Assembly (NCBI GenBank): GCA_041664925.1
Contig: JBAYJV010000002.1
Span: 136,302 to 200,301 of the forward strand
Length of the DNA stretch: 64,000 bases
Direction of reading: 5' to 3'
Source: Minisyncoccota bacterium
Lineage (GTDB): Bacteria > Patescibacteriota > Minisyncoccia > JBAYJV01
In this document: in pieces, positions 1-64,000 of the stretch
Layout of the letters: the number at the start of each line of letters is the position of its first letter
Position numbering within the stretch: the first letter of the stretch is position 1
The notes under the pieces: model-generated
The model's database searches: none
What the model saw: only the letters and a program-made list of their open reading frames with translations
Told to the model about the DNA's origin: nothing
Program-made: the position numbers and the translations under genes

Positions 1-2
1 CA

Positions 3-977
3 CTAACTTCCAAATTCATTCAAAAAGTTCTCCACAATATCCTTAATTTCCTCACCATTCCTTGCTTTCATTAATTCAAATCGAAGAGCGCTAGCGCCCT
101 TAAAATCAGAAATATAGCTTTTATAAAACTTTTTCATGTCAGAAAAGTTTCTGTTGTCATCCCTAAAAACCTCTTCAAATATCTTTATGTGCTCCAGAAG
201 CATATCAAATCTTTCCCTAATTGATAAATCTTTCATCTGCCTCGTCTTTTTGAAAAATAGGGGATTTGCGATAAGCGCTCGACCAATCATAATACCATCT
301 AAATCATATTTCTTAACTTTTAAATAAGCATCATCCAGTGTTTTAACATCGCCATTCCCAATAATTAAAGTTTCTGGAGAAATTTCTTTTGCTAATGTTT
401 TTACATGGCCAATTTTTTCCCAATTTGCCTCTCCGCCATATCCCTGTTTTTTTGTGCGACCGTGAATCGTCAAAGCATCTAAACTAAATTTTAGCAAATA
501 GTTAATCCATTTTTCCATATCAATCTGGCTATAGCCAAGTCTTGTTTTGACTGATACCGGCAAATTACCAGCGCCTTTTCTAGTCGCCTCAATGATCTTA
601 CCAGCCAAGAATGGATCTTTTATTAAACTCGAGCCCGATTCTTGCTTTACAACGCTTTTATCGGGACAGCCCATATTAATATCAATACCATCAAAACCAA
701 GTTTTTTGCAAATTAGAGCAGATTTATAGAAATTTTCTGGCTTTGAACCGAAAAGCTGAGCGACAATCGGTTTTTCTGATTTGTTATAAATCAATTGTTT
801 TAATAATCTTTCTTTGCCATCACTACACAGCCCATCGCAAGAAACAAATTCAGTGAATATCACATCCGGTTTTCCGTATTTTGCTAGCATAAACCGAAAA
901 GAAGCATCGGTGATGCCAGACATGGGAGCTGAAACTAGAATTGGTCTACTAATTTTATTCCAGAAATTAAATTTCAT
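3..977 (-). CDS. dus: tRNA-dihydrouridine synthase (Dus family, TIM-barrel flavoprotein)
   Basis: 324 aa protein beginning 'VSAPMSGITDASFRFM...'; strong family-level resemblance to Dus over the whole length; stop codon lies at the window edge. Confidence 0.8.
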   Translation of the reverse strand: MKFNFWNKISRPILVSAPMSGITDASFRFMLAKYGKPDVIFTEFVSCDGLCSDGKERLLKQLIYNKSEKPIVAQLFGSKPENFYKSALICKKLGFDGIDINMGCPDKSVVKQESGSSLIKDPFLAGKIIEATRKGAGNLPVSVKTRLGYSQIDMEKWINYLLKFSLDALTIHGRTKKQGYGGEANWEKIGHVKTLAKEISPETLIIGNGDVKTLDDAYLKVKKYDLDGIMIGRALIANPLFFKKTRQMKDLSIRERFDMLLEHIKIFEEVFRDDNRNFSDMKKFYKSYISDFKGASALRFELMKARNGEEIKDIVENFLNEFGS

Positions 978-1007
978 GCTTTTGATAACAGAAATACTCT
1001 CTTGTTA

Positions 1008-1137
1008 AAATTCGAATATCGAAATCCGAAAATCGAAACAATATTTAAATCTAAAATTCTAAATCTAAAACAGTTTAAATATTAGATATTTGAATTTTGA
1101 ATTTGTTTCGTATTTCGTGCTTTGTATTTCGGATTTA
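1008..1137. repeat. AT-rich ~130-nt dispersed repeat, copy 1 of 3 (core aaattcgaatatcgaaatc...gaaacaatat.taaat...aaaacagttt...atttcg)
   Basis: Near-identical blocks at 1008-1137, 4778-4910 and 21180-21299. Each lies directly upstream of a minus-strand housekeeping gene (dus, mfd, ychF). Confidence 0.7.
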
Positions 1138-1154
1138 TTACATTATATCACAAC

Positions 1155-1262
1155 ATCCCGCACCAGAATAAATACGGTGCGGGATTATTAATTGCGTAAT
1201 TTCTTGCTCTGCTCGAAAACGCAATCAATAAAAAAGACGGGCTCCAGCGCTGTGGAGCCCGC
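1155..1262 (-). repeat. Composite structured element, copy 1 of 4: intrinsic terminator hairpin + 'TTATTGATTGCGT...ACGCAATCAATAA' hairpin + 'CCCGCACC..GGTGCGGG' hairpin
   Basis: Copies at 1155-1262, 1731-1833, 9688-9804 and 10648-10817. On the minus strand the GC hairpin is followed by a T-run. Copy 3 changes gcg/cgc to ctg/cag in the second hairpin, which preserves pairing. Confidence 0.7.
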
Positions 1263-1598
1263 TTACTGCCTTGCCAAGCTGTAGAAGATGCCGATAGAAG
1301 ACTTGGCACCCGGCGCGAGTTGAAATTGCTCGCTACCGCCCACTCAAGCGCAGTGGTCTACTAACTTGGCGGTGAGTCTGCAGCCTTCGCCACGACGGGG
1401 GAGTGTCCCTTATTCCGGCGAGAACTGTGTCAGCCGATTGATGAGTCAATAGACCCGTGCGATCGCTTACTTTTAGTACCCACGGCGATCACCAGTGCTG
1501 ACGGCGCTGCAGACCATTGATAGAGAGGCGGTGTAAGTACAACCAGTACCGTTGCGAGCGTGCACATAGCAGACCACACCGCCTCCCAAATCACATCA
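1232..1598 (-). ncRNA. GC-rich structured ncRNA candidate A (~365 nt), family unassigned
   Basis: Minus-strand -35 TTGACA (1628-1633) and -10 TATAAT (1606-1611) with a 16-nt spacer. No ORF of 60 aa or more. GC-rich in an AT-rich background. Long internal helices such as gaggcggtgt...acaccgcctc. Ends at a terminator hairpin plus T-run near 1235-1260. Confidence 0.5.
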
Positions 1599-1730
1599 TA
1601 CTCCCATTATACTCCTTTTAATTTATTTGTCAAGAGATATGGTAAATAAACTCAAAAATATTAAGTAATCCTCCTTCGCTAATCTGTTTACTGATAGATG
1701 TTTCGAGTTTATTATTATATCATAACAACA

Positions 1731-1833
1731 TCCCGCACCAGAATAAATACGGTGCGGGATTATTGATTGCGTAATTCTCGCAAACTCGAAAACGCAATCA
1801 ATAAAAAAACAGGCTTCAGCTATCTGAAACCTG
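1731..1833 (-). repeat. Composite structured element, copy 2 of 4
   Basis: Same three-hairpin architecture as 1155-1262, immediately 3' of candidate ncRNA B. Confidence 0.7.
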
Positions 1834-2005
1834 TGACTTCCAGCAGGAAGGGGTAGAGGCATAGTCATGTCTGTTCGTCCCAAGAGAGTTGACACCTCTT
1901 TTGTCGCTCTCGGAATACGCGTGCACGGAACGCGGAGAAGAGCGATTGACTACCCCTTCCTTGTCTTTTGCGGTTAGCGGTTGGCTTTATCCAGTCGCTT
2001 TATGT
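1806..2005 (-). ncRNA. GC-rich structured ncRNA candidate B (~200 nt), family unassigned
   Basis: Minus-strand -35 TTGACA (2035-2040), 16-nt spacer, -10 TAAAAT (2013-2018). An 11-bp closing helix GGAAGGGGTAG/CTACCCCTTCC encloses about 110 nt. Terminator plus T-run at about 1806-1830. ORF-track hits here (1623..1895, 1889..2098) have no RBS and cross repeats. Confidence 0.45.
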
Positions 2006-2159
2006 AATAAGCATTTTAGCAAACCCAAAAACTTTGTCAAGAGCTCTAAGAAAAAATGCCAATATTTGCGAATAAGAAATGCAAATTATCGCGAATAACT
2101 AGTAAAATCTTTGGAATTCTTCTCTCGCCTTCGGCGGATCAAAATGAAACTATAAAATA

Positions 2160-2215
2160 TTATAGTTTATAGTCTATAGTCTAAAGTGCCGAGCTTAAGC
2201 TCGTTAATCGATTGA
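2160..2215. repeat. Duplicated fragment of the mfd 3' end
   Basis: 'gtctaaagtgccgagcttaagctcgttaatcg' at about 2181-2212 is nearly identical to the mfd 3' coding end at about 2731-2762; both encode ...ELKLGTLDY... Confidence 0.6.
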
Positions 2216-2277
2216 CTTTTATGATAAATAATGTAATATAGAATTGGTTCTTTAAAAAAAGAGAAAAAGGAGAAGAA

Positions 2278-2646
2278 ATGAAATACAAGGATGCATTGTT
2301 TTTGTTTTTTAGAGTGATATTCGGATGTCTTGTTGCTGGATCTATGTTTATAGTTAGCACCATGTTTTTCGAAACTCAATTTACTCCTGTTGTAATATTG
2401 CCGATCGCTTTGTGGTTAGGCTTCATACTGTGTATGTTAACATTTCCAGAAACAAATAATTGGCTACAAGTTTCTTGCAGAATAGGATATGTTACATTTA
2501 TGGCATTAGTTGTTACCGTAACACCTCATAGCGCATTGACCGGTGCTATATTATCAGTTCTTGCGGTTATGTGCTTTACTGTTCATTCTTGGTTTAAAAG
2601 AAAACACATTACTCACATAAGATTTGTTGAAAAACTTTTCGGCTAA
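2278..2646 (+). CDS. Small integral membrane protein, function unknown
   Basis: RBS aaaggag upstream, hydrophobic helices, terminator hairpin + T-run at about 2665-2700. Confidence 0.5.
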   Translation: MKYKDALFLFFRVIFGCLVAGSMFIVSTMFFETQFTPVVILPIALWLGFILCMLTFPETNNWLQVSCRIGYVTFMALVVTVTPHSALTGAILSVLAVMCFTVHSWFKRKHITHIRFVEKLFG

Positions 2647-2707
2647 CAACAATCATGTAGTTACAAACTGAAGAGGCGAAAGAAATCGCCTCTCTTTTTT
2701 TTATAAT

Positions 2708-4723
2708 CTAAAAAGTGTAAGTTTTGTAGTCTAAAGTGCCAAGCTTAAGCTCGCTAATCGCTTGATTCAAGATTTGATAATAGAGATTGATGCCAACCTT
2801 GTTGATTGCGCCTGATTGTTCACGCCCTAAAAGATTTCCCGCGCCCCTGATTTCCAAATCTTTGGCCGCCAATTGATAACCGGCTCCCAGATAAGAATAT
2901 CTTTCAAGCGCAGATAATCTTTCTTTTGCAATCGGCGTTAAGCTGTGGTGCGGATAAAGAAAATAGGCATAAGATTGGCGTTCACCGCGCCCAACCCGAC
3001 CACGAATCTGATGCGCTTGCGCCAAACCAAGCCGTGTTGCGTCTTCCACAATCAAAGTATTTACATTCTTTAAATCAAGCCCATTTTCAATAATAGAAGT
3101 GGCGATCAAAACATCGAATTCGCCCTTTCTAAAATTATGAATAGTATCAACCAAGTATTTTTCGCTCATCCTTCCATGAAGTGAGGCAAATCTCAATCCA
3201 GGGAGAAGTTTTTTGAGTTTTTGCTCGGTCGCTGAAAGCGTGCCAATGCGATTATGCAAATAATAAACCTGACCATGACGCAATATTTCTCTTTGAATAA
3301 CTTGCTTGACTAGGCCAGCATCAAAAAGCGAAACAGAAGTTTTAATCGGAAGTTTATAGGTCGGAGGTGTAGTAATCAAGCTGATATCTTTTAAATTAGA
3401 AAGAGCCATGTGAAGGGTGCGCGGGATCGGTGTCGCTGATAAGCTTAAAATATCAACATTCTCTCTCATTTCTTTGAGTTTTTCCTTCTGCTTGACGCCG
3501 AATCTTTGCTCTTCATCTATAATTAATAATCCCAAATCTCTAAAACAGATATCCTTAGAAAAAAGCCGATGAGTGCCGATTAGAATATCTACTTTTCCTT
3601 CTTTTAATTCATGTAAAATTTGTTTTTGTTCAGCCTTTGAAATAAGACGCGTTAAAAGCCGAACATTGATAGGAAATTGCCCTAATCTTTCCTTGAAAGT
3701 TGAATAGTGTTGATCTGCTAAAATTGTCGTTGGCGAAATCAAACAAACTTGTCTTTTATTCAAGGCTATTTTAAAAGCAGTTCTGATGGCGATTTCTGTT
3801 TTTCCGAAACCGACATCTCCGCAAATTAATCGATCCATCGGTCTTTCCCGAGACAAATCTTTGATGATTTCTGTCCAAGTTTGTTTTTGATCTTTTGTTA
3901 ATTCATAATCAAAGCTTGCTGATAACTGATCCTCGAATTCTGACTCCCCCTGATATGGTAATCTTTGCGAGATTTCTCTTTTTGCATAAAGGCGCAACAA
4001 TTCTTCAGCTAATTTAAGCGCATCCTCTTTAACCTTTCTCTTGGTTTTTTCCCAGATATTTCCCCCTAAACGCGTAAGTCTTGGCTGAACAAAACCAAGG
4101 TAAGGAGAAAGTTTACTTTCTAATCCCTCTGGTACTAACAACATATCATTACAGGCATATTCCAATTCATAATATTTTCTATCTTTTCGAATAATTACAC
4201 CCTTGAATCGCCCGACGCCATGATCAAGATGGACAACGAAATCACCCGAAACTAAATTTAGAATCGCTTCTTTGGGTACCTTAAATTTTTCTTCAATATT
4301 AATAACTCTCAGTTCTTTTTCAGTAAGACGATATATCTTTTCAATGGTATTGCCTAAAAATTCAATTCTGATAGGAAAATCAAGATTAATCGGGTAGATA
4401 TCAATAATTTCCCCTCTATGAGCATATTCTCCAGGAATATCGACAGTTCTGGCTTTATCATAATTCAAATCATCTAGTTGTTTTAAAAGCTCAAAGGGAT
4501 TAATGTGTTGTTCTTGTTCTATTGCAAGAGAAAATCTCTGCCAAAAGAAATTGAAAGCGCGAGCCTCTTTTATCTTAATTTGGTTATCTTGGAACCATTT
4601 TTTGAGTTTATCAATTTCTGCTCGATCAAAAACAGCCTTGGCTTTATCCCAAGCCAGGCCTAACGCTTCGTTAAAAAGTTCTGCTTTTTTCGCGAGAATA
4701 ATTATTGGCGAAATAGATTGCAT
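2708..4723 (-). CDS. mfd: Transcription-repair coupling factor, short form (CarD/TRCF RNAP-interaction domain + SF2 helicase + TRG motif; lacks UvrB-homology N-terminus and D7)
   Basis: 'GDFVVHLDHGVGRFKG' CarD-like motif; helicase motifs 'GDVGFGKTEIA', 'DEEQRFGV', 'SATPIPRT'; TRG motif 'LGAGYQLAAKDLEIRGAGNLLG'; only 671 aa. Confidence 0.8.
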   Translation of the reverse strand: MQSISPIIILAKKAELFNEALGLAWDKAKAVFDRAEIDKLKKWFQDNQIKIKEARAFNFFWQRFSLAIEQEQHINPFELLKQLDDLNYDKARTVDIPGEYAHRGEIIDIYPINLDFPIRIEFLGNTIEKIYRLTEKELRVINIEEKFKVPKEAILNLVSGDFVVHLDHGVGRFKGVIIRKDRKYYELEYACNDMLLVPEGLESKLSPYLGFVQPRLTRLGGNIWEKTKRKVKEDALKLAEELLRLYAKREISQRLPYQGESEFEDQLSASFDYELTKDQKQTWTEIIKDLSRERPMDRLICGDVGFGKTEIAIRTAFKIALNKRQVCLISPTTILADQHYSTFKERLGQFPINVRLLTRLISKAEQKQILHELKEGKVDILIGTHRLFSKDICFRDLGLLIIDEEQRFGVKQKEKLKEMRENVDILSLSATPIPRTLHMALSNLKDISLITTPPTYKLPIKTSVSLFDAGLVKQVIQREILRHGQVYYLHNRIGTLSATEQKLKKLLPGLRFASLHGRMSEKYLVDTIHNFRKGEFDVLIATSIIENGLDLKNVNTLIVEDATRLGLAQAHQIRGRVGRGERQSYAYFLYPHHSLTPIAKERLSALERYSYLGAGYQLAAKDLEIRGAGNLLGREQSGAINKVGINLYYQILNQAISELKLGTLDYKTYTF

Positions 4724-4777
4724 ATCAATAAATAAGCTGTCAATTTAAAATACTAAGATTATAGAACTTATGACTAA

Positions 4778-4910
4778 AAATTCGAAATCCTAAATCCAAA
4801 ATCCGAAACAATCTCTAAATCTTAATTTCTTAAATTCAAAACAGTTTTGGTATTAAGTATTTCTGAATTTTGTATTTGTTTCGAATTTCGAAATTCGAAT
4901 TTCGAAATTA
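4778..4910. repeat. AT-rich ~130-nt dispersed repeat, copy 2 of 3
   Basis: Matches 1008-1137 and 21180-21299; upstream of mfd. Confidence 0.7.
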
Positions 4911-5120
4911 CTATTAAAATTCTTGACAAAACTATAATAAAGGAGTATAATGGATAATAGATAGTAAGAATTTCTTTTTCTGATCTTACCTATGAGTGCT
5001 GATGCAGAAAATCCCTCCTATTTCTGCTAGGCTGTGAAGTTTAGGGATTAGTGCAACTGCGCTGATTTCTAACGCTCGTAGGTGAGATTAGGAAAGGAAA
5101 TCATCCAAGGAGGAAAGACT

Positions 5121-5267
5121 ATGAAGTGGAATCCATACGCAAACCAGATTTCCTGGCAAGCACGGCTCGCAAAGGAAACAGCCAATGAGGTATTCTGGAC
5201 ATACCTAGCCGTCTTTGCCGTAGCAGGTTCTCTGATGTTTGTACTTAGCCTCCTACTCGGAGCCTAA
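5121..5267 (+). CDS. 48-aa single-TM small protein behind a ~150-nt structured GC-rich leader
   Basis: Promoter TTGACA-17-TATAAT at about 4928-4957. RBS aaggagg then ATG at 5121. Terminator 'agagcggtctctaagagagaggccgcgcttttttt' downstream. Confidence 0.45.
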   Translation: MKWNPYANQISWQARLAKETANEVFWTYLAVFAVAGSLMFVLSLLLGA

Positions 5268-5315
5268 ACTAGCAAGACGAAAGAGCGGTCTCTAAGAGAG
5301 AGGCCGCGCTTTTTT

Positions 5316-5897
5316 TTAAAATGCAGTTTCTATAAATGAAATTGCATTTTTCTTTATGCTGATTAATTCTTTCTCTTCTTTCTGGTTAAATCTATCCAAT
5401 ACATAATTTTGAGTAATTTCTTTGTTTTTCTCTCCAGAGTCTTCATTCCAAATGCCAACTCTTAAGCGGTTAAAATCTTTTGTGCCCAAATGTTCTATAA
5501 TTGATTCAACGCCATGATGTCCGGCTGCTCCCTGGCCAAGAGAAATTTTTATTTTTCCAAAAACAATATCAATATCATCGTGAATTACCCAAATATTTTG
5601 CGGAATAATGCCGTAATAGTCTTTTATGAGTCTTAGAGCATAACCAGATTCATTCATATAAATTAGTGACTTTGCCAAAATAACTTCTTTTTGATTAATA
5701 TTTGTTTCTGCGATCTCGCTTTGAAATTTCTTTTTTTCGTCAAAATTACCGCCATGTTTTTTTAGTAATTCATCAAGAACCATTCTGCCAATATTATGTC
5801 TCGTGAGCTCATATTTTTCACCAGGATTTCCTAATCCGAAAATGAGAATTTTGTCCGATGTTTTTCTTTTAAAGAGTTTCATAAATTTCTTTGACAT
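5316..5897 (-). CDS. pth: Peptidyl-tRNA hydrolase
   Basis: 'ILIFGLGNPGEKYELTRHNIGRMVLDEL' N-terminal Pth signature with conserved His. Confidence 0.85.
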   Translation of the reverse strand: MSKKFMKLFKRKTSDKILIFGLGNPGEKYELTRHNIGRMVLDELLKKHGGNFDEKKKFQSEIAETNINQKEVILAKSLIYMNESGYALRLIKDYYGIIPQNIWVIHDDIDIVFGKIKISLGQGAAGHHGVESIIEHLGTKDFNRLRVGIWNEDSGEKNKEITQNYVLDRFNQKEEKELISIKKNAISFIETAF

Positions 5898-6873
5898 ATT
5901 GTTTTATTTGCGTATAATTATTAAGCCCTTGCGAAGGTGTTAAAACAAACATTCTGCCTTGGGAAGTTGAAATATAAGATTCGTCCAATAAAAGCGGATC
6001 TTTTATTGTCAATCTATAAGCTTTAGAAGATGAAATATCTAAATCCTTAGCGATTTCCCAAAACGACTTTAGCTCGCTAATAGAAATATCTGTTTCGATG
6101 TGTTCCTTAAAATTATCATAAAGTTTCATCGCCATATTAAAATTCTGAAATTGATTTTGGTTCTCTATTTTATTTCTCAGAGCTGCTAAAACCTGTTGTT
6201 GCCTCGTCATACGTCCAAAATCTCCTTCTTCATCATAACGCGTCCTGACATATTTTAGCAATATTTCGCCGTCAAGATGACGCCAGCCTTTTTCCAAATA
6301 AAATGGATCATAGCTGTAATTGGGGCCGGGAAAAAGAGGATCTTTAATATCTTCTTTTACTGAAACATTCACTCCGCCAACATATTCGGAAATTTCTTTT
6401 AAAAGCTCCAAATCAACCACCACCGAATAATGGATATCTTGCCCCGTAATCGCAGATACTGTCTTTTTTATATCATTTGTGCTTATTCCCATCGCGTAAA
6501 AAGAATTAATTTTTTGATTATAACTGCGATTAGGCACTAAAACATAGAGATCTCTTGGAATTGAAAGTAAGACAACTTGATTTTTACGAAATGATGCGAC
6601 AATGATTGTGTCTGTAAGATTAGGAGCGGGGTTGCCTTTTCCCGGTTTTCCTAGAACAAGAACATTTGTCCAGCCATTGTCATCGACAAGCAAATTCTTA
6701 GAGGAAGAAAAAGTGAGCTCGAAAATGCGCCCAAGATTTAAAAATCCCTTTGTAAAAGAATTGGCCGTATCAAAGCCTCTGTTTTGAGGAATATAGATAA
6801 CCAAAAAGACAAGAAAGATAAAAACAACAACTAATGCAAGATTTTTAATAAATTCCTTAATTTTCTGGGGCAT
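5869..6873 (-). CDS. LytR-CpsA-Psr (LCP) family cell-envelope phosphotransferase
   Basis: N-terminal TM helix, then 'NVLVLGKPG...TDTIIVASF...LLSIPRDLYV'; LCP fold pattern. Confidence 0.75.
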   Translation of the reverse strand: MPQKIKEFIKNLALVVVFIFLVFLVIYIPQNRGFDTANSFTKGFLNLGRIFELTFSSSKNLLVDDNGWTNVLVLGKPGKGNPAPNLTDTIIVASFRKNQVVLLSIPRDLYVLVPNRSYNQKINSFYAMGISTNDIKKTVSAITGQDIHYSVVVDLELLKEISEYVGGVNVSVKEDIKDPLFPGPNYSYDPFYLEKGWRHLDGEILLKYVRTRYDEEGDFGRMTRQQQVLAALRNKIENQNQFQNFNMAMKLYDNFKEHIETDISISELKSFWEIAKDLDISSSKAYRLTIKDPLLLDESYISTSQGRMFVLTPSQGLNNYTQIKQYVKEIYETL

Positions 6874-6928
6874 TGAATAAAAAATAAATTTCTGGTAAAA
6901 TCAGACTGTTAATTGGTATTTTCTTAAA

Positions 6929-7492
6929 ATGAAAAAAATTTTTTCAATCTTTTGGGAATTCATACAAGTTATCGCAATCTCACTTATTATTATTATACCC
7001 GTAAGATACTATATTGTTCAACCCTTCTTTGTAAAAGGCGCCAGCATGGAAACTTCCTTTCAAGATGGAGATTATCTGATTGTTGATGAACTTTCTTACC
7101 ACTTAAGAAATCCTAAGAGAGGAGAAGTTATTGTGTTTCGTTATCCTAATGATCCGTCGCAATTCTACATAAAAAGAATCATTGGTCTTCCAGGAGAAAC
7201 AATTCAGGTAACAGATGATCAAGTTAATATTAAAAATAGCAAACATCCCGAAGGATTTAGCTTAAACGAAACTGCTTATTTAGGAGTAGGCACGACTCCA
7301 GGAAACATAACAAAAACATTGGACACTAATAGTTATTTCGTCATGGGTGATAATCGTTTTCATAGTTATGATTCGCGAGGTTGGGGAGAATTGGATGGAA
7401 AATTCATAATTGGAAAAGTTCTTTTCCGTGTTTGGCCAATAAAACAAGCAATGGCTTTCAGTTTGCCTCAATATGGTATTACTGGAAATTAG
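6929..7492 (+). CDS. lepB: Signal peptidase I
   Basis: 'GASMETSF' catalytic Ser box, 'YIKRIIGLPGE' Lys box, 'GDNRFHSYDSRGWG'. Confidence 0.85.
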   Translation: MKKIFSIFWEFIQVIAISLIIIIPVRYYIVQPFFVKGASMETSFQDGDYLIVDELSYHLRNPKRGEVIVFRYPNDPSQFYIKRIIGLPGETIQVTDDQVNIKNSKHPEGFSLNETAYLGVGTTPGNITKTLDTNSYFVMGDNRFHSYDSRGWGELDGKFIIGKVLFRVWPIKQAMAFSLPQYGITGN

Positions 7493-7526
7493 TATTTTTT
7501 AATTTTTAGATTTTAAATTTGGCACC

Positions 7527-8840
7527 ATGCCTAAATTAAAATACCAAAGACCAAAAGGAACTTTAGATATTCTGCCAGAAGAACAGGTATACTGGCACAA
7601 AGTTAAAGATACGATAAGAAATATCGCGGAATATCATGGTTTCAATAGAATAGATACGCCCATTATTGAATCTACCGAGCTTTTTTCAAGAAGCATCGGC
7701 TCTTCTTCCGATATTGTTGATAAGGAAATGTTTAGCCTCAAAACAAAAGGCGGAGACAAATTAACCTTGCGCCCTGAAGCAACAGCTGCAATTGCTAGAG
7801 CCTATATTGAGAATGGCATGAAGAATCGCCGTCATCCTGTTAAGCTTTATTATATTGGATCGATGTTTCGCCACGAAAAACCTCAACATAATCGCTTGCG
7901 CGAATTTCACCAATTTGGACTCGAAGTTATTGGCAGTTCCAGCCCAATTATTGATGCTCAAATCCTTCAAATTGCTTTTGCGATCTTTAAAGAACTTTCT
8001 ATTAACGAATTAAGCGTCCACATCAACAGTATTGGTTGTAAAATTTGCCGACCTGAATACCTTAAAGCTCTCAAGAGTTTCTTGTCTTCTCAGTTAAGAA
8101 AGTTGCCCGTTGAATATCGCAAGAGAATTCAAGCCAATCCTTTAAGATTATTTGATATCAAAGACGAAAAATGCGAGAGAATCACCCAAGAAGCTCCTCA
8201 AATTGTCGATCATCTTTGTGAAGATTGCCGAGCTAATTTTGAAAAATTGTTGGAATTTCTCGATTTTCTTGATATTCCTTATGTCTTTAACCCTTATTTA
8301 GTGAGAGGTCTTGATTATTATAGCGGTCCTGTTTACGAAATTTTACCTTCAAATAAAGATTATGCTGCCAAAGAAGCTTTGGGTGGCGGTGGACGCTACG
8401 ATTATCTGATTAAGTCGCTTGGCGGTAGGGATGTGCCTGCAACTGGCATTGCTTTTGGACTAGAAAGACTGATTGGTTTTATGAAAGAAAATAATATTAG
8501 GGTTGATGCAAAAAGAGAGATTCCTGTATTTATAAGTCATCTTGGCGATTTTGGTCAAAAAAGAGCGTTAAAATTAACTGAGGAATTGCGCAAAGAAAAT
8601 CTATATATTCAAGAAGGATTGTCAAAATCAGGCCTCAAGCCTCAAAAGAAAATTGCCGATAAAAGTAATACCAGATTTACCGTTTTAGTTAGTCAAATGG
8701 AGGCTTTGGAAGAAAATGTTATCTTGCGCGATCAAGTTGCTGGAACCCAAGAGGTTATTGCCATAAAGGATATTGCAAAAAAGATTAGAGAGGCTTTAAA
8801 GAAAACCCCAAAAATTAAAAAAGATAAGTCGAAAAAATAA
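7527..8840 (+). CDS. hisS: Histidyl-tRNA synthetase
   Basis: Class II aaRS motifs; 'RHEKPQHNRLREFHQFGLEVIG' His-specific motif; anticodon-binding C-terminus. Confidence 0.9.
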   Translation: MPKLKYQRPKGTLDILPEEQVYWHKVKDTIRNIAEYHGFNRIDTPIIESTELFSRSIGSSSDIVDKEMFSLKTKGGDKLTLRPEATAAIARAYIENGMKNRRHPVKLYYIGSMFRHEKPQHNRLREFHQFGLEVIGSSSPIIDAQILQIAFAIFKELSINELSVHINSIGCKICRPEYLKALKSFLSSQLRKLPVEYRKRIQANPLRLFDIKDEKCERITQEAPQIVDHLCEDCRANFEKLLEFLDFLDIPYVFNPYLVRGLDYYSGPVYEILPSNKDYAAKEALGGGGRYDYLIKSLGGRDVPATGIAFGLERLIGFMKENNIRVDAKREIPVFISHLGDFGQKRALKLTEELRKENLYIQEGLSKSGLKPQKKIADKSNTRFTVLVSQMEALEENVILRDQVAGTQEVIAIKDIAKKIREALKKTPKIKKDKSKK

Positions 8841-8880
8841 TGATTTCACTTGAAAAACAAAATAATATTAAACAAAGGAG

Positions 8881-9159
8881 GTGTCAAAAATGGTAAAAGC
8901 AGTTCGTCAAGATAGAGAAAATGTTTCTTCCTTGTTGCGCCGTTTTTCTATGAATGTAAAAGAAAGCGGTATTTTGTCAGAAGTTCGCCAAAAACGCTAT
9001 TATAGAGAACAACCGACAAAACGACAGGAAAAACTATCTGCTCTTTGGCGTAATAAAATCGGCAAACTTAAGCATAAGATGGTTAAAATGGGCGAAATTC
9101 AAAAAGGACAAAAAATCGACCCAGAAAGAATTCGTAAAGAATTTCAAAGTGACAAGTAA
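8881..9159 (+). CDS. rpsU: 30S ribosomal protein S21
   Basis: 'LLRRFSMNVKESGILSEVRQKRYYREQPTKRQEK' matches the S21 pattern; RBS aaaggagg. Confidence 0.8.
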   Translation: MSKMVKAVRQDRENVSSLLRRFSMNVKESGILSEVRQKRYYREQPTKRQEKLSALWRNKIGKLKHKMVKMGEIQKGQKIDPERIRKEFQSDK

Positions 9160-9613
9160 ACTATTTGATCAAATCAAACAAGACTTAGTCCTAATCCTTA
9201 AGGCAAATAAACCTCAAGAGGTTTTGGTTTTGCGAGGGATTTTGTCATCTGTTCATAATAAAGAAATTGAAAAAGGAAAAGATGCGGAATTAATAGATGA
9301 CGATGTTCTTTCGGTTTTGATGCTCGAAGCAAAGAAAAGAAAAGACGCAATTGCGCTTTATGAGAAAGGCGGGCGCCCAGAAAAAGCCGAAGATGAACGC
9401 CGTGAACTTGAAATTATATCTAAATATTTACCAGAGCAGTTATCGGAAGAAGAAATAACGGAAATCGTTAAAGAAGTTATAAAGGAAACCGGTGCCGAAA
9501 CAATGCAAGATATGGGAAAAGTCATGGGTCAGATTATGGCAAAAGTGAAAGGAAAAGCCGATGGCATGAAAGTAAAAGAAATTGTTGGAAGAGAACTGAT
9601 GCAGAAGGCATAA
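9149..9613 (+). CDS. yqeY: GatB/YqeY domain protein
   Basis: YqeY-like sequence; conserved adjacency to rpsU; terminator 'ttacagagaatttctctgtaatttt' follows. Confidence 0.75.
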   Translation: MTSKLFDQIKQDLVLILKANKPQEVLVLRGILSSVHNKEIEKGKDAELIDDDVLSVLMLEAKKRKDAIALYEKGGRPEKAEDERRELEIISKYLPEQLSEEEITEIVKEVIKETGAETMQDMGKVMGQIMAKVKGKADGMKVKEIVGRELMQKA

Positions 9614-9687
9614 CTTTACAACACTACAACTTAACGACTTAACAACAAAAAATTACAGAGAATTTCTCTGTAATTTTGCTTAATATA

Positions 9688-9804
9688 CCCTCCTTCGCCA
9701 TAGTCTGCCTGTCGGCAGACAGGGCTACGGACGGGTTATTGATTCTGTAGTCTCTCGTAAACTCAAGAACAGAATCAATAAAAAAGCGGAGATCGTATCT
9801 CCGC
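9688..9804 (-). repeat. Composite structured element, copy 3 of 4 (covarying second hairpin)
   Basis: Terminator gcggagatacgatctccgc + T-run, then 'ttattgattctgt...acagaatcaataa' with compensatory substitutions relative to the other copies. Confidence 0.7.
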
Positions 9805-9815
9805 TAAGTTTTTTC

Positions 9816-10115
9816 TTAAATTGTTATCATGCCTGCGCAAAAACTCAAAAACAATCCATAGGCGATAATAGTTTTAAGAGAATCTTTCTTTTTAGGAATA
9901 AGCCACAAACATATTACAAGAAAAATCTCTATACATACAAAAATATTACTTATCGATATTCCATTAAAGCCAATATTCCACAAAGGCATTACTCCAAATG
10001 CTTTGAGTAACATAATTATTGTTGAAAATAATGGCAAAATCGGAAACACCAAAGAGCTAATGTTAAGATTTTTCTTTTCTCTTACTTGTTCCATTTTTCC
10101 TCCTTTACTCCTCAA
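9816..10115 (-). CDS. Small membrane protein, unknown
   Basis: Two or three hydrophobic helices; followed by composite element copy 3. Confidence 0.45.
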   Translation of the reverse strand: MRSKGGKMEQVREKKNLNISSLVFPILPLFSTIIMLLKAFGVMPLWNIGFNGISISNIFVCIEIFLVICLWLIPKKKDSLKTIIAYGLFLSFCAGMITI

Positions 10116-10479
10116 CCGCTATCATTTCTTCTAATCTTTCAGCGATGAATGATAGCTGAACAATCTCATCGGCTGTGAAATACTTTGGCAAGTCCCGTCT
10201 TATTTCTTTCAGAACATCATTTCTTATGGCAAATTTTTGACCATTTAATCCTTCATAACACACGATACCTGATACTAATAAGCAATCAAAAACCCCTTCA
10301 AGTTTTTCGGAAAAACCAGATTCTCCAAAAACCAGTCCCCTTAACAGACTAAATGTCCTTAATCTCTTAAATGCTCGATGTAATAAACCTTGATTTGCCG
10401 AAATATGTCCTGACCTAATGAAGCTTAAAACTCCTTTAATCACTTCTTTGATATTAATTTCTCTCTTTTCTTGCACCAT
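10105..10479 (-). CDS. Hypothetical protein behind a modular conserved leader
   Basis: RBS 'ctctaagggaggaagaATG'. Leader modules ATGTAGTCC-hairpin, TAACCCTTCGATAAACGCAGGGCAAGG and AGCTTTTAAGTTCAC.AAAGTTTACTAAAAATCTCTAAGGGAGG. Confidence 0.5.
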   Translation of the reverse strand: MVQEKREINIKEVIKGVLSFIRSGHISANQGLLHRAFKRLRTFSLLRGLVFGESGFSEKLEGVFDCLLVSGIVCYEGLNGQKFAIRNDVLKEIRRDLPKYFTADEIVQLSFIAERLEEMIAVEE

Positions 10480-10647
10480 TCTTCCTCCCTTAGAGATTTT
10501 TAGTAAACTTTCGTGAACTTAAAAGCTCCTTGCCCTGCGTTTATCGAAGGGTTAGGTCCTGAGCTTGTCGAAGGACTACATTCATATAATTTTGAAGAAC
10601 TACTCTATATTACATACTTTTTAAATTTTGTCAATAAATATAACAAT

Positions 10648-10817
10648 ACCCCGCACCAGAATAAATACGGTGCGGGGTTATTGACTGTGTAATCTTCGTT
10701 TTCTCAGAAAATACTTAAGGTAATCCTTCGACTTCGCTCAGGATATTGATTGCGTACTCCTTCATAAATTCAGGAACGCAATCAATAAAAATGAGGGCGG
10801 TTTCGTTACCGCCCTCA
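10648..10817 (-). repeat. Composite structured element, copy 4 of 4 (with internal partial duplication)
   Basis: Terminator gagggcggtaacgaaaccgccctc + T-run directly 3' of the GC-rich def; attgattgcgt hairpin; ccccgcacc hairpin; inserted degenerate half-copy 'ttattgactgtgtaat'. Confidence 0.7.
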
Positions 10818-11255
10818 CTACGCTCCGACCATTCTCTCGATGAACAGGATGCCATCGAGATGGTCAACTTCGTGCTGGACAACTCGCGCCATCCAGCCAT
10901 TAAACTTTCCCACTTGTCTCTTGCCATTCTCATCAAAGAAGCCCAGCAGAACTTCTACCGACCTCCTGACGAGTCCGTATTGTCCGGGGAAGCTTAGACA
11001 TCCTTCCTCGGAACATTTTACCTGAAGCGACTTTCTCACGATCTGAGGATTGGTCAAAATGGTTACCCGACCTTCTGCGTCCTTCACGGCGAACACCCTC
11101 AGATTGACACCAATCTGGGGCGCAGCCAACCCTACGCCAGTTTCCGACCCAAGAAGATCTTCCTTTAACTCTCCGACTAGCTCTCGGAAAGCCATCGCCT
11201 TGAAATCCTCTACGGGCAATGACTTTTGCTTAAGCACATCGTTCGGATAAAGCAG
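10818..11255 (-). CDS. def: Peptide deformylase (GC-rich paralog; probable TTG start after RBS ggaggtg)
   Basis: 'GLAAPQIGVNLRVFAV', 'EGCLSFPG', 'QHEVDHLDGILF' metal-binding motifs; GC content far above neighbours; promoter motif 'ataatatgcTATAATg'. Confidence 0.8.
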   Translation of the reverse strand: MLYPNDVLKQKSLPVEDFKAMAFRELVGELKEDLLGSETGVGLAAPQIGVNLRVFAVKDAEGRVTILTNPQIVRKSLQVKCSEEGCLSFPGQYGLVRRSVEVLLGFFDENGKRQVGKFNGWMARVVQHEVDHLDGILFIERMVGA

Positions 11256-11377
11256 GATTCCGGACAACCCCAACCACCTCCATTCTTACTATCATTATAG
11301 CATATTATTAATAAAAAATCAAGCTTTTTCCAAAAAAAATACAGCTAATCGCTGTATAATAAGATTTTTTTATTTAT

Positions 11378-11824
11378 TTACTTGATTAATTTATCTACAT
11401 ACAATATTCCATTCAAATGATCGATCTCATGCTGAAAGGCTTGAGCAATAAGGCCTTTAACAGTGGTTTTGTGTTTTTTGCCGGTTTCATCATAATATTT
11501 CATAACAACCTTGCTCGATCTTTCCATTTCATCAAATTCTCCGGGAACGCTTAAACATCCTTCATTGAATAAGTTTTTTTTATTAGAAAAATGGGTGATT
11601 TCAGGATTGATAAAAATCTTAATTTCACCTTTCATATTTAAAACAAAAACCCGAAGATTAACACCAATCTGAGGAGCAGCTAGTCCCAACCCTTCTTTTG
11701 TTACTAAAAGAGTGTCTATTAAATCTTTAATTGTTTGTTTTGTTTCTTTGGACTCAAAATCAACAACAACTTCAGATCGGGTTCTTAATATTTTACTTGG
11801 TTCACGCAAAATGCTTTTGATCAT
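11378..11824 (-). CDS. def: Peptide deformylase (AT-rich, native-looking paralog)
   Basis: 'GLAAPQIGVNLRVFVL', 'EGCLSVPG', 'QHEIDHLNGILY'. Confidence 0.85.
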   Translation of the reverse strand: MIKSILREPSKILRTRSEVVVDFESKETKQTIKDLIDTLLVTKEGLGLAAPQIGVNLRVFVLNMKGEIKIFINPEITHFSNKKNLFNEGCLSVPGEFDEMERSSKVVMKYYDETGKKHKTTVKGLIAQAFQHEIDHLNGILYVDKLIK

Positions 11825-11851
11825 AATGCCTTTATTATAATGATAATATCC

Positions 11852-13756
11852 TTAAATTTCAATTGTGTCGACATCAATATCCCAAGAATCGGGAATTGTC
11901 ACAAGAAGATGGTTGCGTTCTTTAAGATGACTTCTTTTTACCTTGAGAATAATTGAACGATAGTAAAAACCCTTGATTTTTGGTTTTAGCGAATTCATCG
12001 GACCTAAAATTTTTATTCCTTCTGGTAATTTATTTTTTATAATCAATTGATCAAATAATTTCTTGCTTTCTTTTTCTGCTCTGATTTCATCTTTATGGCG
12101 ATATTTAAGGCTAATTATTTGCCAATACGGGGGATAGGAAAGCGCTTTTCTAAGACCCAGCTCTTTTTTATAAATATCTTCGTATTGCCCAGAATGTAAC
12201 ATCTTGAGTAATGAATCTTCCGGATTATATGTCTGAATAATGAGTTCTTTTGAAGAAAGCGCTAATTTCCTGACTAAGCGAATTATTCTTTCTTCTGTGG
12301 AAAAATCAGGAAAATTGACCAAAAGATCAAAGTTCAAAATAGAAACAAGATCAAACTCCATTTCTTGGACCCCAAAAATAATACTAGTCGCTATAAGAAT
12401 TTTTCCTTTTTTTTCGCCGATAAAGTTCTGAATAATTTTCTGTTTTTCAATGTTTGTTGGCGCAGAATTAAGATCTAAAAGATATATCGGCGTTTCAGGA
12501 AAAAAATTTGCAATCTCTTTATAAATTCTTTGGGTACCATGTCCAGAATACTTAACAAGATGACCATGGCACTTGCGGCAACCTCCAGGAGGATTTTCTT
12601 GGTGATTGCATAGATGACAAATTAATTTGTTGGCATCTCGATAATAGACTAAAGATGATTTGCAATTAGGACATTCGTAAAAATAGCCACAATCCTTGCA
12701 ATATATATAAGTAGCTAATCCTCTGCGATTTTGAAAAAGTAAAACAGTGCCATTTTTATTAAGAATATTTTTAATTTTTTCTAAAAGAACAGGGGAGAAG
12801 TAAGAAAATTTATTTCCTTGCTCCATTAACTTAATCATATCTACTATTTCTATTTTTGCGGTTTTTTCTTCAAACAATTTTGTTTTTGGAAAATATTTTT
12901 CATCCTTAATGTTTGAATATGATTCAAATGATAAAACTTTATCTGTAAATATGATTTTTGCTTTGTGAAGATCAGATAGCTTTAGCGCCACATGTTTAGC
13001 GTTGTATTTTGGATGCTGATCCCATGATTTATAAGAAAGAGAATTTTCGTCATTAACAATAATTAATTTTAAGTTTTTGAAAGGAAGAAAAACTCCCTGT
13101 CTGGTCGAGAAGATTATGACTGATTCTCCAGATAAAATCCTAAGCCAATTTTTTTTGAGCTGAGATTTTTTAATCTCGCTGTGAAAGACTAAAGTTTTTT
13201 TCTTTAGACTTTCGGGTAATTTCTCGTAAGCTTGTTCTAGTTTAATTATTTCTGGATACAGTTCTAATACTTGCCTTTCTTTCTTTATTGCGCCTAATAA
13301 TATTTTATAGTGCTGTTCGTTGTTAATATCACTATAAAATTCTTTTTTGCTTAAATCATTCTTTTTTTTGCTTTCTTTATTGTTTTTATAAAAACTTTCT
13401 TTTTTATTTAATTCTTTCAGAGGAATATTTGTAAGAATTGATTTTAAAACAATTCCTGCTGGTTCCCAATAATAAAGACTCGTCCACAAAATCAGTTCTC
13501 TTAATTTTTCGTCAATAATCTCACTAGAAACTAATATTTTCTCAATGTTTTTTAATTTGAAATTAGACTTTCTTAAATTCATTTTTGTTTGCCTTAAATC
13601 TTCTGCCTCAAACACGACTCCTGCAACCTTTCTATTTTTTAACTTAACAGAAATTAAACCTCCGAGCTCAATATTTTCTTTTGAAAAATATGTTAGAAGT
13701 TGAGGTTGATTTAAGGGAATTTTTGTTCCGGGTATGACTTTTAAAATTTTTATCAT
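11852..13756 (-). CDS. priA: Primosomal protein N' (PriA-like replication-restart helicase, divergent)
   Basis: N-terminal 3'-end binding-like domain; Cys4-rich zinc module 'CPNCKSSLVYY..CHLCNH...CRKCHGHL' typical of PriA; helicase core degenerate. Confidence 0.6.
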   Translation of the reverse strand: MIKILKVIPGTKIPLNQPQLLTYFSKENIELGGLISVKLKNRKVAGVVFEAEDLRQTKMNLRKSNFKLKNIEKILVSSEIIDEKLRELILWTSLYYWEPAGIVLKSILTNIPLKELNKKESFYKNNKESKKKNDLSKKEFYSDINNEQHYKILLGAIKKERQVLELYPEIIKLEQAYEKLPESLKKKTLVFHSEIKKSQLKKNWLRILSGESVIIFSTRQGVFLPFKNLKLIIVNDENSLSYKSWDQHPKYNAKHVALKLSDLHKAKIIFTDKVLSFESYSNIKDEKYFPKTKLFEEKTAKIEIVDMIKLMEQGNKFSYFSPVLLEKIKNILNKNGTVLLFQNRRGLATYIYCKDCGYFYECPNCKSSLVYYRDANKLICHLCNHQENPPGGCRKCHGHLVKYSGHGTQRIYKEIANFFPETPIYLLDLNSAPTNIEKQKIIQNFIGEKKGKILIATSIIFGVQEMEFDLVSILNFDLLVNFPDFSTEERIIRLVRKLALSSKELIIQTYNPEDSLLKMLHSGQYEDIYKKELGLRKALSYPPYWQIISLKYRHKDEIRAEKESKKLFDQLIIKNKLPEGIKILGPMNSLKPKIKGFYYRSIILKVKRSHLKERNHLLVTIPDSWDIDVDTIEI

Positions 13757-13842
13757 AATCTAATCTTAATATTTTTAACTCCAACTATCAAATTATCCAC
13801 AGATCCTATTGACTTTTAACTGTGGATAAGGTAGACTGTTAT

Positions 13843-14054
13843 GGCGGAAGTGTGGTTTGGGCCCAAGGAGGGAGAACGCCAAAAACAACAACTAATGTTG
13901 GTTTTGGTATTTCGAAAGGAGGCAAACCTTCAGATACCAAGAACATGGACTACCCCAGCCCTGATGAGACCGATTTCACGCGTAACCCCCTAGGATGCGG
14001 GATCGGTCACACAAATAGGGGGAGCACATGTGCACAAAGGCAGAACGAAAACAG
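13843..14054 (+). promoter_or_regulatory. GC-rich ~210-nt structured leader (candidate cis-regulatory RNA) upstream of a small Cys-containing protein
   Basis: Promoter TTGACT(13808)-17-TAGACT(13831). No plausible ORF: the 13822..14160 frame is G/R-rich nonsense. High GC and many helices. Confidence 0.4.
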
Positions 14055-14345
14055 ATGGCTGTTTTTGTTTCTCAATGTTGCGGTGGAGAAATCTCCACAA
14101 CTTGCGCGATGGATGCCCTTAAGAAAGTCAAGGGCATTGTCGATGAAGAAGGTTCTCTAGATCCAAGGATAACAGAGGACCGTCTCATGGAAGAGGTCTG
14201 TGGTAACATCGCTCTATTCGGACTTTCTCCCAGTAATCAACAAGGAATACTCGAGTTAGCCTTGAGCGTTGAAAGATCTCTTTCTAATATGGGTATGTTT
14301 ACGCCGTACCCAGAATCGCAAGTGCTTCAACCTCAGACAAGTTAG
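14055..14345 (+). CDS. 96-aa small protein with 'SQCCGGEISTTC' motif, unknown function
   Basis: ATG in-frame in ORF 14028..14345; terminator 'agagaggtaatgagagtacctctcttttt' at about 14355-14385. Confidence 0.4.
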   Translation: MAVFVSQCCGGEISTTCAMDALKKVKGIVDEEGSLDPRITEDRLMEEVCGNIALFGLSPSNQQGILELALSVERSLSNMGMFTPYPESQVLQPQTS

Positions 14346-14449
14346 AGTGTTTGAGTCAAGAGAGGTAATGAGAGTACCTCTCTTTTTTAATATAGAATCA
14401 AGAAAAAAACTTGACATTTGGTTTTTTGTAATTATCATATAATATATAG

Positions 14450-14586
14450 GTAAGAGCCAGCTTCTCGACGGGGTCTGCCGTTAAGACAGCGGTCCTTGAA
14501 GGTGGGTTCCCCCTTCCTTCATTGTGCCACTTAGCGGCACCCCTCGAGAAGGGTTCAAAGAGATAACAGAAGTTATCTCTTTTTTA
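14450..14586 (+). ncRNA. GC-rich small RNA candidate C (~135 nt), unassigned
   Basis: TTGACA at 14411 and TATAAT at 14438 (spacing non-canonical). Long-range pairing cttctcgacgggg/cccctcgagaag. Hairpin GTGCCacttagcGGCAC. Intrinsic terminator agagataacagaagttatctc + T6 at 14561-14586. No ORF. Confidence 0.45.
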
Positions 14587-14648
14587 ATTGTTGACAAACG
14601 AATCAATAAGTAACAGAATAGAGTTATTCAAGTTCTTTAAGGGAGGAT

Positions 14649-15326
14649 ATGATGAATAGAGGAATCTTGTGTAATTTTGTCGGCTGGTTCATTTTCTGGA
14701 TAATAAGAGGAATTTTGAAGATTTATACAATTATATTTTTCTGCGGAAGCTGGTTTATTCCCGGAAAATACGAAAATCTAACAGATAAAACACAGATCGT
14801 GATTGCTCGCCATATTAGCAGAAATGATATTCCATTAGTTTTGGCGGCACTTCCTCGAACCAATCGAATCCTATATGTTGCTAGGAAGGGTCTTAGAATG
14901 CTTGGCTGGCTAGAAAATAACTCATTCTTCCGTAGATGCGCCGAAGGAAAACATATTGTTTTCGTTGATAGAAACGAAACGACCAAGGAACAGGCTGAGT
15001 TAATCACTAGCGCCATTAAAAGTGGTTGGCTTAGATTCATAGTAATTTTCCCAGAAGGAGCAACTTTACCACAAGATCAATGTCTCAATCCTGGATTTGT
15101 CATTCTGGCAAGACGCTATAAATTACAAATTCGTCCTGTTAGAATAATTCCTTGGGGATGTTACCGTAGAAAAAAAGAAAGAAAATCCTTAGGAATCTTA
15201 GGAATGGGCGCTCGTCACACTTCAGTAAAAGTTGGTAATCCATTCTTTTACGAAGATATTTCAAGAGAAGAAAAAGATTACGATGCTATTGCCAAAAGAG
15301 CAATGGAGATAGTAGACAGAGTCTAG
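14649..15326 (+). CDS. plsC: 1-acyl-sn-glycerol-3-phosphate acyltransferase-like (PlsC family)
   Basis: 'ARHISRNDI' HX4D motif and 'FPEGA' motif; N-terminal TM segment. Confidence 0.7.
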   Translation: MMNRGILCNFVGWFIFWIIRGILKIYTIIFFCGSWFIPGKYENLTDKTQIVIARHISRNDIPLVLAALPRTNRILYVARKGLRMLGWLENNSFFRRCAEGKHIVFVDRNETTKEQAELITSAIKSGWLRFIVIFPEGATLPQDQCLNPGFVILARRYKLQIRPVRIIPWGCYRRKKERKSLGILGMGARHTSVKVGNPFFYEDISREEKDYDAIAKRAMEIVDRV

Positions 15327-15425
15327 GCCGATGAAAGTCGGCCTCTTTTTTATCCTTGAAATATTTATTTTTAAGAGTATAATCAACGACTTAGTTAGAA
15401 TTAAGATTGAGGTAACCCCCAATTT

Positions 15426-18221
15426 ATGGAAAACGATTTCATTAAAATTCGCAAAGCAAGAACTCATAATCTGCAGGGCATAGACTTAGATATTCCTAAA
15501 AATAAATTAGTAGTGATTACAGGCGTTTCCGGTTCAGGAAAATCATCTTTAGCTTTTGATACGCTTTATGCTGAAGGACAAAGACGTTACGTTGAATCGC
15601 TTTCCGCTTACGCTAGGCAATTTTTGGGAATTATGAATCGCCCTGACGTTGAAAAAATTGAGGGCTTATCGCCAGCGATTGCTATTAGTCAAAAATCAGT
15701 TGGCGGATTTCATAATCCAAGATCAACTGTCGGTACCGTGACAGAAATTTATGACTATTTAAGACTCCTTTTTTCAAAAATAGGAGAGCCTCATTGTCCA
15801 TCATGCGGAGAGCTTGTTAGTCATCAATCTTGTTCGCAAATTACAGACCAAATTATGTCTTATCCAAAAGATGAGACTCTTTTTATTTTGGCGCCACTTG
15901 TTAAAAATAAAAAAGGAGAACACAAAAAAGTTATTGAAGAAATTCTTCGCGCTGGCTTCGTTAGGATTGAACTTGACGGAACAATTATTAGAACAGAGGA
16001 AGCGCTAGCAACAGAGTTAGATCCTCAAAAACATCATTCAATCCTAGTGGTAATTGATAGAATTATTTTGCCAAAAGAAAAAGATCTTCTCAAGGAAGAG
16101 CGATCGCGCGTTCTAGATTCCGTGGAAACAGCGATTAAGATGGGAAAGGGATATTTAGTGGTTAAATTTGCTGATAAAGAAAATCTTTTCTCTTCTCTTT
16201 TTGCTTGTCCTGATTGTGGTATTAGTATTGCCAAGCTTGAGCCTCATAGTTTTTCTTTTAATTCTCCTTATGGCGCTTGTCCTGGATGTAATGGATTGGG
16301 TGAAAAACTAGAGATCGATCCTAATTTAGTCGTTCCAAATCCCGATTTATCTATCAATGAAGGCGCAATTCGTCCTTGGTCAACAGCATCTCATCGCGTT
16401 GGCCGCCAAGGCTGGTATTGGCATCTATTGAATGAAGTCGCAGAACATCACAAATTCTCAATGTCTCAGCCATTTAAAACCCTAACAGAAAAACAAAAAC
16501 AAATTATTTTATATGGAGATGAATCTTTTGAAGGAATAATTCCTAGTTTAAAAAGACGTTATAAAGAAACTCAATCAGATGGAGCTAGAGCAGAAGTAGA
16601 AAAATATACCATTTTTGAAATTTGTCCGCTGTGCCAAGGAAAGCGCCTTAAAAAAGAGTCCTTAGCTGTTCTTGTTTTTAATAAAAATATTACCGAACTT
16701 TCCGGCATGTCTCTACAAAAATTAATTGATTTCTTTGCTGAGCTGACTAAATCTAAAGATTATTTATCAGAATCTCAAAGAAAAATCGCTGAACCGATTT
16801 TAAAAGAGATAAATGCCCGACTAAACTATATGATTGATGTTGGCCTAGATTATTTGACTCTTGATAGAAAATCATCGACTTTGGCTGGCGGAGAAGCTCA
16901 GAGAATTCGTTTAGCCACGCAAATCGGCACAGGACTTTCCGGGGTTTTATATATTTTAGACGAACCTTCTATCGGCCTTCACCAGAGAGATCAAGGTCGC
17001 CTAATCAATATTTTAAAGAAGTTGCGAGATTTGGGTAATTCTGTTTTGGTGGTTGAGCATGATCGACAAACAATGGAACAGTCCGATTGGCTTATCGATA
17101 TCGGACCTGATGCAGGAAAACATGGCGGAAAAGTTGTTGCTCAAGGAAAGCCCCAAGATGTAAAAAAAGAAAATACCTATACCGGTCAATTTTTAAGAGA
17201 CGCTTTTGAAATTAATCGAAAAAAAATTATCCTCAAGAAAAAAGATTATCTTGAGATTATTGGAGCGACCCAAAATAACCTTAAAAATATTGATGTTAAA
17301 ATCCCTCTTAAGCAACTTGTTGTCGTTACGGGAGTATCTGGTTCAGGAAAAAGCACTCTCGTTAATGATATTTTAACCAAAGCATTATTTCGCGAATTTT
17401 ATCGCTCTCAGGAAAAGCCGGGCGATCACAAATACATTAAGGGAAAAGAATTTTTAGATAAAATTATCGTTGTTGACCAATCACCGATCGGCCGTACGCC
17501 CAGGTCAAATCCTGCGACCTATACCGGTCTTTTTTCGCCCATTAGAGATCTTTTTACTTGTTCAAAAGAGGCTAAGGTTCGAGGATATGGACCGGGAAGA
17601 TTTAGTTTTAACGTTAAGGGTGGCAGGTGTGAAACTTGCCAAGGACAAGGATTGATAAAGGTTGAAATGCAATTTTTGTCCGATGTTTATGTTGAATGCG
17701 AGAATTGTCACGGCGCAAGATATGAACAAGAAATTCTTGATATTGCTTATAATGGAAAAAATATTGCTGACATTTTAGACATGACTGTCAGCGAAGGAAA
17801 AGAATTTTTTTCAAATATTCCGGTTATAAAGAGAAAATTGGAAATCTTGGAAAAAGTCGGACTTGGCTACATTCATTTAGGACAAGCAGCGACGACGCTT
17901 TCCGGCGGAGAAGCGCAGCGCATTAAGCTTGCTAAAGAACTTTCCAAAGTTCAAACAACAAGAACTTTATATATTTTAGACGAACCGACAACAGGTCTTC
18001 ACCAGTATGATATTAAGAATTTGATGTTGGTATTGGATGAATTAGTTAAGAAAGGAAATAGCGTTGTTGTCATTGAACATAATATCGAAGTGATTCGTTT
18101 AGCTGATTGGGTGATTGATTTGGGACCTGAAGGCGGAGATAAGGGAGGAGAAATTGTTGCTGAAGGAACACCTGAACAAATCGCTAAAAACTCCAAAAGC
18201 TGGACAGGAAAGTACATATAA
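15426..18221 (+). CDS. uvrA: Excinuclease ABC subunit A
   Basis: 931 aa; two ABC ATPase modules ([23 protein letters not shown]; second [10 protein letters not shown]); zinc-finger Cys clusters; 'LSGGEAQRI' signatures. Confidence 0.95.
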
Positions 18222-18298
18222 TTTTTTGCTCAACCATTGACTTTTAATTACTAGGGTGCTAGAATCTAACCAGTTCTCAAAAAAGCAAAGGAGGAAGA

Positions 18299-18532
18299 AT
18301 GACAGCTTGGGCATGTGCTCTAGTAGGACTAGTAAGCGCATTACTTTATGGCTGTATCTGGCGAGCAACATTCGTTTGGGTTTATAAGTACTGGATGACT
18401 TGTGGTAGATTTAATGCCGAAGACTATGCCTTTTGCGCTTTCTTTGCTAGTTTTATCTGGCTTATTTATTGGCCTCTTCATCTAGCTGGTAAACTAGGTA
18501 ACAAGGCAAGACTCAGGTCTCATAGATACTAA
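18299..18532 (+). CDS. Small membrane protein, unknown
   Basis: RBS aaaggaggaaga; hydrophobic; co-directional with three further small ORFs. Confidence 0.45.
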   Translation: MTAWACALVGLVSALLYGCIWRATFVWVYKYWMTCGRFNAEDYAFCAFFASFIWLIYWPLHLAGKLGNKARLRSHRY

Positions 18533-18562
18533 AGCTAACTAAGAAAAACCAAAGGAGGAAAG

Positions 18563-18922
18563 ATGAATAAGGATAAGAAGAAAAAAGAAGAAGCAAAGAA
18601 GCAGGCCATTTTGGGGCTCAAGATAGCACGGTATGCCCTATCAGAAAATGTTGAGCTTACCATTAAATCACTCCGTGAAAATGCTGATAAGGCTGGCTGT
18701 TCGCTTGAACAAATAGGAACCAGAGAACAAGAATTAGAGGCTCTTCTGGTTGCTGGCTATAAGAATGAGGCACTCGAAATTAGTAGTCGTTGGCGTAAAG
18801 AAGGTTTTGTTAAAAAGCCGAAGGACAGCGTTGGTTATCTTCGCAGATGCATTGCCAACGCAGGATGCATTCCTGAAGATTTTGGATTAACGGAGGAACT
18901 ACTAAGAAAAATCTGTGTATAA
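18563..18922 (+). CDS. Hypothetical Lys-rich protein
   Basis: RBS aaaggaggaaag; terminator 'ggcgaatgacaaaaatcattcgccttttt' follows. Confidence 0.45.
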   Translation: MNKDKKKKEEAKKQAILGLKIARYALSENVELTIKSLRENADKAGCSLEQIGTREQELEALLVAGYKNEALEISSRWRKEGFVKKPKDSVGYLRRCIANAGCIPEDFGLTEELLRKICV

Positions 18923-19025
18923 ATAGTCAGTTACTTGGCGAATGACAAAAATCATTCGCCTTTTTGTTGACAAAATGTAATAATGTATTAGAATATAGCT
19001 AGTTCTTCAAAATCAAGGAGGAAAA

Positions 19026-19382
19026 ATGAAAATCACGAAAAAAGGGGTTCTCAAGAAAACCAAAGCTGTTTTTAGTGCAGGGCGCGTTCTCTTTATTGTA
19101 TTGGTTCTAATGGTTATTCTTGCTCCGTTTATGGTTAAAGCAGGTTCGTATATTTTGACAGCAATTTCCGGTCCTACAGGTAATAGTGGTAACCCGATAA
19201 CTGATATCTCAAGATTCTCGCAACTGGGACCCATATTTCCATACCTAATGTTCTTCTTTTGTTGGTTTATGATGTATTTGACTGTATTGTCTGGATGGAT
19301 GCTTATATTTCTCGTCATTCCCACAATGCGTGAAGCAATAGGAAATGGAATAAAAAACTTGGTCAAAGACATCAAAAGCTAG
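19026..19382 (+). CDS. Small membrane protein, unknown
   Basis: RBS aaggaggaaaa; TM helices. Confidence 0.45.
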   Translation: MKITKKGVLKKTKAVFSAGRVLFIVLVLMVILAPFMVKAGSYILTAISGPTGNSGNPITDISRFSQLGPIFPYLMFFFCWFMMYLTVLSGWMLIFLVIPTMREAIGNGIKNLVKDIKS

Positions 19383-19506
19383 AAAAAAATAGAGGACTGG
19401 AGATTCCAGTCCTTTTTTTGTGTAAAATTATGTTTTATAGATAAAAAGCTTGATTTTTTATCAATATATGATATAATATAAATATAATCATCGCATAGGA
19501 GGTTCC

Positions 19507-19740
19507 ATGCAGCTAACAGAAGGGTTTCGAAGAGAAGTCGAACTTCATTGGGGAAACCCAAAAAAAGTGGCCAATGTGGGATTGAGTGAGATTCTTGAGC
19601 ATGGCGACGAAATCTCTCTTGATTACGATGATCAGATCAGGTATGCTTTAAGAATCGGTGTCTTGGCTGGAGAAACAAAAGATCAAGGTTCTTCGGTCTT
19701 CATCGAACGATTCGAAAAAGAAATCCTCAACGAGGAATAA
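19507..19740 (+). CDS. Hypothetical small protein
   Basis: RBS taggagg; terminator 'gcgaacgacagggatcgttcgcttttttt' follows. Confidence 0.4.
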   Translation: MQLTEGFRREVELHWGNPKKVANVGLSEILEHGDEISLDYDDQIRYALRIGVLAGETKDQGSSVFIERFEKEILNEE

Positions 19741-19906
19741 GGAGGAAGCGTACAACTGACAATCAGTTAGTTACCATGCGAACGACAGGGATCGTTCGCT
19801 TTTTTTATATAAAATAAGGCTATTTGAAAACAAAAAAGAGGCGTAACAACGCCCAAACTATTGACATTTTTCTAGAGTATGTTATAATGGTTATATAGAG
19901 TGAATT

Positions 19907-19992
19907 GCCGGGATGGCGGAATCGGCAGACGCAGAGGACTTAAAATCCTCCGAGGTTCCCTCGTGCGGGTTCAAGTCCCGCTCTCGGCACCA
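19907..19992 (+). tRNA. tRNA-Leu (anticodon TAA), long variable arm, CCA encoded
   Basis: GCCGGGA acceptor stem, D-loop GGCGGAATCGGC, anticodon loop CTTAAAA, long extra arm, T-arm GGTTCAAGTCC, 3' GGCACCA; promoter TTGACA(19861)/TATAAT(19883) upstream. Confidence 0.85.
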
Positions 19993-20076
19993 GGTCTCCC
20001 GCCCCACCCAAGACCCCTCCTTCACGCGGTAGTACGCACGACGGCCCGCAGGCGACAGCGCTTGCGGGTCCTTTTT

Positions 20077-21138
20077 TTAATTATGAAAAAATTCAACAAC
20101 ATCGCCATCTTTCATTTCATAGTCCTTGCCTTCGAAACGAACCTTGCCTTTTTCTTTTAGCTCTTTCCATGTCTTATATTGGACAAAATCATCGTAGCTA
20201 ACAACAGCAGCCCGAATGAAACCTTTTTCAAAATCAGTATGGATCGTTCCAGCAGCCTCTGGCGCTAAAGCGCCTTTTTTTATTGTCCAGGCTCGTGTTT
20301 CTTTTTCACCGGTCGTCAAAAAATCTATTAGCCCTAAGGTCTCTTGAGCTTTTTTAATTAATTTCTCAAGTCCAAACGATTCAACGCCCAAATCTTTTAA
20401 ATATTCTTTTTTTTCTTCATCGCTCAGTCCAATTAGATCTGATTCGACCTTAGCTGAAATAATAATCGGCTCCCATTTGGCATATTTTTCTTTAATTTCT
20501 CCGATACGAGATAGTTCACCTTCAGAAACATTTAAAACGACGATTTCTTTTTTTAGAGTAATAAAATTTAAATCATTAACAGACGCTTTTTCCTCTTTTG
20601 AGATTCCGCTATTTCTTGCTGATATCCCCTGAACTAGTTTTTCTTTTATTTTAACGATTGATTGCCATTTAAATTGAGCATCTTTATCAACAACACCTTT
20701 TGGTTCTTTTTGTTTTTCAATCGTCTGAAGATCGGCTAAACAAAGTTCGGTATTGATGACATCATAATCTGCTTCTGGGTTCTCGCTGCCCGCTCTGGCG
20801 ATATCCGAATCTTCAAAAGCTCGAACAATATGGACAATAATGTCTGTTTCTCTAATATGAGATAAAAATTTATTACCCAGCCCTTCTCCTTTTGAAGCGC
20901 CCTTGACTAGACCTGCGATATCAATAAATTTGATAGCCGCGGGCACAATCTTTTCTGAATGAGACAATTCCGCCAAAACTTTTAATCTTGGATCAGGAAC
21001 TTCAACTACGCCAGTATTTGGCTCAATCGTGCAGAAAGGATAATTTTGCGCGTCAGCAACTTGGCGCGACAAAAGAGCGTTGAATAAAGTAGATTTCCCA
21101 ACATTGGGCAGACCGACAATTCCACATGAGAGATTCAT
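20077..21138 (-). CDS. ychF: Ribosome-binding ATPase YchF (Obg family)
   Basis: '[17 protein letters not shown]' P-loop, TGS C-terminus, 353 aa. Confidence 0.9.
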
Positions 21139-21179
21139 TGAATTTGAAGTTAGAAGTTAGAAGCTAGAAGCTGGGATAT

Positions 21180-21299
21180 TAAATTCGAATATCGAAATCA
21201 GAAACTCGAAACAATATCTAAATTCGAATGTTCTAAATCCAAAACAGTTTAAAATTTTAATTTTTAAATATTAGAATTTGTTTTGGATTTCGGATTTCG
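21180..21299. repeat. AT-rich ~130-nt dispersed repeat, copy 3 of 3
   Basis: Upstream of ychF; preceded by 'gaagttagaagttagaagctagaagctggg', a motif also at 49691-49718. Confidence 0.7.
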
Positions 21300-21310
21300 C
21301 CTGCCTACCG

Positions 21311-22084
21311 TCAGGCAGGTGCTTCGGATTTTACAATGATGTATCTCCAAACATCGTACTGGTCTTTGAAAAAAACGTAATTTCCATAATGGCATTCTTT
21401 AACAATTTTTTCAATAGCTGGTTTTTGGCCAAAACCAAACTCCATATAAATTTTTCCTTCTGGATTCAAATAATTTTTTGCGCTGGTTAAGAATTTCTTT
21501 ATATATTTTAAGCCATCGCTACCAGCAAAAAGAGCTTTTCTTGGTTCATGATTTAAAACCGATTTTTGAACCATTTTTATTTCTTTCAAAGAAACATAGG
21601 GTGGATTTGCCAAGATATAATCATATTGAAGTCCGACTTCGATATTATGAAAAATGTTTGACCTGATAATTTTGTATCGCGACTGGGAAATCTTATTTAG
21701 CTCAAGATTTCTTTTTATCTGTTTTAAATATTTTCCTTTTATATCCACGAAATCAACTGTTGTATTTTTTGTATTTTTTAAGATCGCAATTCCAATACAA
21801 CCAGAACCAGCGAATAAATCAAGACATTTTATTTTTTCTTTTTTGTTTTTCTTTATATCTTCGATCGCTTTTTCAGTCCAATATTCTGTTTCCACGCGGG
21901 GGATTAACGGGCGATATTTTAAGTCAATCTGACATCCCAAGAACGGCTGATAACCGATAAGATAGGCGAGAGGTACGCCTTTTTTAAGTTTCTTTATATC
22001 ACAACTTGCCTTCAATCCCAATTTCCCTTGGTACTTTTCGTCAATAAGCCATTTAATTTCCCGATTGATTAATTCTTGATTCAT
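21311..22084 (-). CDS. prmC: Release-factor glutamine N5-methyltransferase (PrmC/HemK family)
   Basis: 'LDLFAGSGCIGIA' SAM motif I, 'ANPPY' motif IV. Confidence 0.75.
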   Translation of the reverse strand: MNQELINREIKWLIDEKYQGKLGLKASCDIKKLKKGVPLAYLIGYQPFLGCQIDLKYRPLIPRVETEYWTEKAIEDIKKNKKEKIKCLDLFAGSGCIGIAILKNTKNTTVDFVDIKGKYLKQIKRNLELNKISQSRYKIIRSNIFHNIEVGLQYDYILANPPYVSLKEIKMVQKSVLNHEPRKALFAGSDGLKYIKKFLTSAKNYLNPEGKIYMEFGFGQKPAIEKIVKECHYGNYVFFKDQYDVWRYIIVKSEAPA

Positions 22085-22088
22085 GATT

Positions 22089-22706
22089 TTACGATTTAGT
22101 ACCTAGATAATTTTTACAGACAACATAAAATTCCTTACTTGCATTTCTTGAGGCATTCGCATCGTGGCGTTTTACTATTTCAAAATATTTCCTAAGATCT
22201 TTCATAAAATCATGAGCTTCTTTTGATTCAAAAATCTTAAAAAGAAAATGTCCTTTTGGTTTTAAGTGTTGCTTTACAATTTCAAATGCGGTCAAAACTA
22301 ATTGCAATGACATGTCTGTGTCTCTTGATTTAATTCCTGTCGTGTTTGGCGCCATATCAGAAACAATAAGATTAAAATTTACATTGTTAAAGTCATCGCT
22401 CGTTAAATCATTGATGTCTTTTTCAATAAACTTTGCATTAGAAGAAAGTCCGATTCTTATTCCTTGCAAATCCACTCCCCAAACTTTTCCCATTGGTCCG
22501 ATTCTTTCAGCAATGTACATCAGCCAAGAACCCGGAGCGCAGCCCAAATCTAAAACAAAATTTCCCGACCTTAAAAGTCGGTATTTATTATCAATCTCTT
22601 GTAATTTATAAACTGATCTAGCAGGATAGCCTTCTTTTTTGGCTTTTTTAAAAAAGAAATCCTGTCTCTCGTGAATATTTTTCATATGTATCTTAAGTTT
22701 TATCAT
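22089..22706 (-). CDS. rlmE: 23S rRNA 2'-O-ribose methyltransferase RlmE/FtsJ
   Basis: 'ARSVYKLQEID', 'VLDLGCAPGSW', K-D-K-E tetrad context. Confidence 0.8.
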   Translation of the reverse strand: MIKLKIHMKNIHERQDFFFKKAKKEGYPARSVYKLQEIDNKYRLLRSGNFVLDLGCAPGSWLMYIAERIGPMGKVWGVDLQGIRIGLSSNAKFIEKDINDLTSDDFNNVNFNLIVSDMAPNTTGIKSRDTDMSLQLVLTAFEIVKQHLKPKGHFLFKIFESKEAHDFMKDLRKYFEIVKRHDANASRNASKEFYVVCKNYLGTKS

Positions 22707-22764
22707 ATTTAAATGAAAAAATCAAAAGAGCCTGCTTGCTTCAAACAGGCTCCTGTTTCGCTTG

Positions 22765-22968
22765 TTATGCTTCAATGATCACGCGGTCAGTATCGGATGT
22801 CAGATTACGCCCTCCTGACTTAGAATAGAGAAAGTGAGGATAATGTTGAGAATCGCACTCAACCCTCAACTCATCCTTCGGCTCAATCATTCTGGGATCA
22901 TAGTTGATCCCGAGAGCTTCCATCACTTGATTTCGAGATTCCGGTTTGATCACAGCCAAGATTCTCAT
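22765..22968 (-). CDS. 67-aa hypothetical protein (GC-rich)
   Basis: ORF with terminator 'gaaacaggagcctgtttgaagcaagcaggctc' downstream on minus strand. Confidence 0.35.
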   Translation of the reverse strand: MRILAVIKPESRNQVMEALGINYDPRMIEPKDELRVECDSQHYPHFLYSKSGGRNLTSDTDRVIIEA

Positions 22969-23147
22969 CTCTGCCTCCTTAATATTAATATCATTGTAAC
23001 ATATTTATTCTAAAAGTCAATCTTTGTCAATGATTTTGATTAAATTAAAGAAAAGAGCCGACAATTGCCGGTTATAAGTTTTGTCTTTGTTTTAATCTAT
23101 CAAGAATTTTTATTGCAATTTCTTGTCTTGCAAACATAATTTGAAAA

Positions 23148-23687
23148 TCATAAATAGTTGTATACTTTTGTTAAATATTTTTTAAAGACTTCCTTAAACT
23201 TTAATTGATTGCCAAAACCAGGAAAAGGAATAAATTCATTATTTACTACATTATATCCTTGTTTTTTTAATATATTACTGAAGATTTCAAAAACATTCTT
23301 TTTAATAAGAAATATTGGGGTTTCTTTTGAAATTAATTTTTTTATTTCTATAATTTTCTTTTTTGAATCAAGAATGATTTTTTTATTTCTATCCTTTTCA
23401 TTTAATCTATTAATTGGATCATCTGTGGAATCTATCATGTAAAAACCTTCACTTTTAAATCGTTCAAGATAGATATTTTTATCACCTTTTCTGTACTTGT
23501 TTTTGAAGTCAGAAAAAATAGTTTCCATGATAGCCCTAAACATAAAATCATATTTTTCCTGTGAAGGATTATAAAAAAACCTTACAGAAGAATCTTCGCA
23601 TAGAGGAGGAGATTCGGCTATGATTAGATACTTTATCTTTAGAGGTTTATATTTTTCTCTTAGAATTTGTATTTGCGTTAAAGACAT
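23148..23687 (-). CDS. Hypothetical protein, AT-rich
   Basis: 179-aa ORF, no recognisable motif. Confidence 0.4.
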   Translation of the reverse strand: MSLTQIQILREKYKPLKIKYLIIAESPPLCEDSSVRFFYNPSQEKYDFMFRAIMETIFSDFKNKYRKGDKNIYLERFKSEGFYMIDSTDDPINRLNEKDRNKKIILDSKKKIIEIKKLISKETPIFLIKKNVFEIFSNILKKQGYNVVNNEFIPFPGFGNQLKFKEVFKKYLTKVYNYL

Positions 23688-23719
23688 AAAATTTTATTTA
23701 ATTTCTATATTTTATCTCT

Positions 23720-24718
23720 TTATTCCTCTTTTTCCAATTTATTTTGAACCTGTCTAATTCGTTCTTCACGATTTCCACTTAAGAGAGTATAGGAAATCTC
23801 TCTTCTTTTTAAATCATTAATAATTTGTTCTTGGAATTTAATCCGATGGGTTTCGCCTGATCTTGAGCCATCGTCTTCATAGGGAATATCTATATCGCAA
23901 ACAAACCAAAGATCGTAGCGTTGTTTATTTTTTTTAGCAATTTTAATCAATTCTGGATGCGCTTTTCCATGATAATAACGGCTGAACATTTCGGTCGTAA
24001 TTGCGTTGGTATCAGAAAAGAAATATTTGTTCGCTTTTAAAATTAAAGCATCTTCTTTTGAAAGATGCTTTTTTGCTAGATCAAGTAATTGATCCATAGA
24101 AAGTTTTCCTGAGCTATCATGATATTTATCCCAATATTCTCTGCCAAGCTCCGGCATCCATTGGGTTTTATAAATTTTCCCTAATTCTCTTGCAATTGTG
24201 GTTTTTCCTGTTGACTCAGCTCCCAAAAAAACAATTTTTTTTACAAAACTTTCATATACGACAGGATGAAGAAATTTTCTGTATTTATAAGGATTTTGAC
24301 GAATCATTGTTCCGGATATGGGAACTAATTTACGTTTAATATCAACTATAATATTTTCTGCCCCGAGCGCTTTACTGACATGCTCTCCATACCATTCACT
24401 AGAAAAGAAATGAGTAATTTTAAATGGCACCGTCTTTAAAATATATTCATCGTGTTGTTTGGTAATCCGAGAATCAAGTCCGCACTCCGATGGTCCATTA
24501 TATCCCTTTATAACCGTAACTTGAGGATAGATTTTCTTTATCCAACCAGCGCGAATATTCAAAGGAATGTCGGTAATATCAGGACAATCATAGATAAGCA
24601 CAATAACTTTATCTGTCATTTTTAGTGCCGTATCAACCAAAAGTTGATGGCCTTTATGAAAAGGCGCAAATTTCCCCAAAACTAATCCTGTTGTAAGATT
24701 CTTGGATTTTTTTTCCAT
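23720..24718 (-). CDS. nadR: Bifunctional NMN adenylyltransferase / ribosylnicotinamide kinase (NadR-like, no HTH domain)
   Basis: N-terminal nucleotidyltransferase 'GKFAPFHKGH' (HxGH), C-terminal P-loop 'FLGAESTGKTT' typical of the RNK domain; immediately downstream of pnuC. Confidence 0.75.
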   Translation of the reverse strand: MEKKSKNLTTGLVLGKFAPFHKGHQLLVDTALKMTDKVIVLIYDCPDITDIPLNIRAGWIKKIYPQVTVIKGYNGPSECGLDSRITKQHDEYILKTVPFKITHFFSSEWYGEHVSKALGAENIIVDIKRKLVPISGTMIRQNPYKYRKFLHPVVYESFVKKIVFLGAESTGKTTIARELGKIYKTQWMPELGREYWDKYHDSSGKLSMDQLLDLAKKHLSKEDALILKANKYFFSDTNAITTEMFSRYYHGKAHPELIKIAKKNKQRYDLWFVCDIDIPYEDDGSRSGETHRIKFQEQIINDLKRREISYTLLSGNREERIRQVQNKLEKEE

Positions 24719-25263
24719 GATTTATACCAGTTATAAAATCCTGTACTGGCTAGGATTAAATAAATTATATATAAACCGGCGGTCAGATAGACGCCTTTAT
24801 AAGCATAAATGCCAATCGCTAAAACATCTACCAATATCCAAAGAACCCAGTTTTCGAAAACTTTCGTCATCAGAAATATCTGGGCAATTAAGCTCATAAC
24901 GGTTGTGAATGAATCTAGGTAGGGGATTGAAGCATCGGTAAAATTCTTCAAAGAGAAACCCATAAGCAATGATCCGAAGATAAGAAAAAGAAAGGCCTGA
25001 AGCCTTTCGGTATTATTAAGAACTCTAACTTTTAATTCTGTTTTTTTCTCTCCTCCATGTTTCCAAAGATACCAGCCATAGAAACCGGTTATTATATAGA
25101 AGACCTGCTCGCCCATATCAGCGTAAAGTTTAATCTGAAAGAACATCACCCCTAGGGCTATTACGCTAATAATGCCAATGGGCCAATTGAGGATCTTTTC
25201 TTTGGCTGCTAGGTAAACACACCAAGCTCCGAAGATAACACCGACAATTTCATAGATGTTCAT
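24682..25263 (-). CDS. pnuC: Nicotinamide riboside transporter PnuC
   Basis: 193-aa multi-TM protein with PnuC-like Trp/Gly pattern; classic pnuC-nadR pairing; promoter TTGACA-16/17-TATACT with a candidate NrtR box immediately downstream of the -10. Confidence 0.7.
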   Translation of the reverse strand: MNIYEIVGVIFGAWCVYLAAKEKILNWPIGIISVIALGVMFFQIKLYADMGEQVFYIITGFYGWYLWKHGGEKKTELKVRVLNNTERLQAFLFLIFGSLLMGFSLKNFTDASIPYLDSFTTVMSLIAQIFLMTKVFENWVLWILVDVLAIGIYAYKGVYLTAGLYIIYLILASTGFYNWYKSWKKNPRILQQD

Positions 25264-25311
25264 AGTAGTAAGGTTACAGATAATTGCCTATTTTTCTTTA
25301 ACCTTTTTTAG

Positions 25312-25332
25312 TTAGTGTATCCTCTACAATTA
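25312..25332. promoter_or_regulatory. Candidate NrtR operator 1 (TTAGTGTATCCTCTACAATTA), overlapping the pnuC promoter/TSS
   Basis: GT-N7-AC core with TTAGTGT/ACAATTA arms; half-sites identical to the site at 25433-25453. Confidence 0.55.
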
Positions 25333-25432
25333 GTATAGCGCGAAAAAAAAGTTTGTCAATAGATAAGGGCCTTTTTTGTGAAAAAACCCCTTATTGTGGA
25401 TAAACCACTTGACAAGATTTTTCTTGGGAGTA

Positions 25433-25453
25433 TAATTGTACTAGATACACTAA
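25433..25453. promoter_or_regulatory. Candidate NrtR operator 2 (reverse complement TTAGTGTATCTAGTACAATTA), overlapping the -10/TSS of nrtR (autoregulation)
   Basis: Lies just after TTGACA(25410)-16-TATAAT(25432); same half-sites as site 1. Confidence 0.55.
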
Positions 25454-25465
25454 GTTATCAAATTA

Positions 25466-26148
25466 TGAAAAAAGAAGCTGTTCGGGAAAAAAAATATAAG
25501 TTTGCAGTCATTGCCACTGATGTTGTTTTATTTACCGTAAAGGATGAAAAACTCCAGGTCCTGCTTATTAAGATGAAAAAGAAATTATATAAGGAACACT
25601 GGGCGCTTCCCGGCGGTTTGATTAAATCTCAGGAATCATTGGAAACGGCAGCGAAAAGAAATTTGCTTGCTAAATCCGGTGTAAAAAATATTTATCTTGA
25701 GCAGCTCCGCACTTTTGGCGACATCAGCCGCGATCCTTTTGGAAGAGTCGTTTCGGTTGCTTATTTCGCCCTGATACCTTATAGCGGCATCAAATTGAAA
25801 ACCACCAAAAAATACGCCGGCATCAATTGGTTCCCGATTAAAAAACTTCCTGATTTAGCATACGATCATAAAAAAATGATTGCTTTGGCAGTTAAGCGAC
25901 TGAAAGCAAAACTTGGCTATACCAATATTGTTTATAGTCTTCTACCTCAGGAATTTTCCTTAAGCGATCTTCAGGAAACATACGAAATCATTTTAAATAG
26001 AAAACTCGACAAAAGAAATTTCCGCAAGAAAATCCTTTTATCAAAACTCCTGATAAGAACAAATAAAAAGGAAGGGGGAATGCCTCACAGGCCAGCAGTG
26101 ATTTATCGCTTCAAACAGCGCAGCCCCCAGATTATCGATCTGCTTTAA
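25466..26148 (+). CDS. nrtR: NrtR-family transcriptional regulator (Nudix domain + C-terminal winged HTH)
   Basis: Nudix-like 'EHWALPGGLIKSQESLETAAKRNLLAKSG'; C-terminal 'LPQEFSLSDLQETYEIILNRKLDKRNFRKKI...HRPAVIYRF' wHTH characteristic of NrtR. The ORF track starts at a GTG at 25378, but the ATG at 25466 follows a perfect promoter. Confidence 0.75.
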
Positions 26149-26175
26149 TTAACGCCTATTTTTTTTCCTCATTAG

Positions 26176-26196
26176 TTAGTGTATAAAACACACTTA
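26176..26196. promoter_or_regulatory. Candidate NrtR operator 3 (TTAGTGTATAAAACACACTTA, near-perfect palindrome)
   Basis: Between nrtR and the PP2C gene; GT-N7-AC core. Confidence 0.55.
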
Positions 26197-26243
26197 AAAG
26201 GGTTTAGTTCTTCCTGATTTTTACAAATTTTTTTACCCCTTAA

Positions 26244-26264
26244 TTAGTGTTAATAATACACATA
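26244..26264. promoter_or_regulatory. Candidate NrtR operator 4 (TTAGTGTTAATAATACACATA), overlapping the likely island promoter
   Basis: Followed by CATACT -10-like element and the AGTTCTTTA start motif at 26272. Confidence 0.5.
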
Positions 26265-26345
26265 CTCATATAGTTCTTTAGCCTAAGTAAGTAGTACTTT
26301 AACAATTTAAAAACTCACAAAGCTCTCAATAACCCCTCAAGGACG

Positions 26346-27215
26346 GTGAATGTAATGAAAAATCAATTTGAGATCGCCGGCGGAACTGTTCTGGGAACCA
26401 ATCATCAAAGATGCGGAAAAAATAATCAGGACGCTTTTTTATGGCAAATCACAGAAGATGCGGTTGTCATCGTTGTTGCTGATGGCTGCGGCTCTAAGCC
26501 ACATAGCGAAGTAGGAGCGAAAATCGGCAGCCAATTGATAGTTAATGAAATCATTACCAATCTATATGAGAATGGATTCCTAGATGCGCTTGGAAATGAT
26601 ATCGCCACAAATAACCTCTGGTCTTTAATAGAAAGAAATGTGCTGGAAAAAATCTACGCTCTGGCTCATTCAATGGACCGAGATCTTCATGCTCAGGCAA
26701 TTGCCGATTATTTTCTCTTCACAATGATCGGTGCCATCGCCACAAAAAATAAAACCATAATTTTTTCTCTTGGTGACGGCGCCTACATCATTAACGGAGA
26801 AGTAACACAAATCGGTCCCTTTCCTGACAATGCTCCTCCTTATCTCGCTTATCAATTACTGGACCCCCAGACTCTTGATATCGATCAAAGACTGCTTCAC
26901 ATCAAGACAAAGCGCATCATCGAAACACCTGAAATCAAAAATTTGCTCATCGGCACTGACGGCGTCTGCGATTTAATCAGACAGTCAGAAAAACAAATTC
27001 CCGGCAGCCAAGACCAGGTTGGTCAGATAAATTGGTTCTGGGAAAACGACAAATGTTTTTCCAATCCGGATATGATCAGACGGCGCTTGTCGATGATGAA
27101 CCGCCAAAGCTTAAGAATTGATGAAAAAAAACATCTCGCCAAAGAATCGGGAATTCTGCCAGACGACACAACTCTTGTGGTAATGAGGCAAAAAAAAGGA
27201 GGCGACAAGATGTGA
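26346..27215 (+). CDS. PP2C-family serine/threonine phosphatase-like protein
   Basis: 'GTNHQRCGKNNQDAF', 'VVADGCGS' metal-binding Asp motifs, C-terminal 'IGTDGV'; stop overlaps the kinase start by 4 nt. Confidence 0.7.
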   Translation: MNVMKNQFEIAGGTVLGTNHQRCGKNNQDAFLWQITEDAVVIVVADGCGSKPHSEVGAKIGSQLIVNEIITNLYENGFLDALGNDIATNNLWSLIERNVLEKIYALAHSMDRDLHAQAIADYFLFTMIGAIATKNKTIIFSLGDGAYIINGEVTQIGPFPDNAPPYLAYQLLDPQTLDIDQRLLHIKTKRIIETPEIKNLLIGTDGVCDLIRQSEKQIPGSQDQVGQINWFWENDKCFSNPDMIRRRLSMMNRQSLRIDEKKHLAKESGILPDDTTLVVMRQKKGGDKM

Positions 27216-29077
27216 ATGAAATCTATGTCAACGGACAACGCGTCCGCCTCAGTCAAAATAAACTCATCGGCCAGGGCGGCGAAGCGGAAATCTATGATTT
27301 GGGCAATGGCAAGGCGCTTAAGGTTTTCAAAACACCGGACCATCCCGACTTCCAGGGAAATCCTGTAGAACAGGCAATTGCCAGAGAGCGGATTTTGGAA
27401 CACCAACAAAAACTCAAGACATTTCCCAAAAATCTGCCCCACCGCATCATTGCACCCGAAGATCTGGCGTTTGATAGCACAACAAGGCAAATTGCCGGTT
27501 ATGTTATGCGCTATCTCAAACAAACAGAAGTGCTGATAAAGTATAGCGACCGCAGTTTCCGCGAACAAAGAATTTCCCAGGAAACGGTGACTAAGATTTT
27601 CCTTGATCTTTATAAAACAGTTTCGGAAGCCCATCGGACCGGCGTCGTCATCGGTGATTTCAATGATTTGAATGTCCTGGTCTCAGGGAATGAAGCCTAT
27701 CTGGTTGATGTTGACAGCTATCAGTTTGGGAAGTTCCTCTGCAAGCTCTTTACTGAGCGCTTTGTTGATCCCTTGCTTTGCGATCCAAAAGAAACAAGGC
27801 CAGTACTTGCTTTCCCTCATAACCAAAATTCCGATTGGTACGCTTTCGCTATCATGCTGATGCAATGTCTGCTTTATGTGGGACCGTACGGAGGAATTTA
27901 TAGGCCAAAAAAAGCTCCCCAGAAAATCGTAACGCAGGATTCAAGACCGCTTAAAAGGATTACGGTTTTTCATCCTGATGTCCAGTACCCAAAACCGGCT
28001 ATCCGCCTTGATGTTTTGCCGGATGAAATGCTTGAATATCTGCGCCTTACTTTCGAAAAAGACCAAAGGCGCGTTTTCCCAGAAAACCTGATTCAGAGTC
28101 TATGCTGGAAAAAATGCCTGGTCTGCGGCACAGAACATGCGCGCAATTCCTGTCCCCAGTGTTTCAAAGCTATTGTCAAAGAAATTGTCCATTTCAAAGG
28201 CCATGTTTCAGCAAGAGATATTTTCAGGACTAAGGGTATTATTTTAAAAGCAGGTCTTAACGGAAAAAACTTCCTTTGGCTCTATTACGAAGATGGTTGC
28301 TTTAAAAGAGAAAATGGCGCGATTGTCGCCCGAGAAAAACTCGATCCGCGAATGCGTTTCGGAATCAGTGACGGATCAACCCTGATCGCCAAAGGTGATG
28401 AACTTTATTTATTTAGGACAAACCAGGCGCCTGTCAAAACCAACATCGGAACTTTCCAAAACTTGCCAATGTTTGACGCCAATGAAAATCATATTTACTG
28501 GATAGAAAATAATCAACTGTTCCGTGATGGCCCATTTGGTAAGGAAGCAATCGGTAAAATTCTTGAAAACCAAACGATTTTCTGGGTTGGTCCAGAATTC
28601 GGATTCGGTTTCTATCGCGCAGGAAATCTAACCATCGCCTTTGTCTTCGACAAAGAAAAACTGGGCATCAATGACCAGGTAAAACTTCCACCCATTAAAG
28701 GACAATTAATTAGTTGCGAATGCTTCTTCGATAAGGAGCGCTGCTGGCTTTTGATCTCAACTCAGCAAAAGGGAAAAATCATTAACGATTGCGTGGTTAT
28801 TTTGAAAAATGGCGCTGTAGAATGCGTGGCGCAAGCAACTCAAGATGATGGATCCTGGCTGGGAACACTCAAGGGAAAATGCGCTTTCCGACAGTTCCTT
28901 TTCGCTCCGACTGATGAAGGTATTGTAAGAACGGAAATTGAACAGGGACAAATCGCCAAGATAAATCATTTTCCTGACACAGAGCCTTTTGTGGATAAAG
29001 ATTCACTCCTTTTTACGGACCAGAACGGCATTTATGCTGTTAACCGCCAGGATATCAAGCTCCTAAGAATCGATTAG
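27212..29077 (+). CDS. Atypical protein kinase (Gly-rich loop GQGGEAEIY, VAIK-like ALKVFK, GDFNDLN catalytic loop, DVDS) + Cys4 zinc ribbon + beta-rich C-terminal domain
   Basis: Kinase-fold motifs; 'CLVCGTEHARNSCPQCF' zinc ribbon; translationally coupled to the PP2C gene. Confidence 0.65.
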   Translation: MNEIYVNGQRVRLSQNKLIGQGGEAEIYDLGNGKALKVFKTPDHPDFQGNPVEQAIARERILEHQQKLKTFPKNLPHRIIAPEDLAFDSTTRQIAGYVMRYLKQTEVLIKYSDRSFREQRISQETVTKIFLDLYKTVSEAHRTGVVIGDFNDLNVLVSGNEAYLVDVDSYQFGKFLCKLFTERFVDPLLCDPKETRPVLAFPHNQNSDWYAFAIMLMQCLLYVGPYGGIYRPKKAPQKIVTQDSRPLKRITVFHPDVQYPKPAIRLDVLPDEMLEYLRLTFEKDQRRVFPENLIQSLCWKKCLVCGTEHARNSCPQCFKAIVKEIVHFKGHVSARDIFRTKGIILKAGLNGKNFLWLYYEDGCFKRENGAIVAREKLDPRMRFGISDGSTLIAKGDELYLFRTNQAPVKTNIGTFQNLPMFDANENHIYWIENNQLFRDGPFGKEAIGKILENQTIFWVGPEFGFGFYRAGNLTIAFVFDKEKLGINDQVKLPPIKGQLISCECFFDKERCWLLISTQQKGKIINDCVVILKNGAVECVAQATQDDGSWLGTLKGKCAFRQFLFAPTDEGIVRTEIEQGQIAKINHFPDTEPFVDKDSLLFTDQNGIYAVNRQDIKLLRID

Positions 29078-29155
29078 AAAAGGAGGCAAGTAAAAAACAA
29101 AAATGGCCGCCCGGAAAATCGAACCGCAGCAAAAAGGATCAAAGGAGGATCCGCA

Positions 29156-30217
29156 ATGAGCACGAAGAAAACAAAGGTCGCCCAACTCCCTCTTCCCAAG
29201 CACTATGATCCGCAGAATGCCACGAATGCCGATTATAGCGTTCGCGACATAACCCTGCTTCAAACCTGCGCTGAAGCCTGGCGCAAAACTCACAAAATTC
29301 ATCCTGTAAACGATGATGCTAAAAATGTTCAGATGCTTATCATTGATGACCAGGTTGATTTCAGCTTCCCGACAGGGTCCCTTTATGTGGCCGGTCGCTC
29401 AGGCACCGGCGCCATGGATGCCCATCAGAGACTTGTTGAATTCCTTTACCGATACCTCGACTTGATTTCCGGGATTACCTGCACAATGGATACTCACCTG
29501 CCTTATCAGATTTTCTATCCCAGCGCCCACCTTTTGCCGGACGGAAGCCACCCTCAACCCAACACCGTCATTTCTGCCAAGGATTATCGCGACGGAAAGT
29601 ACGAACCTAATCCGGCAATGGCTGCTCAGATTGGTTTGAGTGTGCTTGACCTAAGACGGCAATTCATCCATTACTGCGAACAATTGGAGAAAACCGGCAA
29701 ATACATGCTTTATCTCTGGCCCTATCACTGCATGCTCGGCTCTCCGGGACATCGCTTAGCTGGTGTTGTTGATGAAGTCCGCCTCTTCCATAGTTTTGCG
29801 AGAGGCGCAGCCAACATCCCGGCGATTAAGGGTGGCAATCCTTTGACCGAGCACTACTCGATTTTCTCACCAGAAGTGACAACTCTTTGGGACGGAAGAC
29901 CTATTCCTCAGGCGCAGAAAAATGAGAGACTGATCAAAACTCTCTTTGAAGCAGATGTGGTTATTATGGCGGGACTCGCGTCCAGCCACTGCGTCAAGGA
30001 AAGCATCGCCGATTTCCTGAAAGAAATCAAAGCCCAGGACGAATCCCTGGTAAAGAAAGTTTACATTCTTGAAGACTGCACTGCTGCAGTTGTCATTCCT
30101 TCGGGACCTGATTTTACCGACGATGCGAATAAGGCTTTGAAGGAATTTGAAAACGCCGGAATGCACGTTGTCAGATCAACTGACCTGATCGAATCCTGGC
30201 CTGAAATCAGGCTTTAG
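29156..30217 (+). CDS. pncA: Nicotinamidase-like cysteine hydrolase (PncA/isochorismatase family, long 353-aa form) - paralog 1
   Basis: 'MLIIDDQVDF' (Asp), 'LWPYHCMLGSPGH' (PncA WPxHC signature), 'KGGNPLTEHYSIF', 'IMAGLASSHCVKES' (catalytic Cys). Confidence 0.75.
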   Translation: MSTKKTKVAQLPLPKHYDPQNATNADYSVRDITLLQTCAEAWRKTHKIHPVNDDAKNVQMLIIDDQVDFSFPTGSLYVAGRSGTGAMDAHQRLVEFLYRYLDLISGITCTMDTHLPYQIFYPSAHLLPDGSHPQPNTVISAKDYRDGKYEPNPAMAAQIGLSVLDLRRQFIHYCEQLEKTGKYMLYLWPYHCMLGSPGHRLAGVVDEVRLFHSFARGAANIPAIKGGNPLTEHYSIFSPEVTTLWDGRPIPQAQKNERLIKTLFEADVVIMAGLASSHCVKESIADFLKEIKAQDESLVKKVYILEDCTAAVVIPSGPDFTDDANKALKEFENAGMHVVRSTDLIESWPEIRL

Positions 30218-30288
30218 GAACCAAAAAAAACGGAGGCAGGCAAGAAAGCTTGTCTGCCTCCACTCTCTCAAAAGCAAAGGAGGCTTCT

Positions 30289-31083
30289 GTGAGCGATAGC
30301 GCAAAAAAACTGATTCAGTCGGCTGCGCAGGAAGGCACAATTTCTCCTGCCACAGCAAAAGCTCTGACAGTTCACGACGTAGGTATGGAAATCGAAGCGG
30401 CTTTGGGAGTCAATGTTGACGACGTGAAGTCAACCGAAGTTGTTCTTGTTACCTTCCTGATTGACGATTCGGGCTCCATTGAAGGAGCGGGAAATACCGC
30501 AAATGTCATGCTTGGACACAATCTTGTTCTCGATGCTCTGATGAAAACCAAGCAAAAAAACAACATTCTCGTTCATACAAGAACCCTGAACGGCACGATT
30601 ATAACGCCTTATTGTCTGTTAGAAAATGCTGTTCAGCTTGATGCTTCAAACTATTTCCCTGTTGGCGGCACTCCGCTTTACGATGAGACCGTCGTAATTC
30701 TTGGAACAGTTATTGCTAAAACGGAACAGTTTTCCAAAAACGCCGTTCCAGTAAGAACAGTAACAATCATTATCACCGACAGCTGCGATCTTCATTCTCG
30801 CAAATACCGACGCCCTCAGGATGTGGCACCCATTGTCCAGGATATGTTTAAAACAGAACAGCACATTATTGCCGGTATGGGCATTGATGACCATCAAACC
30901 GATTTCAAAAAAGTTTTCGGCGATATGGGAATTCTGCCCCAGTGGATTCTGACGCCGGACAATGACCCTCACGAAATCCGCAAGGCTTTCCTGATGGTTT
31001 CCCAGTCAGCTACCAAAATCAGCCAGAACGCCCAGGGTTTCGCTCAAGCCAGCCTCGGAGGTTTCGGTAAAACAGCTCCTTAA
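30289..31083 (+). CDS. von Willebrand factor A (vWA) domain protein, TerY-like
   Basis: MIDAS 'LIDDSGSI' (DxSxS), 'GGTPLY' Thr motif, 'ITDSCD'. GTG start after RBS aaggagg; the ORF track begins upstream at a TTG at 30250. Confidence 0.7.
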   Translation: MSDSAKKLIQSAAQEGTISPATAKALTVHDVGMEIEAALGVNVDDVKSTEVVLVTFLIDDSGSIEGAGNTANVMLGHNLVLDALMKTKQKNNILVHTRTLNGTIITPYCLLENAVQLDASNYFPVGGTPLYDETVVILGTVIAKTEQFSKNAVPVRTVTIIITDSCDLHSRKYRRPQDVAPIVQDMFKTEQHIIAGMGIDDHQTDFKKVFGDMGILPQWILTPDNDPHEIRKAFLMVSQSATKISQNAQGFAQASLGGFGKTAP

Positions 31084-31350
31084 TTGTTCTTTGACAAAAT
31101 CAGGGAGGGATTGTGAAAGCATAATCCCTCCCTTTTTCAAAAAATTATTGTCATTATTCTTAAAAACGTTTAAAATCATTGACAAAACGCAAATTTATTA
31201 TAGAATAGTATGTCAGAATGATAAAGCAATTTTAGAAAATTGAAGCGGAAAAATTCGGCTCTAATTTTCTAGCCTTGATTGGTATCGAGGCTAAAGTACC
31301 TAAACAAAGCTCATAAAAAAACAGCGATAAAGGACAAGGAGGTCCAAGAA

Positions 31351-32331
31351 ATGGAAAGAATCGAAAAGGTTGATTATTTGTCAGCTGCTGGTCTGGGAAA
31401 AACCTGTCAGAAAATGCAAGGTGTCAAACCTGCATCTCGAGATCGGATACGAATTGGTTTATTGATTATTGATCCTCAAAACACATTCTGCCACCCAGAA
31501 CTTGCAGAACTTCTGGTGCCTCATGCTTGGGAAGATAATACCAGATTGATGCATTTTATCTTAGATAATATTGCAAGAATCACAGCTATTGACGTTTCTC
31601 TTGACACGCACTCGCCAATGCAGATTTTTCACCCAATCTTCTGGGTGGATAAAGATGGCAATCATCCTGCACCTGGTACCGAGATTACTCACGAAAATGT
31701 TGTAAGAGGTATGTGGCGAATCAATCCAGAAGTTGGCTATAGATTCAGTAGAACTCAGAAATGGCTTGATGATTATGCTCTCTGGTATACCAGCGAACTT
31801 GAAAAAAGAGAAAAAAAACCTTTAATGATCTGGACTTACCACGGAATCTTGGGAAGTTTTGGTCATGCATTAGATTCATCTGTAGAATACGCAATCTTTG
31901 TTCATGAAATGGCCCGCCAGACAACAAGATTCACCATCCTTAAGGGCACTAATCCGTTTACCGAATACTATTCGATCGTTGGTCCGGAAGTAAGTAAAGC
32001 CCACGATGGATCAGTAATAGACAATTTCAACTTTGAGCTAATAAGACGATTCTTGGGGTATGATACTCTGATTATTGCTGGTCAATCTAGAAGCCACTGT
32101 GCTCCTGAGTCTTTAAATGACATTATGAATAATGCTGAGTCTGCTGATGAGTTTGCTCCGAGATCAAAACTAAGAATTGGTAATATTTACTTCCTTGATG
32201 ATTGTAGTTCTTCAATTCCTGGTTTTGAGAAACAGACAAATGAAGCCTTTGCGCGTTTCGCTGCTCGTGGTCTTCACATCGTCAAATCCACCACTCCGAT
32301 GGAGGAGTGGCCCAATATTGAGCTTAACTAA
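31351..32331 (+). CDS. pncA: Nicotinamidase-like cysteine hydrolase (PncA/isochorismatase family) - paralog 2
   Basis: 'LLIIDPQNTF', 'IWTYHGILGSFGH', 'KGTNPFTEYYSIV', 'IIAGQSRSHCAPES'; same architecture as paralog 1; RBS aaggagg before ATG 31351. Confidence 0.75.
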   Translation: MERIEKVDYLSAAGLGKTCQKMQGVKPASRDRIRIGLLIIDPQNTFCHPELAELLVPHAWEDNTRLMHFILDNIARITAIDVSLDTHSPMQIFHPIFWVDKDGNHPAPGTEITHENVVRGMWRINPEVGYRFSRTQKWLDDYALWYTSELEKREKKPLMIWTYHGILGSFGHALDSSVEYAIFVHEMARQTTRFTILKGTNPFTEYYSIVGPEVSKAHDGSVIDNFNFELIRRFLGYDTLIIAGQSRSHCAPESLNDIMNNAESADEFAPRSKLRIGNIYFLDDCSSSIPGFEKQTNEAFARFAARGLHIVKSTTPMEEWPNIELN

Positions 32332-32407
32332 AAGCTTTGAGGCGAGAGAAAAGCTTCTCGCCTCCTTTCTCCGACTACTTAGTAAATATTAGGTGCTCGA
32401 AGTAAGT

Positions 32408-32554
32408 TAGTTCTTTAAAAAATAAATATAAGGCTCTAATACAGGCTTATGCGAAACAAAGCGTAGCCCCAGTACCAGAATTCGCTTCGCTCATTCGGTA
32501 CAGGGCGTAAGAGTTTATAAGTTTCGCTTTGCTCAACAACAAACACTAACGGAG
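32408..32554 (+). promoter_or_regulatory. Conserved structured leader, copy a (…taaggctctaatacaNgcttatgcgaaacaaagNgtagccccNgtacc agaattcgcttcgctcattc ggtacagggcgtaag…ctaacggaggtg)
   Basis: About 90% identical over roughly 110 nt to copies at 35510-35662 (+) and 47385-47510 (-); hairpin cccNgtacc/ggtacaggg; ends in a shared RBS. Confidence 0.6.
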
Positions 32555-32560
32555 GTGCGC

Positions 32561-33205
32561 ATGGAAGGCAAGGTCAGAATCGCTGTTGGCGGTTCTGCCG
32601 CCAACCCCCCTCATCTCGGACATTTGCAAGTATTGAGATTCTTGATTCATACTAAGCAATTTGACAGAATCATCTGGATACCTTGTGGATCAAGAACCGA
32701 TAAAAAAGACCTTGTTGAAGCTTCCCATCGTCTCGCGATGGTAAATCGTTTTATGGAAAGTTTCACTCACAAAGAAATGGAAGTGCTTGATGTACGAGAC
32801 GATGATGTTAGAGGAGACAACACGCCGACAATTGAATGGCTTGAAAGATTAACCAGAGAATTTCCTGATGCGGAGATCTGGTGGTTTACAGGTTCCGATT
32901 CGATTATTCCTCAGAAAAAATTCGGCGGAAAATCTGAAATTGAAGCTTGCTGGATCAGGGGAGAGGAGTTATTGCGCAATTATAACTTCTTAATTCTTGT
33001 CAGACCAGGATATCCGATTCCAAACAATCTCAAGTTTCCAGGCAACATTAAAATTGTCAACACGAATCTTGAAGATGTTTCAAGTTCGGAAACGCGCGAT
33101 CTGATCAAAGAGCAGGATAGCGCCTTTGAAAGACTTGTGCCAAAAAAAGTTGCAGAATACATAAAAGAAAACCATCTTTATGGATGGAAAGGAGATGGAA
33201 AGTGA
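32561..33205 (+). CDS. nadD: Nicotinate/nicotinamide mononucleotide adenylyltransferase (NadD-like)
   Basis: 'GGSAANPPHLGHL' (HxGH) and 'SSSETRDLI' (ISSTxxR) nucleotidyltransferase motifs. Confidence 0.75.
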   Translation: MEGKVRIAVGGSAANPPHLGHLQVLRFLIHTKQFDRIIWIPCGSRTDKKDLVEASHRLAMVNRFMESFTHKEMEVLDVRDDDVRGDNTPTIEWLERLTREFPDAEIWWFTGSDSIIPQKKFGGKSEIEACWIRGEELLRNYNFLILVRPGYPIPNNLKFPGNIKIVNTNLEDVSSSETRDLIKEQDSAFERLVPKKVAEYIKENHLYGWKGDGK

Positions 33206-34449
33206 ATCGTCAGAAAGATAAACCGATCATTACAAGTCTGCTCGACTCTGACTTCTATAAATACACAATGGGACAAGAAAGTTTCCATCGCCACCCAACC
33301 GCACAGGTAACATTCAGCCTAACCAATCGAACAAGATCGGTAAGGCTTGCCGATTGTGTGGATATCGGAAGGCTCAGAGAAGAATTAGACGAAGTTCGTA
33401 AATTGGCTTTTACTATTTCCAATATCCATTACCTGCGCGGCACGGACGAATATGGACAAAGAATGTTTAGGGAAGATTACCTGGAACATTTGAAGGCTCT
33501 GCGACTAGGAGCTTATGACCTCGATGTGGTCGATGGTCAATTCCATCTGGAGTTTTCTGGTCCATGGTCTGTGGTAACTTACTGGGAAACTCTTGCTCTT
33601 TCGATTCTTACGGAACTTTACACTGAGTATCAATTGAGCAAAATGAGTCGACTTGAACAAGATGCTGTTTTAGCTCGCGGATATACTCAACTTCTGGAAA
33701 AAGTTAGGATTCTCAAGAGCTTCCCTGATATAACTCTTACTGATTTTTCATCTCGACGCCGAGCTTTTAGAGAATGGCAAGATTACGTTGTTAGTGTTCT
33801 TATTGAAGAGCTTCCTGGACAATTCCGTGGAACCTCAAATGTCCTTCTCTCAGACAAATATGGTACAGTGCCAATGGGAACTGCGGCTCATGAGCGCGAT
33901 ATGATTATAGCAGGAATTATGAGCGATACTGACGAAGGTATTCTTCGAACAATCCAAATGACACTCGAGAGTTGGTGGGAAGAATACGGAGAAGCACTTT
34001 CTGTCGCTCTACCAGATACGTTCGGCACAGATGCGTTTTTTAGGGCGATGACTGCTGAACAGGCAGCAAAATGGAAGGGATTGAGACAAGATTCAGGAAA
34101 TCCATTTACTTTTGTAGATAAAGTAATCGCTTTCTATAAGAGTCATGGAATCGATCCACAAAAAAAGCTTATAGTTTTTAGTGATGGTTTGGAAATTGAT
34201 AAAATTCTTGCTATCGCAGATTATTGTCGAGGGAAGATTAGGGCAACATTTGGATGGGGAACCAATCTTGGAAACGATCTCGGACTTCAGGCTCTATCCT
34301 TGGTTATTAAGGCAACCCGTGCAAATGGCAAACCACTTGTTAAACTCAGCGATAACCTCGCAAAGGCAATTGGTCCAAAAGACGAAATTGATCGTTACAA
34401 GCGTATCTTCGGATACGATGTGATACTCAACGAACAACCAAAGTACTAA
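33202..34449 (+). CDS. pncB: Nicotinate phosphoribosyltransferase (PncB/NAPRT family)
   Basis: 'SLLDSDFYKYTMGQ' N-terminal NAPRT signature; about 415 aa; start uncertain (ATG 33184 or GTG 33202 after RBS aaaggag). Confidence 0.7.
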   Translation: MNRQKDKPIITSLLDSDFYKYTMGQESFHRHPTAQVTFSLTNRTRSVRLADCVDIGRLREELDEVRKLAFTISNIHYLRGTDEYGQRMFREDYLEHLKALRLGAYDLDVVDGQFHLEFSGPWSVVTYWETLALSILTELYTEYQLSKMSRLEQDAVLARGYTQLLEKVRILKSFPDITLTDFSSRRRAFREWQDYVVSVLIEELPGQFRGTSNVLLSDKYGTVPMGTAAHERDMIIAGIMSDTDEGILRTIQMTLESWWEEYGEALSVALPDTFGTDAFFRAMTAEQAAKWKGLRQDSGNPFTFVDKVIAFYKSHGIDPQKKLIVFSDGLEIDKILAIADYCRGKIRATFGWGTNLGNDLGLQALSLVIKATRANGKPLVKLSDNLAKAIGPKDEIDRYKRIFGYDVILNEQPKY

Positions 34450-34642
34450 AGCTTTGGGGCGAGAGAGAAAAACTTTTCTCGCCCCCTTTCTCCAGTCACT
34501 TATTATTAGGTGATTGAAGGAAGTCTGTTAGTAAGCTCAGGACAAATCCTTCGACAGGCTCAGGATAAATCCTTCGATAAATTTGTGGTTAACATGTCTA
34601 ACCACTCAGGACAAGTCAGTTCTTTAAAAAATAGACAAGGAG

Positions 34643-35377
34643 ATGATAAGAGTGAAAACGATCATGATTAACGGCAAAGAAGTACCCGTAACAGGAGAAA
34701 GCGTTGACCAAGCTATTAATAGTATAATTTTTAAGGATTGGTTGGCATCATTGAATCGACTGTTCGTAATCAAATCAATCCATTTTCAATCAGTTGACAT
34801 TTCTCCTAGGACATCAAGGGTAAAATTTATCAAAGCTAAAATAGAATTAATTGATTGTGATGGAAGTAAATTTACGAACATCATTTTCATGCGTGGCGGT
34901 GCAGTTACAATTCTCTTTGTTATTCATGTGGATAAAGAAGAATTCACAATTTTGACTCGTCAGCCTCGTCTACCCTCAGGATCATTTAGACTATTGGAAA
35001 CTCCTGCCGGTACAATTGACACGAGCGAAACTGCTGTCAAAGTTGCCGTCAGAGAAATTTGGGAAGAAGTGGGTATTAAGATTCGCGAAAATCAATTAAT
35101 AGATCTAACTGCGCACTTTCATGAAAAACGCCATAAGGGTATTTATACATCACCTGGAGCATGTGATGAGTTCCTTCGAATCTTTCTCTGTGAAATCACT
35201 ATGACAGATGGTGAGTTGGAGCAATTAAGAGGAAAACTTACAGGACTTAGAGATGAAGGCGAAAGAATTACCTTGGAGGTTTTTCGCCTAAGAGAACTTC
35301 CTTTTGAAGCTCCTGATGCCAAATCTCTTGCCGCTCTAGCCTTGTATGATGCTTACATACGAGAGCACAGTACTTAG
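34643..35377 (+). CDS. Nudix hydrolase (ADP-ribose / NAD-derivative pyrophosphatase-like)
   Basis: Nudix box 'GTIDTSETAVKVAVREIWEEVGI'. Confidence 0.7.
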   Translation: MIRVKTIMINGKEVPVTGESVDQAINSIIFKDWLASLNRLFVIKSIHFQSVDISPRTSRVKFIKAKIELIDCDGSKFTNIIFMRGGAVTILFVIHVDKEEFTILTRQPRLPSGSFRLLETPAGTIDTSETAVKVAVREIWEEVGIKIRENQLIDLTAHFHEKRHKGIYTSPGACDEFLRIFLCEITMTDGELEQLRGKLTGLRDEGERITLEVFRLRELPFEAPDAKSLAALALYDAYIREHST

Positions 35378-35397
35378 TATAAAAGCACATAAAACAA

Positions 35398-35462
35398 GAG
35401 GCGACTTAAGTCGTCGCCTCCTTTCTTGGATGACTTAGAAAACTAAGTCATCGAAGTAAGTC
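35398..35462 (+). repeat. Identical ~65-nt junction module: terminator gaggcgacttaagtcgtcgcctc + hairpin ATGACTTAGaaaaCTAAGTCAT + cgaagtaag
   Basis: Exact second copy at 36828-36892; related modules at 32336-32400 and 34452-34520, all followed by AGTTCTTTAA. Confidence 0.7.
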
Positions 35463-35509
35463 CTCCGATAGATTCGATTTACTCACTACAAGCTAAACTC
35501 AGGACAAGT

Positions 35510-35662
35510 AGTTCTTTAACAATATAATATAAGGCTCTAATACAAGTTTATGCGAAACAAAGTGTAGCCCCGGTACCAGAATTCGCTTCGCTCATTCGGT
35601 ACAGGGCGTAAGAGCTTCTAAATTTCGTTTCACTCAACAAGAGTCTCTAACGGAGGTGTAAC
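35510..35662 (+). promoter_or_regulatory. Conserved structured leader, copy b
   Basis: See 32408-32554. Confidence 0.6.
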
Positions 35663-36826
35663 ATGCAAATAGTCTACACTGGAGAAAATCTTCCTAAAAA
35701 GATTGTCAAATCTATTTTTCTTGCCGGTCCAACGCCGCGATCAAAAGAAACGAATTCGTGGCGACCGGAAGCCTTAAGAATTCTCGAAGAGAAAGGTTTT
35801 AATGGAACAGTTTTTGTTCCGGAATTCAGAAATCGCGACAAAGAATACGCTGACGATATGGAAGAAAATACTATCTCTTGGGAAGAACAAGCTCTGAATA
35901 TGGCCGATTGTATTCTTTTCTGGATACCGCGAGATCTCAAAACCATGCCGGCTTTCACAACGGATGTTGAGTATGGCGAATGGTTTAAATCAGGCAAGAT
36001 TGTTTTGGGCGCTCCAAAGAATGCTCCCAAAATGAGCTATCTTTTGAAACGCGGACAGAAATATTACATTCCGCAGGCTACAACTCTTGAAAATACTATT
36101 GATATGGCCCTAGCTATGATTGGCAATGGCGCGCTGCGTGTTGAAGGAGAATGCCAGATACCATTACACATCTGGAAAACCGGATCTTTCCAATCGTGGT
36201 ATCAAGCCCAGATTCAAGCAGGCAATCGGCTGCACAGCGCCAAAGCAGAATGGGTATTCAGAGTTGGACCAAAGAAACAAATATTCTTCATTTGGATTCT
36301 CCATGTTGATATATATATCACTGCTGAAGAAAGACACAAGACCAATGAAGTTGTTATCGGCCGTCCCGACATTTCTACGGTCGCTCTGTATATAAGAGCT
36401 GATGACATTATGGATTCTGATATTGTTCTTATTAAAGAGTTTTGCAGTCCTGCTGCGACTGCCGATGGATATGTCTGGGAACCTCCCGGCGGCTCTTCAA
36501 TTAAAGGAGAGTACGATCCCCGAAAGTTAGCAGTAGATGAGGTTTTTGAGGAAACCGGACTTAAGATTAGCCCGGATAGAATCATTTTCAATGGCGCGCG
36601 GCAAATCTATGGAACCTTGTTGTCACATAAGGCATTTCTTTTCTCTGCGGAAATCACTAGAAACGAATTGGATTGGCTTATATCTCAAATTGGCATCGTT
36701 CACGGAGTAGAAAAAGATACTGAAAGAACATATGTGGAAATTGTCAAACTTCGAGATATTTTGAGCCAAGAACTTGTAGATTGGAGCGCATTAGGTATGC
36801 TTTTCGCTGCGCTCACAAAGAAATAA
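35663..36826 (+). CDS. Fusion protein: N-terminal nucleoside 2-deoxyribosyltransferase-like (NDT/Rcl-like Rossmannoid) domain + C-terminal Nudix hydrolase domain
   Basis: N-terminal 'IFLAGPTPRS...W...CILFWIP...EYGEWFKSGKIVLGAP' NDT-like pattern; C-terminal Nudix box 'GGSSIKGEYDPRKLAVDEVFEETGL'. Confidence 0.6.
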   Translation: MQIVYTGENLPKKIVKSIFLAGPTPRSKETNSWRPEALRILEEKGFNGTVFVPEFRNRDKEYADDMEENTISWEEQALNMADCILFWIPRDLKTMPAFTTDVEYGEWFKSGKIVLGAPKNAPKMSYLLKRGQKYYIPQATTLENTIDMALAMIGNGALRVEGECQIPLHIWKTGSFQSWYQAQIQAGNRLHSAKAEWVFRVGPKKQIFFIWILHVDIYITAEERHKTNEVVIGRPDISTVALYIRADDIMDSDIVLIKEFCSPAATADGYVWEPPGGSSIKGEYDPRKLAVDEVFEETGLKISPDRIIFNGARQIYGTLLSHKAFLFSAEITRNELDWLISQIGIVHGVEKDTERTYVEIVKLRDILSQELVDWSALGMLFAALTKK

Positions 36827-36827
36827 G

Positions 36828-36892
36828 CGCTTGAGGCGACTTAAGTCGTCGCCTCCTTTCTTGGATGACTTAGAAAACTAAGTCATCGAAGT
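36828..36892 (+). repeat. Junction module, exact copy of 35398-35462
   Basis: Identical sequence. Confidence 0.7.
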
Positions 36893-37016
36893 AAGAAGTT
36901 CTTTAACAAATAATCCTCCTTCGCCCCGGCTTGCCGGGGCTTCGGAAGGATGTAATATTTTCTAAATCTCGTTTCTCTCGGTAAGAAAATCTAACAAACA
37001 CTAACGGAGGTGTAAG

Positions 37017-37832
37017 ATGCAAGGAAAAATCGTCTATTCTGTTATTTTCCCCGAACCAGGTTCTCTTGGAAAAGAAAGGTCAGATGATGTCAGAAAATGG
37101 CTAGAAGAATTCTTGATCCCAGCTGGCATTGCAACTCTCTATGAAGACGAAGCTAATGCCTATCTGGTCGCAACTGGTGATGGTGGTCTCATAAGAGCTA
37201 TTCGTGAAAAACATAATAAAGGAAAGATTTTTGTCGGGGCTAACCGCGGAACTTTAGGTTTCTTACTAAATCCTATCCAGAAAATTAAAGATATCCCTTT
37301 GGATTTCAATGAATTACAACTAGTCGACCTTGATCTTATTCAGGTAACATTTATTCTAAAAGATGGCTCAAAAGTTGGACCATTTTTAGTGTTTAATGAT
37401 GTCATGTGCGGTACCAAACCCGCCGGCTGGATTAAATTCACTATTCAGGGATCATTGAGCTATTATCCTAACAGAACCTGCTGGGGAAATTGCGTTTTTG
37501 TGTCAACGCCTCAGGGAGCCACAGGACTGGCACTTAAAGCTCGAGGGACTGGAGCGGTTCTGCCACTTGATAGTAAAACCTGGTTTGTTGGCGGATTCGC
37601 GATCGGACCTTATCCTTGCGATATTGTTCAGCCTCAGAAAATCACGATTGAGGTTGAGTCCAGAGAGGATCCTATTTACGCTAATGCTGACGGACGTGCT
37701 AGAGAAGTTGAAAATGTCGCAAAAGTCATCGTTGAGCCAACAGATAAATCCGTAACCTTAGGATTCTTAAAAAGTATCGACTTTGCGGCACGAAGAACTC
37801 AATTAGCCCAAAAAACGGAAAGGGGTGAGTAA
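37017..37832 (+). CDS. nadK: NAD kinase-like (ATP-NAD kinase family)
   Basis: 'VATGDGGLIRA' (GGDG), 'NRGTLGFL' (NxGxxGFL), 'STPQGATGLALKARG' motifs. Confidence 0.7.
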   Translation: MQGKIVYSVIFPEPGSLGKERSDDVRKWLEEFLIPAGIATLYEDEANAYLVATGDGGLIRAIREKHNKGKIFVGANRGTLGFLLNPIQKIKDIPLDFNELQLVDLDLIQVTFILKDGSKVGPFLVFNDVMCGTKPAGWIKFTIQGSLSYYPNRTCWGNCVFVSTPQGATGLALKARGTGAVLPLDSKTWFVGGFAIGPYPCDIVQPQKITIEVESREDPIYANADGRAREVENVAKVIVEPTDKSVTLGFLKSIDFAARRTQLAQKTERGE

Positions 37833-37833
37833 A

Positions 37834-38799
37834 ATGACAACAAACTCGGCATCTCGCGTTGTAATCTTCACTACTGAGGCGTCGCGATATTTCGCCGAAC
37901 TAATTGCCCAAAGATTGGAAATTCCAATTACCGAAACCCATCGAAGAACTTTTGGTGGCGGTGAAAGATACTATCGTCTCGATATTGACGACAGAGGAAG
38001 CTTAGTTAATAAGGTTGCGATCATTGTAGGATCAACTCATACTGATGAAGATTTTCTTGAAATTGCAAGGATTGGCAGAACCTTAGCTTCATGCGGAACA
38101 TCACGGCGCATCTTCGTCATTCCTTTCTTTGGTTATTCGACCATGGAAAGAGATAAAAAGCCGGGAGAAGTTGTCACGGCAAAAGATTGCGCATGTATTC
38201 TTTCAAGCATACCCAATTCTGGGCTTGGTAATGTTTTTCTAATGATGGATTTGCACGAAGCTGGGTTGGTCCATTATTTTGAGGGTGACTGTGTTAGAAG
38301 AGAGCTTTATGCAGAATCTATTCTGGTTCCAGCTGCCATAGATCTTGGTCTTCGAAATTTCGTAATGGCGACCACCGATCTTGGCAGATCTGATTGGGTG
38401 GAAACATATGCCAAGAAACTCAAGGCAGGCGACATGGCTTTTGTTAGAAAAGCTCGCGATTACGAAATTACTAAAGTTCTTTGCGTTATTGGAGATGTTT
38501 TTGGCGAGATTCTCGTCCCATATGACGATATGATTAGAAGCGGAAGTACTTTCTTTAAGGCAATGCATGCTTATCTTGAAAAAGGAGCAAGTCAGTTTTA
38601 TCCGCTTTTAGGCCACTTAGCATTTAATGATGAATCTGTTATTCAAGAAATTGAAAACGATCCAACGATTGTCCATGTAATTGGCACCAACACTCATTCT
38701 ATGAGTCAGCATCCGTTGGTAAAACAATCTAAGAAAATCGAGGTTGTTGATGTGTCGCCGATTTTCGTAGAAGCAATCCAACAAATAATCGCAGTTTGA
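37834..38799 (+). CDS. prs: Ribose-phosphate pyrophosphokinase family protein (Prs-like; divergent flexible loop FGGGERY)
   Basis: 'IPFFGYSTMERD', 'MDLHEAG', 'VPYDDMIRSGSTF' align with Prs motifs (PYYGYARQDR, DLHA, DDIIDTAGT). Confidence 0.65.
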   Translation: MTTNSASRVVIFTTEASRYFAELIAQRLEIPITETHRRTFGGGERYYRLDIDDRGSLVNKVAIIVGSTHTDEDFLEIARIGRTLASCGTSRRIFVIPFFGYSTMERDKKPGEVVTAKDCACILSSIPNSGLGNVFLMMDLHEAGLVHYFEGDCVRRELYAESILVPAAIDLGLRNFVMATTDLGRSDWVETYAKKLKAGDMAFVRKARDYEITKVLCVIGDVFGEILVPYDDMIRSGSTFFKAMHAYLEKGASQFYPLLGHLAFNDESVIQEIENDPTIVHVIGTNTHSMSQHPLVKQSKKIEVVDVSPIFVEAIQQIIAV

Positions 38800-38809
38800 A
38801 AGGAGAAGA

Positions 38810-39799
38810 ATGTTTAAAAGACCACTGGAAGAGGTTGATGAAAGATTAATCCAAGAAGCAAAAGGTTTAGCTGTTGGCCGAAAACGCGTTTCAGTTGCAT
38901 TTTCTGGTGGCGTTGATTCTACGGTTGTGGTAACAATTCTCTGCCGTGCTTTTGGAGCTGAAAATGTTCTTGCGTTCTATCGCAATATTAGAAGTAATCC
39001 TCTACATGAAGCACATGTCTACGAATTACAAGAACTATTAGGTTTTAATCTTATGGCTGTTGATGCTAATCCAATTTACGACACAATTGTTGGTCAAGCT
39101 CGCGAATGGTTTCAAACACATGGCTACGAGTGGCATAACGAAAATCAACCGGGCACAGAAGAAAGCGGATTCACCAACGCATTCGCTTCTCTCAAGTCCC
39201 GCATCACTACTCCCTATATGGGATTTCTTGCTAAGGCTTGGGATGGTGGAAAAGGTATAATCTTTGGCACAGGAAATGCCGAAGAAGACGGACTTGTCCG
39301 CTACTTTGACAAGTATGGAGACGGAGCGGTTGATAATAATATTTTGAGTGGTCTAACAAAGATGGAAGTCAGACAGATTGCTCTTTATTACGCCAAGGTT
39401 TATGGCAAAGACGGTAAAGAAGCTCAAATTTTCAGAGCTATTGCTGAAAAGTTACCATCAGCCGATCTTAAAGCATGTGGAGATGTTCACAATGACGAGA
39501 GCGAACTGACTTTTTGGGCAAGAACCATGGGATACGATATTCAAATTTCCTATGGCGATTGCGAAAAAGAAGGCAATCTTGCTTGGGCGCTCAAACAAGA
39601 TCTTGATCACGGAGTCATAACCGGTAGCAAAAATCATTGGGGAAGCACTGGTCTTAGTTCATACCTTGACTACACAGATAAACAGATTAAGCTCATTGCG
39701 TTCCTGCGAAAAATTGAGCGCTCAACCAGGCATAAAGCTAATCCTAATATGCCTGGATTGTCGAGAGTTACTCTTAGGATGGAAGGTTACGTAGACTAG
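38810..39799 (+). CDS. nadE: NH3-dependent NAD+ synthetase (PP-loop ATP pyrophosphatase)
   Basis: 'VAFSGGVDSTVV' PP-loop; NadE-like length and layout. Confidence 0.75.
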   Translation: MFKRPLEEVDERLIQEAKGLAVGRKRVSVAFSGGVDSTVVVTILCRAFGAENVLAFYRNIRSNPLHEAHVYELQELLGFNLMAVDANPIYDTIVGQAREWFQTHGYEWHNENQPGTEESGFTNAFASLKSRITTPYMGFLAKAWDGGKGIIFGTGNAEEDGLVRYFDKYGDGAVDNNILSGLTKMEVRQIALYYAKVYGKDGKEAQIFRAIAEKLPSADLKACGDVHNDESELTFWARTMGYDIQISYGDCEKEGNLAWALKQDLDHGVITGSKNHWGSTGLSSYLDYTDKQIKLIAFLRKIERSTRHKANPNMPGLSRVTLRMEGYVD

Positions 39800-39810
39800 G
39801 AGGAGGCACC

Positions 39811-40164
39811 ATGACCGAAGAAACAGTGCTTCAGAAGGCAAGACGATTAAGAGGCGAAATTGCAGTACTTCAAGTCGACCTAGATGGAACAAGAAGAGAA
39901 TTAGATGCTCTAGAGAAATCATGTCGTCATGATTGGACAAATCCTGAGCGTATTGATGATCGAGTCATTTCAGGATATCAAGATCATGGTGATCCTCCAG
40001 GCACTATAGGAGTGGATCGCAGACTTCCCTGTTACGTGCCTGAACAAAGGTTTCCTCGATGGATGCGCAAATGTAGAACATGCGGATTAGCTCAAATCAC
40101 TGAAGATTTTGAAGAAAAAACAGGTTCCACAAAAGTTCCTTCATTTCCTGCTACGCAGCATTAA
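39811..40164 (+). CDS. Small protein with putative Cys zinc ribbon (CRHDW ... CRTCG)
   Basis: RBS aggaggagg; coiled N-terminus; last gene of the plus-strand island operon. Confidence 0.45.
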   Translation: MTEETVLQKARRLRGEIAVLQVDLDGTRRELDALEKSCRHDWTNPERIDDRVISGYQDHGDPPGTIGVDRRLPCYVPEQRFPRWMRKCRTCGLAQITEDFEEKTGSTKVPSFPATQH

Positions 40165-40214
40165 AACAAATCTCCCTAGCCAGCGCGCTAGGGAGTTTTT
40201 CTTTGTCTACATTT

Positions 40215-41969
40215 TTATGGTTGTAACCTGATATCTAAATATTTTTTCCAAATATCAATCGTACCACCGCCACTTTGCCATTTTTGCCAAAATTCTTCAT
40301 AATCTTTTTTTGTAGGAATCGCTGCGCAAAAATCTTTTCCTTGTTTTACATAATCAGAATCAATCCATTGCAATAATCCAATCTTTCTAAATTCCCACGC
40401 TTCATCATAACGATAAACTTTCCCTGAAATATAAACCATCTGAGTACTTCCATTTTCTTTAGTAATTCTAAACCAACTAAATGGATTTGAATCAATTTGC
40501 CATTTTTTGCTTTTTTCAAATTTATTGACAATTTCCGCAATCTGCTTAATATCTTCTTCAGTTAAATTACCCTGCATGATTAAGTCTGCGGCTGATGGCG
40601 CGCCTTCTGGCGCTCTTTCTTGAATAACATATCGAAAAGGCGGACCTTCTTTATCGCTATCGATAATATTTAAATGCGGAACGCCAAACTCATCCAAAGT
40701 CTTCTGACGTTCGATTATCTGATACATTGACTTAAAAACATTATGATCATTGCGTGTATCACCGCGGACAAACTTCAAAACCAAATCTGGATATTCTTTA
40801 AGTCTTAAAATAATTTTTTTAGTTCCAATTTTAATTGATTCTCTGTCAATTTGAAATTCTTGACCGCCAATATTAACGACTTCTCTTTCTAGGTCAACAC
40901 TAATTGAGTTAAGGATTTTTTTATAGTCTACTTCTTCGGGTAATATTTTTTGTTCTTCAGCATCTTCAAAAACAGCTTCCGGTTTTTCGGCAACAACGAC
41001 CATGTGTGTCATTGGAAAATCTGTTTTTTCAAGTCCTTCGTCGGTCATTTTATAAAGTCCGATTTTTCCTTGAAGTCGATTTTTTAGAATCCACTCGTTC
41101 GGATCAGGAACAATCTGAACATTTACGTAACCAATTTCTTCTAAAACTCTTTTAGCCTCCTCAGGTGTCCAATAAGTATATTTTTCTTCAATCTCGCTTC
41201 GCCAATTTCCGGTATAATCTTTGCGCAAATAAAATTCGTGCGCCCATTCAGGACTTAATTTTATATATTCTTCTCCATCAATAATTACTCTTTCATAATC
41301 AAAAGCATTACCGCCGCGAAATTCTTGATGGAAACGATCAAACAAAGCCGATGTTGAAAGTTCGTTATAATCAATATCTTCTTTGACAGTTCCTTCAGGC
41401 ACTTTTTCCAGACCGGCTTTTGAAATAATTTTCATATAAACTGGTTCCTGATTTTCCGGCTTTGCGAAGTCTCGAACAATTACTCTGCCACCAGCCTCAA
41501 GTTCTAAAAAAGTATTTTCCATAGCCTTGCGTGCACTACCTTGACCGCCAAAAGACTCTGCTTCGTGAAGGCTTGTGGAATAATATTTAACCTTGACTGA
41601 ACCTGAGGGAAAAACTTTTTCCCGGGCATCAGCATGAAGTAAACGCACTAAAGAACCCCTGTCGCTTGCTTGTTCTAATTGTTCGTGAGAAAGATCTTCA
41701 CCATAAACACGCGTATGAGGAAATGTGCGTGCAATCAGCTCCGCTACCTGCCCGGTACCAGAACCAGCATCAACGATAACATCACCGTCCTCAACATTAA
41801 AATAGGGAGCAATTGAATCAACTTTTGCCAGGGTTGCAGCGTCAAGCGATTGATTATAAATCGTAAAATCACGGTGTTCGTCAGCCACCTCAAAATGTTC
41901 TTCTAATGCTTCTCTATTAAGCATTTCCCCTCTGTCAACATTCTCAATTTTGCTCTTTTGTTCAGACAT
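40215..41969 (-). CDS. Class I SAM-dependent methyltransferase domain + ~350-aa C-terminal domain of unknown function
   Basis: 'VIVDAGSGTGQVAELIA' motif I, acidic motif II 'YGEDLS'; convergent with the island operon. Confidence 0.55.
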   Translation of the reverse strand: MSEQKSKIENVDRGEMLNREALEEHFEVADEHRDFTIYNQSLDAATLAKVDSIAPYFNVEDGDVIVDAGSGTGQVAELIARTFPHTRVYGEDLSHEQLEQASDRGSLVRLLHADAREKVFPSGSVKVKYYSTSLHEAESFGGQGSARKAMENTFLELEAGGRVIVRDFAKPENQEPVYMKIISKAGLEKVPEGTVKEDIDYNELSTSALFDRFHQEFRGGNAFDYERVIIDGEEYIKLSPEWAHEFYLRKDYTGNWRSEIEEKYTYWTPEEAKRVLEEIGYVNVQIVPDPNEWILKNRLQGKIGLYKMTDEGLEKTDFPMTHMVVVAEKPEAVFEDAEEQKILPEEVDYKKILNSISVDLEREVVNIGGQEFQIDRESIKIGTKKIILRLKEYPDLVLKFVRGDTRNDHNVFKSMYQIIERQKTLDEFGVPHLNIIDSDKEGPPFRYVIQERAPEGAPSAADLIMQGNLTEEDIKQIAEIVNKFEKSKKWQIDSNPFSWFRITKENGSTQMVYISGKVYRYDEAWEFRKIGLLQWIDSDYVKQGKDFCAAIPTKKDYEEFWQKWQSGGGTIDIWKKYLDIRLQP

Positions 41970-42053
41970 AAAAATTAAAAAGTTTTTTTAATTTGTTTAT
42001 ATTGCTATTGATTTTTTAAAAAAATGTGCTAATGTAAAAAATAGGAGGCGAGA

Positions 42054-42512
42054 ATGGATATCAAGGCAAAATCGGCATACCCCGCAAGCGCATTAAGCAA
42101 TTTCGCTCCGCATTCTTTTGAGATAGATGGCGTTAAGTGCGCTTCGATGGAAGGGTTTCTTCAGTCGCTTAAAGTCACGGATCCATTCTTTCAAATAGAT
42201 GTTTGTCAGCTAGTTGGCTCTGATGCCAGACATTGGGGCGACGAACACAATGCCGAATGGAGAAAAGCTCAGACATTGTGGTGGCAAAGCAAAGCCTATG
42301 ACCGCCATAGTCCTGAATATCAAGAACTTCTTGACCGAGCTTTTGAGGCGCTTCTCAAAAACGAAGATTTCAGAAGAGCTCTCTTGATAACCAATCAAGA
42401 AACCCTGACTCATTCCATCGGTCAGACCGACCCGCACATTTCCATTCTTACGCAGGAAGAATTCTGTTCGCGCTTAATGAAAATGCGCAGTAGATTGCTT
42501 CTCAAAAAGTAA
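42054..42512 (+). CDS. NADAR (YbiA-like) domain protein
   Basis: 'LSNFAPHSFEIDGVKCASMEGFLQSLK' signature of the NADAR/DUF1768 family; terminator gaccgcc...ggcggtc + T-run follows. Confidence 0.65.
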   Translation: MDIKAKSAYPASALSNFAPHSFEIDGVKCASMEGFLQSLKVTDPFFQIDVCQLVGSDARHWGDEHNAEWRKAQTLWWQSKAYDRHSPEYQELLDRAFEALLKNEDFRRALLITNQETLTHSIGQTDPHISILTQEEFCSRLMKMRSRLLLKK

Positions 42513-42793
42513 GGTTCATTGACCGCCGCATGACAAAAACTTGAGGCGGTCTTTTTTTACTTCAAAACATCTAACATTTCCAAAAGCTCTTTTTTTATTT
42601 CATCTGGCGGAATATCATCTTTTTCGGGATATTGTTGTTTTTCTAAACTTTCCATATTTTCATTTTATCCCAATAAAAAGAAATATACAAAAATAAATTT
42701 CCATAATCTGATTATGGGATGGAAATGACCGTTGTGCTTGACGTAAAATAATTTATATGCTATACTGACAATATAATTGAAAAGGAGGCAGAA

Positions 42794-43066
42794 ATGTATC
42801 TCGAGCTGCACGATAACGAAAAAGGCAATACTCTCTGCGCTAGGGTTAAAGATATCGAATACGATTATGTGGCTGAACAGTGGGTAATTGATACTCACAA
42901 TGATGCCAGTGCTACTAAAGTCGTCAAGTGGATTCTCTATGATGACATAGGAATTCGCTGTGTCTGGGAACGCCCTGAAGGCGACGAGTCAATGCCCAGC
43001 ATTACCCAGCGCTCTGCCCGCTTTACTGGAAAGTGGGAAAAGGGACCCGCTGAAGTTTCAATCTAA
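42794..43066 (+). CDS. Hypothetical 90-aa protein
   Basis: Promoter TTGACG-17-TATACT, RBS aaaggagg. Confidence 0.45.
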   Translation: MYLELHDNEKGNTLCARVKDIEYDYVAEQWVIDTHNDASATKVVKWILYDDIGIRCVWERPEGDESMPSITQRSARFTGKWEKGPAEVSI

Positions 43067-43254
43067 GCTACCGAAGATACATACCCAATTTACCGCCAAT
43101 ATACCAAAAGGTTGAGGCGGTTTTTTTAAAAAAAACATATAAAAAAAAGACTGCTTTTAATTTAGTGAACAATATTCTGTTTTCTTCTGCAATAAAAAAA
43201 AGAGGGGTCCGGCGTACATCATCTGCCGAACCCCTTCTACTCGTAAGCGCTAGC

Positions 43255-43569
43255 TTACCGCACTTCGACTTCTTCCTTGAGAAGCGTGGCATAACCAAGC
43301 TTCTCGAGAAGTCTCTCGATCTTCGCGCGCGGACCCTTGATCGTTCCACACGAACTGACGTGATCGCCATAGTCGGTGGTGACAATTTCGGCTCCGACCG
43401 TCTTGTGTCCTTCGTCAATCTTCCAGGAAATGGAAGCAACAGGCGACCAACAAGCACAATTCACGCCGTCGGCACCAAGAATGTCGACATGTTGCGAAGC
43501 TCCCGTGTTTCCGATCTGGCGAATTCCGACAACATCTTCCACAACAACAACCGGTTCTTGCTTTTCCAT
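43255..43569 (-). CDS. GC-rich ~104-aa hypothetical protein (HVDILGADGVNCAC motif)
   Basis: Promoter 'TTGACAtttaaaatataatatgcTATAATg' with the same -10 context as the GC-rich def; RBS gagggagg; strong terminator 'aggggttcggcagatgatgtacgccggacccct' + T8. Overlapping ORFs 43068..43457 and 43165..43596 rejected. Confidence 0.5.
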   Translation of the reverse strand: MEKQEPVVVVEDVVGIRQIGNTGASQHVDILGADGVNCACWSPVASISWKIDEGHKTVGAEIVTTDYGDHVSSCGTIKGPRAKIERLLEKLGYATLLKEEVEVR

Positions 43570-43690
43570 AATGCCTCCCTCTTTTTCGTTTCTTAATGCC
43601 ATTATAGCATATTATATTTTAAATGTCAACAAGAAATACTGTATTGTAAATAAAAAAACCTTTAAAAAGAGGTTTTTCATAATTTATTCT

Positions 43691-44347
43691 TTATTTTTCT
43701 AATTTTTTATTAGTTGAATTTCCTTGATTTTTATTTTGACGGTTGAGTTTGCGATTGCGGAAATATTTTTTTATCCTTGGAATTACAAAGAGAAATAGAA
43801 TTGCAATAATAGCTACAGCAACTAAAATTTTACCAACAGTAAGATGTTCAGCAACACTTTGCCATCTTTTTCCCAATAAACGACCCGCAGTAACATAACC
43901 ACCGCTCCAAAGCATTGCTGATGCAATGACTGCCGGCAAAAATTTTCTAGGCGAAATTCTCATTAAGCCAGCTGCCACTGAAGCATAGCCTCGCAAGTAG
44001 GGGACTAAGCGCCCCAGAAAGACGCCAAGAGTTCCTCGACGATTAATATTTTCCTTAAATTTTTCAATCTTTTCAGCAGGAAACCAACGGGAAGCAAAGT
44101 GTACAATCCGATCGCCAAAAAAATAGAAAACCAGGTAAAGAATGGTCGTACCAATAAAATCTGCCGCTACGCCAAATAAAAGAATAAGGGAAAATTTAAG
44201 AGCGCCCGTAGAAGCAAGATAGCCCGCAAATAACAAGATAATTTCATTAGGAACAGGATTGGGCACGCCTAATTCTTGCAAAAATATCATTGAAAAAACT
44301 GCTAAATAACCGTATTTTGTTATATAAATTGCTAGCTCTGGAGGCAT
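43691..44347 (-). CDS. dedA: DedA/SNARE-associated family membrane protein
   Basis: DedA-type pattern with 'GYLASTG', 'RLVPYLRGYASVAAGLMRIS'. Confidence 0.75.
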   Translation of the reverse strand: MPPELAIYITKYGYLAVFSMIFLQELGVPNPVPNEIILLFAGYLASTGALKFSLILLFGVAADFIGTTILYLVFYFFGDRIVHFASRWFPAEKIEKFKENINRRGTLGVFLGRLVPYLRGYASVAAGLMRISPRKFLPAVIASAMLWSGGYVTAGRLLGKRWQSVAEHLTVGKILVAVAIIAILFLFVIPRIKKYFRNRKLNRQNKNQGNSTNKKLEK

Positions 44348-44540
44348 ATTGGTAAAAACTTAATCACTACATTTAATATTCCATAATCATATCAGAAAAA
44401 AATGTCGCTAGGAAGAGTCTCGATATCTAAATTGTGGATATCTATATTAATTTAATTTACTAATAAATTTTGTTTTATAAAAATAAAATGTTATTATTAA
44501 CATAGATTTGTAATTTGCGCATATTTGCGTATTAAATTCT

Positions 44541-45275
44541 ATGGATAAAAATTCAAAACCAGTAATCTATTTGGGTATTATTTTAGGAGTAAGTTTTGTC
44601 GCTTGTGCGCTGATTTTCGGATTATTTTTTTATAATAAAAAACCGATAGATAACACTCTAACAGTTACTGGTTCTGCTAAAAAAACTGTTACTTCTGATT
44701 TGGGAAAATTAATCGGATCGTTTTCGCGAACCGTTACTATCTACGACCTTAAATCAGGTTATGAACAAATGGCAAGCGACTTAGTGATTGTAAAAGATTT
44801 TTTCAAGAAACAGGGGATTGATGAAAAATCGCTTGTTATTTCTCCTGTTTTTATGGATCAACAATATAAATATGATTCTAGCGGTCAAGCGCCCACTGAA
44901 TATATGTTGCGCCAAACAATTGAGTTGCAATTGAAAGATGTTAATAAAATCACCCAGCTTTCCAGCGCCACTCAGGAGCTAATTAAAGATGGCGTGCTTT
45001 ATTCAACTCAAGCGCCTGAATATTATTATACTGACTTGGCAAAAACAAGAATCGATCTTTTAGGAGAAGCGGTAAAAGATGCTAAGGCCAGAGCCGATAA
45101 AATTGCTCAGAGTGGGGGACAAAAAGTCAGATCGTTGAATTCAGCTAGCGTCGGCGTCACTCAAGTGACTTCTGTTAATTCGATTGATTCAATCTCCGAC
45201 TATGGCGCCTACGACACATCAAAGATTGAAAAAGAAGTTATGATTACTGTAAAAACAATCTTTTCGTTAAAGTAA
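44541..45275 (+). CDS. SIMPL-domain (BP26/DUF541-like) secreted/periplasmic protein
   Basis: N-terminal TM anchor; SIMPL-like 'LTVTGSAKKTVTSDLGKLIGSFSRTVTIYDL...' layout. Confidence 0.6.
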   Translation: MDKNSKPVIYLGIILGVSFVACALIFGLFFYNKKPIDNTLTVTGSAKKTVTSDLGKLIGSFSRTVTIYDLKSGYEQMASDLVIVKDFFKKQGIDEKSLVISPVFMDQQYKYDSSGQAPTEYMLRQTIELQLKDVNKITQLSSATQELIKDGVLYSTQAPEYYYTDLAKTRIDLLGEAVKDAKARADKIAQSGGQKVRSLNSASVGVTQVTSVNSIDSISDYGAYDTSKIEKEVMITVKTIFSLK

Positions 45276-45347
45276 ATATATTCTAGAGTTATAAATGAAA
45301 AAAAGAGGTTCGTCTTGAACCTCTTTTGTGTTCGTCACTAAACTAAT

Positions 45348-45641
45348 CTAACTTCTACGAAATCTCACTTGACGATTGCGTGCAAGTAATTCCTTTGGCA
45401 TTCTCAGGCAAAAATATACTCTTTTATATTCAGCCAAAGACACTACGATAGAAGAGATCAATCCAACAAGTCCTGCTACAAAAACAAGTAATGTCAAACA
45501 TTCATCTGTCCAGTAATAATCACAAGTAAGATTATCCGAAGAATAATATTTCCTCCAATAACCCTTGTTGATTCCATAGCCGAAGAATCCCAGAACAAAC
45601 CACCCGGCTAAAGTAATCGCAATTACTGTTGCAGTTGACAT
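45348..45641 (-). CDS. Small membrane protein behind a modular conserved leader
   Basis: RBS 'ctctaaaggaggaaagATG'. Leader GTAGTCCcggcaagccGGGACTA hairpin + AGCTTTTAAGCTCAC.AAAGTTTGCTAAAAATCTCTAAAGGAGG. Promoter TTGACA-16-TAATAT then AGTTCTTAAAAA. Confidence 0.5.
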   Translation of the reverse strand: MSTATVIAITLAGWFVLGFFGYGINKGYWRKYYSSDNLTCDYYWTDECLTLLVFVAGLVGLISSIVVSLAEYKRVYFCLRMPKELLARNRQVRFRRS

Positions 45642-45865
45642 CTTTCCTCCTTTAGAGATTTTTAGCAAACTTTTGTGAGCTTAAAAGCTCTTAGTCCCGG
45701 CTTGCCGGGACTACATCCATATTATTTTTTAAGAACTATTTACATATTACTATTAAGAATAAAAAATGTCAATAAAAAAAAGCGGCGCTTGTCTTCGCGC
45801 CGCATGAAATTCTCTCTTTAGAAAATGTCCAATTCTTTAACGAGATGAGACTAGAAAATATTAAG

Positions 45866-46315
45866 TCATCCTGAAACTTTTGGTCTAGGCATACACAACA
45901 TTATTGCTTTCGCAATACTATCTTGACATGTGCGATCTTCCGCTGCAGCTCGCGCGATATTCCAGAAAACTCTTGCTTGTTCAGCATCAAGTTCTAGATA
46001 AGGAATGTCAAAATATTCTGAACTTACTTCAAATGCCTCTCTGTCTTCTGTCTTTTCTCTTAATGTTACAACCTGATAAACAACACATTCTTCAGTCACA
46101 AACTCGATTTCGTCATGTTCCTCAGTCCAGATAAATCCCTTGACTACAAATGTTTGCCCTTCTAGATTGTCGACTCCTAATTCCTGCGCTATTGATTCTA
46201 GTACTTCACTTAACTCTTCTTGTAGTAGGTCTTTCGGTTTTACACCAGAAAATTTAATCCTTTGCCCAACTCGAACCGGTTCATAAATCCTAACCTTCTT
46301 AGTCGATTCGCTCAT
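45866..46315 (-). CDS. Hypothetical acidic protein
   Basis: 149-aa ORF with RBS. Confidence 0.45.
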   Translation of the reverse strand: MSESTKKVRIYEPVRVGQRIKFSGVKPKDLLQEELSEVLESIAQELGVDNLEGQTFVVKGFIWTEEHDEIEFVTEECVVYQVVTLREKTEDREAFEVSSEYFDIPYLELDAEQARVFWNIARAAAEDRTCQDSIAKAIMLCMPRPKVSG

Positions 46316-46334
46316 CTTGCATCCTCCTTATGCT

Positions 46335-46679
46335 CTACTCAATGTACTCTCTGAAAATCTCGCGAACCTTTGCCGGGCATTCTTCCGGAAGCCATTCCTG
46401 CACGCTCAAAAGTTCATCATCAATCATTTCAAGAAGAAGTTGGTCATATTCAACTTCGCCAGGTCTCTTAGATTCATAGCCAGTATGAGTCTGTAAATCA
46501 AAGAAACGAAAAGCCTTGATAGGTTTGTTTTCTTTTCGTGCAATCGCCCTTACAATATCTTCGGCGCAATTGATAGTGGATAAGCTTTCTCTGCCAGTTG
46601 CGGTAAAGACGCAAATCCCTTCATCAAGAATCACATAAGCTATTCCCTTATGGTGCACATCGATGATTTTCTTTTTCAT
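46335..46679 (-). CDS. Hypothetical protein
   Basis: 114-aa ORF, RBS aggaggatg. Confidence 0.45.
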   Translation of the reverse strand: MKKKIIDVHHKGIAYVILDEGICVFTATGRESLSTINCAEDIVRAIARKENKPIKAFRFFDLQTHTGYESKRPGEVEYDQLLLEMIDDELLSVQEWLPEECPAKVREIFREYIE

Positions 46680-46680
46680 T

Positions 46681-47172
46681 TTATCTCCCTTCCTTAGGAC
46701 ACGGACAAAGAGCTTTAGAAGGAGAAATAATGACCAGAACCAATAAGCGGATAAGCATTATGATACACCAGCAAACTGTTGTAAAAATATTCCAGATAAT
46801 CTTAAACCACCAACCGCCAATCGCCATGAAGAAGAGATATCGATTAATTTTTTCTTTTTGTTCTTTGTAGTATCTGCTTGATTCGTTAACTGGTAATGGC
46901 ACCAAAAAACTATCAAACCCATCGACTAACCTACTTATTGGCCATAAAAAACAGTATAAGAAACGATGCCATCTTTTTTCTCTGTCGTAATTCCAATAGA
47001 GCTTGAGGTTTAGCTTCCCAACGCAGTAACCAATATTCAGATAGATAATCGACAACGCCGGAATACTTACCTGAAGCGGGATTGCTTTCCAAAAAACAAT
47101 CACCATTGAAACTACGAGTGCCATTACCGCCAGCGCCACCCACTGCCACACCTTCTTTTTCATCCTGTGCAC
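46681..47172 (-). CDS. Integral membrane protein, unknown
   Basis: Multiple TM helices; ~340-nt composite leader upstream (47173-47515). Confidence 0.5.
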   Translation of the reverse strand: MHRMKKKVWQWVALAVMALVVSMVIVFWKAIPLQVSIPALSIIYLNIGYCVGKLNLKLYWNYDREKRWHRFLYCFLWPISRLVDGFDSFLVPLPVNESSRYYKEQKEKINRYLFFMAIGGWWFKIIWNIFTTVCWCIIMLIRLLVLVIISPSKALCPCPKEGR

Positions 47173-47384
47173 CTCCCTTAGAGATTCTTACTGAACGCTA
47201 GTGAAGTATAGAAGATCTTAGGTCCCGCCGAAGCTGAAGGCGAAGGCGGACATATTCTATACCCCCTGTAATTACTTTATGCGAAGAAGGACTACTTTTG
47301 ATTTCTTACTGAACTACGGTGAAGTTAGAAACTCTTAGGTCCCGTACCGTGCTTTGCTCTGGTACGGGACTACCTTTAACTTGT

Positions 47385-47510
47385 TGTTGAGTGAAACGAA
47401 ACCTACAAACCCTACGCCCTGTACCGAATGAGCGAAGCGAATTCTGGTACCCGAGGCTACACCTTGTTTCTAATAAGCTTGTATTAGAGCCTTATATTTT
47501 TTTTTAAAAG
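47385..47510 (-). promoter_or_regulatory. Conserved structured leader, copy c (minus strand), within a ~340-nt multi-module leader that also has two GGGACCTAAGA hairpin modules
   Basis: Reverse complement matches copies a and b; followed by GTAGTCC...GGGAC hairpins and the 'TCTCTAAGGGAGG' RBS module. Confidence 0.6.
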
Positions 47511-47622
47511 AACACTTGTATCCTATCAAATAATCTTCTTTATGTCAAATTTTAAACAAAAATATGGAGTAAATATTAATACAATAAAAAATCAGCGGAA
47601 AACTGTTCTCCGCTGATCTTCT

Positions 47623-48432
47623 TTATGAATTAACCCGTTTTGGCTGCAAAACCACCAGCCTCCGATAGCCGAAAAAGTAAGAACAAAGGAGAGCACCCAA
47701 CCCAATGCCTGCGCCGATATAAGGATTGTTCAGAACAATGCCTGTTACTGATCCAATCGCCGCATCGGTTCCAACCATAAGACCGACTTGCGAATGAGAC
47801 AAGACCAGGAAACGCCAAATGATTCTCTTCCAAACAAACCTCAAGACAGATCCCACAACGACCGGCATCCTGAAAACAATAAACCATAGCGTGAAAATGA
47901 TAGCCATAGGAACAAGGCGCAGAACAAATGAAAGACATTTAAGAAGTCCTCTCTTCATATATTTACCTGGAGTCAATCCCTTATTGTAAGCAGATCGATA
48001 AAAATCATCTGCAATGTTTTTCATGATTTGAGAGACCATAATCGCAAAAACAAAACTCATTACAAAACACACCGTCGTTAAGCTAATATTGGCAGAATCT
48101 AAGATACTACCATCCTGGATGCCCCATACGACTAGATAAATACACAAACCGATACCGACCAAACCTGTCGCAATTCCAGAAATAATTCCTACTCTTTCTG
48201 CAAAAACATTCTCTTTTCTCCACCATTCTTTAAGCTCGTGTCTGACGGTTCTTGCGGCTTTCAGAATCTGGCGATAAGCAAAAATGGTAAAACCAGTGAT
48301 GCCGCCGATTAGTCCTCCGACAATCAGCGACCACCAGGTAATAGAACCGGCAATCTTAATGCCGATCCAACCGCCAAAAAAAGCTCCCAAGACCACAGCG
48401 ATTGACGCCCTTGCCCAATCTTCCCGCTTCAT
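47623..48432 (-). CDS. Integral membrane protein, unknown
   Basis: 6-8 TM helices. Leader 48433-48560 has ATGTAGTCC-hairpin-GGGACTTAACCCTACGATAAACTCAGGGCATGG modules like those before 10105..10479. Confidence 0.5.
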   Translation of the reverse strand: MKREDWARASIAVVLGAFFGGWIGIKIAGSITWWSLIVGGLIGGITGFTIFAYRQILKAARTVRHELKEWWRKENVFAERVGIISGIATGLVGIGLCIYLVVWGIQDGSILDSANISLTTVCFVMSFVFAIMVSQIMKNIADDFYRSAYNKGLTPGKYMKRGLLKCLSFVLRLVPMAIIFTLWFIVFRMPVVVGSVLRFVWKRIIWRFLVLSHSQVGLMVGTDAAIGSVTGIVLNNPYIGAGIGLGALLCSYFFGYRRLVVLQPKRVNS

Positions 48433-48665
48433 TTGTTCCTCCTTTAGGTTTTCTTTCTGAGCATAGCGAAGATTAGAAAATCCATGCCCTGAGTTTATCG
48501 TAGGGTTAAGTCCCGCTGAAACTTTAGTGAAGGCGGACTACATTTAATTCCTTTTTTTTTAGAGAACTACGAACATTATAGTAAAAATATATATAAAAGT
48601 CAAGATTTTAATAAAATGTTAAGATAAAAATACTCGGACAACCTCTGTTATCCGAGTATAAATAC

Positions 48666-48977
48666 TTACTTCTTTTCGACTTTCATACGACGTTTTCCTC
48701 GAACAAACACCGCTGGACGATCCTCTTTTACTCCTTGGGCAAATGCGCCTCGTTCACAAGTCAAGGTTATCTCTCCAGGAGCCAAAGCAACGATCACGGT
48801 TGGATTATTTCTTCTGTCTGCAACTCTCTCAATCTTGAACATGTTTTTCCTATAATCCGCCTGAATACGCACTTGGTCGTTAACGAAAAGATTTCGAAAC
48901 ATGCCATGACCTCTTTGGTCTTTTCCCTGTTTGTCTAGAACTAGTTGTATATTATCACACAAACAATGTAAAGTCAA
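48666..48977 (-). CDS. Hypothetical protein (start uncertain)
   Basis: ORF only; no RBS at the annotated start. Confidence 0.3.
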   Translation of the reverse strand: MTLHCLCDNIQLVLDKQGKDQRGHGMFRNLFVNDQVRIQADYRKNMFKIERVADRRNNPTVIVALAPGEITLTCERGAFAQGVKEDRPAVFVRGKRRMKVEKK

Positions 48978-49085
48978 TTGTTTTGAGTAAAATAAACCAT
49001 TTTAATTTAATAATTTTGAATTTTGATCTGTAGATTTTACTTTTGCACTTTGAACTTTAAGCTGAATTGTCTTATACTATAAATC

Positions 49086-49718
49086 ATGATCACCAACATT
49101 GTTGATTTTTTAGCTAAAACGGTTGTCAGTATTATTGGATTCGTCGGTTATGGCGGAATTTTTTTATTGATGTTTTTGGAAAGTTGTGGCATTCCCATGC
49201 CATCTGAAGCCATTATGCCGTTTTCCGGATTTCTGGTAGCAGACGGCAGATTAAATTTCTGGTTAGTTGTCCTAATAGGAACCATAGGAAACCTTGTTGG
49301 ATCATGGCTCGCTTATTGGATTGGGCTTAAGGGTGGACGACTCTTGATTGAAAAATATGGCAAATATATCTTAATTTCGCGCCACGATTTAGATTTGGCT
49401 GACAAGTGGTTCGCTAAAAGAGGGGACTTGACGGTATTTATTGGCCGGCTTTTGCCTGTTGTCCGGACTTACGTTTCTTTTCCTGCTGGTATCGCGAAGA
49501 TGGATTTTAAAAAGTTTTCTCTTTACACTTTCCTAGGCGCGCTGCCTTGGGCGATTCTTTTTACTTGGTTAGGAGTAAAAATGGGGAATAATTGGGAACT
49601 TATTCGAACAAAACTTCACAACTTTGATCTAGCGCTTGGTGTTCTAATCCTCGCCTTAATCATTCTTTATGTTTGGCGACACATTAAAAGAAGCAAGAAG
49701 TTAGAAGTTGGAAGTTAG
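49086..49718 (+). CDS. dedA: DedA family membrane protein (second copy)
   Basis: 'GYGGIFLLMFLESCGIPMPSE', 'RLLPVVRTYVSFPAGIAKM'. Confidence 0.75.
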   Translation: MITNIVDFLAKTVVSIIGFVGYGGIFLLMFLESCGIPMPSEAIMPFSGFLVADGRLNFWLVVLIGTIGNLVGSWLAYWIGLKGGRLLIEKYGKYILISRHDLDLADKWFAKRGDLTVFIGRLLPVVRTYVSFPAGIAKMDFKKFSLYTFLGALPWAILFTWLGVKMGNNWELIRTKLHNFDLALGVLILALIILYVWRHIKRSKKLEVGS

Positions 49719-49841
49719 AAAAAAATATATTCTTCTGTCATTCTGACCCCGTATCGCATGGTACGGGGGAAGAATCTCATGAAATATTAAAAAAAGAAGC
49801 GGTCTTTCTAGATCGCTTCTTCGTTATTCTTTTAAGAACGA

Positions 49842-50333
49842 TTATGGCTCAAGATGTGAATGCTGATCCTTAGCTAATCTGGTCACTTCTTCTGGAACAA
49901 TTCCTAATTCAGACAAATTTCTTCCCAAATAGAGATAAGCTGTCTTAACATATTGCCTGATTTTTTCTATATCATTTCTCAATACAGCGAACTTATACAA
50001 TGGAGTTTTTCGATTACCAAAAAGCAGTCTAAGCACCAGAAGTTCAGCATCTTTAGATGAAAGCTCGATTTTTCCCCTGACTATTCCTTTGGTCTTCTCT
50101 GTAACCGAAATCATACTCCCTGACGGCGGAAGAAGATCACGTGTTTGTCCTTGATCCATTGGCGCCAAGAACCACATTAACTGTTCTCGACCAAGATTTA
50201 AAGTTGCTTTACCGCGTTCAAAAACTATGGTTATGCGATCTTCTCTCCCATGTTTGGAACAAATAATTTCAAGATTAAGTTCGCGAATATAACCGCTCGA
50301 TACCTCGGTTACCCTCATTCCGCTTTTTTTCAT
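49842..50333 (-). CDS. Hypothetical protein
   Basis: Promoter TTGACT-17-TAGGAT-6-AGTTCTTAAAAAGGAG upstream. Confidence 0.45.
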   Translation of the reverse strand: MKKSGMRVTEVSSGYIRELNLEIICSKHGREDRITIVFERGKATLNLGREQLMWFLAPMDQGQTRDLLPPSGSMISVTEKTKGIVRGKIELSSKDAELLVLRLLFGNRKTPLYKFAVLRNDIEKIRQYVKTAYLYLGRNLSELGIVPEEVTRLAKDQHSHLEP

Positions 50334-50477
50334 TTCACCTCTCCTTTTTAAGAACTATTAATATCCTACAAATCATATAACTGAAAGTCAAGCTTCTGCG
50401 CTGATATTTAAACTTTTTGAAATTTTCCGAACTACCAAAATGGAAGAATTTTGTCATTTAACCAAATTAATACAATA

Positions 50478-50744
50478 AAAAAAAGAAGGGATCAAGCCTT
50501 GCCTGATCCCTCTCCACTGATGATTGGCCGGGTTCTCACCGACACCCACTTCTCATTAAGCGCCCCGTTCCCTTGATATGCGCCGGGAACACGCTAGTAA
50601 GCTCCTCCTTTGAGGCGCGGCAGCGCATGGCTTTCGCGTTTTATCCTCAAGATCAACAGAGGCCTTTTCGGCTCTTAACCTACTTGGGACTTTTAGCGCA
50701 CGGGGACTTTGGTGCGCAGGTGTGTAAGCCACACCGCAATCATC
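50478..50744 (-). ncRNA. GC-rich structured ncRNA candidate D (~265 nt), unassigned
   Basis: Minus-strand TTGACA(50774-50779)-16-TATAAT(50752-50757). 5'/3' terminal pairing GATGATTG/CAATCATC. 'GAGAACCCGGCC' near the 3' end. Intrinsic terminator gggatcaggcaaggcttgatccc + T-run. Only a spurious ORF (50573..50836). Confidence 0.5.
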
Positions 50745-50941
50745 ATTATCTATTATACTCTTTTCTTATAATTTGTCAATGGTTTAAGATTTTTTATTAT
50801 ATCCTTTTTTTACATTTTACTTCTTTGTCATCCTGAGGTCGCCTAAAGCGACCGAAGGATCTCATGTCTTGTTTTATTAAACGCAAAAAAAAGAGTCTAA
50901 CGATTCGTCGTTAGACTCAAAACTTTTCTTGCTTTATCTTG

Positions 50942-51253
50942 CTATTTTGCAAAACCAATTACTTTGTCTTCATCAACATAAAAGACATCGTTTTCAAAAT
51001 GATAATCAGTAAGATCTTTAGGATCAACAATTACTCCATAAGAAACTTTATGCGTTCTTCGCTCAAATCTAATTTCGACAACTTCTGACCTAACTACTTT
51101 TTCTTTTTCTGATCCAAGCGCGAACGGATGTTCTATACGATCATCAATATTAAACTTATGACGATTACCCTGATTCTCGCATTTTTCAACTTCGCCAGAA
51201 TCATTTGAAATATACCCACAAACTTCGCACTCATGAATCTCAACTGTTCTCAT
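50942..51253 (-). CDS. Hypothetical protein with N-terminal CxxC pair
   Basis: RBS 'gaggaggcaaaATG', promoter TTGACA-17-TAAGAT. Confidence 0.45.
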   Translation of the reverse strand: MRTVEIHECEVCGYISNDSGEVEKCENQGNRHKFNIDDRIEHPFALGSEKEKVVRSEVVEIRFERRTHKVSYGVIVDPKDLTDYHFENDVFYVDEDKVIGFAK

Positions 51254-51382
51254 TTTGCCTCCTCAAGACTTTTAACGAACATTAACATCTTATTATATTG
51301 ATGCAAAAATGTCAACAAAAAAAGAAATATGTGGGAGGCTGAGCCTCCCACATATGTCATAAAAATTACAAGATTTCTAAAC

Positions 51383-51517
51383 TTATTTCTTCTTGCACCC
51401 GCAGTTACATTCTTCTTCGCATTCACAGCAATACACACAAAGATCGTCTGCACATGAACATTTATCCTCTGGTTTATCTAATGGCATATCGCATTTTTTG
51501 CATTTTTTTTGTTCCAT
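51383..51517 (-). CDS. 44-aa Cys-rich peptide (13 Cys; MEQKKCKKCDMPLDKPEDKCSCADDLCVYCCECEEECNCGCKKK)
   Basis: Complete ORF below the 60-aa track cutoff; no clear RBS; adjacent to a metal-sensor locus. Confidence 0.4.
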   Translation of the reverse strand: MEQKKCKKCDMPLDKPEDKCSCADDLCVYCCECEEECNCGCKKK

Positions 51518-51531
51518 GTATTTTATATAAA

Positions 51532-51888
51532 TTACAATTTATGCAATTTGTTTTTATTGTAAATAAAATACCATTTAATAACTGTATTTTCTAGTTTGAA
51601 ATAATGGAAAATATATAATACTGTCATAATTAAAAACAGAGAAAAGGGGACCAGGAGTAGGCAAAGATTTAAAACTAAAAATAGACAAAGAAAAACAATA
51701 AGACAAAAAGAAACGAATAAAGTTACGAGTAAATGAATCACTCTTTCGTGTTGTAAAAACTTTATTTGTCTTAAATGAAACGCCAAAAAATCTTCATCAA
51801 AAACTGCCTTTTCTAAGATTTTATTATGTTCTTTGATCAAATTTGATACGCTTGATTTCATAGATACTATTTTACCAAATAAACACAA
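51532..51888 (-). CDS. Small membrane protein
   Basis: Hydrophobic; terminator 'aaaagggctctcataagcccttttt' at about 51892-51918. Confidence 0.45.
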   Translation of the reverse strand: MCLFGKIVSMKSSVSNLIKEHNKILEKAVFDEDFLAFHLRQIKFLQHERVIHLLVTLFVSFCLIVFLCLFLVLNLCLLLVPFSLFLIMTVLYIFHYFKLENTVIKWYFIYNKNKLHKL

Positions 51889-52153
51889 AACAAAAAAGGG
51901 CTCTCATAAGCCCTTTTTACTTAACTTCTCTTGACCGTATAAAAATATATACCAAACCAATTATTCCAAGTATTAGCGCAACTTCCCAAGATCCTGTTAA
52001 GGAAAAAAAGATTCCTATTGAAAAAATTGCAATACCAACCCCTCTTTCCATTTACCCTCCTCATAAGAACTGTTACTCGTATCGTATCATTTATAAATTG
52101 TTTATCAAGTTGCTGAAAACTTTTTCTTTTTAAGATTTAAAGAATAGGGGGGC

Positions 52154-52215
52154 TTGACAGGATTTTTTTATAGACTAAAATGGATACATACCTATACCAT
52201 AGGTATGGGTATAAT
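52154..52215 (+). promoter_or_regulatory. Promoter TTGACA-16-TAAAAT with palindromic operator ATACCTAT-acc-ATAGGTAT (52188-52206), a candidate CsoR-type site
   Basis: Perfect 8-3-8 inverted repeat between the -10 and the csoR-like start. Confidence 0.5.
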
Positions 52216-52239
52216 ATGTTTATTTAATATTTAATAACT

Positions 52240-52512
52240 ATGATAAACGAAAAAAACAAAATTCTCATAAATTTCAAAAAAGCGCAGAGTTTGATGCTTA
52301 AAATCATAAAAATGTCAGAGGAAAAAGAATATTGCATAAACATTATGCAACAAAATCTCGCCGTTATTGGCCTGCTCAGGTCTGCTCATGAAATGCTTAT
52401 GGAAAATCATTTGAACACCTGTTTTAAAAAAGCAATGTCAACGGGAAGCGAAAAAAAGAAAAAAGAAATGACCGAGGAAATTTTGAAAGTTACTAATTTG
52501 TTTAATAAATAA
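52240..52512 (+). CDS. CsoR/RcnR-family (DUF156) metal-sensing transcriptional repressor
   Basis: 'EKEYCINIMQQNLAVIGLLRSAHEMLMENHLNTC' matches the Y-C...H...C ligand pattern of CsoR/RcnR. Confidence 0.65.
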   Translation: MINEKNKILINFKKAQSLMLKIIKMSEEKEYCINIMQQNLAVIGLLRSAHEMLMENHLNTCFKKAMSTGSEKKKKEMTEEILKVTNLFNK

Positions 52513-52516
52513 AAAA

Positions 52517-53122
52517 ATGGAGGAAAAAAATAGCTGCTGCCAATCTCAAGATACAAAAAAGAGGGGATTAGTGAGTGGTCTTTTATATGGTCTTATTCCA
52601 CATATTTTCTGTATCGGTTTTGTTATTTTTTCTGTCATAGGCGCCACCGTCGCAACTGCTTTTTTTAAACAAGTCCTTTTGATCCCATATTTTTTCCCGC
52701 TTTTAGTTTTTATTTCTTTTGTATTTGCCACCTTATCGGCTGTTATTTATCTTAAAAGAAATCAATGTCTTTGCAAAAGTGGCATAAAAAATAAATGGAA
52801 ATATATAACCATTCTGTATGTAACAACGATTTTTATTAATTTGCTGTTATTCTTTGTTATCTTCCCGGCTGTTGCAAATCTTAATGCGCGCGAAATAACT
52901 AATCATGAAATTCAGCTAGCTGATTTATCTATAAGTGTTCAAATACCTTGCTCTGGACACGCCTCGTTAATAATCAGCGAAATTGAAAAAGACGAAGGAG
53001 TCGGTGCGGTTAGATTTAAAATGCCCAATACCTTTGACATAAAATATGATCCGCTCAAGACAACACCAGAAAAAATCAGTTCACTTGAAATATTCAAAAC
53101 TTACAAAGCTACGATTCAATAA
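52517..53122 (+). CDS. Membrane protein with N-terminal CC pair, 3-4 TM helices and a C-terminal HMA-like domain (CSGH in place of CxxC) - MerT/MerP-like metal handling
   Basis: 'NSCCQSQ', TM helices, C-terminal beta-alpha-beta-beta-alpha-beta pattern 'ISVQIPCSGHASLIISEIEKDEGVGAVRF'. Confidence 0.5.
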   Translation: MEEKNSCCQSQDTKKRGLVSGLLYGLIPHIFCIGFVIFSVIGATVATAFFKQVLLIPYFFPLLVFISFVFATLSAVIYLKRNQCLCKSGIKNKWKYITILYVTTIFINLLLFFVIFPAVANLNAREITNHEIQLADLSISVQIPCSGHASLIISEIEKDEGVGAVRFKMPNTFDIKYDPLKTTPEKISSLEIFKTYKATIQ

Positions 53123-53202
53123 AAAACAAGTTTTTGTTTAATGATATTAAATAAAAAAAATAAAGGTCGAAAAATAATTAATAATTGTAATCCTCCAATA
53201 AC

Positions 53203-53325
53203 ATGACAAAAGAAAAACAAACATGCGAATGCAATTGTAAATGTAAATGCGAGCCTGATTGCAAATGCGGTTGCCAAGATAAATGTGAATGTGAACCGGG
53301 CTGCAAATGCGGTTGCAATCAATAG
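53203..53325 (+). CDS. 40-aa metallothionein-like peptide (MTKEKQTCECNCKCKCEPDCKCGCQDKCECEPGCKCGCNQ)
   Basis: 15 Cys in CxC/CKC arrangement typical of metallothioneins; terminator-like hairpin downstream. Confidence 0.5.
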   Translation: MTKEKQTCECNCKCKCEPDCKCGCQDKCECEPGCKCGCNQ

Positions 53326-53419
53326 GTCAAGATAAAGACCCTTGCGCCTAGGAGCAAAGGTCTTTTTGTTTTTTGAAATAAAAAAAACGCCGCCTCGTCT
53401 GAAGCGGCATAGATTCGTA

Positions 53420-53941
53420 CTAACTTGTTGGTACTGTTATCTCGGCAAAAACATTTTCAATTTCCTCAACAAGCATGTAAACATTAACCGAATTCTTGTC
53501 TAAGATACGGACAATACTTGGATTCTGTCTAAATTTCCTAAGAATGATTTCTTCCGAGACTCTTTCTTTACTATACCAAGTAAAAATCACGATCGGAGTA
53601 TCAGACATAATGGCATTAAGAAGATCAACAACGACCCATCCTTGATCCATCTGAGCCATTACTGGGTTATCGTCAAGCATTGGCAGACTACCAAAACGAG
53701 TTTGCCTTAGCCGTTCATACATATCCCTGCTTTCCTGACAAATCATCGCAGTTAACGGCTCTATGATAACAAGGTCAATCCTTTGTCCATGATACATCAT
53801 TCCTTCGATGACCGGCAATACTTGGTGAATGTGCTCAGCGGTCATGACATTGCAACCAGATTTTCTAAGCTCAGCTACGCGAAGACGATTTGCGACACCA
53901 GCATCACCAAAAGACAAATAAAGAACTGTCCCTTTACTCAT
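53420..53941 (-). CDS. Hypothetical protein (moderately GC-rich)
   Basis: RBS 'caggaggatgatcagATG'. Confidence 0.4.
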   Translation of the reverse strand: MSKGTVLYLSFGDAGVANRLRVAELRKSGCNVMTAEHIHQVLPVIEGMMYHGQRIDLVIIEPLTAMICQESRDMYERLRQTRFGSLPMLDDNPVMAQMDQGWVVVDLLNAIMSDTPIVIFTWYSKERVSEEIILRKFRQNPSIVRILDKNSVNVYMLVEEIENVFAEITVPTS

Positions 53942-54007
53942 CTGATCATCCTCCTGTTAGTTTTCCTTCTCAAGTAATTCCTTAAATGCGTAATCTTTAA
54001 AAATCGT

Positions 54008-54415
54008 TTACTCTGGTTGGTGCAAATACTTGAAGAAAACACTTATGAAATGATGAGCAGAAAGACCGCCTTCTTCAAGAAATCGAACCCTTGGTTTGTA
54101 AATATCACAGACAACTTCATCATTCGCCACAATAAAAGAATAATGTGAGGGCGTAGCCATTCTTATCTCAATTTTATCTCCTAGCTCAGTTAAGAAGAAA
54201 CCATTAATCCTATCATGCCTTGGCCCGGTTAGAACATGAAATTCAACACCGCGTTCTAAGGCAGATTTTATCGCACTAATAATTTCTTCGTTGCTAAAAA
54301 CATCGCTTGGCAACAGAGCATCCATGATATAAACATGAGAACGACTACGTGCTTTGCTAATTGCTTTAAGAAAACCTTCTCGTCTTTGTTCCTCAAATGT
54401 TTGGGGTTTTTTCAT
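54008..54415 (-). CDS. Hypothetical protein
   Basis: Leader 'AGTTCTTAAAAGACGGATAAAAAAGGAGTCGTCATG'. Confidence 0.4.
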   Translation of the reverse strand: MKKPQTFEEQRREGFLKAISKARSRSHVYIMDALLPSDVFSNEEIISAIKSALERGVEFHVLTGPRHDRINGFFLTELGDKIEIRMATPSHYSFIVANDEVVCDIYKPRVRFLEEGGLSAHHFISVFFKYLHQPE

Positions 54416-54633
54416 GACGACTCCTTTTTTATCCGTCTTTTAAGAACTAACCGTATCATAATCTTTATTTCACTTATTGTCAATAAAAACTGTCGAGAAC
54501 AGAAAAACTGTCGATGATTTATCCCGATATTTTTTCGAGACAGTCTAGACAGTTAAAATATGTACGAGGCCGAACCTCGTACATTGACATAATTATTAAT
54601 CAATGATAGGATATTAATTAATCGGTAGGGTTT

Positions 54634-55299
54634 GTGCCATTGGGGCATGAACTAGGCCGTACAGGAGGTAGTATGCGTCATAGAGAAATCGTCGGACCAG
54701 TCAATCTCGGTGCTAGCATAATTCAAAAGCTTGTTGAAGCTGTTGAAGATGCTGGAGGACAAGAAGCTGACCTTATCAATGTCGCCATGAGGCCTGGGTT
54801 GGAACTTAGAGCGATTGGAGAATCTATTTTTGACAAATCAAATACTTTTTCTGTCTCTTGTGCAGGAGGTAGAAGTCCAAGAAATTTTGCTCTTGAAATG
54901 GGACTCAGGATTGATGGGGCGCTCGAAATAGATGATCTTTGCTTGGTAGCTATAGAATTTCCATTGGGCACGGTTGTAAGAATTAAGCTTGTTCGTCCGA
55001 ATATAGAATTATCAATGATAGAGGCCGAACAGCACCTCAAGGAGCTCGGGCTTCGACCAGCTACGCTCATTGAGATTCTTTATTTAATAGAACATTGTGG
55101 GAAATCGCTCGATCACAAGCTCAATCCCCATAATCCTTTGATTGTTCTGGGAGAAAGAAGAATCTCTGAAGGAAGGGAAATGTTTATTACTGTTTCAACG
55201 ACATGGATCTGCGTTCTTCGTCTCCCGGGCGAATGTCATCGAAACGAAAAACAAGACAAAAATACATTCTGGGCTGGCGTAGAAATCGATAAGCAGTAG
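54634..55299 (+). CDS. Hypothetical protein (GC-rich)
   Basis: ORF; terminators ccccgtatcgcaatgatacgggg and gaggcttagcctc + T-run downstream. Confidence 0.4.
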   Translation: MPLGHELGRTGGSMRHREIVGPVNLGASIIQKLVEAVEDAGGQEADLINVAMRPGLELRAIGESIFDKSNTFSVSCAGGRSPRNFALEMGLRIDGALEIDDLCLVAIEFPLGTVVRIKLVRPNIELSMIEAEQHLKELGLRPATLIEILYLIEHCGKSLDHKLNPHNPLIVLGERRISEGREMFITVSTTWICVLRLPGECHRNEKQDKNTFWAGVEIDKQ

Positions 55300-55404
55300 C
55301 AATAAGCCCCGTATCGCAATGATACGGGGTATTTTATATTCGATTAATCAATTTATGGAAGTCGGACTTCCGTAAATTATTGCCAGTCATGCTAAATTTG
55401 AGGC

Positions 55405-55656
55405 TTAGCCTCCGATTTTTTTAATAAACAAAGTTAATTTTTTATCTCTTTTCCATTTTTTAATCTCCGCTTCACGCTTGAGGGCTTTTGATTTTGTTTT
55501 GTGTTTTTCGGTGTAAACTATTTTAGTTGGTCTATTAGCCCCAGTATAATGTCCTCCTTTGCCTAATTGGTGTTCCTTAAATCTTCTTTCAAGATCATTG
55601 GTAATACCCGTATATAAACTCCCATTCTCGCATTTTAAAATATACACTACCCACAT
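55405..55656 (-). CDS. GIY-YIG nuclease-domain protein (UPF0213/YazA-like)
   Basis: 'VYILKCENGSLYTGITNDLERRFKEH' GIY-YIG motif; flanked by GAAGTCsGACTTC hairpins at about 55356-55385 and 55686-55715. Confidence 0.65.
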   Translation of the reverse strand: MWVVYILKCENGSLYTGITNDLERRFKEHQLGKGGHYTGANRPTKIVYTEKHKTKSKALKREAEIKKWKRDKKLTLFIKKIGG

Positions 55657-55866
55657 AATTATTCTAAATTAGATAAGCATAAAATTAAAATTATTGAAGT
55701 CCGACTTCAATAATTTACCATGAATTATAATTTCTCCTTTTTTAATTTCTTTTTCTTTTTTCATATACATCTATTATAGCATTTTACCAAATAAAAAAAC
55801 CCTGTTAATACCGTAATTATTTAATAAAAACAGAGAACCCGTAAGTTCTCTGTGAGCTTCAATTTC

Positions 55867-56259
55867 TTACTCAATTGGGATAAGGCAAACTCCAAGACGA
55901 TATCTCTTTCGATCTTCGTCGCCAAACAATTCTATAGAATGTAACTGTTTGCTGGAAGTAGGAACAGATCCTAATCCTTTATCATTCGATGCATCTCTCG
56001 CTGGAATTAGTGATTCAATGTCTATCACATTCGCTCTAATGGTACACGGTGCTTCGCTGCGAATGCGAGCTTTTGCGAAACTCGGCTCAGCTTTTGCAAG
56101 CGCCTCTTCTTGCCCTTTTGCAAGAACGTGCGTTACTACAACATCAGGAACTGTGATGCTACTACGGGAACTAACATCGCGATAAAACCCTCTACAAGTC
56201 ACACGCCAAAGCCTCTCTCCTTTGTCAGTCTGACAAGTTCCTAGAATCACACTTCCCAT
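55867..56259 (-). CDS. Hypothetical GC-rich protein
   Basis: Promoter TTGACA-16-TAATGT and RBS aaaggaggg. Confidence 0.4.
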   Translation of the reverse strand: MGSVILGTCQTDKGERLWRVTCRGFYRDVSSRSSITVPDVVVTHVLAKGQEEALAKAEPSFAKARIRSEAPCTIRANVIDIESLIPARDASNDKGLGSVPTSSKQLHSIELFGDEDRKRYRLGVCLIPIE

Positions 56260-56342
56260 ATTGTCCCTCCTTTGAGTTTATCTTACGCTATAACATTATC
56301 ACAAAGACTATCTTTGTCAATAGCTAATGCCTAGGGTCAGGT

Positions 56343-56855
56343 TTATAAAGCTTTAAATGTTTTTACGATTCCGACGGCTTCATCCATACCCAAATCATCT
56401 GTAAATCCGTACCAGCGCGGGGGAGTAGCAAAAATAAATTTTTGATTTCGTCCGACCTCGCTTGGTCCAATTGGTGCAGCGCTAACCGCAATTTTTTCTT
56501 CAGTAACTAATTTCCAAACATCTGGCGTAAAAACCATTATGGGAATATCTTGCCAATGTTTTGCTCCTGTCCAATTCGGATTTCTAAAAACAATTTCCGG
56601 TCCACTATATTGCTTAGCGGTCTCAGAAGTGCCAGAAATATCTTGACCAGTCCATGTATTGTTTAAAACAGTATACCCCTTCCATGAGTCAGAGAAAGTC
56701 ATTTCGAATCCATATTCTTGATTGTTATATGTCTGTGTCTGAATAACTGGCTGTGTTTTTATTCCAAGATAACGCGCTATACCAATCCAAGCTAAGGCAA
56801 TAAAAATAATAATTATTATGGCCACTAATATATTTTTTTTACTAAACTTGTTCAT
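56343..56855 (-). CDS. Membrane-anchored hypothetical protein
   Basis: N-terminal TM helix followed by a Trp/Thr-rich domain. Confidence 0.45.
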   Translation of the reverse strand: MNKFSKKNILVAIIIIIFIALAWIGIARYLGIKTQPVIQTQTYNNQEYGFEMTFSDSWKGYTVLNNTWTGQDISGTSETAKQYSGPEIVFRNPNWTGAKHWQDIPIMVFTPDVWKLVTEEKIAVSAAPIGPSEVGRNQKFIFATPPRWYGFTDDLGMDEAVGIVKTFKAL

Positions 56856-56890
56856 ATTGATAAATATTTACAAATATATTTGTTGAATTA

Positions 56891-57502
56891 TCATCTCCTT
56901 GCGGATGTCCAGGCTTTTTTCCACCAATCACTTGGATTTTGCGTTTTTATTTCTTTAGCGATTTTTTTGGCTAACGCCGTTGACATCATCTTTTCATGCT
57001 GGCTTTGTTTATTTTTTGCGCCCAGCCAAATGCTCGCTTCTTTATTGCCTTGCCATTCGTACTCTCGTAATAAAAAAATCTGATCAAGCAGATCAGCATC
57101 TTTGGCTATTTTTGCTTCAATTGTCTTTCTCTCGTCATATTCCTTAGAAAGTTGCCTCAAGTCTTCAGTTCCCGATAATTCAGAAAATTGTTCACTTCTA
57201 ATTTCATCTTCAAATATTTTCGTATATTTTTTATGGATCCAATTATGATCGCCGCTTCTTACTTCTTCTATGTCGTGCATTAAGCACATTTTTAAAACTT
57301 TGTCAGCATTTGCCTTTAAATTTTTTGCCAAAAAATATCCTACCCAAGCAACCCTAAAAGAATGAGTGGCAATATTATCGGTAAGGTCGCTGGCAAGCAA
57401 TGTTTGCTGATGGCCTCTGATAATCTTTCTCAGATTGCCAATCTCATATAGAAATGCTGTTAATCTTTTAATTTGATTTGAATTCATGTTGTACTTTATC
57501 AT
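56891..57502 (-). CDS. HD-domain phosphohydrolase (YfbR-like 5'-deoxynucleotidase family)
   Basis: 'THSFRVAWVGYFLA' and 'CLMHDIEE' His/Asp metal ligands. Confidence 0.65.
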   Translation of the reverse strand: MIKYNMNSNQIKRLTAFLYEIGNLRKIIRGHQQTLLASDLTDNIATHSFRVAWVGYFLAKNLKANADKVLKMCLMHDIEEVRSGDHNWIHKKYTKIFEDEIRSEQFSELSGTEDLRQLSKEYDERKTIEAKIAKDADLLDQIFLLREYEWQGNKEASIWLGAKNKQSQHEKMMSTALAKKIAKEIKTQNPSDWWKKAWTSARR

Positions 57503-57586
57503 TCTATCACGCGATAATTTTTAAATCTATACCCAGAATATTATAAATACAAAAAACTCGCGACCTATGTCGCGAGCGAATATCTC

Positions 57587-57874
57587 TTAAGTAACTAATT
57601 GACAACCACTTGCTGTTTTTCTCGGAAAAATCTTTTGAATCTGGAATGAAAAGTACCGAAGAAGATCTAGTATCAACCAACCCCTAGTGACACACTTAGG
57701 ATCTTCTAAGAACTTCAACTCTGGAGTAAGCCTCACAATAATCCGTCCATCGGAAGCCAAGGCAATAGCCTGGCCATGATAACGAATTGACCAACCAGCA
57801 ATTCCATCAGTACATTTGCGCGGCTCAGACCACACAGTCACTTTGTGTCCAATAACACCATTTTGCTCCCTCAT
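57587..57874 (-). CDS. Hypothetical 95-aa protein
   Basis: RBS ggaggaagtATG; terminator ctcgcgacataggtcgcgag + T6. Confidence 0.4.
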   Translation of the reverse strand: MREQNGVIGHKVTVWSEPRKCTDGIAGWSIRYHGQAIALASDGRIIVRLTPELKFLEDPKCVTRGWLILDLLRYFSFQIQKIFPRKTASGCQLVT

Positions 57875-58073
57875 ACTTCCTCCTTTTTCTGCGATTCATC
57901 TTAACTAAACCGCTTTTATTAAAATCTTATAACTTAAATATCTATATGTCAAGAGTTTAGCTATTTTAGCTATTTTTTCTATTTTCATCTCTTCTGTTGC
58001 AATTTGAATTATTTATGTTATAATTTTCAGACCTTATTATTTTGCCTTTCAGGTTTTTTATAAAACCTATATT

Positions 58074-59864
58074 ATGGAAATCAGAAATATTGCCATTATT
58101 GCCCATGTTGATCATGGAAAGACCAGTTTAACCGACGCTTTATTGCGCCAGGCTGGTTTGGTATTGGAGGGAGTAACGATGGATTCCAATGCATTGGAGT
58201 TGGAGCGGGGGATTACGATTTATTCGAAAAATGCTTCTATTTATTATAAAAATACAAAAATTAATATAGTGGACACTCCCGGCCACGCTGATTTCGGTTC
58301 TGAAGTAGAACGAGTTTTGCGCTCAATTGATTCGGTTCTTTTGGTCGTTGATGCTCAGGAAGGCCCGATGCCTCAAACAAAATTCGTTTTGAAAAAATCT
58401 CTAGAACTTGGTTTGAAGCCAATTCTGGTTATTAATAAAATCGATAAACCAGCAGCCCGTCCTCACTGGGTGCATGATAAAGTTTTTGAACTTTTTTACG
58501 ATCTCGGAGCTACCGAAGAACAGCTTAATTTTACTTGTCTTTATGCAATTGCCCGAGAGGGAATTGCCAAGCTTGAATTAAAAGATCAATCAAGTGACTT
58601 GACTCCGCTCCTAGAAACTATCCTAGAAAAAATTCCATCATCCTCTAGTGACAAATTAAGTAAGCAACCATTAAGATTTCAGCCATTTAATTTAGGTTAT
58701 GATAATTTTATGGGCCGATTGGCTATTGGTAGGATTTATGAGGGCGTTGCCAAGGCAGGAGATAATGTTTTTATAAAAAAATCTTCAAATGAAATTAGAA
58801 CCGGTAAAATTACCAAAATATTTTCTTTTTCTGGATTAAAGAGAGAAGAAGTTAAAGAAGCAGTCGCTGGAGATATCGTCATGATTACCGGTCTTCCTGA
58901 TGTTTATATTGGCGAAACAGTTTGCACCGACAAAGATCAAGAACCTTTGCCGTCAATTAATATTGACGAACCAACTATTACTTTAAATTTTTTAGTAAAT
59001 AATTCCCCGTTCGCAGGACAAGAGGGAAAGTTTGTCACCATTAGACAGGTTAGAGAAAGACTAAAAAGAGAACTTGAGGTCAATGTAGGTTTAAAAATAG
59101 ATTTTTCTGAAACTAACTATTTTAAAGTTTCTGGAAGAGGGGAGTTACATATTGCAATATTATTAGAAAATATGAGACGCGAAGCCTATGAACTTCAGGT
59201 TTCACAACCTCAAGCAATTATAAAAGAAGTAGATGGAATAAAAATGGAACCGTTTGAAGAAGTTACTATTGATGTCCCAAACGAATCTTCGGGCGTAGTC
59301 ATTGAAAGACTTTCAAAAAGAAAAGGATCAATGACAGATATGAGACCAGAACAAAATCATACAAGAATAGTCTTTGAAATACCAACTAGAGGATTGTTGG
59401 GTTATCGGAGCGAATTTGTCATTGCCACCAAGGGTGAAGGCATACTTTGTAGCCAATTTATTGGATTTAAACCATTTGTTGGCGAGATTGAAAAACAAGA
59501 TGTCGGTTCAATGATCTCGATGGCAACTGGCAAAGCCCTAGCTTTTGCTCTGTGGAATTTGCAAGATAGAGGAACTTTATATATTGGAGCCGGCACCGAA
59601 GTTTATGAAGGCATGGTTATCGGTAATACCTCAAAAAATGATTCTTTGACCGTCAACCCGACTAAGGGAAAACATCTCACCAATGTTCGCGCTAGTTGCG
59701 CTGATGATGCAATTATTCTTACTCCGCCATTTGATCTTACTTTGGAAAGAGGACTAGAAATAATGAAAGAAGATGAATATATGGAAGTCACGCCAAAGAA
59801 TGTTAGGCTGCGAAAGAAAATTTTAACCAAACTCGATCGAGTCCGCGAAGATAGGAAAAAATAA
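58074..59864 (+). CDS. bipA: Translational GTPase TypA/BipA
   Basis: '[19 protein letters not shown]', 'DTPGHADF', 'NKIDK'; 596 aa, EF-G-like domains. Confidence 0.9.
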
Positions 59865-59937
59865 TAAATATTTAATAAAAAATCTTCTCATCTAGAGAAG
59901 ATTTTTTTTGTTTTTTATTAAATATAAATTGTGAAGA

Positions 59938-60699
59938 TCAAGGACACCGTCTGCAAGTTCCCGTCCAACCCGAATAAACTTGGTTGGGATGAACTGGAAA
60001 ACATAATCCGGGCACTCTGATTTCTTGTCCTCCGATATAATAACTTCCTGAACAATACCACATATGACCGCAATTCGTAGAGATACATCCGCTATTATCG
60101 TTGCCGCCAGTACAACAATAAACTCCAGCTGTGCCATTTGAACAATTGCTATTTATGCGACTTGTATGCGCAGTACTTTCCGAACACGTATAACAATCTC
60201 CATTGGTACCATAAAGACCGCTTTTTCCATTAGCCATACAAGCTGCACCATATGTATGATTTCCTGTAATATTATCAATGTCTATTTTTGGTAACTTTAT
60301 ATATCCCGCCTGAGATAGTCCAATAACAACAAAAATACAAATAGTAATTGCAATGGGAATTATTTGCGCCGCTTTAGATTGTTTTGATATTACTGGTGTC
60401 GGCGATTGGTTTGTTCCATTGCTTTTTTTCTTTGTATCATCTTTTAATCCGCCAAACGCAATATATAAAAAGCCTCTCCAAATTCCTATTAAAACTAGAT
60501 AATACAAGACCAGTCCTACGACAGCATAAATAATACTTCCTTTTAATAAATTGAGAATATTTTCGGACGATAAATTATTGATATCTATTTTCCCATTAAA
60601 AAAGAATACTAAAAACAATAACGGAAAGAGGGCTAAAAATAGTATTTTTGCAACCCTATAATACCACTTATTTTCTAATGATGATTTTTTTATTGACAT
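59938..60699 (-). CDS. Membrane protein with Cys/Gly/Thr/Asn-rich C-terminal extracellular domain
   Basis: Two TM helices, then a low-complexity Cys-rich tail (about 20 Cys). Confidence 0.45.
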   Translation of the reverse strand: MSIKKSSLENKWYYRVAKILFLALFPLLFLVFFFNGKIDINNLSSENILNLLKGSIIYAVVGLVLYYLVLIGIWRGFLYIAFGGLKDDTKKKSNGTNQSPTPVISKQSKAAQIIPIAITICIFVVIGLSQAGYIKLPKIDIDNITGNHTYGAACMANGKSGLYGTNGDCYTCSESTAHTSRINSNCSNGTAGVYCCTGGNDNSGCISTNCGHMWYCSGSYYIGGQEIRVPGLCFPVHPNQVYSGWTGTCRRCP

Positions 60700-61002
60700 A
60701 GTTTTATTACTTTTCCTTTGCGAATTATTGAGCTTAGAAAAAGTTGTACCATTTCGAAGTTTTAACGAAGAATGGTTATATCCGTCCGTAGTTCTGAGCC
60801 TGTCAAAGAACGAAGAAGGATTAAGTTAAAAATTATTATTTCTACGCTACTACATTATACAATAATAAAAATAAAATCACTAACGTTAGACACTCAGTGT
60901 CTAACGTTTGGTGTCTGTGTCTAACATTTGGTGTTTAATATCAAAAATAAGTAGATTTATCTCGCCGAAGTTTATAGAACGATATTGGGACTTGTTTAAC
61001 AC

Positions 61003-62094
61003 TTAACAACCGTATCTCTTTAACTCTTTTTTGGCATTTTTTATAAACTTTCCGAACTGACGGTCTTTTTTTCTTTTTTCTAATTTAGTCATCTCGTAGT
61101 GCTCAGCTTCCCTCTTTAGATTAACGTAGTTGGAATATTTGTCCATATCTAAATTGCCAGACCTTAATGCAGATAATACCTCGCATCCAGGTTCGTGAAT
61201 ATGTGTGCAGTCAGCATATCTACATTTTTTAGCAAGAATAATTATCTCATCAAATAAATTATCTATACCAACGCCCGTATCCGTCATTCCTACTTCACGT
61301 AGTCCAGGATTATCTATCACAATGCCTCCGTTTTCTAAAAAATACATTTCTCTATTAGTTGTAATATGTTTTCCTTTACCAGTGTGGGAACTTATGTTTT
61401 CAGTTTTTATAATATTTTCCCCAAGTAATTTATTAATTAGTGAAGATTTTCCAACTCCAGACGAACCTAAAAAACAATATGTCTTTCCTTTTTTAATATA
61501 CATTTTTAATTTATCTAACCCTTCATCAGTTATGGTGCTTGTAAAAATAAAATCAACTCCACAAAATCTATTTTCTATCTGAGCTAATTTTAAATCCAAT
61601 TCTTCTTTGGATATCAAATCTATTTTATTTAGTATAATGACAGGTTTTATAACTCCAGCACTTGCATTTGCTATAGCAAAATATCTTTCAAAACGATTCA
61701 AATTATAATCCCTGTCAACTGATTCAATGGTAAATGCTACGTCAATATTTGTTGCTATAATTTGAACTTCATCTTTGCCACTGCATTTCCTTTTTATTAT
61801 TGTTCTTCTTGGTAATACTCCATGAATTACTGCTCGTTCTTTATTTGTTTCACTAATTACCACCCAGTCGCCTACAGCAGGATAATCTTCTCTTGATGTA
61901 GCATTAAACATTTGTTTTCCCGTTATTTTTGCAAAGTATTCGCCATTCACATTTTTAACCTTATAAGCGCCTTTATATTCAGCGACTACCCGCGCAACTG
62001 AAAAATTATCCAATTTTAATTTTTTACGATTAGATTCAAAAAATGTGTCGTAGCCAAGATCTTCTATTTTTATTTTTTTAACTTCGCTATTCAT
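61003..62094 (-). CDS. rsgA: Ribosome small-subunit-dependent GTPase A (circularly permuted GTPase, C-terminal zinc finger)
   Basis: G4-G1-G3 order 'NKIDL...GSSGVGKSSLIN...DNPG', 'CRYADCTHIHEPGC'. Confidence 0.85.
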   Translation of the reverse strand: MNSEVKKIKIEDLGYDTFFESNRKKLKLDNFSVARVVAEYKGAYKVKNVNGEYFAKITGKQMFNATSREDYPAVGDWVVISETNKERAVIHGVLPRRTIIKRKCSGKDEVQIIATNIDVAFTIESVDRDYNLNRFERYFAIANASAGVIKPVIILNKIDLISKEELDLKLAQIENRFCGVDFIFTSTITDEGLDKLKMYIKKGKTYCFLGSSGVGKSSLINKLLGENIIKTENISSHTGKGKHITTNREMYFLENGGIVIDNPGLREVGMTDTGVGIDNLFDEIIILAKKCRYADCTHIHEPGCEVLSALRSGNLDMDKYSNYVNLKREAEHYEMTKLEKRKKDRQFGKFIKNAKKELKRYGC

Positions 62095-62328
62095 AAAATA
62101 ATGTTTATCCTTTTACTTTATCAAAAAATCGTCTTAATTAAAAGACGACTTTTGTTGGTTCTCGAGGATGGATTTATCTCGCCGAAGTTTTTTCGACCTT
62201 CCGAAGTTTTAACGAAAGAAGTGTGTAGGCGGACGATTATCCCTGTCTGCCTTGAGCAGAGAACGTTTGGAGGATAAAAAAAGCCCTGGACGAATGTTTC
62301 GCCAAGGGCTGAAGCTCTGAAACAACTA

Positions 62329-62742
62329 TTACTTTTCGGGTTCGACTGCAATAACCCAATACAACTTATTACCCGCTTGAGCACAATGAATAATGGTCAC
62401 TTTGTCGTTTTCAAAAATAATATATGGATTTTTGAATGTAGGATCATATTCATCTTCACGCAAGCTAGTTGAACAACCCCAGACGCCATCAGTGTCAGAT
62501 ACATTAAAGCCTGCAAATGTGTTTCCCGGATCATCTCGATAAACTGTAATCGATGGTTTGTCAGCTCTATCCGATTCCAGTCTTTGTCCAGTTCGCACTT
62601 CCGGTTTGAATCCACGATCCTCATTCGCAGCGACAAAAGCATACCTTTTTCCAGTAAGCAACTGCTGAAGTAAATTTGCTACATCGTCAATGTTCAAAAT
62701 AGTCAGCATACCTCTCCAGCGTAGATCAAGCCCCTTTTTCAT
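62329..62742 (-). CDS. Hypothetical protein
   Basis: Promoter TTGACA-17-TAGGAT-6-AGTTCTAAAAAGGAAG; terminator agcccttggcgaaacattcgtccagggc + T-run. Confidence 0.45.
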   Translation of the reverse strand: MKKGLDLRWRGMLTILNIDDVANLLQQLLTGKRYAFVAANEDRGFKPEVRTGQRLESDRADKPSITVYRDDPGNTFAGFNVSDTDGVWGCSTSLREDEYDPTFKNPYIIFENDKVTIIHCAQAGNKLYWVIAVEPEK

Positions 62743-62817
62743 CTGTTTTTCTCCTTTCTTCCTTTTTAGAACTATCCGTATCCTATCATATACACGTTAT
62801 AATGTCAATGGTTAGGT

Positions 62818-63159
62818 TTATTTCTTCCAATACCTAAGCTGTCCTAAAAATAAAAATACTGCAAATAACACAGAAAGAAACAGAACAGAAAGCTCCGTAA
62901 GCAAGAATCCTAAATCAACTAAATCTTCTTTTCCAGAAAATCTCAGCAAAAACCCTAGCCCAAAGAACATAATAGGACATATAAATATAATACTTTCTTT
63001 TATGTTTCTCTTGAATTTCTTAAAAATAATTAAGGTCAAATAAGAGAATAATCCTGAAAGAAAAATTGTTGTGATTAGTTGTAGTTTTGTCATTAACTGC
63101 AGTATAGAATTTAATAATATATATGCAAGTTTAAAGAATATATTACTCATAAATAACAA
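62818..63159 (-). CDS. Small membrane protein
   Basis: 3 TM helices. Confidence 0.45.
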   Translation of the reverse strand: MLFMSNIFFKLAYILLNSILQLMTKLQLITTIFLSGLFSYLTLIIFKKFKRNIKESIIFICPIMFFGLGFLLRFSGKEDLVDLGFLLTELSVLFLSVLFAVFLFLGQLRYWKK

Positions 63160-63547
63160 AAAGCCACGTCAATCGTGGCTTCTTGAAAAAAACTCGCTTG
63201 TTTATACTGAGCTTGTCGAAGTGCTTGTGCTGCTTGTCCTGAGTATATCGAAGGAAGCGAAGTCGAAATACTTATACTGAGCGAAGTCGAAGTAGGCGGA
63301 CGATTATCCTTGTTTGTCTTGGACAAAAAGCGTTTGAAGAATAAAAAAAAGGGAGATGGCATATTCTCCCCGTGGCGTACTTATGGAACTGCTTTAGCGT
63401 CCCGCCATGGCGCATTGCCATCTCCATGCCAAGTTACTCTAACTAGTATTTTCGCTTGGCATAATTTTATCTTATATTAAAAAAATAGTTTGTCAATAGT
63501 AATATGGTTAAACATCAAAAAAACCACCCTTCCTCAGAAACCAAGTC

Positions 63548-63817
63548 TTAATTTTCTGCATCTTTTAAACTCTCTTTTAACATCAATTTTAAAGTTCTTT
63601 TGCCGTCTGTGGTTTTGAAATATTTTTCACGCCTCATAGCGTCTTTTTTAGAAAGAAAATATTCACAAAAAACCAAACAAAAAGGCCTCCTGAAAGCGGT
63701 GCTTTTTGAATGACCATGAAAATGTTCGGTCAGTCGTCTTTTTAAATTAGTCGTAAAGCCAATATACAATTTACTGTCTTTCTGACTATATAAAACATAA
63801 ACACAAAACATTTTCAT
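63548..63817 (-). CDS. GIY-YIG nuclease-domain protein (second copy)
   Basis: 'VYVLYSQKDSKLYIGFTTNLKRRLTEH'; sits next to tRNA-Asn. Confidence 0.65.
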   Translation of the reverse strand: MKMFCVYVLYSQKDSKLYIGFTTNLKRRLTEHFHGHSKSTAFRRPFCLVFCEYFLSKKDAMRREKYFKTTDGKRTLKLMLKESLKDAEN

Positions 63818-63903
63818 GTTAAAAACAAAAACACACCCTTAAAGTCGTTAAGCAGAGCCTTCGGCACGCTTCACGACCATGAAGTGTGCTTTGCTCTACT
63901 TCA

Positions 63904-63978
63904 TGGCTCCCGGGGGCGGACTCGAACCACCGACATCCTCGTTAACAGCGAGGCGTTCTACCGCTGAACTACCCGGGA
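63904..63978 (-). tRNA. tRNA-Asn (anticodon GTT), CCA encoded
   Basis: Reverse complement folds as a cloverleaf: acceptor TCCCGGG/CCCGGGA, D-arm GTTCAGCGGTAGAAC, anticodon loop CTGTTAA, T-arm GGTGGTTCGAGTCCGCC, GCCA 3' end. Confidence 0.8.
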
Positions 63979-64000
63979 ATATTTTACATCAATTGGATGT

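Follow-up and report, generated by a model that had tools for sequence, protein, structure and literature searches.

A covarying, strand-specific hairpin fused to intrinsic terminators in a Candidatus Paceibacterota genome, possibly part of a REP/BIME-like boundary module

Correia (NEMIS/CREE) elements and other bacterial MITEs can act as promoters or terminators and can contain sites for RNase III, and TIGR arrays (Tas/Nop), which have been reported in CPR, contain hairpin loops with two spacers flanked by box C/D, beside a Nop-domain Tas gene. The roles reported for REP/BIME are terminator-like attenuation and the protection of upstream RNA (bioRxiv 10.64898/2026.03.23.713779). In tandem (clustered-hairpin) terminators, several serial hairpins follow a strongly expressed unit (PMC8355165), and the uptake-signal sequences (DUS/USS) are short fixed sequences found as inverted pairs near terminators (PMC1852404).

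The window, i.e., the whole stretch of DNA analyzed (64,000 nucleotides), belongs to a MAG of Candidatus Paceibacterota (CPR) and carried an element in four minus-strand copies, every one of which was joined to the T-run of a separate intrinsic terminator (Table 1). The sequence-only reading had placed four composite copies 3' of minus-strand units (ncRNA A, ncRNA B, a gene given there as 9816-10115 and here as 9816-10094, and the GC-rich def), and this was borne out, each copy beginning inside the T-run of its own terminator. Regarding the two-hairpin composite also proposed there, hairpin ii was present in all four copies, with a loop of 19-21 nt (18-22 nt had been claimed), but the CCCGCACC/GGTGCGGG hairpin (hairpin iii) was found in copies 1, 2, and 4 only, copy 3 having a different second hairpin (iii'). 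The window copies of hairpin ii scored 70-76 bits with a covariance model (E about 1e-12), the next match in the window being 25 bits; CCCGCACC-N11-GGTGCGGG occurred three times versus 0 in 100 shuffles, and the folding z-scores of the element were -7.6 to -8.2. The element is real and far above chance expectation. The upstream units and the terminator stems of the four copies were unrelated, and the accessory units followed by the element (ncRNAs, an extra def gene, and small ORFs) were self-contained, each with its own promoter. ncRNA A had no match in Rfam and was conserved in metagenome contig L062 without codon periodicity; ncRNA B was absent from L062.

Table 1. Positions of the four element copies and of their upstream units in the window.
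Feature	Position	Strand	Remarks
Copy 1, intrinsic terminator of ncRNA A	1237..1262	-	Stem sequence not common to the other copies; same stem in L062 without the module
Copy 1, hairpin ii	1185..1231	-	72 bits; 3' arm AATTAATAA, G.U pair on the sense strand only
Copy 1, hairpin iii (CCCGCACC/GGTGCGGG)	1157..1183	-	Followed by tail TGTTGTGATATAATG (about 1130-1156)
Copy 1, upstream unit: consensus promoter (1633-1606) and GC-rich ncRNA A	1263..1633	-	
Copy 2, intrinsic terminator of ncRNA B	1809..1834	-	
Copy 2, hairpin ii	1760..1804	-	70.6 bits
Copy 2, hairpin iii	1732..1758	-	Terminator-like by the scanner; tail GATGTTGTTA
Copy 2, upstream unit: promoter (2040-2013) and ncRNA B	1835..2040	-	
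Copy 3, terminator of the 124-aa/92-aa gene pair	9785..9805	-	
Copy 3, hairpin ii with CTG/CAG arms	9736..9781	-	76 bits
Copy 3, alternative second hairpin iii'	9688..9735	-	CCCGTCC..GGAGGG around GTCTGCC/GGCAGAC
Copy 3, upstream unit: 124-aa gene (10105-10479) and 92-aa membrane protein gene (9816-10094)	9816..10479	-	
Copy 4, terminator of GC-rich def2	10790..10819	-	
Copy 4, hairpin ii	10743..10788	-	Orthologous in L026, L062, and L063
Copy 4, remnant of long-loop hairpin ii variant	10678..10742	-	CCTGAGCGAAGTCGAAGG, second GA motif, 3' arm ACACAGTCAATAA; 5' arm missing
Copy 4, hairpin iii	10650..10676	-	Promoter of the 124-aa gene (10634-10607) begins 15 nt downstream
Copy 4, upstream unit: own promoter (11322-11294) and def2	10818..11322	-	Second peptide deformylase gene, 52% GC

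The core of the element, hairpin ii, was about 46 nt long and folded on the sense strand, with AT-rich 13-bp arms of fixed sequence, TTATTGATT-SY-GT/AC-RS-AATCAATAA, and the distal U-tract of the preceding terminator was also its 5' arm. The upper part, a helix of 4-5 bp that included a tandem G.A motif, was a degenerate version of a very widespread palindromic motif (TCCTGAGC...TCGAAGGA). Directly 3' of hairpin ii was a GC-rich second hairpin (CCC...GGG, in several interchangeable sequences), unrelated to hairpin ii and followed by a U-rich tail. In L026 and L063, too, hairpin ii was followed by a sequence orthologous to iii', and in L045 by a related one. The internal half-duplication described earlier in copy 4 was present as an extra half, but was not a fresh duplication: it was the remnant of a long-loop variant shared with L062 and L063 and nearly intact in L029, composite sites (complete plus half hairpin) being common to the window, L062, and L063.

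In the hairpin ii alignment, 96.8-97.8% of the cells were paired, versus 27-49% with the partners slid, and 6 of the 18 pairs changed on both sides, four of these in the inner stem; the observed covariation score was reached by 0 of 500 shuffles. The change from GCG/CGC to CTG/CAG in copy 3, which had been described as compensatory, indeed altered two base pairs on both sides, and the two variable arm positions stayed complementary throughout (GC/GC or CT/AG), both types occurring within one genome. Seven G.U cells were found on the sense strand, and C.A cells, confined to pair 23-36 in window copy 2 and L062, came from a one-column alignment gap, leaving no real A.C; the tandem G.A was readable as such on the sense strand only. 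The earlier argument for selection on structure was upheld by this covariation, which was strand-specific and reached an inner stem not described at that time. Constraint on the sequence itself was tested at the orthologous def2 site in four genomes: invariant columns amounted to 25/26 in the arms, 12/20 in the loop, and 17/29 in the terminator region, with 264/421 (63%) for coding columns and 57/140 for third codon positions (arm invariance, P = 9e-5 versus the coding rate and 3e-9 versus the third-position rate). Selection on a sense-strand hairpin was well supported by these alignments, which showed that pairing and arm sequence are both under purifying selection.

These data bear on other explanations. 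If the 13-bp inverted repeat were a dsDNA operator for a dimeric regulator or nucleoid protein, with an incidental hairpin potential, the strong conservation of the arm sequence, the position between a terminator and the next promoter, and the ATCAA core within the arm (read from the sequence, as in IHF sites) would all be accounted for. However, this is very improbable given the ever-complementary variable positions with both types in one genome, the covariation of a non-conserved inner stem, and the G.U pairs without A.C; furthermore, the half-site spacing (19-21 bp) was variable, and the same-strand promoter followed the element closely, but at distances varying from 15 to about 110 nt. A neutral origin, in which the copies are leftovers of a local segmental duplication with compensatory changes by chance, fits the location of all four window copies within 10 kb, but is hardly tenable and is refuted in practice by the unrelated upstream units and terminator stems, by homologues at other loci in other genomes, and by the covariation and constraint statistics. 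The element differed from DUS/USS, which share the short fixed sequence and the inverted pairs near terminators, in its density, which was far too low (8 half-sites in 82 kb), and in the selected pairing and inner-stem covariation, neither of which a duplex uptake signal needs.

Restriction of the element to this genome and the occurrence of its hairpins away from terminators had both been raised in the sequence-only reading. Eight further independent sites were found in metagenome contigs (L021, L024, L026/L062/L063, L029 with one full and one partial, L044, and L045), and every full copy there, as in the window, directly followed a terminator T-run in the same sense orientation. All four window copies and the eight further sites were intergenic. 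Most terminators of the window lacked the element, and the 82 kb examined contained only four copies, all within 10 kb, unlike a general terminator accessory. The element was wholly absent from relatives at 71-75% HisRS identity. Rfam gave nothing relevant at the gathering or E<=10 thresholds, and no match was found among 72,556 plasmids and 50,697 phage records, where the ends of a known IS, a further origin considered earlier, would be expected. A different "terminator + small hairpin" repeat was observed in the same genome (32.3-36.9 kb), and the same clade also has a promoter-leader module as portable as the element itself.

Sites of the element were gained or lost between close relatives. 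At the ncRNA A site, the terminator stem of L062 was identical and the module absent; at 18.9 kb, the module was absent from the window and present at the syntenic homologue of gene 18563-18922 in L044. Positions 9785-10740 of the window were missing from L026 (a 956-bp indel bounded by two copies), with both breakpoints in hairpin ii, at its 3' edge. Since the long form was found in three of four relatives, the simplest account of this indel is that the segment between two direct repeats was deleted. The dus-mfd and def-yqeY gaps contained different small units in every relative. The patchy, recombinogenic character proposed for the element was thus confirmed. The MITE-like origin proposed with it was not: no target-site duplication was found (one flank was a T-run and the other was CCC or the tail, and they contained no direct repeat), the only filled/empty pair (ncRNA A site, window versus L062) gave no clean junction, the window contained no IS, and the called genes of the 82 kb included no transposase or recombinase (nor a tyrosine recombinase). 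Although Correia elements and MITEs are also small intergenic repeats with inverted termini and RNA hairpins, patchy between strains, they differ from this element, which had no target duplication, a single orientation, a constant location at terminators, and no related IS found, and whose 13-bp arms enclose only about 20 nt. These arms could count as terminal inverted repeats for a 46-bp unit, but the repeated module extends into the second hairpin.

The element could be purely selfish, though this is doubtful: a non-autonomous mobile element derived from REP/RAYT or IS200/IS605 would be moved by a hairpin- and strand-specific ssDNA enzyme encoded elsewhere in the genome and would target the T-tract behind terminators, with any transcription effect as a by-product. 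Patchy presence at orthologous terminators, the single orientation at all sites, composite and truncated copies, and arms nearly identical in genomes whose flanking protein was only 52% identical are consistent with it, and a strand-specific hairpin with a fixed arm sequence would be expected for HUH/Y1 enzyme recognition. Bacterial class C group II introns target terminators, and a group II intron reverse transcriptase was found in related genomes. On the other hand, in addition to the missing transposase or recombinase (called genes of the 82 kb), target-site duplication, clean junction, and plasmid or phage match, the copy number was low and clustered, and the two hairpins were unrelated to each other, unlike IS200/IS605 ends. 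Moreover, the resident copy kept its arm sequence across four genomes while the loop drifted, a sign that this locus is under selection.

Integron attC sites are likewise structured, strand-specific hairpins 3' of each accessory unit, with a variable upper part and rearrangement breakpoints there. Hairpin ii lay at the 3' end of every accessory unit and folded strand-specifically, and the L026 breakpoints, the complete plus half composites, and the changing units of the dus-mfd and def-yqeY gaps would also suit an attC-like site at the 3' end of mobile promoter-to-terminator micro-cassettes, moved on folded ssDNA by a putative site-specific recombinase. Nevertheless, this is quite improbable: no integrase (IntI) was found nearby, there was no R/L box consensus and no array, and the RYYYAAC...GTTRRRY boxes (R'/R'') were missing (arms TTATTGATTGCGT/ACGCAATCAATAA; GTTATTG fails the RRR positions). 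The cassettes had their own promoters and terminators, a search for the 124-aa gene at other genomic locations gave only an unrelated pair of like size in L055, and the prevalence of the long form among the relatives argues in the same direction. It is also unlikely that hairpin ii is the recognition hairpin of a candidate recombination system, specific for sequence, structure, and strand, that inserts or excises micro-cassettes (ncRNAs, an extra deformylase, and small ORFs) at the T-tract behind terminators; such a system would amount to an attC-like economy of cassettes in CPR bacteria, with no known integrase.

REP/BIME (Enterobacteria and Pseudomonas) resembled the element as repeated imperfect extragenic palindromes after genes, whose location varies between strains, whose structure is kept while the sequence changes at mismatches, and which evolve by recombination or gene conversion. 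However, the defining features of REP, to which the element had been likened earlier, were not supported. Hairpin ii had no GTAG/CGTC tag (GTAG was found only inside the alternative second hairpin and 5'-leader hairpins); its arms were AT-rich, not GC-rich; the element was fused to the T-run of a pre-existing intrinsic terminator in a composite with a second GC hairpin; only four copies, clustered, were found in the 82 kb examined, REP being dispersed over a genome in tens to hundreds of copies; and no RAYT (Y1 transposase) gene was seen among the called genes there. Tandem terminators and phage T7 RNase III hairpins share serial hairpins and a ~20 bp helix with an asymmetric internal loop between transcription units, but the middle hairpin of this element has a fixed primary sequence and is a mobile or patchy repeat. 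A TIGR stem-loop array was rejected because the 19-21 nt loops were self-complementary, there was no array, and no Nop-domain gene was found among the Pfam-annotated genes of the window.

We tentatively prefer, at somewhat less than even probability, to regard the element as a lineage-restricted REP/BIME-like boundary module welded onto intrinsic terminators, belonging to no described family; the function that we infer is the handling of read-through RNA, in which the second hairpin would be the back-up terminator, and the module may also be a recombination substrate. RNA escaping the first terminator would fold hairpin ii, and a protein or RNase may then recognize this hairpin by its sequence and structure; the second hairpin would stop the read-through RNA and insulate the next promoter, and, at the DNA level, the repeated copies may act as homology patches for cassette deletion or exchange. 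The second hairpin had a clear 8-11 bp GC stem and weak tails (only 5-6 U in 10), and was flagged as terminator-like in copies 2 and 4 (two of the three hairpin iii copies). Several observations weigh against this boundary-module reading, among them the weak U-tails, the low and clustered copy number in the 82 kb, the many window terminators that lack the element, and its absence from the relatives at 71-75% HisRS identity. Since the first terminators look strong (GC-rich stems of 9-12 bp and U-tracts of 7-9 nt), little RNA should reach the hairpins, which makes RNA-level selection less obvious. The apical motif of hairpin ii was also found in 5' leaders, where its orientation was reversed, and this speaks against a role of the apical part in sense RNA alone. 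Both hairpins are located beyond the terminator, outside the normal 3' UTR, and would be transcribed by read-through only; the earlier term "3'-UTR module" was not retained, and a role as a stabilizer or processing signal is possible for read-through RNA only.

The genomes of CPR/Patescibacteria are small and usually described as streamlined, and, to our knowledge, almost nothing is known about their non-coding DNA. The present results suggest that the terminators of a Paceibacterota clade are equipped with portable, structured boundary modules, and that boundary and promoter-leader modules are located at sites of gain and loss of small accessory genes and GC-rich ncRNAs. Should a protein or RNase bind the hairpin, this would be a new recognition pair (RNA or single-strand DNA) from an uncultured phylum, and also a ready-made terminator or insulator part; should the element be a recombination site, a new cassette system would be indicated. 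In both cases, such islands can be traced in metagenomes with the covariance model of hairpin ii as a sequence handle.

The window spans positions 88,034-152,033 of contig JBAZBV010000003.1 (GCA_041671265.1), a contig that JGI sample 3300037810 also contains. The source MAG belongs to Candidatus Paceibacterota (CPR) and has a GC content of ~33%; a Logan contig from SRR6484324 contains 10.7 kb identical to the window DNA. The module lies among ordinary genes, namely dus, mfd, pth, lytR, lepB, hisS, rpsU, yqeY, def, and priA, and small variable islands interrupt this neighbourhood. Four copies of hairpin ii, each behind a terminator on the minus strand as the sequence-only reading had claimed, were recovered by a covariance model at 70-76 bits (best unrelated match in the window: 25 bits). 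They share one plan: a terminator stem, indeed variable and unrelated in sequence among the copies; a run of 5-7 T passing unbroken into hairpin ii (TTATTGATTGCGT, 19 to 21 nt, and ACGCAATCAATAA in the minus-strand reading); and a second hairpin, opened by CCC and closed by GGG, that begins at the base right after hairpin ii. All copies folded far better than shuffles (z of -7.6 to -8.2), and CCCGCACC-N11-GGTGCGGG (hairpin iii) occurred three times in the window vs zero times in 100 shuffles. Hairpin iii had been assigned to every copy; copy 3 has no CCCGCACC hairpin and carries a different type of second hairpin at 9688-9735. Promoter scanning and sequence inspection revealed no consistent -35/-10 elements of the module's own on either strand.

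Covariation of hairpin ii was analyzed in twelve sequences representing nine independent sites. Paired cells accounted for 96.8%, vs 28-47% with the partners slid, and both-sided changes were found in 6 of the 18 pairs: two in the outer arms (G-C/C-G and C-G/U-A), and four in an inner stem of 4-5 bp that the sequence-only reading had missed. The compensatory change reported for copy 3 (CTG/CAG in place of GCG/CGC in the other copies) was confirmed. None of 500 shuffles reached the observed covariation score, which argues against chance. The sense-strand reading gave seven G.U cells, and the apparent C.A cells were the product of a one-column alignment gap, leaving no real A.C. The inner stem surrounds tandem G.A / A.G (YYCUGAG...CGARRR), for which the other strand would give C.U / U.C. 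The G.U cells without real A.C, and the tandem G.A on one strand, therefore indicated that a single strand, the sense of the upstream gene, folds. Selection on structure had been proposed for RNA or a DNA cruciform; the covarying pairing agrees with the general claim, while this sense-specific folding argues against a symmetric cruciform or a duplex operator.

The def2 gene (a peptide deformylase), its terminator, and hairpin ii are orthologous in the window, L026, L062, and L063 (L-numbers denote metagenome contigs or loci from related genomes or database matches), with a nucleotide identity of roughly 82-88%. Constraint was measured as alignment columns invariant over these four genomes: 25/26 in the hairpin ii arms, 12/20 in its loop, 17/29 in the terminator region, 264/421 in def2 coding columns, and 57/140 at def2 third codon positions. 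The arm invariance was significant against both the coding rate (P = 9e-5) and the third-position rate (P = 3e-9), and drift in the loop that the arms enclose makes gene conversion by another copy an unlikely cause. The arms in L044 are identical to those of copy 3 at 24 of 26 positions, with a flanking syntenic homologous protein only 52% identical. On these alignments, the arm sequence appears to be read by something. We concluded with high confidence that the element is real and that selection acts on the sense-strand hairpin.

The units upstream of the module are self-contained. ncRNA A and ncRNA B (50-57% GC) possess perfect or near-perfect sigma-70 promoters. The L062 counterpart of ncRNA A (74-81% identity) has a ~110-nt conserved core, indels, and no codon periodicity, and ncRNA A is therefore regarded as non-coding. 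GC-rich ncRNAs of this type (50-57%; about 200-365 nt) were found in the window and at L062 19690-20352, with equivalents in L024 and L029; their consensus promoters are near-identical (TTGACAAATAAnTTAAAAGGAGTATAATGG), their terminators are strong, and the RNA behind this shared promoter type differs from genome to genome. Rfam gave no match for ncRNA A, ncRNA B, or other GC-rich RNAs of this type. The def2 gene (52% GC) has its own promoter, and its neighbour def1 is 30% GC. def1 is the orthologue present in all relatives; def2 was found only in the window, L026, L062, and L063, with intact catalytic motifs. It diverges faster than def1 (amino-acid identity to L026 of 79% vs 93%), and the nearest homologues outside these genomes show at most 47% identity. 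Pfam gave nothing informative on the small proteins near the module.

Positions of the module terminators, upstream units, and neighbouring repeats (window coordinates unless an L-number is given)
Feature	Position	Strand	Remark
ncRNA A unit	1237-1633	-	promoter, GC-rich RNA, strong terminator
ncRNA B unit	1809-2040	-	promoter, GC-rich RNA, strong terminator
Copy 1 terminator stem	1262-1237	-	GC-rich, start of copy
Copy 2 terminator stem	1834-1809	-	GC-rich, start of copy
Copy 3 terminator stem	9805-9785	-	GC-rich, start of copy
Copy 4 terminator stem	10819-10790	-	GC-rich, start of copy
Tandem peptide deformylase genes	def2 10818-11273; def1 11378-11824	-	def2 with own promoter and terminator
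(GTCA)TCCTGAGCGnAGTCGAAGGA(TC) sites	10720-10741, 10556-10576; L045 700-870; L029 2060, 2680, 2975		
Portable promoter/5'-UTR module	10480-10640, 45639-45775, 47165-47530, 48433-48605		minus-strand genes
Further promoters of portable module type	50345, 51269, 54438		all serve minus-strand genes
NAD-salvage cluster repeat	32335-32560, 34455-34650, 35385-35670, 36820-37025	+	
AT-rich ~130-nt palindromes	1008-1140, 4778-4915, 21181-21300; L037 1723-1800; L044 3850-3950; L062 446-546		
MITE-like ~100-nt element	L062 11200-11280, 18975-19075, 20385-20450; L063 1975-2085; L029 3680-3800		

An exact-pattern scan of 185,579 GTDB species genomes (two variable arm positions allowed) gave 14 unrelated palindromes only, and did not return the window's own four pattern-matching copies; the source MAG, or these copies at the least, must evidently be missing from the collection. 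The element is not limited to this DNA: the same pattern detected true homologues in JGI/ENA metagenome contigs (L021/L037, L024, L026/L047, L029/L049, L032/L044, and L045), and the copies in L062 and L063 were found through def2 homologues. Every full copy is sense-oriented and directly abuts a terminator T-run; the unit ahead of it is ncRNA-like and has a consensus promoter (L024 and L029), or is a small ORF (L021, L044, and L045) or def2. No further copy was present in 82 kb of the source genome (the window plus 10 kb left and 8 kb right). Relatives with HisRS 71-75% identical (L052-L058; 114 kb of syntenic DNA) had no module copy, and their terminators lead straight into promoters. Plasmid and phage collections contained no match to the module, a viral contig scan none to hairpin iii, and Rfam no family for the hairpin ii module.

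The suggestion that the module is recombinogenic was supported by gain, loss, and rearrangement of sites among relatives. L062 has an identical stem at the ncRNA A terminator (CGGGCTCCACAGCGCTGGAGCCCGTC + T6), followed by unrelated sequence with no module; ncRNA B and copy 2 are also absent from L062, where a promoter of the same kind precedes a different GC-rich RNA. The syntenic L044 homologue of the window gene 18563-18922 carries the module, and the window terminator passes straight into the next promoter. The alignment of L026 to the window reaches hairpin ii of copy 4 and picks up again at hairpin ii of copy 3, omitting 9785-10740 (956 bp), a stretch that includes the second hairpin, a promoter, two genes (124 aa and 92 aa), and a terminator. 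As the 124-aa gene is kept in L062 and L063, the simplest history is a deletion between the two direct repeats. A three-way phylogeny gives no polarity, the window, L026, and L062 being equidistant (~87% identity), so deletion is favoured by parsimony only (long form in 3/4). Relocation of a cassette was rejected: L055 has a 124-aa/93-aa pair between dus and mfd, which is not related to the 124-aa/92-aa pair of the window. An invertible promoter was also rejected, since the ~22-bp inverted repeat (10558-10579 / 10719-10741) flanking the 124-aa gene promoter is not kept in this arrangement in L062 and L063.

The extra half of copy 4, described as a degenerate internal half-duplication, exists; it is common to the window, L062, and L063, and matches a long-loop variant behind a sigma-factor gene in L029 (5' arm TTATTGACTCTGT, loop TCCTGAGCGAAGTCGAAGGATTAC..., 3' arm absent). 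In L029, further terminator-adjacent hairpins enclose the apical motif, a palindrome of which the upper part of hairpin ii is a degenerate copy, between other arms (TTAATTTTCGT/ACGAAAATTAA). The second hairpin is exchangeable between sites: CCCGCACC/GGTGCGGG; in L029, that stem carrying an insertion of 44 nt; in L021, CCCTAAAGT/ACTTTGGGG around a similar loop; and the CCCGTCC...GGAGGG type. In several relatives, we observed a MITE-like element of ~100 nt with termini GTCATTCTGA...TCAGGATGAC, once directly behind the ncRNA A terminator, where the window carries the module. The patchiness and fixed arms of the module would be explained equally well by the main rival to a function in read-through, namely, a selfish element whose movement depends on a single-strand DNA enzyme that is hairpin-specific and targets terminator T-tracts; this rival lacks a junction signature and, in the 82 kb covered, an enzyme and a matching copy number.

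The apical motif (TCCTGAGC-NNN-GTCGAAGGA) had 95 matches in IMG/VR contigs (L064-L154) of 24% to 72% GC, recurrently flanked by GTCA...TC and with NNN strongly biased to GAA/GGA/GTA; no paper on it was found in the searched literature, nor an Rfam family. In CPR loci, (GTCA)TCCTGAGCGnAGTCGAAGGA(TC) occurs as single, tandem, or inverted copies; taken over all contigs, it resembles a small palindromic repeat of very wide distribution. Many small, mutually unrelated hypothetical genes lie behind a portable promoter and 5'-UTR module, composed of TTGACA-17-TAATAT, AGTTCTTnAAAA, GTAGTCC[variable hairpin]GGACnTAAG, AGCTTTTAAGCTCAC, and a Shine-Dalgarno site. Its variable hairpin, a GTAG-tagged palindrome, is formed by the reverse complement of the apical motif (10556-10576; several sites at 45-49 kb); this makes an interpretation as sense RNA alone weaker for that part of the element. 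A CCCGTACC/GGTACGGG version lies at window 47341-47368, and in L063 the variable hairpin uses the stem of hairpin iii (CCCGCACC/GGTGCGGG), its loop being reverse-complemented.

Other repeats were also noted. Long AT-rich palindromes (~130 nt; AAATTCGAAATCC...AAAACAGTTT...) lie immediately 5' of the dus, mfd, and ychF start codons. The ~170-nt region at window 4950-5120 (+), before a small ORF (5121-5267), is driven by a consensus promoter at 4923-4951 and shows 73-93% identity to every relative examined (L052-L058 and L062). Its conservation exceeds that of most intergenic DNA in this genome, and it is therefore a candidate conserved leader or ncRNA, with no match in Rfam. At L029 3050-3680 lies a tandem array with ~90 nt per unit, built on TACCCTCAGACTAGTCCGTGGGTATGAGGT and a conserved AT-rich spacer; since the spacers are alike, it does not represent CRISPR.

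Among known families, the module resembles REP/BIME as a structured extragenic repeat at gene ends with strain-variable location, conserved structure, and a role in recombination. REP-likeness, proposed earlier, holds in these respects, but unlike REP the module has no GTAG tag, and its copy number in the 82 kb is low. The MITE-like alternative was not sustained, with neither target duplication nor an IS relative. In contrast to attC, there are no R boxes and, in the 82 kb, no integrase, and the units carry their own promoters. TIGR stem arrays and a box C/D K-turn or K-loop (no array, loops too short for spacers, no Nop gene in the window, tandem G.A not beside a 3-nt bulge), and hammerhead and group II intron ends (core motifs absent, no Rfam match) were rejected. 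The module fails the defining tests of all the families considered (REP, MITE, attC, and TIGR arrays). Based on these failures and the REP/BIME-like features, it was therefore classed as a variant of the REP/BIME kind, and we regard it with moderate confidence as a REP/BIME-like, recombinogenic boundary repeat.

A dual role as terminator and stabiliser has been shown for E. coli REPs (bioRxiv 10.64898/2026.03.23.713779). A specific function of the present module in read-through or processing is proposed with low to moderate confidence. The 5' arm of hairpin ii would serve as the distal U-tract of the first terminator, and read-through RNA would fold hairpin ii, a helix of ~20 stacked pairs that an asymmetric bulge of 2-4 nt interrupts and that is plausible as a site for a protein or an RNase III-type enzyme. 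The RNA would next reach the GC-rich second hairpin and the U-rich tail behind it, scored terminator-like in 2/3 copies, which would shield the next promoter, 15-110 nt away at most sites. The same genome has a second, unrelated 'terminator + small hairpin' repeat between NAD-salvage cluster genes (GAGGCGAC..GTCGCCTCC TTTCTT GGATGACTTAG-AAAA-CTAAGTCATC GAAGTAAG), and the repeat leads into a common leader that contains a GTAG-tagged hairpin; two of its copies, each of 63 nt, do not differ in sequence. The presence of this second repeat suggests that such an architecture is favoured in this lineage.

What the first reader, a model, noticed from the sequence alone, without database searches (positions are those of the whole stretch)
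1232..1598. ~365-nt GC-rich promoter-to-terminator non-coding transcript (candidate ncRNA A)
There is a perfect minus-strand -35/-10, no ORF, GC content far above the surroundings, extensive helices and a strong terminator. I checked by eye for tmRNA signatures (GGGG start, tag reading frame, tRNA-like CCA end) and for the RNase P P4 and CR sequences and found neither. The size excludes 6S and small SRP. It could be a highly divergent member of one of these families, as small-genome lineages often have, or a new RNA.
Basis: seen in the sequence. Interest (0 to 1): 0.6.

Follow-up and report, generated by a model that had tools for sequence, protein, structure and literature searches.

The report
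Orphan structured RNA gene, strain-variable cassette
A roughly 370-base, GC-rich, highly folded non-coding RNA gene with its own perfect promoter and terminator sits in a small-genome (CPR/Patescibacteria) bacterium; it matches no known RNA family, only two relatives were found, and close strains lack it at this locus, so it is probably a new accessory RNA whose job is unknown.

Summary
On the minus strand there is a 12/12 sigma-70 promoter (1633..1606), about 370 nt of 56.7% GC sequence in a 37.7% GC genome with no conserved ORF, and a 10-bp terminator (1262..1237).

No Rfam 15 family matches, even at E<=10, and ARAGORN finds no tmRNA. I found two homologues, both upstream of dus in related Patescibacteria contigs: L001 (about 72-74% identity) and L093 (found by eye, then by a covariance model, 25 bits). 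All three keep the same promoter, terminator and fold: a 5' hairpin, a multi-helix domain closed by a CUGCAG helix, and a 3' four-way junction.

The RNA is accessory at this locus. Strains with 88-90% identical Dus lack it here, and in the window it lies between about 94-nt direct repeats. That argues against RNase P, tmRNA, SRP or 6S.

Covariation support is weak because there are only three sequences, and fold z-scores are not unique to it. My verdict is a real, probably novel, lineage-restricted structured ncRNA of unknown function, most likely trans-acting. It is one of several unannotated RNA cassettes in this clade. Interest is moderate.

The parts
1606..1633 (-). Sigma-70 promoter of RNA A (TTGACA, 16-nt spacer, TATAAT). 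The block CTCTTGACAAATAAATTAAAAGGAGTATAATGG is kept almost unchanged in the L001 homologue and in a different neighbouring module.
   Evidence: The promoter scores 12/12 in the window, in L001 (4983-5010) and in L093 (2378-2405).
1230..1599 (-). Predicted RNA A transcript, about 370 nt and 56.7% GC, with no conserved ORF.
1523..1587 (-). P1, the long 5' hairpin (GGGAGGCGGUGU.../...ACACCGCCUCUC).
   Evidence: MFE helices. A long 5' hairpin is present at the same place in L001_A and L093_A, with a different sequence in L093.
1375..1515 (-). D2, the central multi-helix domain. It is closed by GGUCUGCAGC/GCUGCAGACU and contains three inner hairpins.
   Evidence: The closing helix and the inner GUCAGC/GCUGAC helix are kept in L001_A with one C-G to U-A compensatory change. 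A related CUGCAG-closed domain is present in module Y of L005.
1267..1376 (-). D3, the 3' four-way junction. It has a 13-bp closing stem and hairpins CCACU/AGUGG, CGGUAGCGAG/CUCGCGCCG and GUGCC/GGCAU. This is the most conserved part of the family.
   Evidence: Covariance model R1 scores 128.6 bits here, 113.4 bits in L001 and 25 bits (E=0.014 in 1 Mb) in L093/L095. No other credible hit appears in the window or in the 95 sources searched (about 1 Mb); one further hit at E=9.3 is noise. In the model alignment, 96.6% of cells are paired.
1229..1262 (-). Intrinsic terminator: a 10-bp stem with 7 GC pairs and a 6-nt loop, followed by a T-run.
   Evidence: It is identical in L001 and similar in L093.
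1142..1235 (.). Proximal copy of the roughly 94-nt direct repeat that bounds the A cassette. It holds two hairpins (ATTGATTGCG...CGCAATCAAT and CCCGCACC...GGTGCGGG) and a TGATATAAT extended -10-like box facing dus.
   Evidence: 87 of 100 aligned positions identical to the distal copy. Related copies follow other terminators at 9.7 and 10.7 kb.
1714..1808 (.). Distal copy of the same direct repeat, lying between the terminator of RNA B and the promoter of RNA A.
1805..2040 (-). Neighbouring unit B: promoter 2040..2013 (11/12 plus TG), an RNA of about 200 nt, and terminator 1834..1809. It is a separate RNA gene in tandem with A.
   Evidence: Homologues lie in L005 and L091.

Best explanation
RNA A is a real, independently transcribed non-coding RNA gene of a family not described so far. 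It appears restricted to one Patescibacteria (CPR) lineage.

**How it is made and folds**
- It is made from its own consensus sigma-70 promoter and ends at an intrinsic terminator.
- The roughly 370-nt product folds into three domains: a long 5' hairpin, a central domain closed by a CUGCAG helix, and a 3' four-way junction.
- The stems CCACUG.../...GUGG and GUGCC/GGCAU in the four-way junction are conserved in sequence and form the core.

**Where it sits**
- It lies on a cassette in a recombination-prone spot upstream of dus and is present in only some strains.
- It is therefore an accessory gene at this locus, not a housekeeping gene.

**Shown versus inferred**
- Shown: the expression signals, the lack of coding capacity, the shared architecture in three homologues, and the presence/absence pattern.
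- Inferred, most likely: it acts in trans as a folded RNA, with the conserved junction as a binding platform for a protein or another RNA, rather than as a leader or an antisense regulator. Its cellular role is unknown.
For: - **Expression signals:** perfect promoter and strong terminator in the window, and in both homologues.
- **Non-coding:** there is no conserved ORF in any of six frames, and the indels are not in multiples of three. Pfam finds nothing significant on the frame pieces: one chance-level hit at E=0.043, below the curated cut-off.
- **Shared fold, window and L001:** independent MFE folds share 86 base pairs of 118 and 110, although the 5' half is only about 55% identical. There are 2 double and 6 single compatible changes.
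- **Shared fold, third homologue:** L093, from a genome whose Dus is only 64% identical, has the same order of elements: P1, a CUGCAG-type closed domain, a four-way junction, and a terminator.
- **Covariance model:** a model of the junction retrieves L093 at 25 bits and no other credible hit (one at E=9.3, noise) in about 1 Mb of related CPR DNA. 96.6% of cells pair, against 32-47% when the partners are slid.
- **Strand:** several conserved G-U pairs and 14 G-U pairs in the MFE fit the minus strand only. The minus-strand z-score is -4.57, the plus-strand -3.36.
- **Fold stability of the homologue:** z = -5.94 for L001_A.
- **Accessory status:** the spacer holds B+A in the window, X+A' in L001, B'+Y in L005, B'' only in L091, and nothing in L099.
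- **Cassette boundaries:** about 94-nt direct repeats flank the cassette.
Against: - Only three distinct sequences are known. Formal covariation is not significant: 2 pairs changed on both sides, and 55 of 500 shuffles do as well.
- Fold z-scores of this size also occur in a GC-rich coding region (-3.96) and in one of 41 background windows (-5.19).
- There are no expression data.
- The RNA evolves faster than the flanking genes (about 72-74% against 87.5% identity). This could mean weak constraint.
- No partner, target or ligand has been identified. No complementarity above chance was found to the rest of the window.
Confidence: 0.6

Rival explanations
1. It is a selfish or decaying cassette: transcribed but functionless DNA, for example the remnant of a GC-rich foreign gene or a by-product of duplication between repeated promoters and terminators. 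Its folding would reflect GC content and chance rather than selection.
For: - Close strains differ in presence or absence, and the cassette is bounded by direct repeats.
- It diverges faster than its neighbours.
- Other GC-rich cassettes with the same 3' repeat are protein genes (def paralogue), and that coding sequence also has a low z-score.
- Covariation is not significant.
Against: - Promoter, terminator and domain order are retained in a genome as distant as 64% Dus identity.
- Helices persist where the sequence has changed.
- No frame piece resembles any protein family.
- Stems in the four-way junction are conserved in sequence in all three members.
Confidence: 0.15
2. It is a base-pairing regulatory sRNA, or the antitoxin of a type I toxin-antitoxin pair, acting through short complementarity to mRNAs elsewhere in the genome.
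For: - It is a stand-alone promoter-to-terminator unit with variable gene content, typical of sRNAs.
- A small hydrophobic protein gene with a long structured leader lies 3.5 kb away.
Against: - About 370 nt with 64% of bases paired is unusually large and folded for a seed-pairing sRNA.
- There is no complementarity above shuffled controls anywhere in the 64-kb window: best hit 24 bits, against a shuffle mean of 24 and maximum of 34.
- The conserved parts are stems, not loops.
Confidence: 0.1
3. It is the RNA partner of a mobile-element or nuclease protein, in the manner of a guide or scaffold such as the omega RNAs of IscB/TnpB, IS110 bridge RNAs or retron ncRNAs. The protein would be encoded nearby in some genomes.
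For: - In L001 and L005 a GIY-YIG nuclease gene follows the RNA modules.
- In L093 an rve-type transposase gene lies immediately upstream.
- The locus is an insertion hot spot.
Against: - No such gene is adjacent in the window.
- The neighbouring protein differs in each genome.
- No reverse transcriptase, TnpB, IscB or IS110 gene was seen among the ORFs scanned up to about 31 kb; ORFs from 31 to 64 kb were not scanned.
- Rfam models of HEARO and related RNAs do not match.
- There are no hits in phage, plasmid or viral collections.
Confidence: 0.07
4. It is a cis-acting leader or attenuator that controls dus by terminator read-through.
For: All three family members lie upstream of dus in the same orientation.
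Against: - dus is expressed without it in L091, L099 and others.
- A complete GIY-YIG gene separates it from dus in L001.
- About 255 nt follow the terminator, with two further hairpins and a TGATATAAT promoter-like box that is conserved upstream of dus in strains lacking A.
- Unit B has the same layout and is followed by another RNA, not a gene.
Confidence: 0.04
5. It is a very divergent housekeeping RNA (RNase P RNA, tmRNA, SRP RNA or 6S RNA), or a small-protein mRNA.
For: - Its size is close to that of RNase P RNA and tmRNA.
- No canonical copies of those RNAs lie in the 64-kb window, so their presence elsewhere could not be used as an argument.
- A 54-aa ORF exists.
Against: - No Rfam hit at E<=10, and ARAGORN is negative.
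- There is no P4/CR-I sequence, tRNA-like end or tag frame.
- It is absent from the locus in near-identical strains.
- The ORF lacks a correctly spaced SD and is broken in the homologue.
Confidence: 0.03

Closest known systems
Orphan large structured bacterial ncRNAs found as long GC-rich intergenic regions in AT-rich genomes (GC-IGR candidates of the Breaker laboratory; OLE, ROOL, GOLLD and raiA as the best-known large examples)
   Same: - It lies in a long GC-rich intergenic region of a low-GC genome and has a multi-domain fold with its own promoter and terminator.
- It has a patchy phylogenetic distribution and no known function.
- By the criteria in PMC11109978, fewer than five unique representatives would make it a 'low-ranking candidate'.
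   Different: - There is no sequence or structure match to any of those families.
- It is smaller than OLE, ROOL and GOLLD.
- It occurs in Patescibacteria.
- It sits in a repeat-bounded cassette that differs between close strains, next to other unrelated RNA cassettes that share its promoter and terminator.
RNase P RNA and tmRNA (housekeeping RNAs of similar length)
   Same: - Length is about 350-400 nt.
- It is GC-rich relative to a small AT-rich genome.
- It is multi-domain and is a stand-alone gene.
   Different: - No conserved core sequences and no model match.
- Accessory rather than universal at this locus.
Sibling modules in the same locus of related strains: X (L001:4726-4962), Y (L005:5000-5470) and Z (L006:5510-5918)
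   Same: - X and Y have nearly the same promoter block and 5' GGAG.C.GGUGU leader as A, and the same terminator type (CCACAGCGCUGG-like).
- All three occupy the same position between mfd and dus.
- Y shares the CUGCAG-closed domain with A.
   Different: - X, Y and Z share a GUGUCAG...UCGGCGGC motif with a covarying closing stem, which A lacks.
- They lack A's four-way junction; the model gives no hit.

Membership tests
Bacterial RNase P RNA (Rfam RNaseP_bact_a/b) | P4 helix with the conserved CR-I (GAGGAAAGUCC) and CR-V (ACAGAA..GGCUUA) sequences, and a match to the covariance model | tested here: not met
   No hit at gathering score or at E<=10 with permissive filters. The motifs are absent from the sequence.
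Bacterial RNase P RNA | Universal and essential: one copy in every genome of the lineage | tested here: not met
   It is absent from the syntenic locus in L091, L005 and L099. Whole genomes of those strains could not be inspected, so presence elsewhere is not excluded.
tmRNA | tRNA-like domain formed by the 5' and 3' ends with a T-arm, plus a tag reading frame | tested here: not met
   ARAGORN finds only two tRNAs in the window. No Rfam tmRNA model scores at E<=10.
6S RNA / SRP RNA | For 6S, a single extended hairpin with a central bubble, about 180-200 nt. For SRP, domain IV with a GNAR loop and a symmetric loop. In both cases a model match. | tested here: not met
   No model match. The predicted fold has three branched domains and is about 370 nt long.
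OLE, ROOL, GOLLD, HEARO, raiA and other large Rfam ncRNAs; group I and II introns | Match to the family covariance model | tested here: not met
   cmscan of 4227 families finds only five weak hits in the region searched; the four overlapping the RNA or its 3' flank sit on the terminator and flanking hairpins. The homologues in L001, L005 and L006 also give nothing.
Riboswitch or cis-regulatory leader | Located in the 5' UTR of the regulated gene, with the same gene association wherever it occurs and an expression platform overlapping the aptamer | tested here: inconclusive
   It is always upstream of dus in the same orientation. It is separated from dus by a terminator, two hairpins, a promoter-like box and, in L001, a whole gene. 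dus occurs without it.
Guide or scaffold RNAs of mobile elements (omega RNA, bridge RNA, retron ncRNA) | Immediately adjacent to, or overlapping, the cognate TnpB, IscB, IS110 or RT gene | tested here: not met
   No such gene adjoins the element in the window. Elsewhere its neighbours differ: GIY-YIG in L001 and rve in L093.
Protein-coding gene or pseudogene | Conserved reading frame, an SD at proper spacing, or similarity to a protein family | tested here: not met
   Six-frame comparison of the window and L001. No significant Pfam match at E<=1 on the ten longest frame pieces (one chance-level hit at E=0.043, below the curated cut-off) or on the ORFs.
Conserved-structure ncRNA (generic criterion) | Statistically supported covariation in an alignment of diverse homologues | tested here: inconclusive
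   Three sequences only. In D3, 96.6% of cells are paired and 2 pairs changed on both sides, but 55 of 500 shuffles do as well. Independent folds share 86 pairs.

The most novel reading that the evidence does not exclude
A would be one member of a lineage-specific, rapidly diversifying set of modular structured-RNA cassettes: A, B, X, Y and Z, perhaps with the roughly 530-nt unit beyond dus.

Most of these cassettes share promoter, 5' leader and terminator types and exchange internal domains. They are gained and lost by recombination at a hot spot upstream of dus in one Patescibacteria clade.

This turnover pattern resembles that of defence or host-interaction loci. On this reading the RNAs themselves, rather than proteins, would be the variable effectors, for example decoys, RNA-based immunity factors or molecules delivered to the host cell.
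Probability: 0.1. Interest if true: 0.8.

Novelty: new variant of a known kind. Interest (0 to 1): 0.45.

Why it matters
Large structured non-coding RNAs are rare, and each new class has proved to be a ribozyme, a ribonucleoprotein scaffold or a self-assembling particle.

Patescibacteria have tiny genomes, where every retained strongly expressed gene is informative, yet their RNA repertoire beyond rRNA, tRNA and the housekeeping RNAs is essentially unexplored.

This locus shows that one such lineage carries several unannotated, strongly promoted, highly folded RNA genes that differ between close strains. If they are functional, they would be a new layer of accessory-genome content in episymbiotic bacteria.

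If A is only a poorly constrained cassette, the finding still warns that GC-rich, well-folding intergenic segments in these genomes are not automatically functional RNAs.

Tried and rejected
**Known RNA families**
- Rfam at gathering and at E<=10 gave nothing for A, its homologues, unit C or the unit beyond dus.
- ARAGORN found no tmRNA.

**Coding hypotheses**
- ORF listing, six-frame comparison and Pfam on ORFs and frame pieces showed nothing conserved.

**Wider homologue searches**
- An exact 20-mer from the most conserved block returned only the contig already known from JGI metagenome contigs. This search could not have found L093-like relatives, so the family may be larger.
- A Dus-anchored scan of GTDB species genomes found no close relative (best 63%), and blastn or the covariance model found no A-like sequence in its 80 loci.
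- Phage, plasmid and E. coli collections gave no match.
- The viral contig scan gave one chance 17-mer hit in an unrelated sequence and none for a degenerate D3 pattern.

**Other tests**
- The antisense target search within the window found nothing above shuffled controls.
- The fold z-score as proof of function was rejected after the controls.
- The idea that every GC-rich island in the window is an RNA gene was rejected. 10818-11273 is a def paralogue and about 43270-43570 is a small-protein gene.
- The MAFFT alignment of the L093 junction was wrong in the middle. It was replaced by a model-guided alignment.
- Literature searches found no described Patescibacteria RNA of this kind.

Full report
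**1. The observation**

The window is a 37.7% GC bacterial chromosome segment.
- The neighbours of the finding are dus (3-977, minus), a short mfd-like helicase (2708-4723, minus), pth, a LytR-family gene, lepB and hisS.
- Dus homologues place the organism in Patescibacteria/CPR, among Parcubacteria-like lineages.
- The window's own contig is JGI Ga0376277_0000593, 186 kb.

On the minus strand there is a perfect sigma-70 promoter, TTGACA-16-TATAAT, at 1633..1606. A terminator with a 10-bp stem and a T-run lies at 1262..1237.
- The stretch between them is 56.7% GC, against 29-32% in its immediate flanks.
- The longest ORFs are 54 and 53 aa.
- The minus-strand RNA folds to -157.4 kcal/mol with 64% of bases paired, z = -4.57. 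The plus strand gives z = -3.36.

**2. How much of this exceeds chance**

Promoter and terminator matches of this quality are rare: 12/12, in a region where shuffles give about 4 weak hits.

The fold z-score is less special than it looks.
- Across 41 other 367-nt windows the mean z was -0.75 with sd 1.43, and one window reached -5.19.
- The coding region of a GC-rich def paralogue at 10.8-11.3 kb gave -3.96.
- A small-protein gene at 43.2-43.6 kb gave -0.47.

Both of those protein genes have the same kind of strong promoter and terminator and about 50% GC. GC-richness and a good fold do not by themselves identify an RNA gene in this genome.

**3. Not a known family and not coding**

- cmscan against all 4227 Rfam 15 families finds only two tRNAs in the window at gathering score.
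- At E<=10 over 1000-2300 it finds five weak hits; the four that overlap RNA A or its 3' flank sit on the terminator and flanking hairpins.
- ARAGORN finds no tmRNA.
- Six-frame translation of the window copy and of its closest homologue shows no shared open frame. The 54-aa ORF loses its start codon and meets an early stop in the homologue, and the indels are not multiples of three.
- Pfam finds nothing significant on the ORFs or on the ten longest frame pieces: only one chance-level hit at E=0.043, below the curated cut-off.

**4. Homologues**

I used Dus as an anchor to fetch syntenic loci.

*L001.* Three assemblies share one sequence (L001-L003, JGI Ga0247841_10003339; Dus 91% identical). 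They carry a homologue at L001:5016-5362.
- It is about 72-74% identical in DNA, while the flanking genes are 87.5% identical.
- It has the identical promoter block and terminator.
- Its own fold z-score is -5.94.

*L093.* A third, much more distant member was seen by eye in L093:2412-2830 (the same sequence as L095; Dus 64% identical).
- It again has a 12/12 promoter and a strong terminator.
- blastn detected only its terminator.

*Searches that added nothing.*
- An exact 20-mer scan of JGI metagenome contigs returned only the L001 contig.
- The GTDB species set has no close relative of this organism, best 63%.
- Phage, plasmid, E. coli and viral collections gave nothing, apart from one chance 17-mer.

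**5. Shared architecture**

Independent MFE folds of the three RNAs give the same order of elements:
- a long 5' hairpin, P1;
- a central domain D2, closed by a GC-rich helix built on CUGCAG/CUGCAG, or GCAGCGCG/CGCGCUGC in L093, and containing several hairpins;
- a 3' domain D3, a four-way junction with a 13-bp closing stem and three hairpins;
- the terminator.

L093 has an extra domain of about 90 nt before the terminator.

Between the window and L001, 86 base pairs are shared out of 118 and 110, although the 5' half of D2 is only about 55% identical. Two pairs changed on both sides and six changed on one side compatibly. Two inner hairpins are replaced by different sequences that still form hairpins.

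A covariance model of D3, built from the two close sequences, gave these scores:

| Source | Score |
|---|---|
| Window | 128.6 bits |
| L001 | 113.4 bits |
| L093/L095 | 25 bits (E = 0.014) |

It found no other credible hit in about 1 Mb (95 sources) of window and related CPR loci; one further hit at E=9.3 is noise.

On the model-guided alignment, 96.6% of cells form standard pairs, against 32-47% with slid partners. With three sequences only two pairs show double changes, and 55 of 500 shuffles do as well.

Several conserved G-U pairs fit only the minus strand.

The structural evidence is therefore consistent and suggestive, but statistically weak.

**6. Genomic behaviour**

The mfd-dus spacer differs in every strain examined.

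| Strain or locus | Content of the spacer |
|---|---|
| Window | B + A |
| L001 | X + A' + a GIY-YIG gene |
| L005/L004 | B' + Y + GIY-YIG |
| L091 (Dus 90%) | B'' only |
| L006 | a different roughly 400-nt unit, Z |
| L093 | a transposase + the A-like RNA |
| L096 | a transposase-like gene, with mfd absent from this position |
| L099 | mfd directly abuts dus |

In the window the A cassette lies between two direct repeats of about 94 nt, at 1142-1235 and 1714-1808, with 87 of 100 aligned positions identical.
- Each repeat comprises two hairpins and a TGATATAAT box facing dus.
- Recombination between the repeats would give exactly the L091 arrangement.
- Related hairpin repeats follow other terminators at 9.7 and 10.7 kb. 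They look like a general terminator-associated repeat that also serves as a recombination substrate.

Modules X, Y and A share nearly the same promoter block, a GGAG.C.GGUGU 5' leader and the terminator type, but their bodies differ.
- Y shares A's CUGCAG-closed domain.
- X, Y and Z share another motif with a covarying stem.

A is thus an accessory, modular cassette.

**7. What it most likely is and does**

*Shown.* It is a non-coding transcription unit with conserved signals and a conserved domain order in three genomes, present in only some strains at this locus.

*Inferred.* It is a trans-acting folded RNA whose conserved four-way junction is the functional core, probably a binding platform.

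*Against the alternatives.*
- A leader for dus is unlikely. dus occurs without it, and a terminator, two hairpins, a promoter-like box and, in L001, a whole gene intervene.
- Antisense or seed-pairing action is unlikely. The conserved parts are stems, and no complementarity above chance exists in the window.
- Housekeeping RNAs are unlikely on model, motif and distribution grounds.
- A functionless cassette remains a serious rival, because of the fast divergence and weak covariation.
- A link to mobile-element proteins is possible, since GIY-YIG and rve genes are neighbours in two genomes. It is not consistent, however, and no such gene adjoins A in the window.

**8. Comparison with the known, and novelty**

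The nearest analogues are the orphan structured RNAs found as long GC-rich intergenic regions in AT-rich genomes.
- Under the criteria of PMC11109978, a motif with fewer than five distinct representatives is a low-ranking candidate.
- A is not a member of any Rfam family.
- What is unusual is the setting. Several different strongly promoted, folded RNA cassettes share expression signals and turn over between close strains of a small-genome bacterium.

I rate it a new variant of a known kind (an orphan structured sRNA gene). Interest is moderate at 0.45. There is roughly a 10% chance that it belongs to a truly new type of variable RNA-effector locus.

**9. Limits**

- Only three sequences are known, and there are no expression data.
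- The complete genomes of the compared strains were not available.
- The DNA searches of the large collections were limited to one exact pattern each.

Noticed in passing
window 4923-5310 (+ strand): **Unit C.** A 12/12 promoter at 4923-4951 drives a structured RNA of about 130 nt (4958-5100). In the window this is followed by an RBS, a 61-aa hydrophobic sORF (5082-5267) and a terminator (5285-5307).
- The 130-nt RNA is conserved downstream of pth in related CPR loci. A 9-sequence alignment (window plus 8 loci) gives 46 predicted pairs, 15 with compensatory changes.
- Its invariant loops include an anti-SD-like AAUCCCUCC.
- Several relatives have no sORF after it.
- No Rfam family matches.
- It is better supported as a novel ncRNA than finding A.
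   Followed up: partly
window 1805-2040 (- strand): **RNA B.** Promoter 2040..2013 (11/12 with TG), an RNA of about 200 nt (z = -3.96) and terminator 1834..1809, in tandem with A.
- Homologues at 81-88% identity lie in L005 and L091.
- The helices are conserved and the variation sits in the apical loops.
- No Rfam match.
   Followed up: partly
L001:4726-4962, L005:5000-5470, L006:5510-5918: **Modules X, Y and Z.** These sit at the same locus in related strains. They share a motif (stem, then GUGUCAGUA ... UCGGCGGC, then stem) whose closing stem covaries: GACAGAG/CUCUGUC, GACAGGG/CCCUGUC and GGCAAGG/CCUUGCC. No Rfam match.
   Followed up: partly
L090:5378-5953 (same contig, just left of window position 1, downstream of dus and a DUF4282 gene): **Another promoter-to-terminator unit.** It runs from TTGACA-16-TAGAAT to a 10-bp terminator, about 530 nt at about 49% GC. 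No gene is called and there is no Rfam hit at E<=1 on the body. It is a further candidate large ncRNA.
   Followed up: partly
window 1142-1235, 1714-1808, 9725-9789, 10640-10796: **Terminator-associated repeat family.** Directly after the T-run comes a hairpin ATTGATTSNGT...ACNSAATCAAT, then a second GC-rich hairpin (CCCGCACC...GGTGCGGG or a variant).
- All four copies lie on minus-strand units within the first 11 kb of the window; no further copies were seen elsewhere in it.
- They are also present upstream of dus in L093-L095.
   Followed up: partly
window 10818-11273 and 11378-11824 (- strand): **Two adjacent peptide deformylase genes.** The distal one is 32% GC and has a Pfam hit. The proximal one is 51% GC, has its own consensus promoter, terminator and the repeat module, and its mRNA folds with z = -3.96. 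It looks like an acquired or specially expressed paralogue.
   Followed up: partly
L001:5380-5990 and L005:4400-4500, 5500-5990: **GIY-YIG genes flanked by hairpin repeats.** Small GIY-YIG nuclease genes (about 100 aa) are flanked by copies of a hairpin repeat, TGTCATTCTGA...GAAGAATCTC...GGGATCCTT...TCAGGATGACA. Only one exact copy of the 11-mer is in the window, at 49736.
   Followed up: no
window 29801-30167 (- strand) and ORFs 27212-31083: **Strongest fold z-score in the background sample.** The value of -5.19 lies antisense to a 353-aa ORF. Three consecutive ORFs (621, 353 and 277 aa; 44-49% GC) have no Pfam match.
   Followed up: no
window 32408-32557 / 35509-35658, 35398-35460 / 36833-36895, and 45726-51315: **Other repeat families.** There is a 150-nt direct repeat at 88% identity, spaced 3.1 kb apart. 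A 63-nt perfect repeat is spaced 1.4 kb apart. Four copies of a promoter-like 47-mer ending in GTCAA (TTGAC on the other strand) also occur.
   Followed up: no

Follow-up and report, generated by a model that had tools for sequence, protein, structure and literature searches.

Signalling triads of a TerY-like vWA protein, a PP2C phosphatase and a Ser/Thr kinase with a C-terminal zinc ribbon are known as TerY-P (Anantharaman et al. 2012), and a stand-alone defence variant was reported by Gao et al. 2020, both as summarised in PMC11090510. The 21-bp palindrome bound by the repressor NrtR is built around GT-N7-AC, ADP-ribose acting as anti-repressor, and NrtR regulons also take in draG, pentose genes, and nrtX/nrtY of unknown function (PMC2330246); an earlier note on the DNA studied here, in which NrtR regulons normally carry only NAD biosynthesis or salvage genes, was too narrow in this respect. 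For systems centred on ADP-ribosylglycohydrolase (ARG) and regulated by NrtR or WYL, a role in counteracting ADP-ribosylation by viruses has been predicted (Iyer et al. 2022, PMC9503650, section 3.8), and that paper mentions neither a nicotinamidase nor a PP2C. Phage-borne rebuilding of NAD from its cleavage products is represented by NARP1 (Adps + Namat), NARP2 (Nampt + Nmnat) and NARP3 (PnuC + NadR-like). The locus described here lies in a 64,000-nucleotide stretch of a Minisyncoccota genome (contig JBAYJV010000002.1; a chromosome of Candidatus Paceibacterota, CPR), hereafter the window, and contains a cassette of PP2C, kinase, long nicotinamidase-like hydrolase and vWA protein behind NrtR operators. 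No description of this cassette was found in the literature searched, in line with the earlier note, which did not recognise the combination as a described system.

Gene order and NrtR operators in the window

The genes named in the earlier note, with their order and strands, agree with the open reading frames and translations of the window and with Pfam and NCBIfam, but its range, starting at 25264, leaves out pnuC and nadR, which its text names. Both are on the minus strand and encode a NadR-like NMN adenylyltransferase and ribosylnicotinamide kinase (23720..24718; Pfam AAA_28, E 3e-35; CTP_transf_like, E 5e-5) and the nicotinamide riboside transporter PnuC (24682..25263; PF04973, E 1e-58). 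NrtR, a Nudix-related ADP-ribose-responsive repressor, is encoded on the plus strand (25466..26148; NrtR_WHD, E 8e-23; NUDIX, E 2e-13). A pattern search for the 21-bp operator TTAGTGT-N7-ACACTAA, which fits the published NrtR palindrome (PMC2330246), found four in the window where 0.24 would be expected, and all four flank nrtR. Operator 1 (TTAGTGTATCCTCTACAATTA, 25312..25332) abuts the -10 hexamer of a promoter-like site of pnuC (25359-25332, minus strand; 11/12 in the promoter scan), and operator 2 (25433-25453) overlaps the nrtR promoter, TTGACA-16-TATAAT (25409..25453, plus strand; 12/12). The latter overlap points to autoregulation of nrtR and to ATG 25466 as its true start; the mechanically called reading frame begins with GTG at 25378. 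Operators 3 (26176-26196) and 4 (26244-26264) lie upstream of the cassette.

The four cassette genes are all on the plus strand and encode the PP2C phosphatase (26346..27215), the kinase (27212..29077), nicotinamidase-like paralog A (29156..30217) and the vWA protein (30250..31083). An intrinsic terminator (31102..31137, plus strand; hairpin -24.5 kcal/mol, z -6.3, then a U run) closes the operon. Nicotinamidase-like paralog B (31279..32331) has its own promoter-like site (31179..31206; 11/12), which lacks an NrtR operator. The plus-strand genes that follow encode a NadD-like adenylyltransferase (32555-33205; Pfam E 2e-10), PncB (33184-34449; NAPRTase, E 2e-47), a Nudix hydrolase (34643-35377; NUDIX, E 4e-13), an NDT-like and Nudix fusion (35663-36826; NDT-like, E 3e-13; NUDIX, E 5e-4) and, within 37017..40164, a NadK-like protein (matched by NCBIfam only, E 7e-14, under the cut-off), Prs (TIGR01251, 130 bits, cut-off 113), NadE (NAD synthase family, E 1e-17) and a 117-aa Cys-rich protein, the "zinc ribbon" of the earlier note, for which Pfam and NCBIfam gave no family match. 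A terminator found by scan (40172-40195) closes this last run. Farther on are a minus-strand SAM methyltransferase of 584 aa (40215..41969; Pfam), the C-terminal half of which is uncharacterised, and a plus-strand NADAR protein of the T4 gp30.3 type (42054..42512; PF08010, Phage_30_3, E 8e-55).

The island encodes the complete set of steps from nicotinamide and ADP-ribose to NAD(P), as had been proposed. The accompanying idea of an NrtR-gated island applies to pnuC-nadR, nrtR and the four-gene operon, the only units in the window preceded by operators, but not to the downstream NAD genes: the pattern search of the window found none before pncA2, nadD-pncB, the Nudix genes or nadK-prs-nadE.

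Proteins of the four-gene unit

The PP2C-type Ser/Thr phosphatase (PF13672, PP2C_2, E 1e-24) is translationally coupled to the kinase, its stop codon overlapping the kinase GTG start in GTGA downstream of an AAGGAGG ribosome-binding site. The kinase comprises a kinase domain (residues 1-295), a zinc ribbon (C302/C305/C314/C317) and a beta-propeller (326-620). Foldseek relates its AlphaFold model (pLDDT 88.3) to Hanks-type kinases and, along the full length, to LRRK2 kinase+WD40, and the Lys, the catalytic-loop Asp and Asn and the four zinc-ribbon Cys are invariant in the alignment; the earlier assignment as an atypical kinase with a zinc ribbon is thereby borne out. In Pfam nothing scores better than Pkinase at E 0.0075, NCBIfam ranks Bud32, lanthionine-synthetase kinase domains and Kdo kinase highest, and the catalytic loop reads GDFNDLN as opposed to HRDLKPxN.

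For the vWA protein, Pfam and NCBIfam gave no sequence-family match. Its AlphaFold model (pLDDT 82.7) matches the vWA domains of integrin I, Rpn10 and NorD in Foldseek (E 1e-6, probability 1.0), the MIDAS residues D72, S74, S76, T141 and D177 are invariant in the alignment, and a Ser-rich C-terminal helix and tail are conserved. The label "TerY-like" used previously is thus supported as to fold and MIDAS, but its TerY part derives from the architecture only. Against PADLOC models, the vWA protein and the amidase had no match, and the kinase and PP2C had weak matches only; vWA and kinase matched neither TerY-P nor another PADLOC model.

Paralog A is a cysteine hydrolase of 353 aa, and paralog B, 33% identical to it (E 5e-56), keeps the catalytic residues. 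Throughout the family the Asp/Lys/Cys triad and the DxH...WPxHC metal motifs are invariant in the alignment, and hhalign relates it to M. tuberculosis PncA at 95.5%; the proteins fall under the Pfam and NCBIfam thresholds, and the family has no significant match among PDB sequences. Judged by these motifs, they are putative nicotinamidases. The family stands without the cassette in 39 of 84 amidase-seeded loci, and sequence comparison yields no residue that distinguishes cassette-linked from solitary members, which suggests that catalysis needs no partner and indicates no phospho-site on the enzyme. The earlier suggestion that a PncA paralog is the phospho-regulated step accordingly finds nothing to indicate it.

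Conservation, spread and composition

The core unit consists of four genes, PP2C, kinase, long nicotinamidase and vWA. All 36 kinase-seeded metagenome loci with enough flank contain PP2C, a PncA-like gene and vWA, and 45 of the 84 amidase-seeded loci carry the full cassette. Two gene orders occur among the latter, with the PP2C-kinase and PncA-vWA adjacencies kept in both, and PP2C invariably adjoins the kinase in other loci. The conserved neighbourhood anticipated in the earlier note is therefore real, but its five-gene core is reduced to four, since a terminator precedes the second PncA, which has a promoter of its own, and a comparable paralog recurs in one other locus only (L037). The second PncA paralog, the Nudix genes and nadK-prs-nadE are lineage-specific additions only. 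The cassette loci represent more than 12 phyla and a Woesearchaeote, and cultured Myxococcus, Minicystis and Leptolyngbya are among the carriers; the spread is sporadic (303 of 185,579 species genomes), with 50-70% amino-acid identity across phyla.

The association with NrtR recurs: nrtR is present in 23 of 45 cassette loci against 2 of 39 amidase-alone loci, and in 21 of 36 kinase-seeded loci. Roughly half of the other loci (21/39 and 23/52) have operators upstream of the cassette, at densities of 1.79/kb against 0.10/kb and, in the second set, 1.32/kb against 0.083/kb, i.e., 16-18 times background, and roughly half of the testable loci lack both nrtR and an operator within reach. Among 123 flanking proteins, NrtR (17) and NAPRTase (12) are commonest, and no defence family recurs. 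NADAR genes stand beside the cassette in six other loci, ADP-ribosylglycohydrolase genes in or beside it in four, in three of these between PP2C and kinase, and a methyltransferase domain related to that of the window near it in five (L009, L065, L018, L124 and L166).

GC content is 0.454 in the cassette, 0.416 in the rest of the island and 0.365 outside, in agreement with the GC-elevated block described before. The idea of a single acquired module does not survive the GC3 values, which separate pnuC (0.41), nrtR (0.46), the cassette and the NADAR gene (0.45), at 0.41-0.53 with the long amidase highest (0.53), from the other NAD genes (0.29-0.39); housekeeping genes have 0.22-0.30. The former group is compositionally foreign and the remaining island is near host values. 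These GC3 values, together with the 50-70% identity across phyla, argue for horizontal transfer of the cassette.

The cassette is also present in 13 of 14 testable IMG/VR huge-phage contigs, although contigs of this size may include misassigned cellular DNA. These loci contain no NrtR and no operator (0 of each), often adjoin pncB or nadE, and are flanked by phage replication genes in a check that left out four high-GC contigs. GenBank huge phages bear divergent versions, and a full-length structural match was found in one gut Myoviridae. Over its full length, the NDT-like and Nudix fusion of the window shares 45% identity with a huge-phage gene (LR745208.1). Carriage by huge phages without NrtR was not foreseen in the earlier note.

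Proposed role and relation to known systems

Strictly conserved behind NrtR operators in many phyla, and in huge phages without NrtR, the four-gene unit probably represents a regulated step, so far undescribed, in the rebuilding of NAD after cleavage. The reading we favour, at about even odds, is an ADP-ribose-induced, phosphorylation-controlled module for clearing nicotinamide, in which we infer the role of the triad. The response of NrtR to ADP-ribose and the chemistry of nicotinamidases are established. In cells, the mobile operon would be held off by NrtR until cleavage of NAD to ADP-ribose and nicotinamide raises free ADP-ribose and NrtR quits its operators. The induced nicotinamidase would then convert nicotinamide to nicotinate, taking away a product inhibitor of NAD-consuming enzymes and supplying the Preiss-Handler salvage enzymes PncB, NadD and NadE. 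Together, vWA protein, kinase and PP2C may constitute a TerY-P-like phosphorylation switch, an obligate companion of the nicotinamidase and most likely a gate on its activity or its assembly; phosphorylation of the vWA protein would be the work of the kinase and PP2C would reset it, with the MIDAS site binding a partner and the propeller as a possible input domain. In the CPR genome of the window, nrtR and the cassette appear to have been inserted beside older, separately transcribed NAD-recycling genes, and the phage copies would presumably serve NAD rebuilding during infection.

A possible but rather doubtful alternative is an immune or counter-immune conflict system, with a nicotinamidase as effector under a TerY-P-like sensor triad. 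In cells, destruction of nicotinamide would starve the phage pathways NARP1 and NARP2, which both require it, or free NADase effectors from product inhibition, and phage copies with PncB and NadE would reconstitute NAD by the deamidated route. TerY-P-type triads do accompany or act as defence systems (PMC11090510), and NrtR-type regulators govern predicted anti-ADP-ribosylation systems with vWA chaperones (PMC9503650); the sporadic, laterally transferred distribution, archaea included, the repressor-free phage copies near NAPRTase and NAD synthetase, and the recurring NADAR and ADP-ribosylglycohydrolase genes would also fit. Harder to reconcile with conflict are the nearest neighbours, where the partners are NrtR and PncB and no known defence family recurs, the PADLOC results, the absence of a PncA route from the NARP papers searched, and the retention of the cassette by genome-reduced CPR bacteria inside the only NAD salvage cluster visible in them.

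Quite unlikely, in our judgement, is a vWA protein that serves as maturation or metal-loading chaperone of the metal-dependent nicotinamidase, like vWA partners of MoxR ATPases such as NorD/NorQ, the kinase and PP2C driving its cycle instead of an AAA+ ATPase. Nicotinamidases depend on a metal in the active site, and PncA is reported to receive help from a metallochaperone (PMC6941528). The constant PncA-vWA adjacency, the intact MIDAS and the NorD match are in keeping with such a role, but the amidase lacks an adjacent vWA in 39 of 84 loci and has no cassette-specific residues, an AAA+ partner is absent, and a metal chaperone driven by a kinase and a phosphatase would be, to our knowledge, without precedent. 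The very weak Pkinase match, the NCBIfam matches, the unusual catalytic loop and the exclusively NAD-metabolic neighbours could suggest a small-molecule kinase for a pyridine nucleoside/nucleotide or ADP-ribose derivative, in a purely metabolic cassette with ancillary PP2C and vWA. This is very improbable in view of the Hanks-type and full-length LRRK2 matches, the coupling to a protein phosphatase, and an architecture typical of protein phospho-switch triads. A generic triad beside NAD genes by chance in one genome, the juxtaposition that the earlier note itself raised, has next to no probability: nothing was found in its favour, and it is refuted by synteny in all 36 kinase-seeded loci and by a distribution over more than 12 phyla as well as phages.

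As for TerY-P, the nicotinamide-clearing cassette proposed here has all three of its protein types within a single operon, with an intact MIDAS and a kinase followed by a four-Cys zinc ribbon, in a module that attaches to other functional genes. It differs in the obligatory long nicotinamidase gene, in a beta-propeller of ~300 residues after the zinc ribbon, in vWA and kinase sequences that match no TerY, VWA or PADLOC model, and in its NrtR operators and NAD salvage neighbours in place of Ter or restriction genes. The cassette amidase shares with canonical isochorismatase-like PncA (~185-230 aa) the Asp-Lys-Cys triad, the DxH and WPxHC metal motif and the KG...YS(x)F block, but has ~55 extra N-terminal residues and a ~70-residue insertion between the DxH and WPxHC motifs. 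In common with classical NrtR regulons such as nrtR-pncA-pncB(-nadD-nadE) (Rodionov et al. 2008, PMC2330246) are the Nudix-wHTH repressor, the 21-bp GT-N7-AC palindrome over promoters, autoregulation, and nicotinamidase and often PncB as targets; here, however, the nicotinamidase is a divergent 350-aa form, and the linked kinase, PP2C and vWA are listed in no described NrtR regulon.

The ARG-centred systems resemble the cassette in their ADP-ribose-sensing Nudix transcription factor, vWA "chaperone", occasional NADAR/Macro additions and variable, laterally moving architecture, but the core enzyme of the cassette is a nicotinamidase, a kinase/PP2C pair is present, and ARG occurs in few variants only (L085, L139 and L160). 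The NARP papers searched describe no deamidated route with a triad. The pnuC-nadR pair of the window is a cellular counterpart of NARP3 (PMC13464706). Like NARP, the phage-borne cassette would rebuild NAD from cleavage products, but it has a signalling triad and implies the deamidated route from nicotinamide via nicotinate, NaMN and NaAD to NAD.

Gene content and composition of the island

The window covers 64 kb of the chromosome of a Candidatus Paceibacterota (CPR) bacterium, with HisRS, PriA, UvrA, YchF, RsgA and BipA encoded in its flanks. ORFs and their translations recover every gene that the earlier note had listed, in the order stated there. Pfam and NCBIfam matches back the NadR-like NMNAT/RNK protein, PnuC, NrtR, PP2C, a NadD-like protein, PncB, a Nudix hydrolase, an NDT-like domain fused to Nudix, Prs, NadE, a SAM methyltransferase and a T4 gp30.3-type NADAR protein. 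The match of the NadK-like protein is weak, and that of the Prs-like gene clears the cut-off of the generic Prs subfamily model alone. The vWA protein, the kinase and the amidases are without a usable sequence-family match, and were examined by other means. An ADP-ribosylglycohydrolase (ARG) was not found in the window by Pfam scans, and neither was Nampt detected there. An Rfam scan of 23–44 kb for riboswitches, including the NAD classes, gave only sub-threshold chance matches, and megablast of 25–45 kb against GenBank phages gave no match.

In the 584-aa methyltransferase (40215–41969, minus strand), the C-terminal half, about 250 residues, matches no family. A related methyltransferase domain of about 300 residues (roughly 29% identity) is adjacent to the cassette, or close to it, in five further loci (L009, 4183–6516; L065, 4715–7147; L018; L124; L166). 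The 117-aa Cys-rich protein (39811–40164) that ends the nadK-prs-nadE unit also matches no family, and has a 39%-identical homolog downstream of the cassette in a metagenome locus (L090, around 12501). Beyond the island, 45866–57502 is a long run of small to medium ORFs with no Pfam match except VTT proteins, typical CPR dark matter; VTT-domain membrane proteins are encoded at 43691–44347 and 49086–49718.

The third-position GC content (GC3) is 0.41 for pnuC, 0.46 for nrtR, 0.43–0.53 for the four cassette genes and 0.45 for the NADAR gene, while the genes from pncA2 through nadE have 0.29–0.39 and housekeeping genes 0.22–0.30. The island had been viewed as a single acquired module; this does not hold, since only pnuC, nrtR, the cassette and the NADAR gene deviate. 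The same restriction, together with the housekeeping flanks, leads us to reject a prophage origin of the whole island. The cassette proteins are 50–70% identical to those of distant, higher-GC phyla. Judged by composition and similarity, the best reading is that nrtR and the cassette are a recent lateral arrival beside an older salvage cluster, and that pnuC and the NADAR gene perhaps arrived with them.

The four-gene cassette and its proteins

The cassette (26346–31083, plus strand) encodes PP2C, the kinase, a long PncA-like amidase and the vWA protein. The earlier note had asked whether its neighbourhood is conserved in other genomes; it strictly is. The amidase family was seeded in one genome per species, leading to 303 genomes, and co-occurrence was scored by tblastn counts and by running Pfam on the closest neighbouring genes; single-linkage ORF clustering was discarded because of noise from antisense ORFs and merged clusters. 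All four genes occur together in 45 of the 84 amidase-seeded loci (the best 80 and four others), and the amidase stands alone in the remaining 39, mainly from Thermoanaerobaculia and Holophagales. Among kinase-seeded metagenome loci with at least 1 kb of upstream and 2.6 kb of downstream sequence, PP2C, amidase and vWA are present in 36 of 36. This conservation excludes a chance juxtaposition of the triad and NAD genes.

The cassette loci belong to Planctomycetota, Acidobacteriota, Chloroflexota, Actinomycetota, Gemmatimonadota, Verrucomicrobiota, Myxococcota, Cyanobacteria, Gammaproteobacteria, many CPR lineages and a Woesearchaeote. The genes follow one of two orders, PP2C-kinase-amidase-vWA or amidase-vWA-PP2C-kinase, and in either one PP2C stays next to kinase and amidase next to vWA. 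The cultured Myxococcus, Minicystis rosea and Leptolyngbya have a compact nrtR-PP2C-kinase-amidase-vWA arrangement, with no other NAD genes nearby. A five-gene core with both PncA-like proteins had been put forward, but a second amidase paralog, as encoded here by pncA2 (31279–32331, plus strand), exists elsewhere only in locus L037. Given this and the synteny counts, the unit therefore consists of four genes, or five with nrtR.

Taking the nearest two genes on either side of the cassette in 43 loci gives 123 proteins, among which NrtR (17) and NAPRTase/PncB (12) recur; NADAR, NAD kinase, NadD-like and CN-hydrolase proteins are found twice each, and no recurring defence family was seen among the 123. 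In another six loci, the cassette has NADAR genes in its flanks. An ARG gene is located beside the cassette in four loci, and between PP2C and kinase in three, namely L085 of Leptolyngbya (5381–6196), L139 (around 5120) and L160 (around 1227); in L085, Uma2-family endonuclease genes too interrupt the cluster. The Blastocatellia locus L001/L006 contains, from vWA to nrtR (12236–16909), a 173-aa ORF, DUF4291, NADAR, Band_7, a bacterial-type PARG and a 313-aa ORF, an insert that is an ADP-ribose-processing extension of the cassette. The accessory ORFs of L001, L083, L085 and L086 match no Pfam family except DUF4291.

Huge phages carry the cassette as well. The kinase family is encoded on fifteen IMG/VR contigs of 42–545 kb, and the whole cassette is present in 13 of the 14 that are testable, with pncB nearby in five; neither nrtR nor an operator occurs among these 14 loci. 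Flanking ORFs, examined in ten IMG/VR loci outside four high-GC contigs, mostly lack a Pfam match, and those with one include phage DNA polymerase, clamp loader, Dda-like helicase, RNA ligase, tRNA nucleotidyltransferase, HNH endonucleases, NAD synthetase and NAPRTase. The GenBank huge phages LR745208.1 and LR756511.1 and a human-gut phage fragment also have kinase and amidase genes, of divergent sequence; these are close together in LR745208.1 and the gut fragment, and about 10 kb apart in LR756511.1. The NDT-Nudix fusion of the window (35663–36826) has a 45%-identical full-length homolog in the 485-kb phage LR745208.1 (L182, 4075–5217), a few kb from the kinase-like and amidase-like genes. 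In the structural comparison with viral proteins, the kinase was closest to a full-length protein from a gut Myoviridae (E 3e-26).

The two 350-aa amidases of the window are paralogs (33% identity, E 5e-56). An Asp-Lys-Cys triad (D64, K225 and C279), which aligns to the PncA motifs, is invariant in 24 sequences that include both paralogs. Invariant too are D112, H114 and H191 of the metal site (DxH and the His of WPxHC), and W188; the metal motif reads WTYHG in the pncA2 product. The amidases match no Pfam family, score 20 bits against NCBIfam PRK11609 (cut-off 174), and gave nothing significant in a PDB sequence search. A PDB profile search reached a best E of 0.025, the weak matches all being nicotinamidases or cysteine hydrolases, at exactly the triad and metal motifs, and hhalign gave 95.5% probability against M. 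tuberculosis PncA. Because the family falls below curated thresholds, we infer nicotinamidase activity from these motifs, on good grounds, rather than regard it as demonstrated.

Two amidase homologs, P0048 (583 aa) and P0061 (600 aa), are longer at the N-terminus, by a region of about 230 residues without a Pfam match. A Rosetta-stone test for amidase-vWA fusions was negative, neither region being similar to vWA, and P0048, the one compared with the kinase, shows no similarity to it either. An unrecognised fusion partner or an error of gene calling could account for this region.

The AlphaFold model of the vWA protein (pLDDT 82.7) matches the vWA domains of integrin I, Rpn10 and NorD (Foldseek E 1e-6, probability 1.0). 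Its MIDAS motif (DxSxS...T...D) is intact, with D72, S74, S76, T141 and D177 invariant in 27 sequences. No Pfam, NCBIfam or PADLOC family was matched at E ≤ 0.01–0.1, and a PDB sequence search returned nothing significant. The model of the 621-aa kinase (pLDDT 88.3) comprises a Hanks-type kinase domain, an internal four-Cys zinc ribbon and a C-terminal beta-propeller that follows it, with the kinase and WD40 domains of LRRK2 as best PDB match. The ATP-binding Lys, the catalytic-loop Asp and Asn, and Cys 302, 305, 314 and 317 are invariant. PP2C, encoded in the same operon, belongs to PF13672 (E 1e-24). PADLOC has no model for vWA or either amidase, and gave only weak matches for kinase and PP2C (PD-T4-6, MkoA and PDC-M21C).

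NrtR operators and transcription units

The nrtR product matches NrtR_WHD (E 8e-23) and NUDIX (E 2e-13). An nrtR gene is within reach in 23 of 45 cassette loci compared with 2 of 39 amidase-only loci, and in 21 of the 36 kinase-seeded loci. The motif TTAGTGT-N7-ACACTAA, with at most two mismatches, occurs four times in the window against 0.24 expected, a number reached in none of 100 shuffles, and fits the published NrtR site, a 21-bp palindrome with a GT-N7-AC core (PMC2330246). Operator 1 directly adjoins the -10 hexamer in the promoter-like site of pnuC, and two predicted operators lie upstream of PP2C. Before nrtR, a perfect sigma-70-type promoter, TTGACA-16-TATAAT (25409–25436), is overlapped by an operator (25433–25453). 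The mechanical ORF start of nrtR is GTG 25378; because promoter and operator fall inside that extension (25378–25465), the start was moved to ATG 25466, which is probably the true one.

In two independent sets of loci, operators are again enriched ahead of the cassette, by 16–18 times. They are found within 400 bp upstream in 21 of 39 genome loci (1.79/kb versus a background of 0.10/kb), and in 23 of 52 metagenome loci (1.32/kb versus 0.083/kb). Some operator-bearing loci are without nrtR in the sequence fetched.

In the window, the PP2C stop and the GTG start of the kinase overlap (GTGA) behind an AAGGAGG ribosome-binding site, and the operon ends after vWA in a strong terminator (-24.5 kcal/mol, z -6.3). 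A promoter-like site (11/12) without operator precedes the second amidase. Terminator hairpins split the downstream genes into the units pncA2, nadD-pncB, Nudix, NDT-Nudix and nadK-prs-nadE-117aa, and no predicted NrtR operator precedes any of these. The description of the island as NrtR-gated therefore stands for pnuC-nadR, nrtR and the four-gene operon, and fails for all downstream NAD units.

The intergenic segments 32332–32430, 34450–34530, 35392–35484 and 36827–36920, among the downstream NAD genes, have a common modular layout: a terminator hairpin (GAGGCGA...TCGCCTC), a second hairpin (GACTTAG-AAAA-CTAAGTC), GAAGTAAG, then AGTTCTTTAA. The pattern suggests a terminator/promoter cassette that was duplicated and inserted between genes. 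A repeat of about 130 nt that forms a long imperfect hairpin, and for which Rfam has no matching family, is present three times (nhmmer E 1e-22 to 1e-37): upstream of nadD (32421–32554), upstream of the NDT-Nudix gene (35526–35655), and outside the island before an unannotated ORF (47381–47502, minus strand).

Possible function and relation to known systems

Cleavage of NAD yields ADP-ribose and nicotinamide, and nicotinamidase both starts Preiss-Handler salvage and removes a product inhibitor of NAD-consuming enzymes. NAD cleavage is a central bacterial immune weapon, and NAD rebuilding a phage counter-weapon. DNA binding by characterised NrtR proteins is relieved by ADP-ribose (PMC2330246). 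The cassette sits behind predicted NrtR operators and next to pncB, and its four genes are kept together, phages included. We favour a reading in which vWA, kinase and PP2C form a phospho-switch that gates the nicotinamidase. The kinase propeller would then receive the input, and vWA would probably provide contact and substrate through its MIDAS site and its Ser-rich C-terminal helix, whose invariant S251, S253 and S258 are candidate phosphorylation sites. A direct effect of the triad on the enzyme is opposed by the amidase also existing alone, and by the cassette-linked copies, in which residues conserved only there were sought and none found.

Alternatively, the cassette may be a conflict system, in which cells deprive phage NARP pathways of nicotinamide by destroying it, and phages use their copies for rebuilding NAD along the deamidated route; less probably, the vWA protein could be a metal chaperone, or the kinase could act on small molecules. 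A more far-reaching proposal, which we consider improbable as a whole, takes the phospho-switch to both sides of a NAD arms race as a phosphorylation-gated, nicotinamide-clearing device. In cells, it would be induced through NrtR by ADP-ribose released by NADases or ADP-ribosyltransferases; in huge phages, it would be constitutive and, with PncB and NadE, serve as a fourth, deamidated NAD reconstitution route; and vWA, kinase-propeller and PP2C would sense the attack and license the enzyme. Because of the strict conservation, the culturable Myxococcus, Minicystis and Leptolyngbya, and the phage versions, these hypotheses are directly testable.

The cassette could well prove important in NAD-centred conflict between phages and their hosts, to which it would add a regulated nicotinamide-to-nicotinate step. 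It would be a new class of NrtR target, and would give a TerY-P-like vWA/kinase/PP2C switch its first concrete metabolic partner. The locus also shows a genome-reduced CPR bacterium assembling complete NAD recycling from an acquired regulated module and older salvage genes.

The earlier note did not recognise the gene combination as a described system, and our literature search likewise found nothing relevant on it. NARP3 consists of PnuC and a NadR-like enzyme (PMC13464706), and is the phage counterpart of the pnuC-nadR pair, which in the window is cellular. Unlike NARP1, NARP2 and NARP3 (Adps+Namat, Nampt+Nmnat and PnuC+NadR-like, respectively), the phage cassettes are accompanied by NAPRTase and NAD synthetase; the NARP preprint makes no mention of PncA or a deamidated (nicotinate) route. 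The NrtR/WYL ARG systems of Iyer et al. 2022 (PMC9503650) are alike in logic but not in content: their core enzyme is ARG, which is absent from the window and beside the cassette in those four loci only, and the paper mentions neither nicotinamidase nor PP2C. Relative to the NrtR regulons of Rodionov et al. (PMC2330246), the cassette is a target of a kind not listed there. In architecture the cassette follows the TerY-P triad of vWA, PP2C and a kinase with a C-terminal zinc ribbon (PMC11090510). The proposed TerY likeness holds for the vWA protein with intact MIDAS and for PP2C; the kinase has the fold and the four Cys, but its zinc ribbon is internal. The likeness does not extend to sequence, as vWA and kinase match no TerY or PADLOC model. 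The cassette further differs from TerY-P by the embedded enzyme gene and by the added propeller, a domain not described for TerY-P. We rate the cassette as combining a TerY-P-like switch with an NrtR-controlled salvage step.
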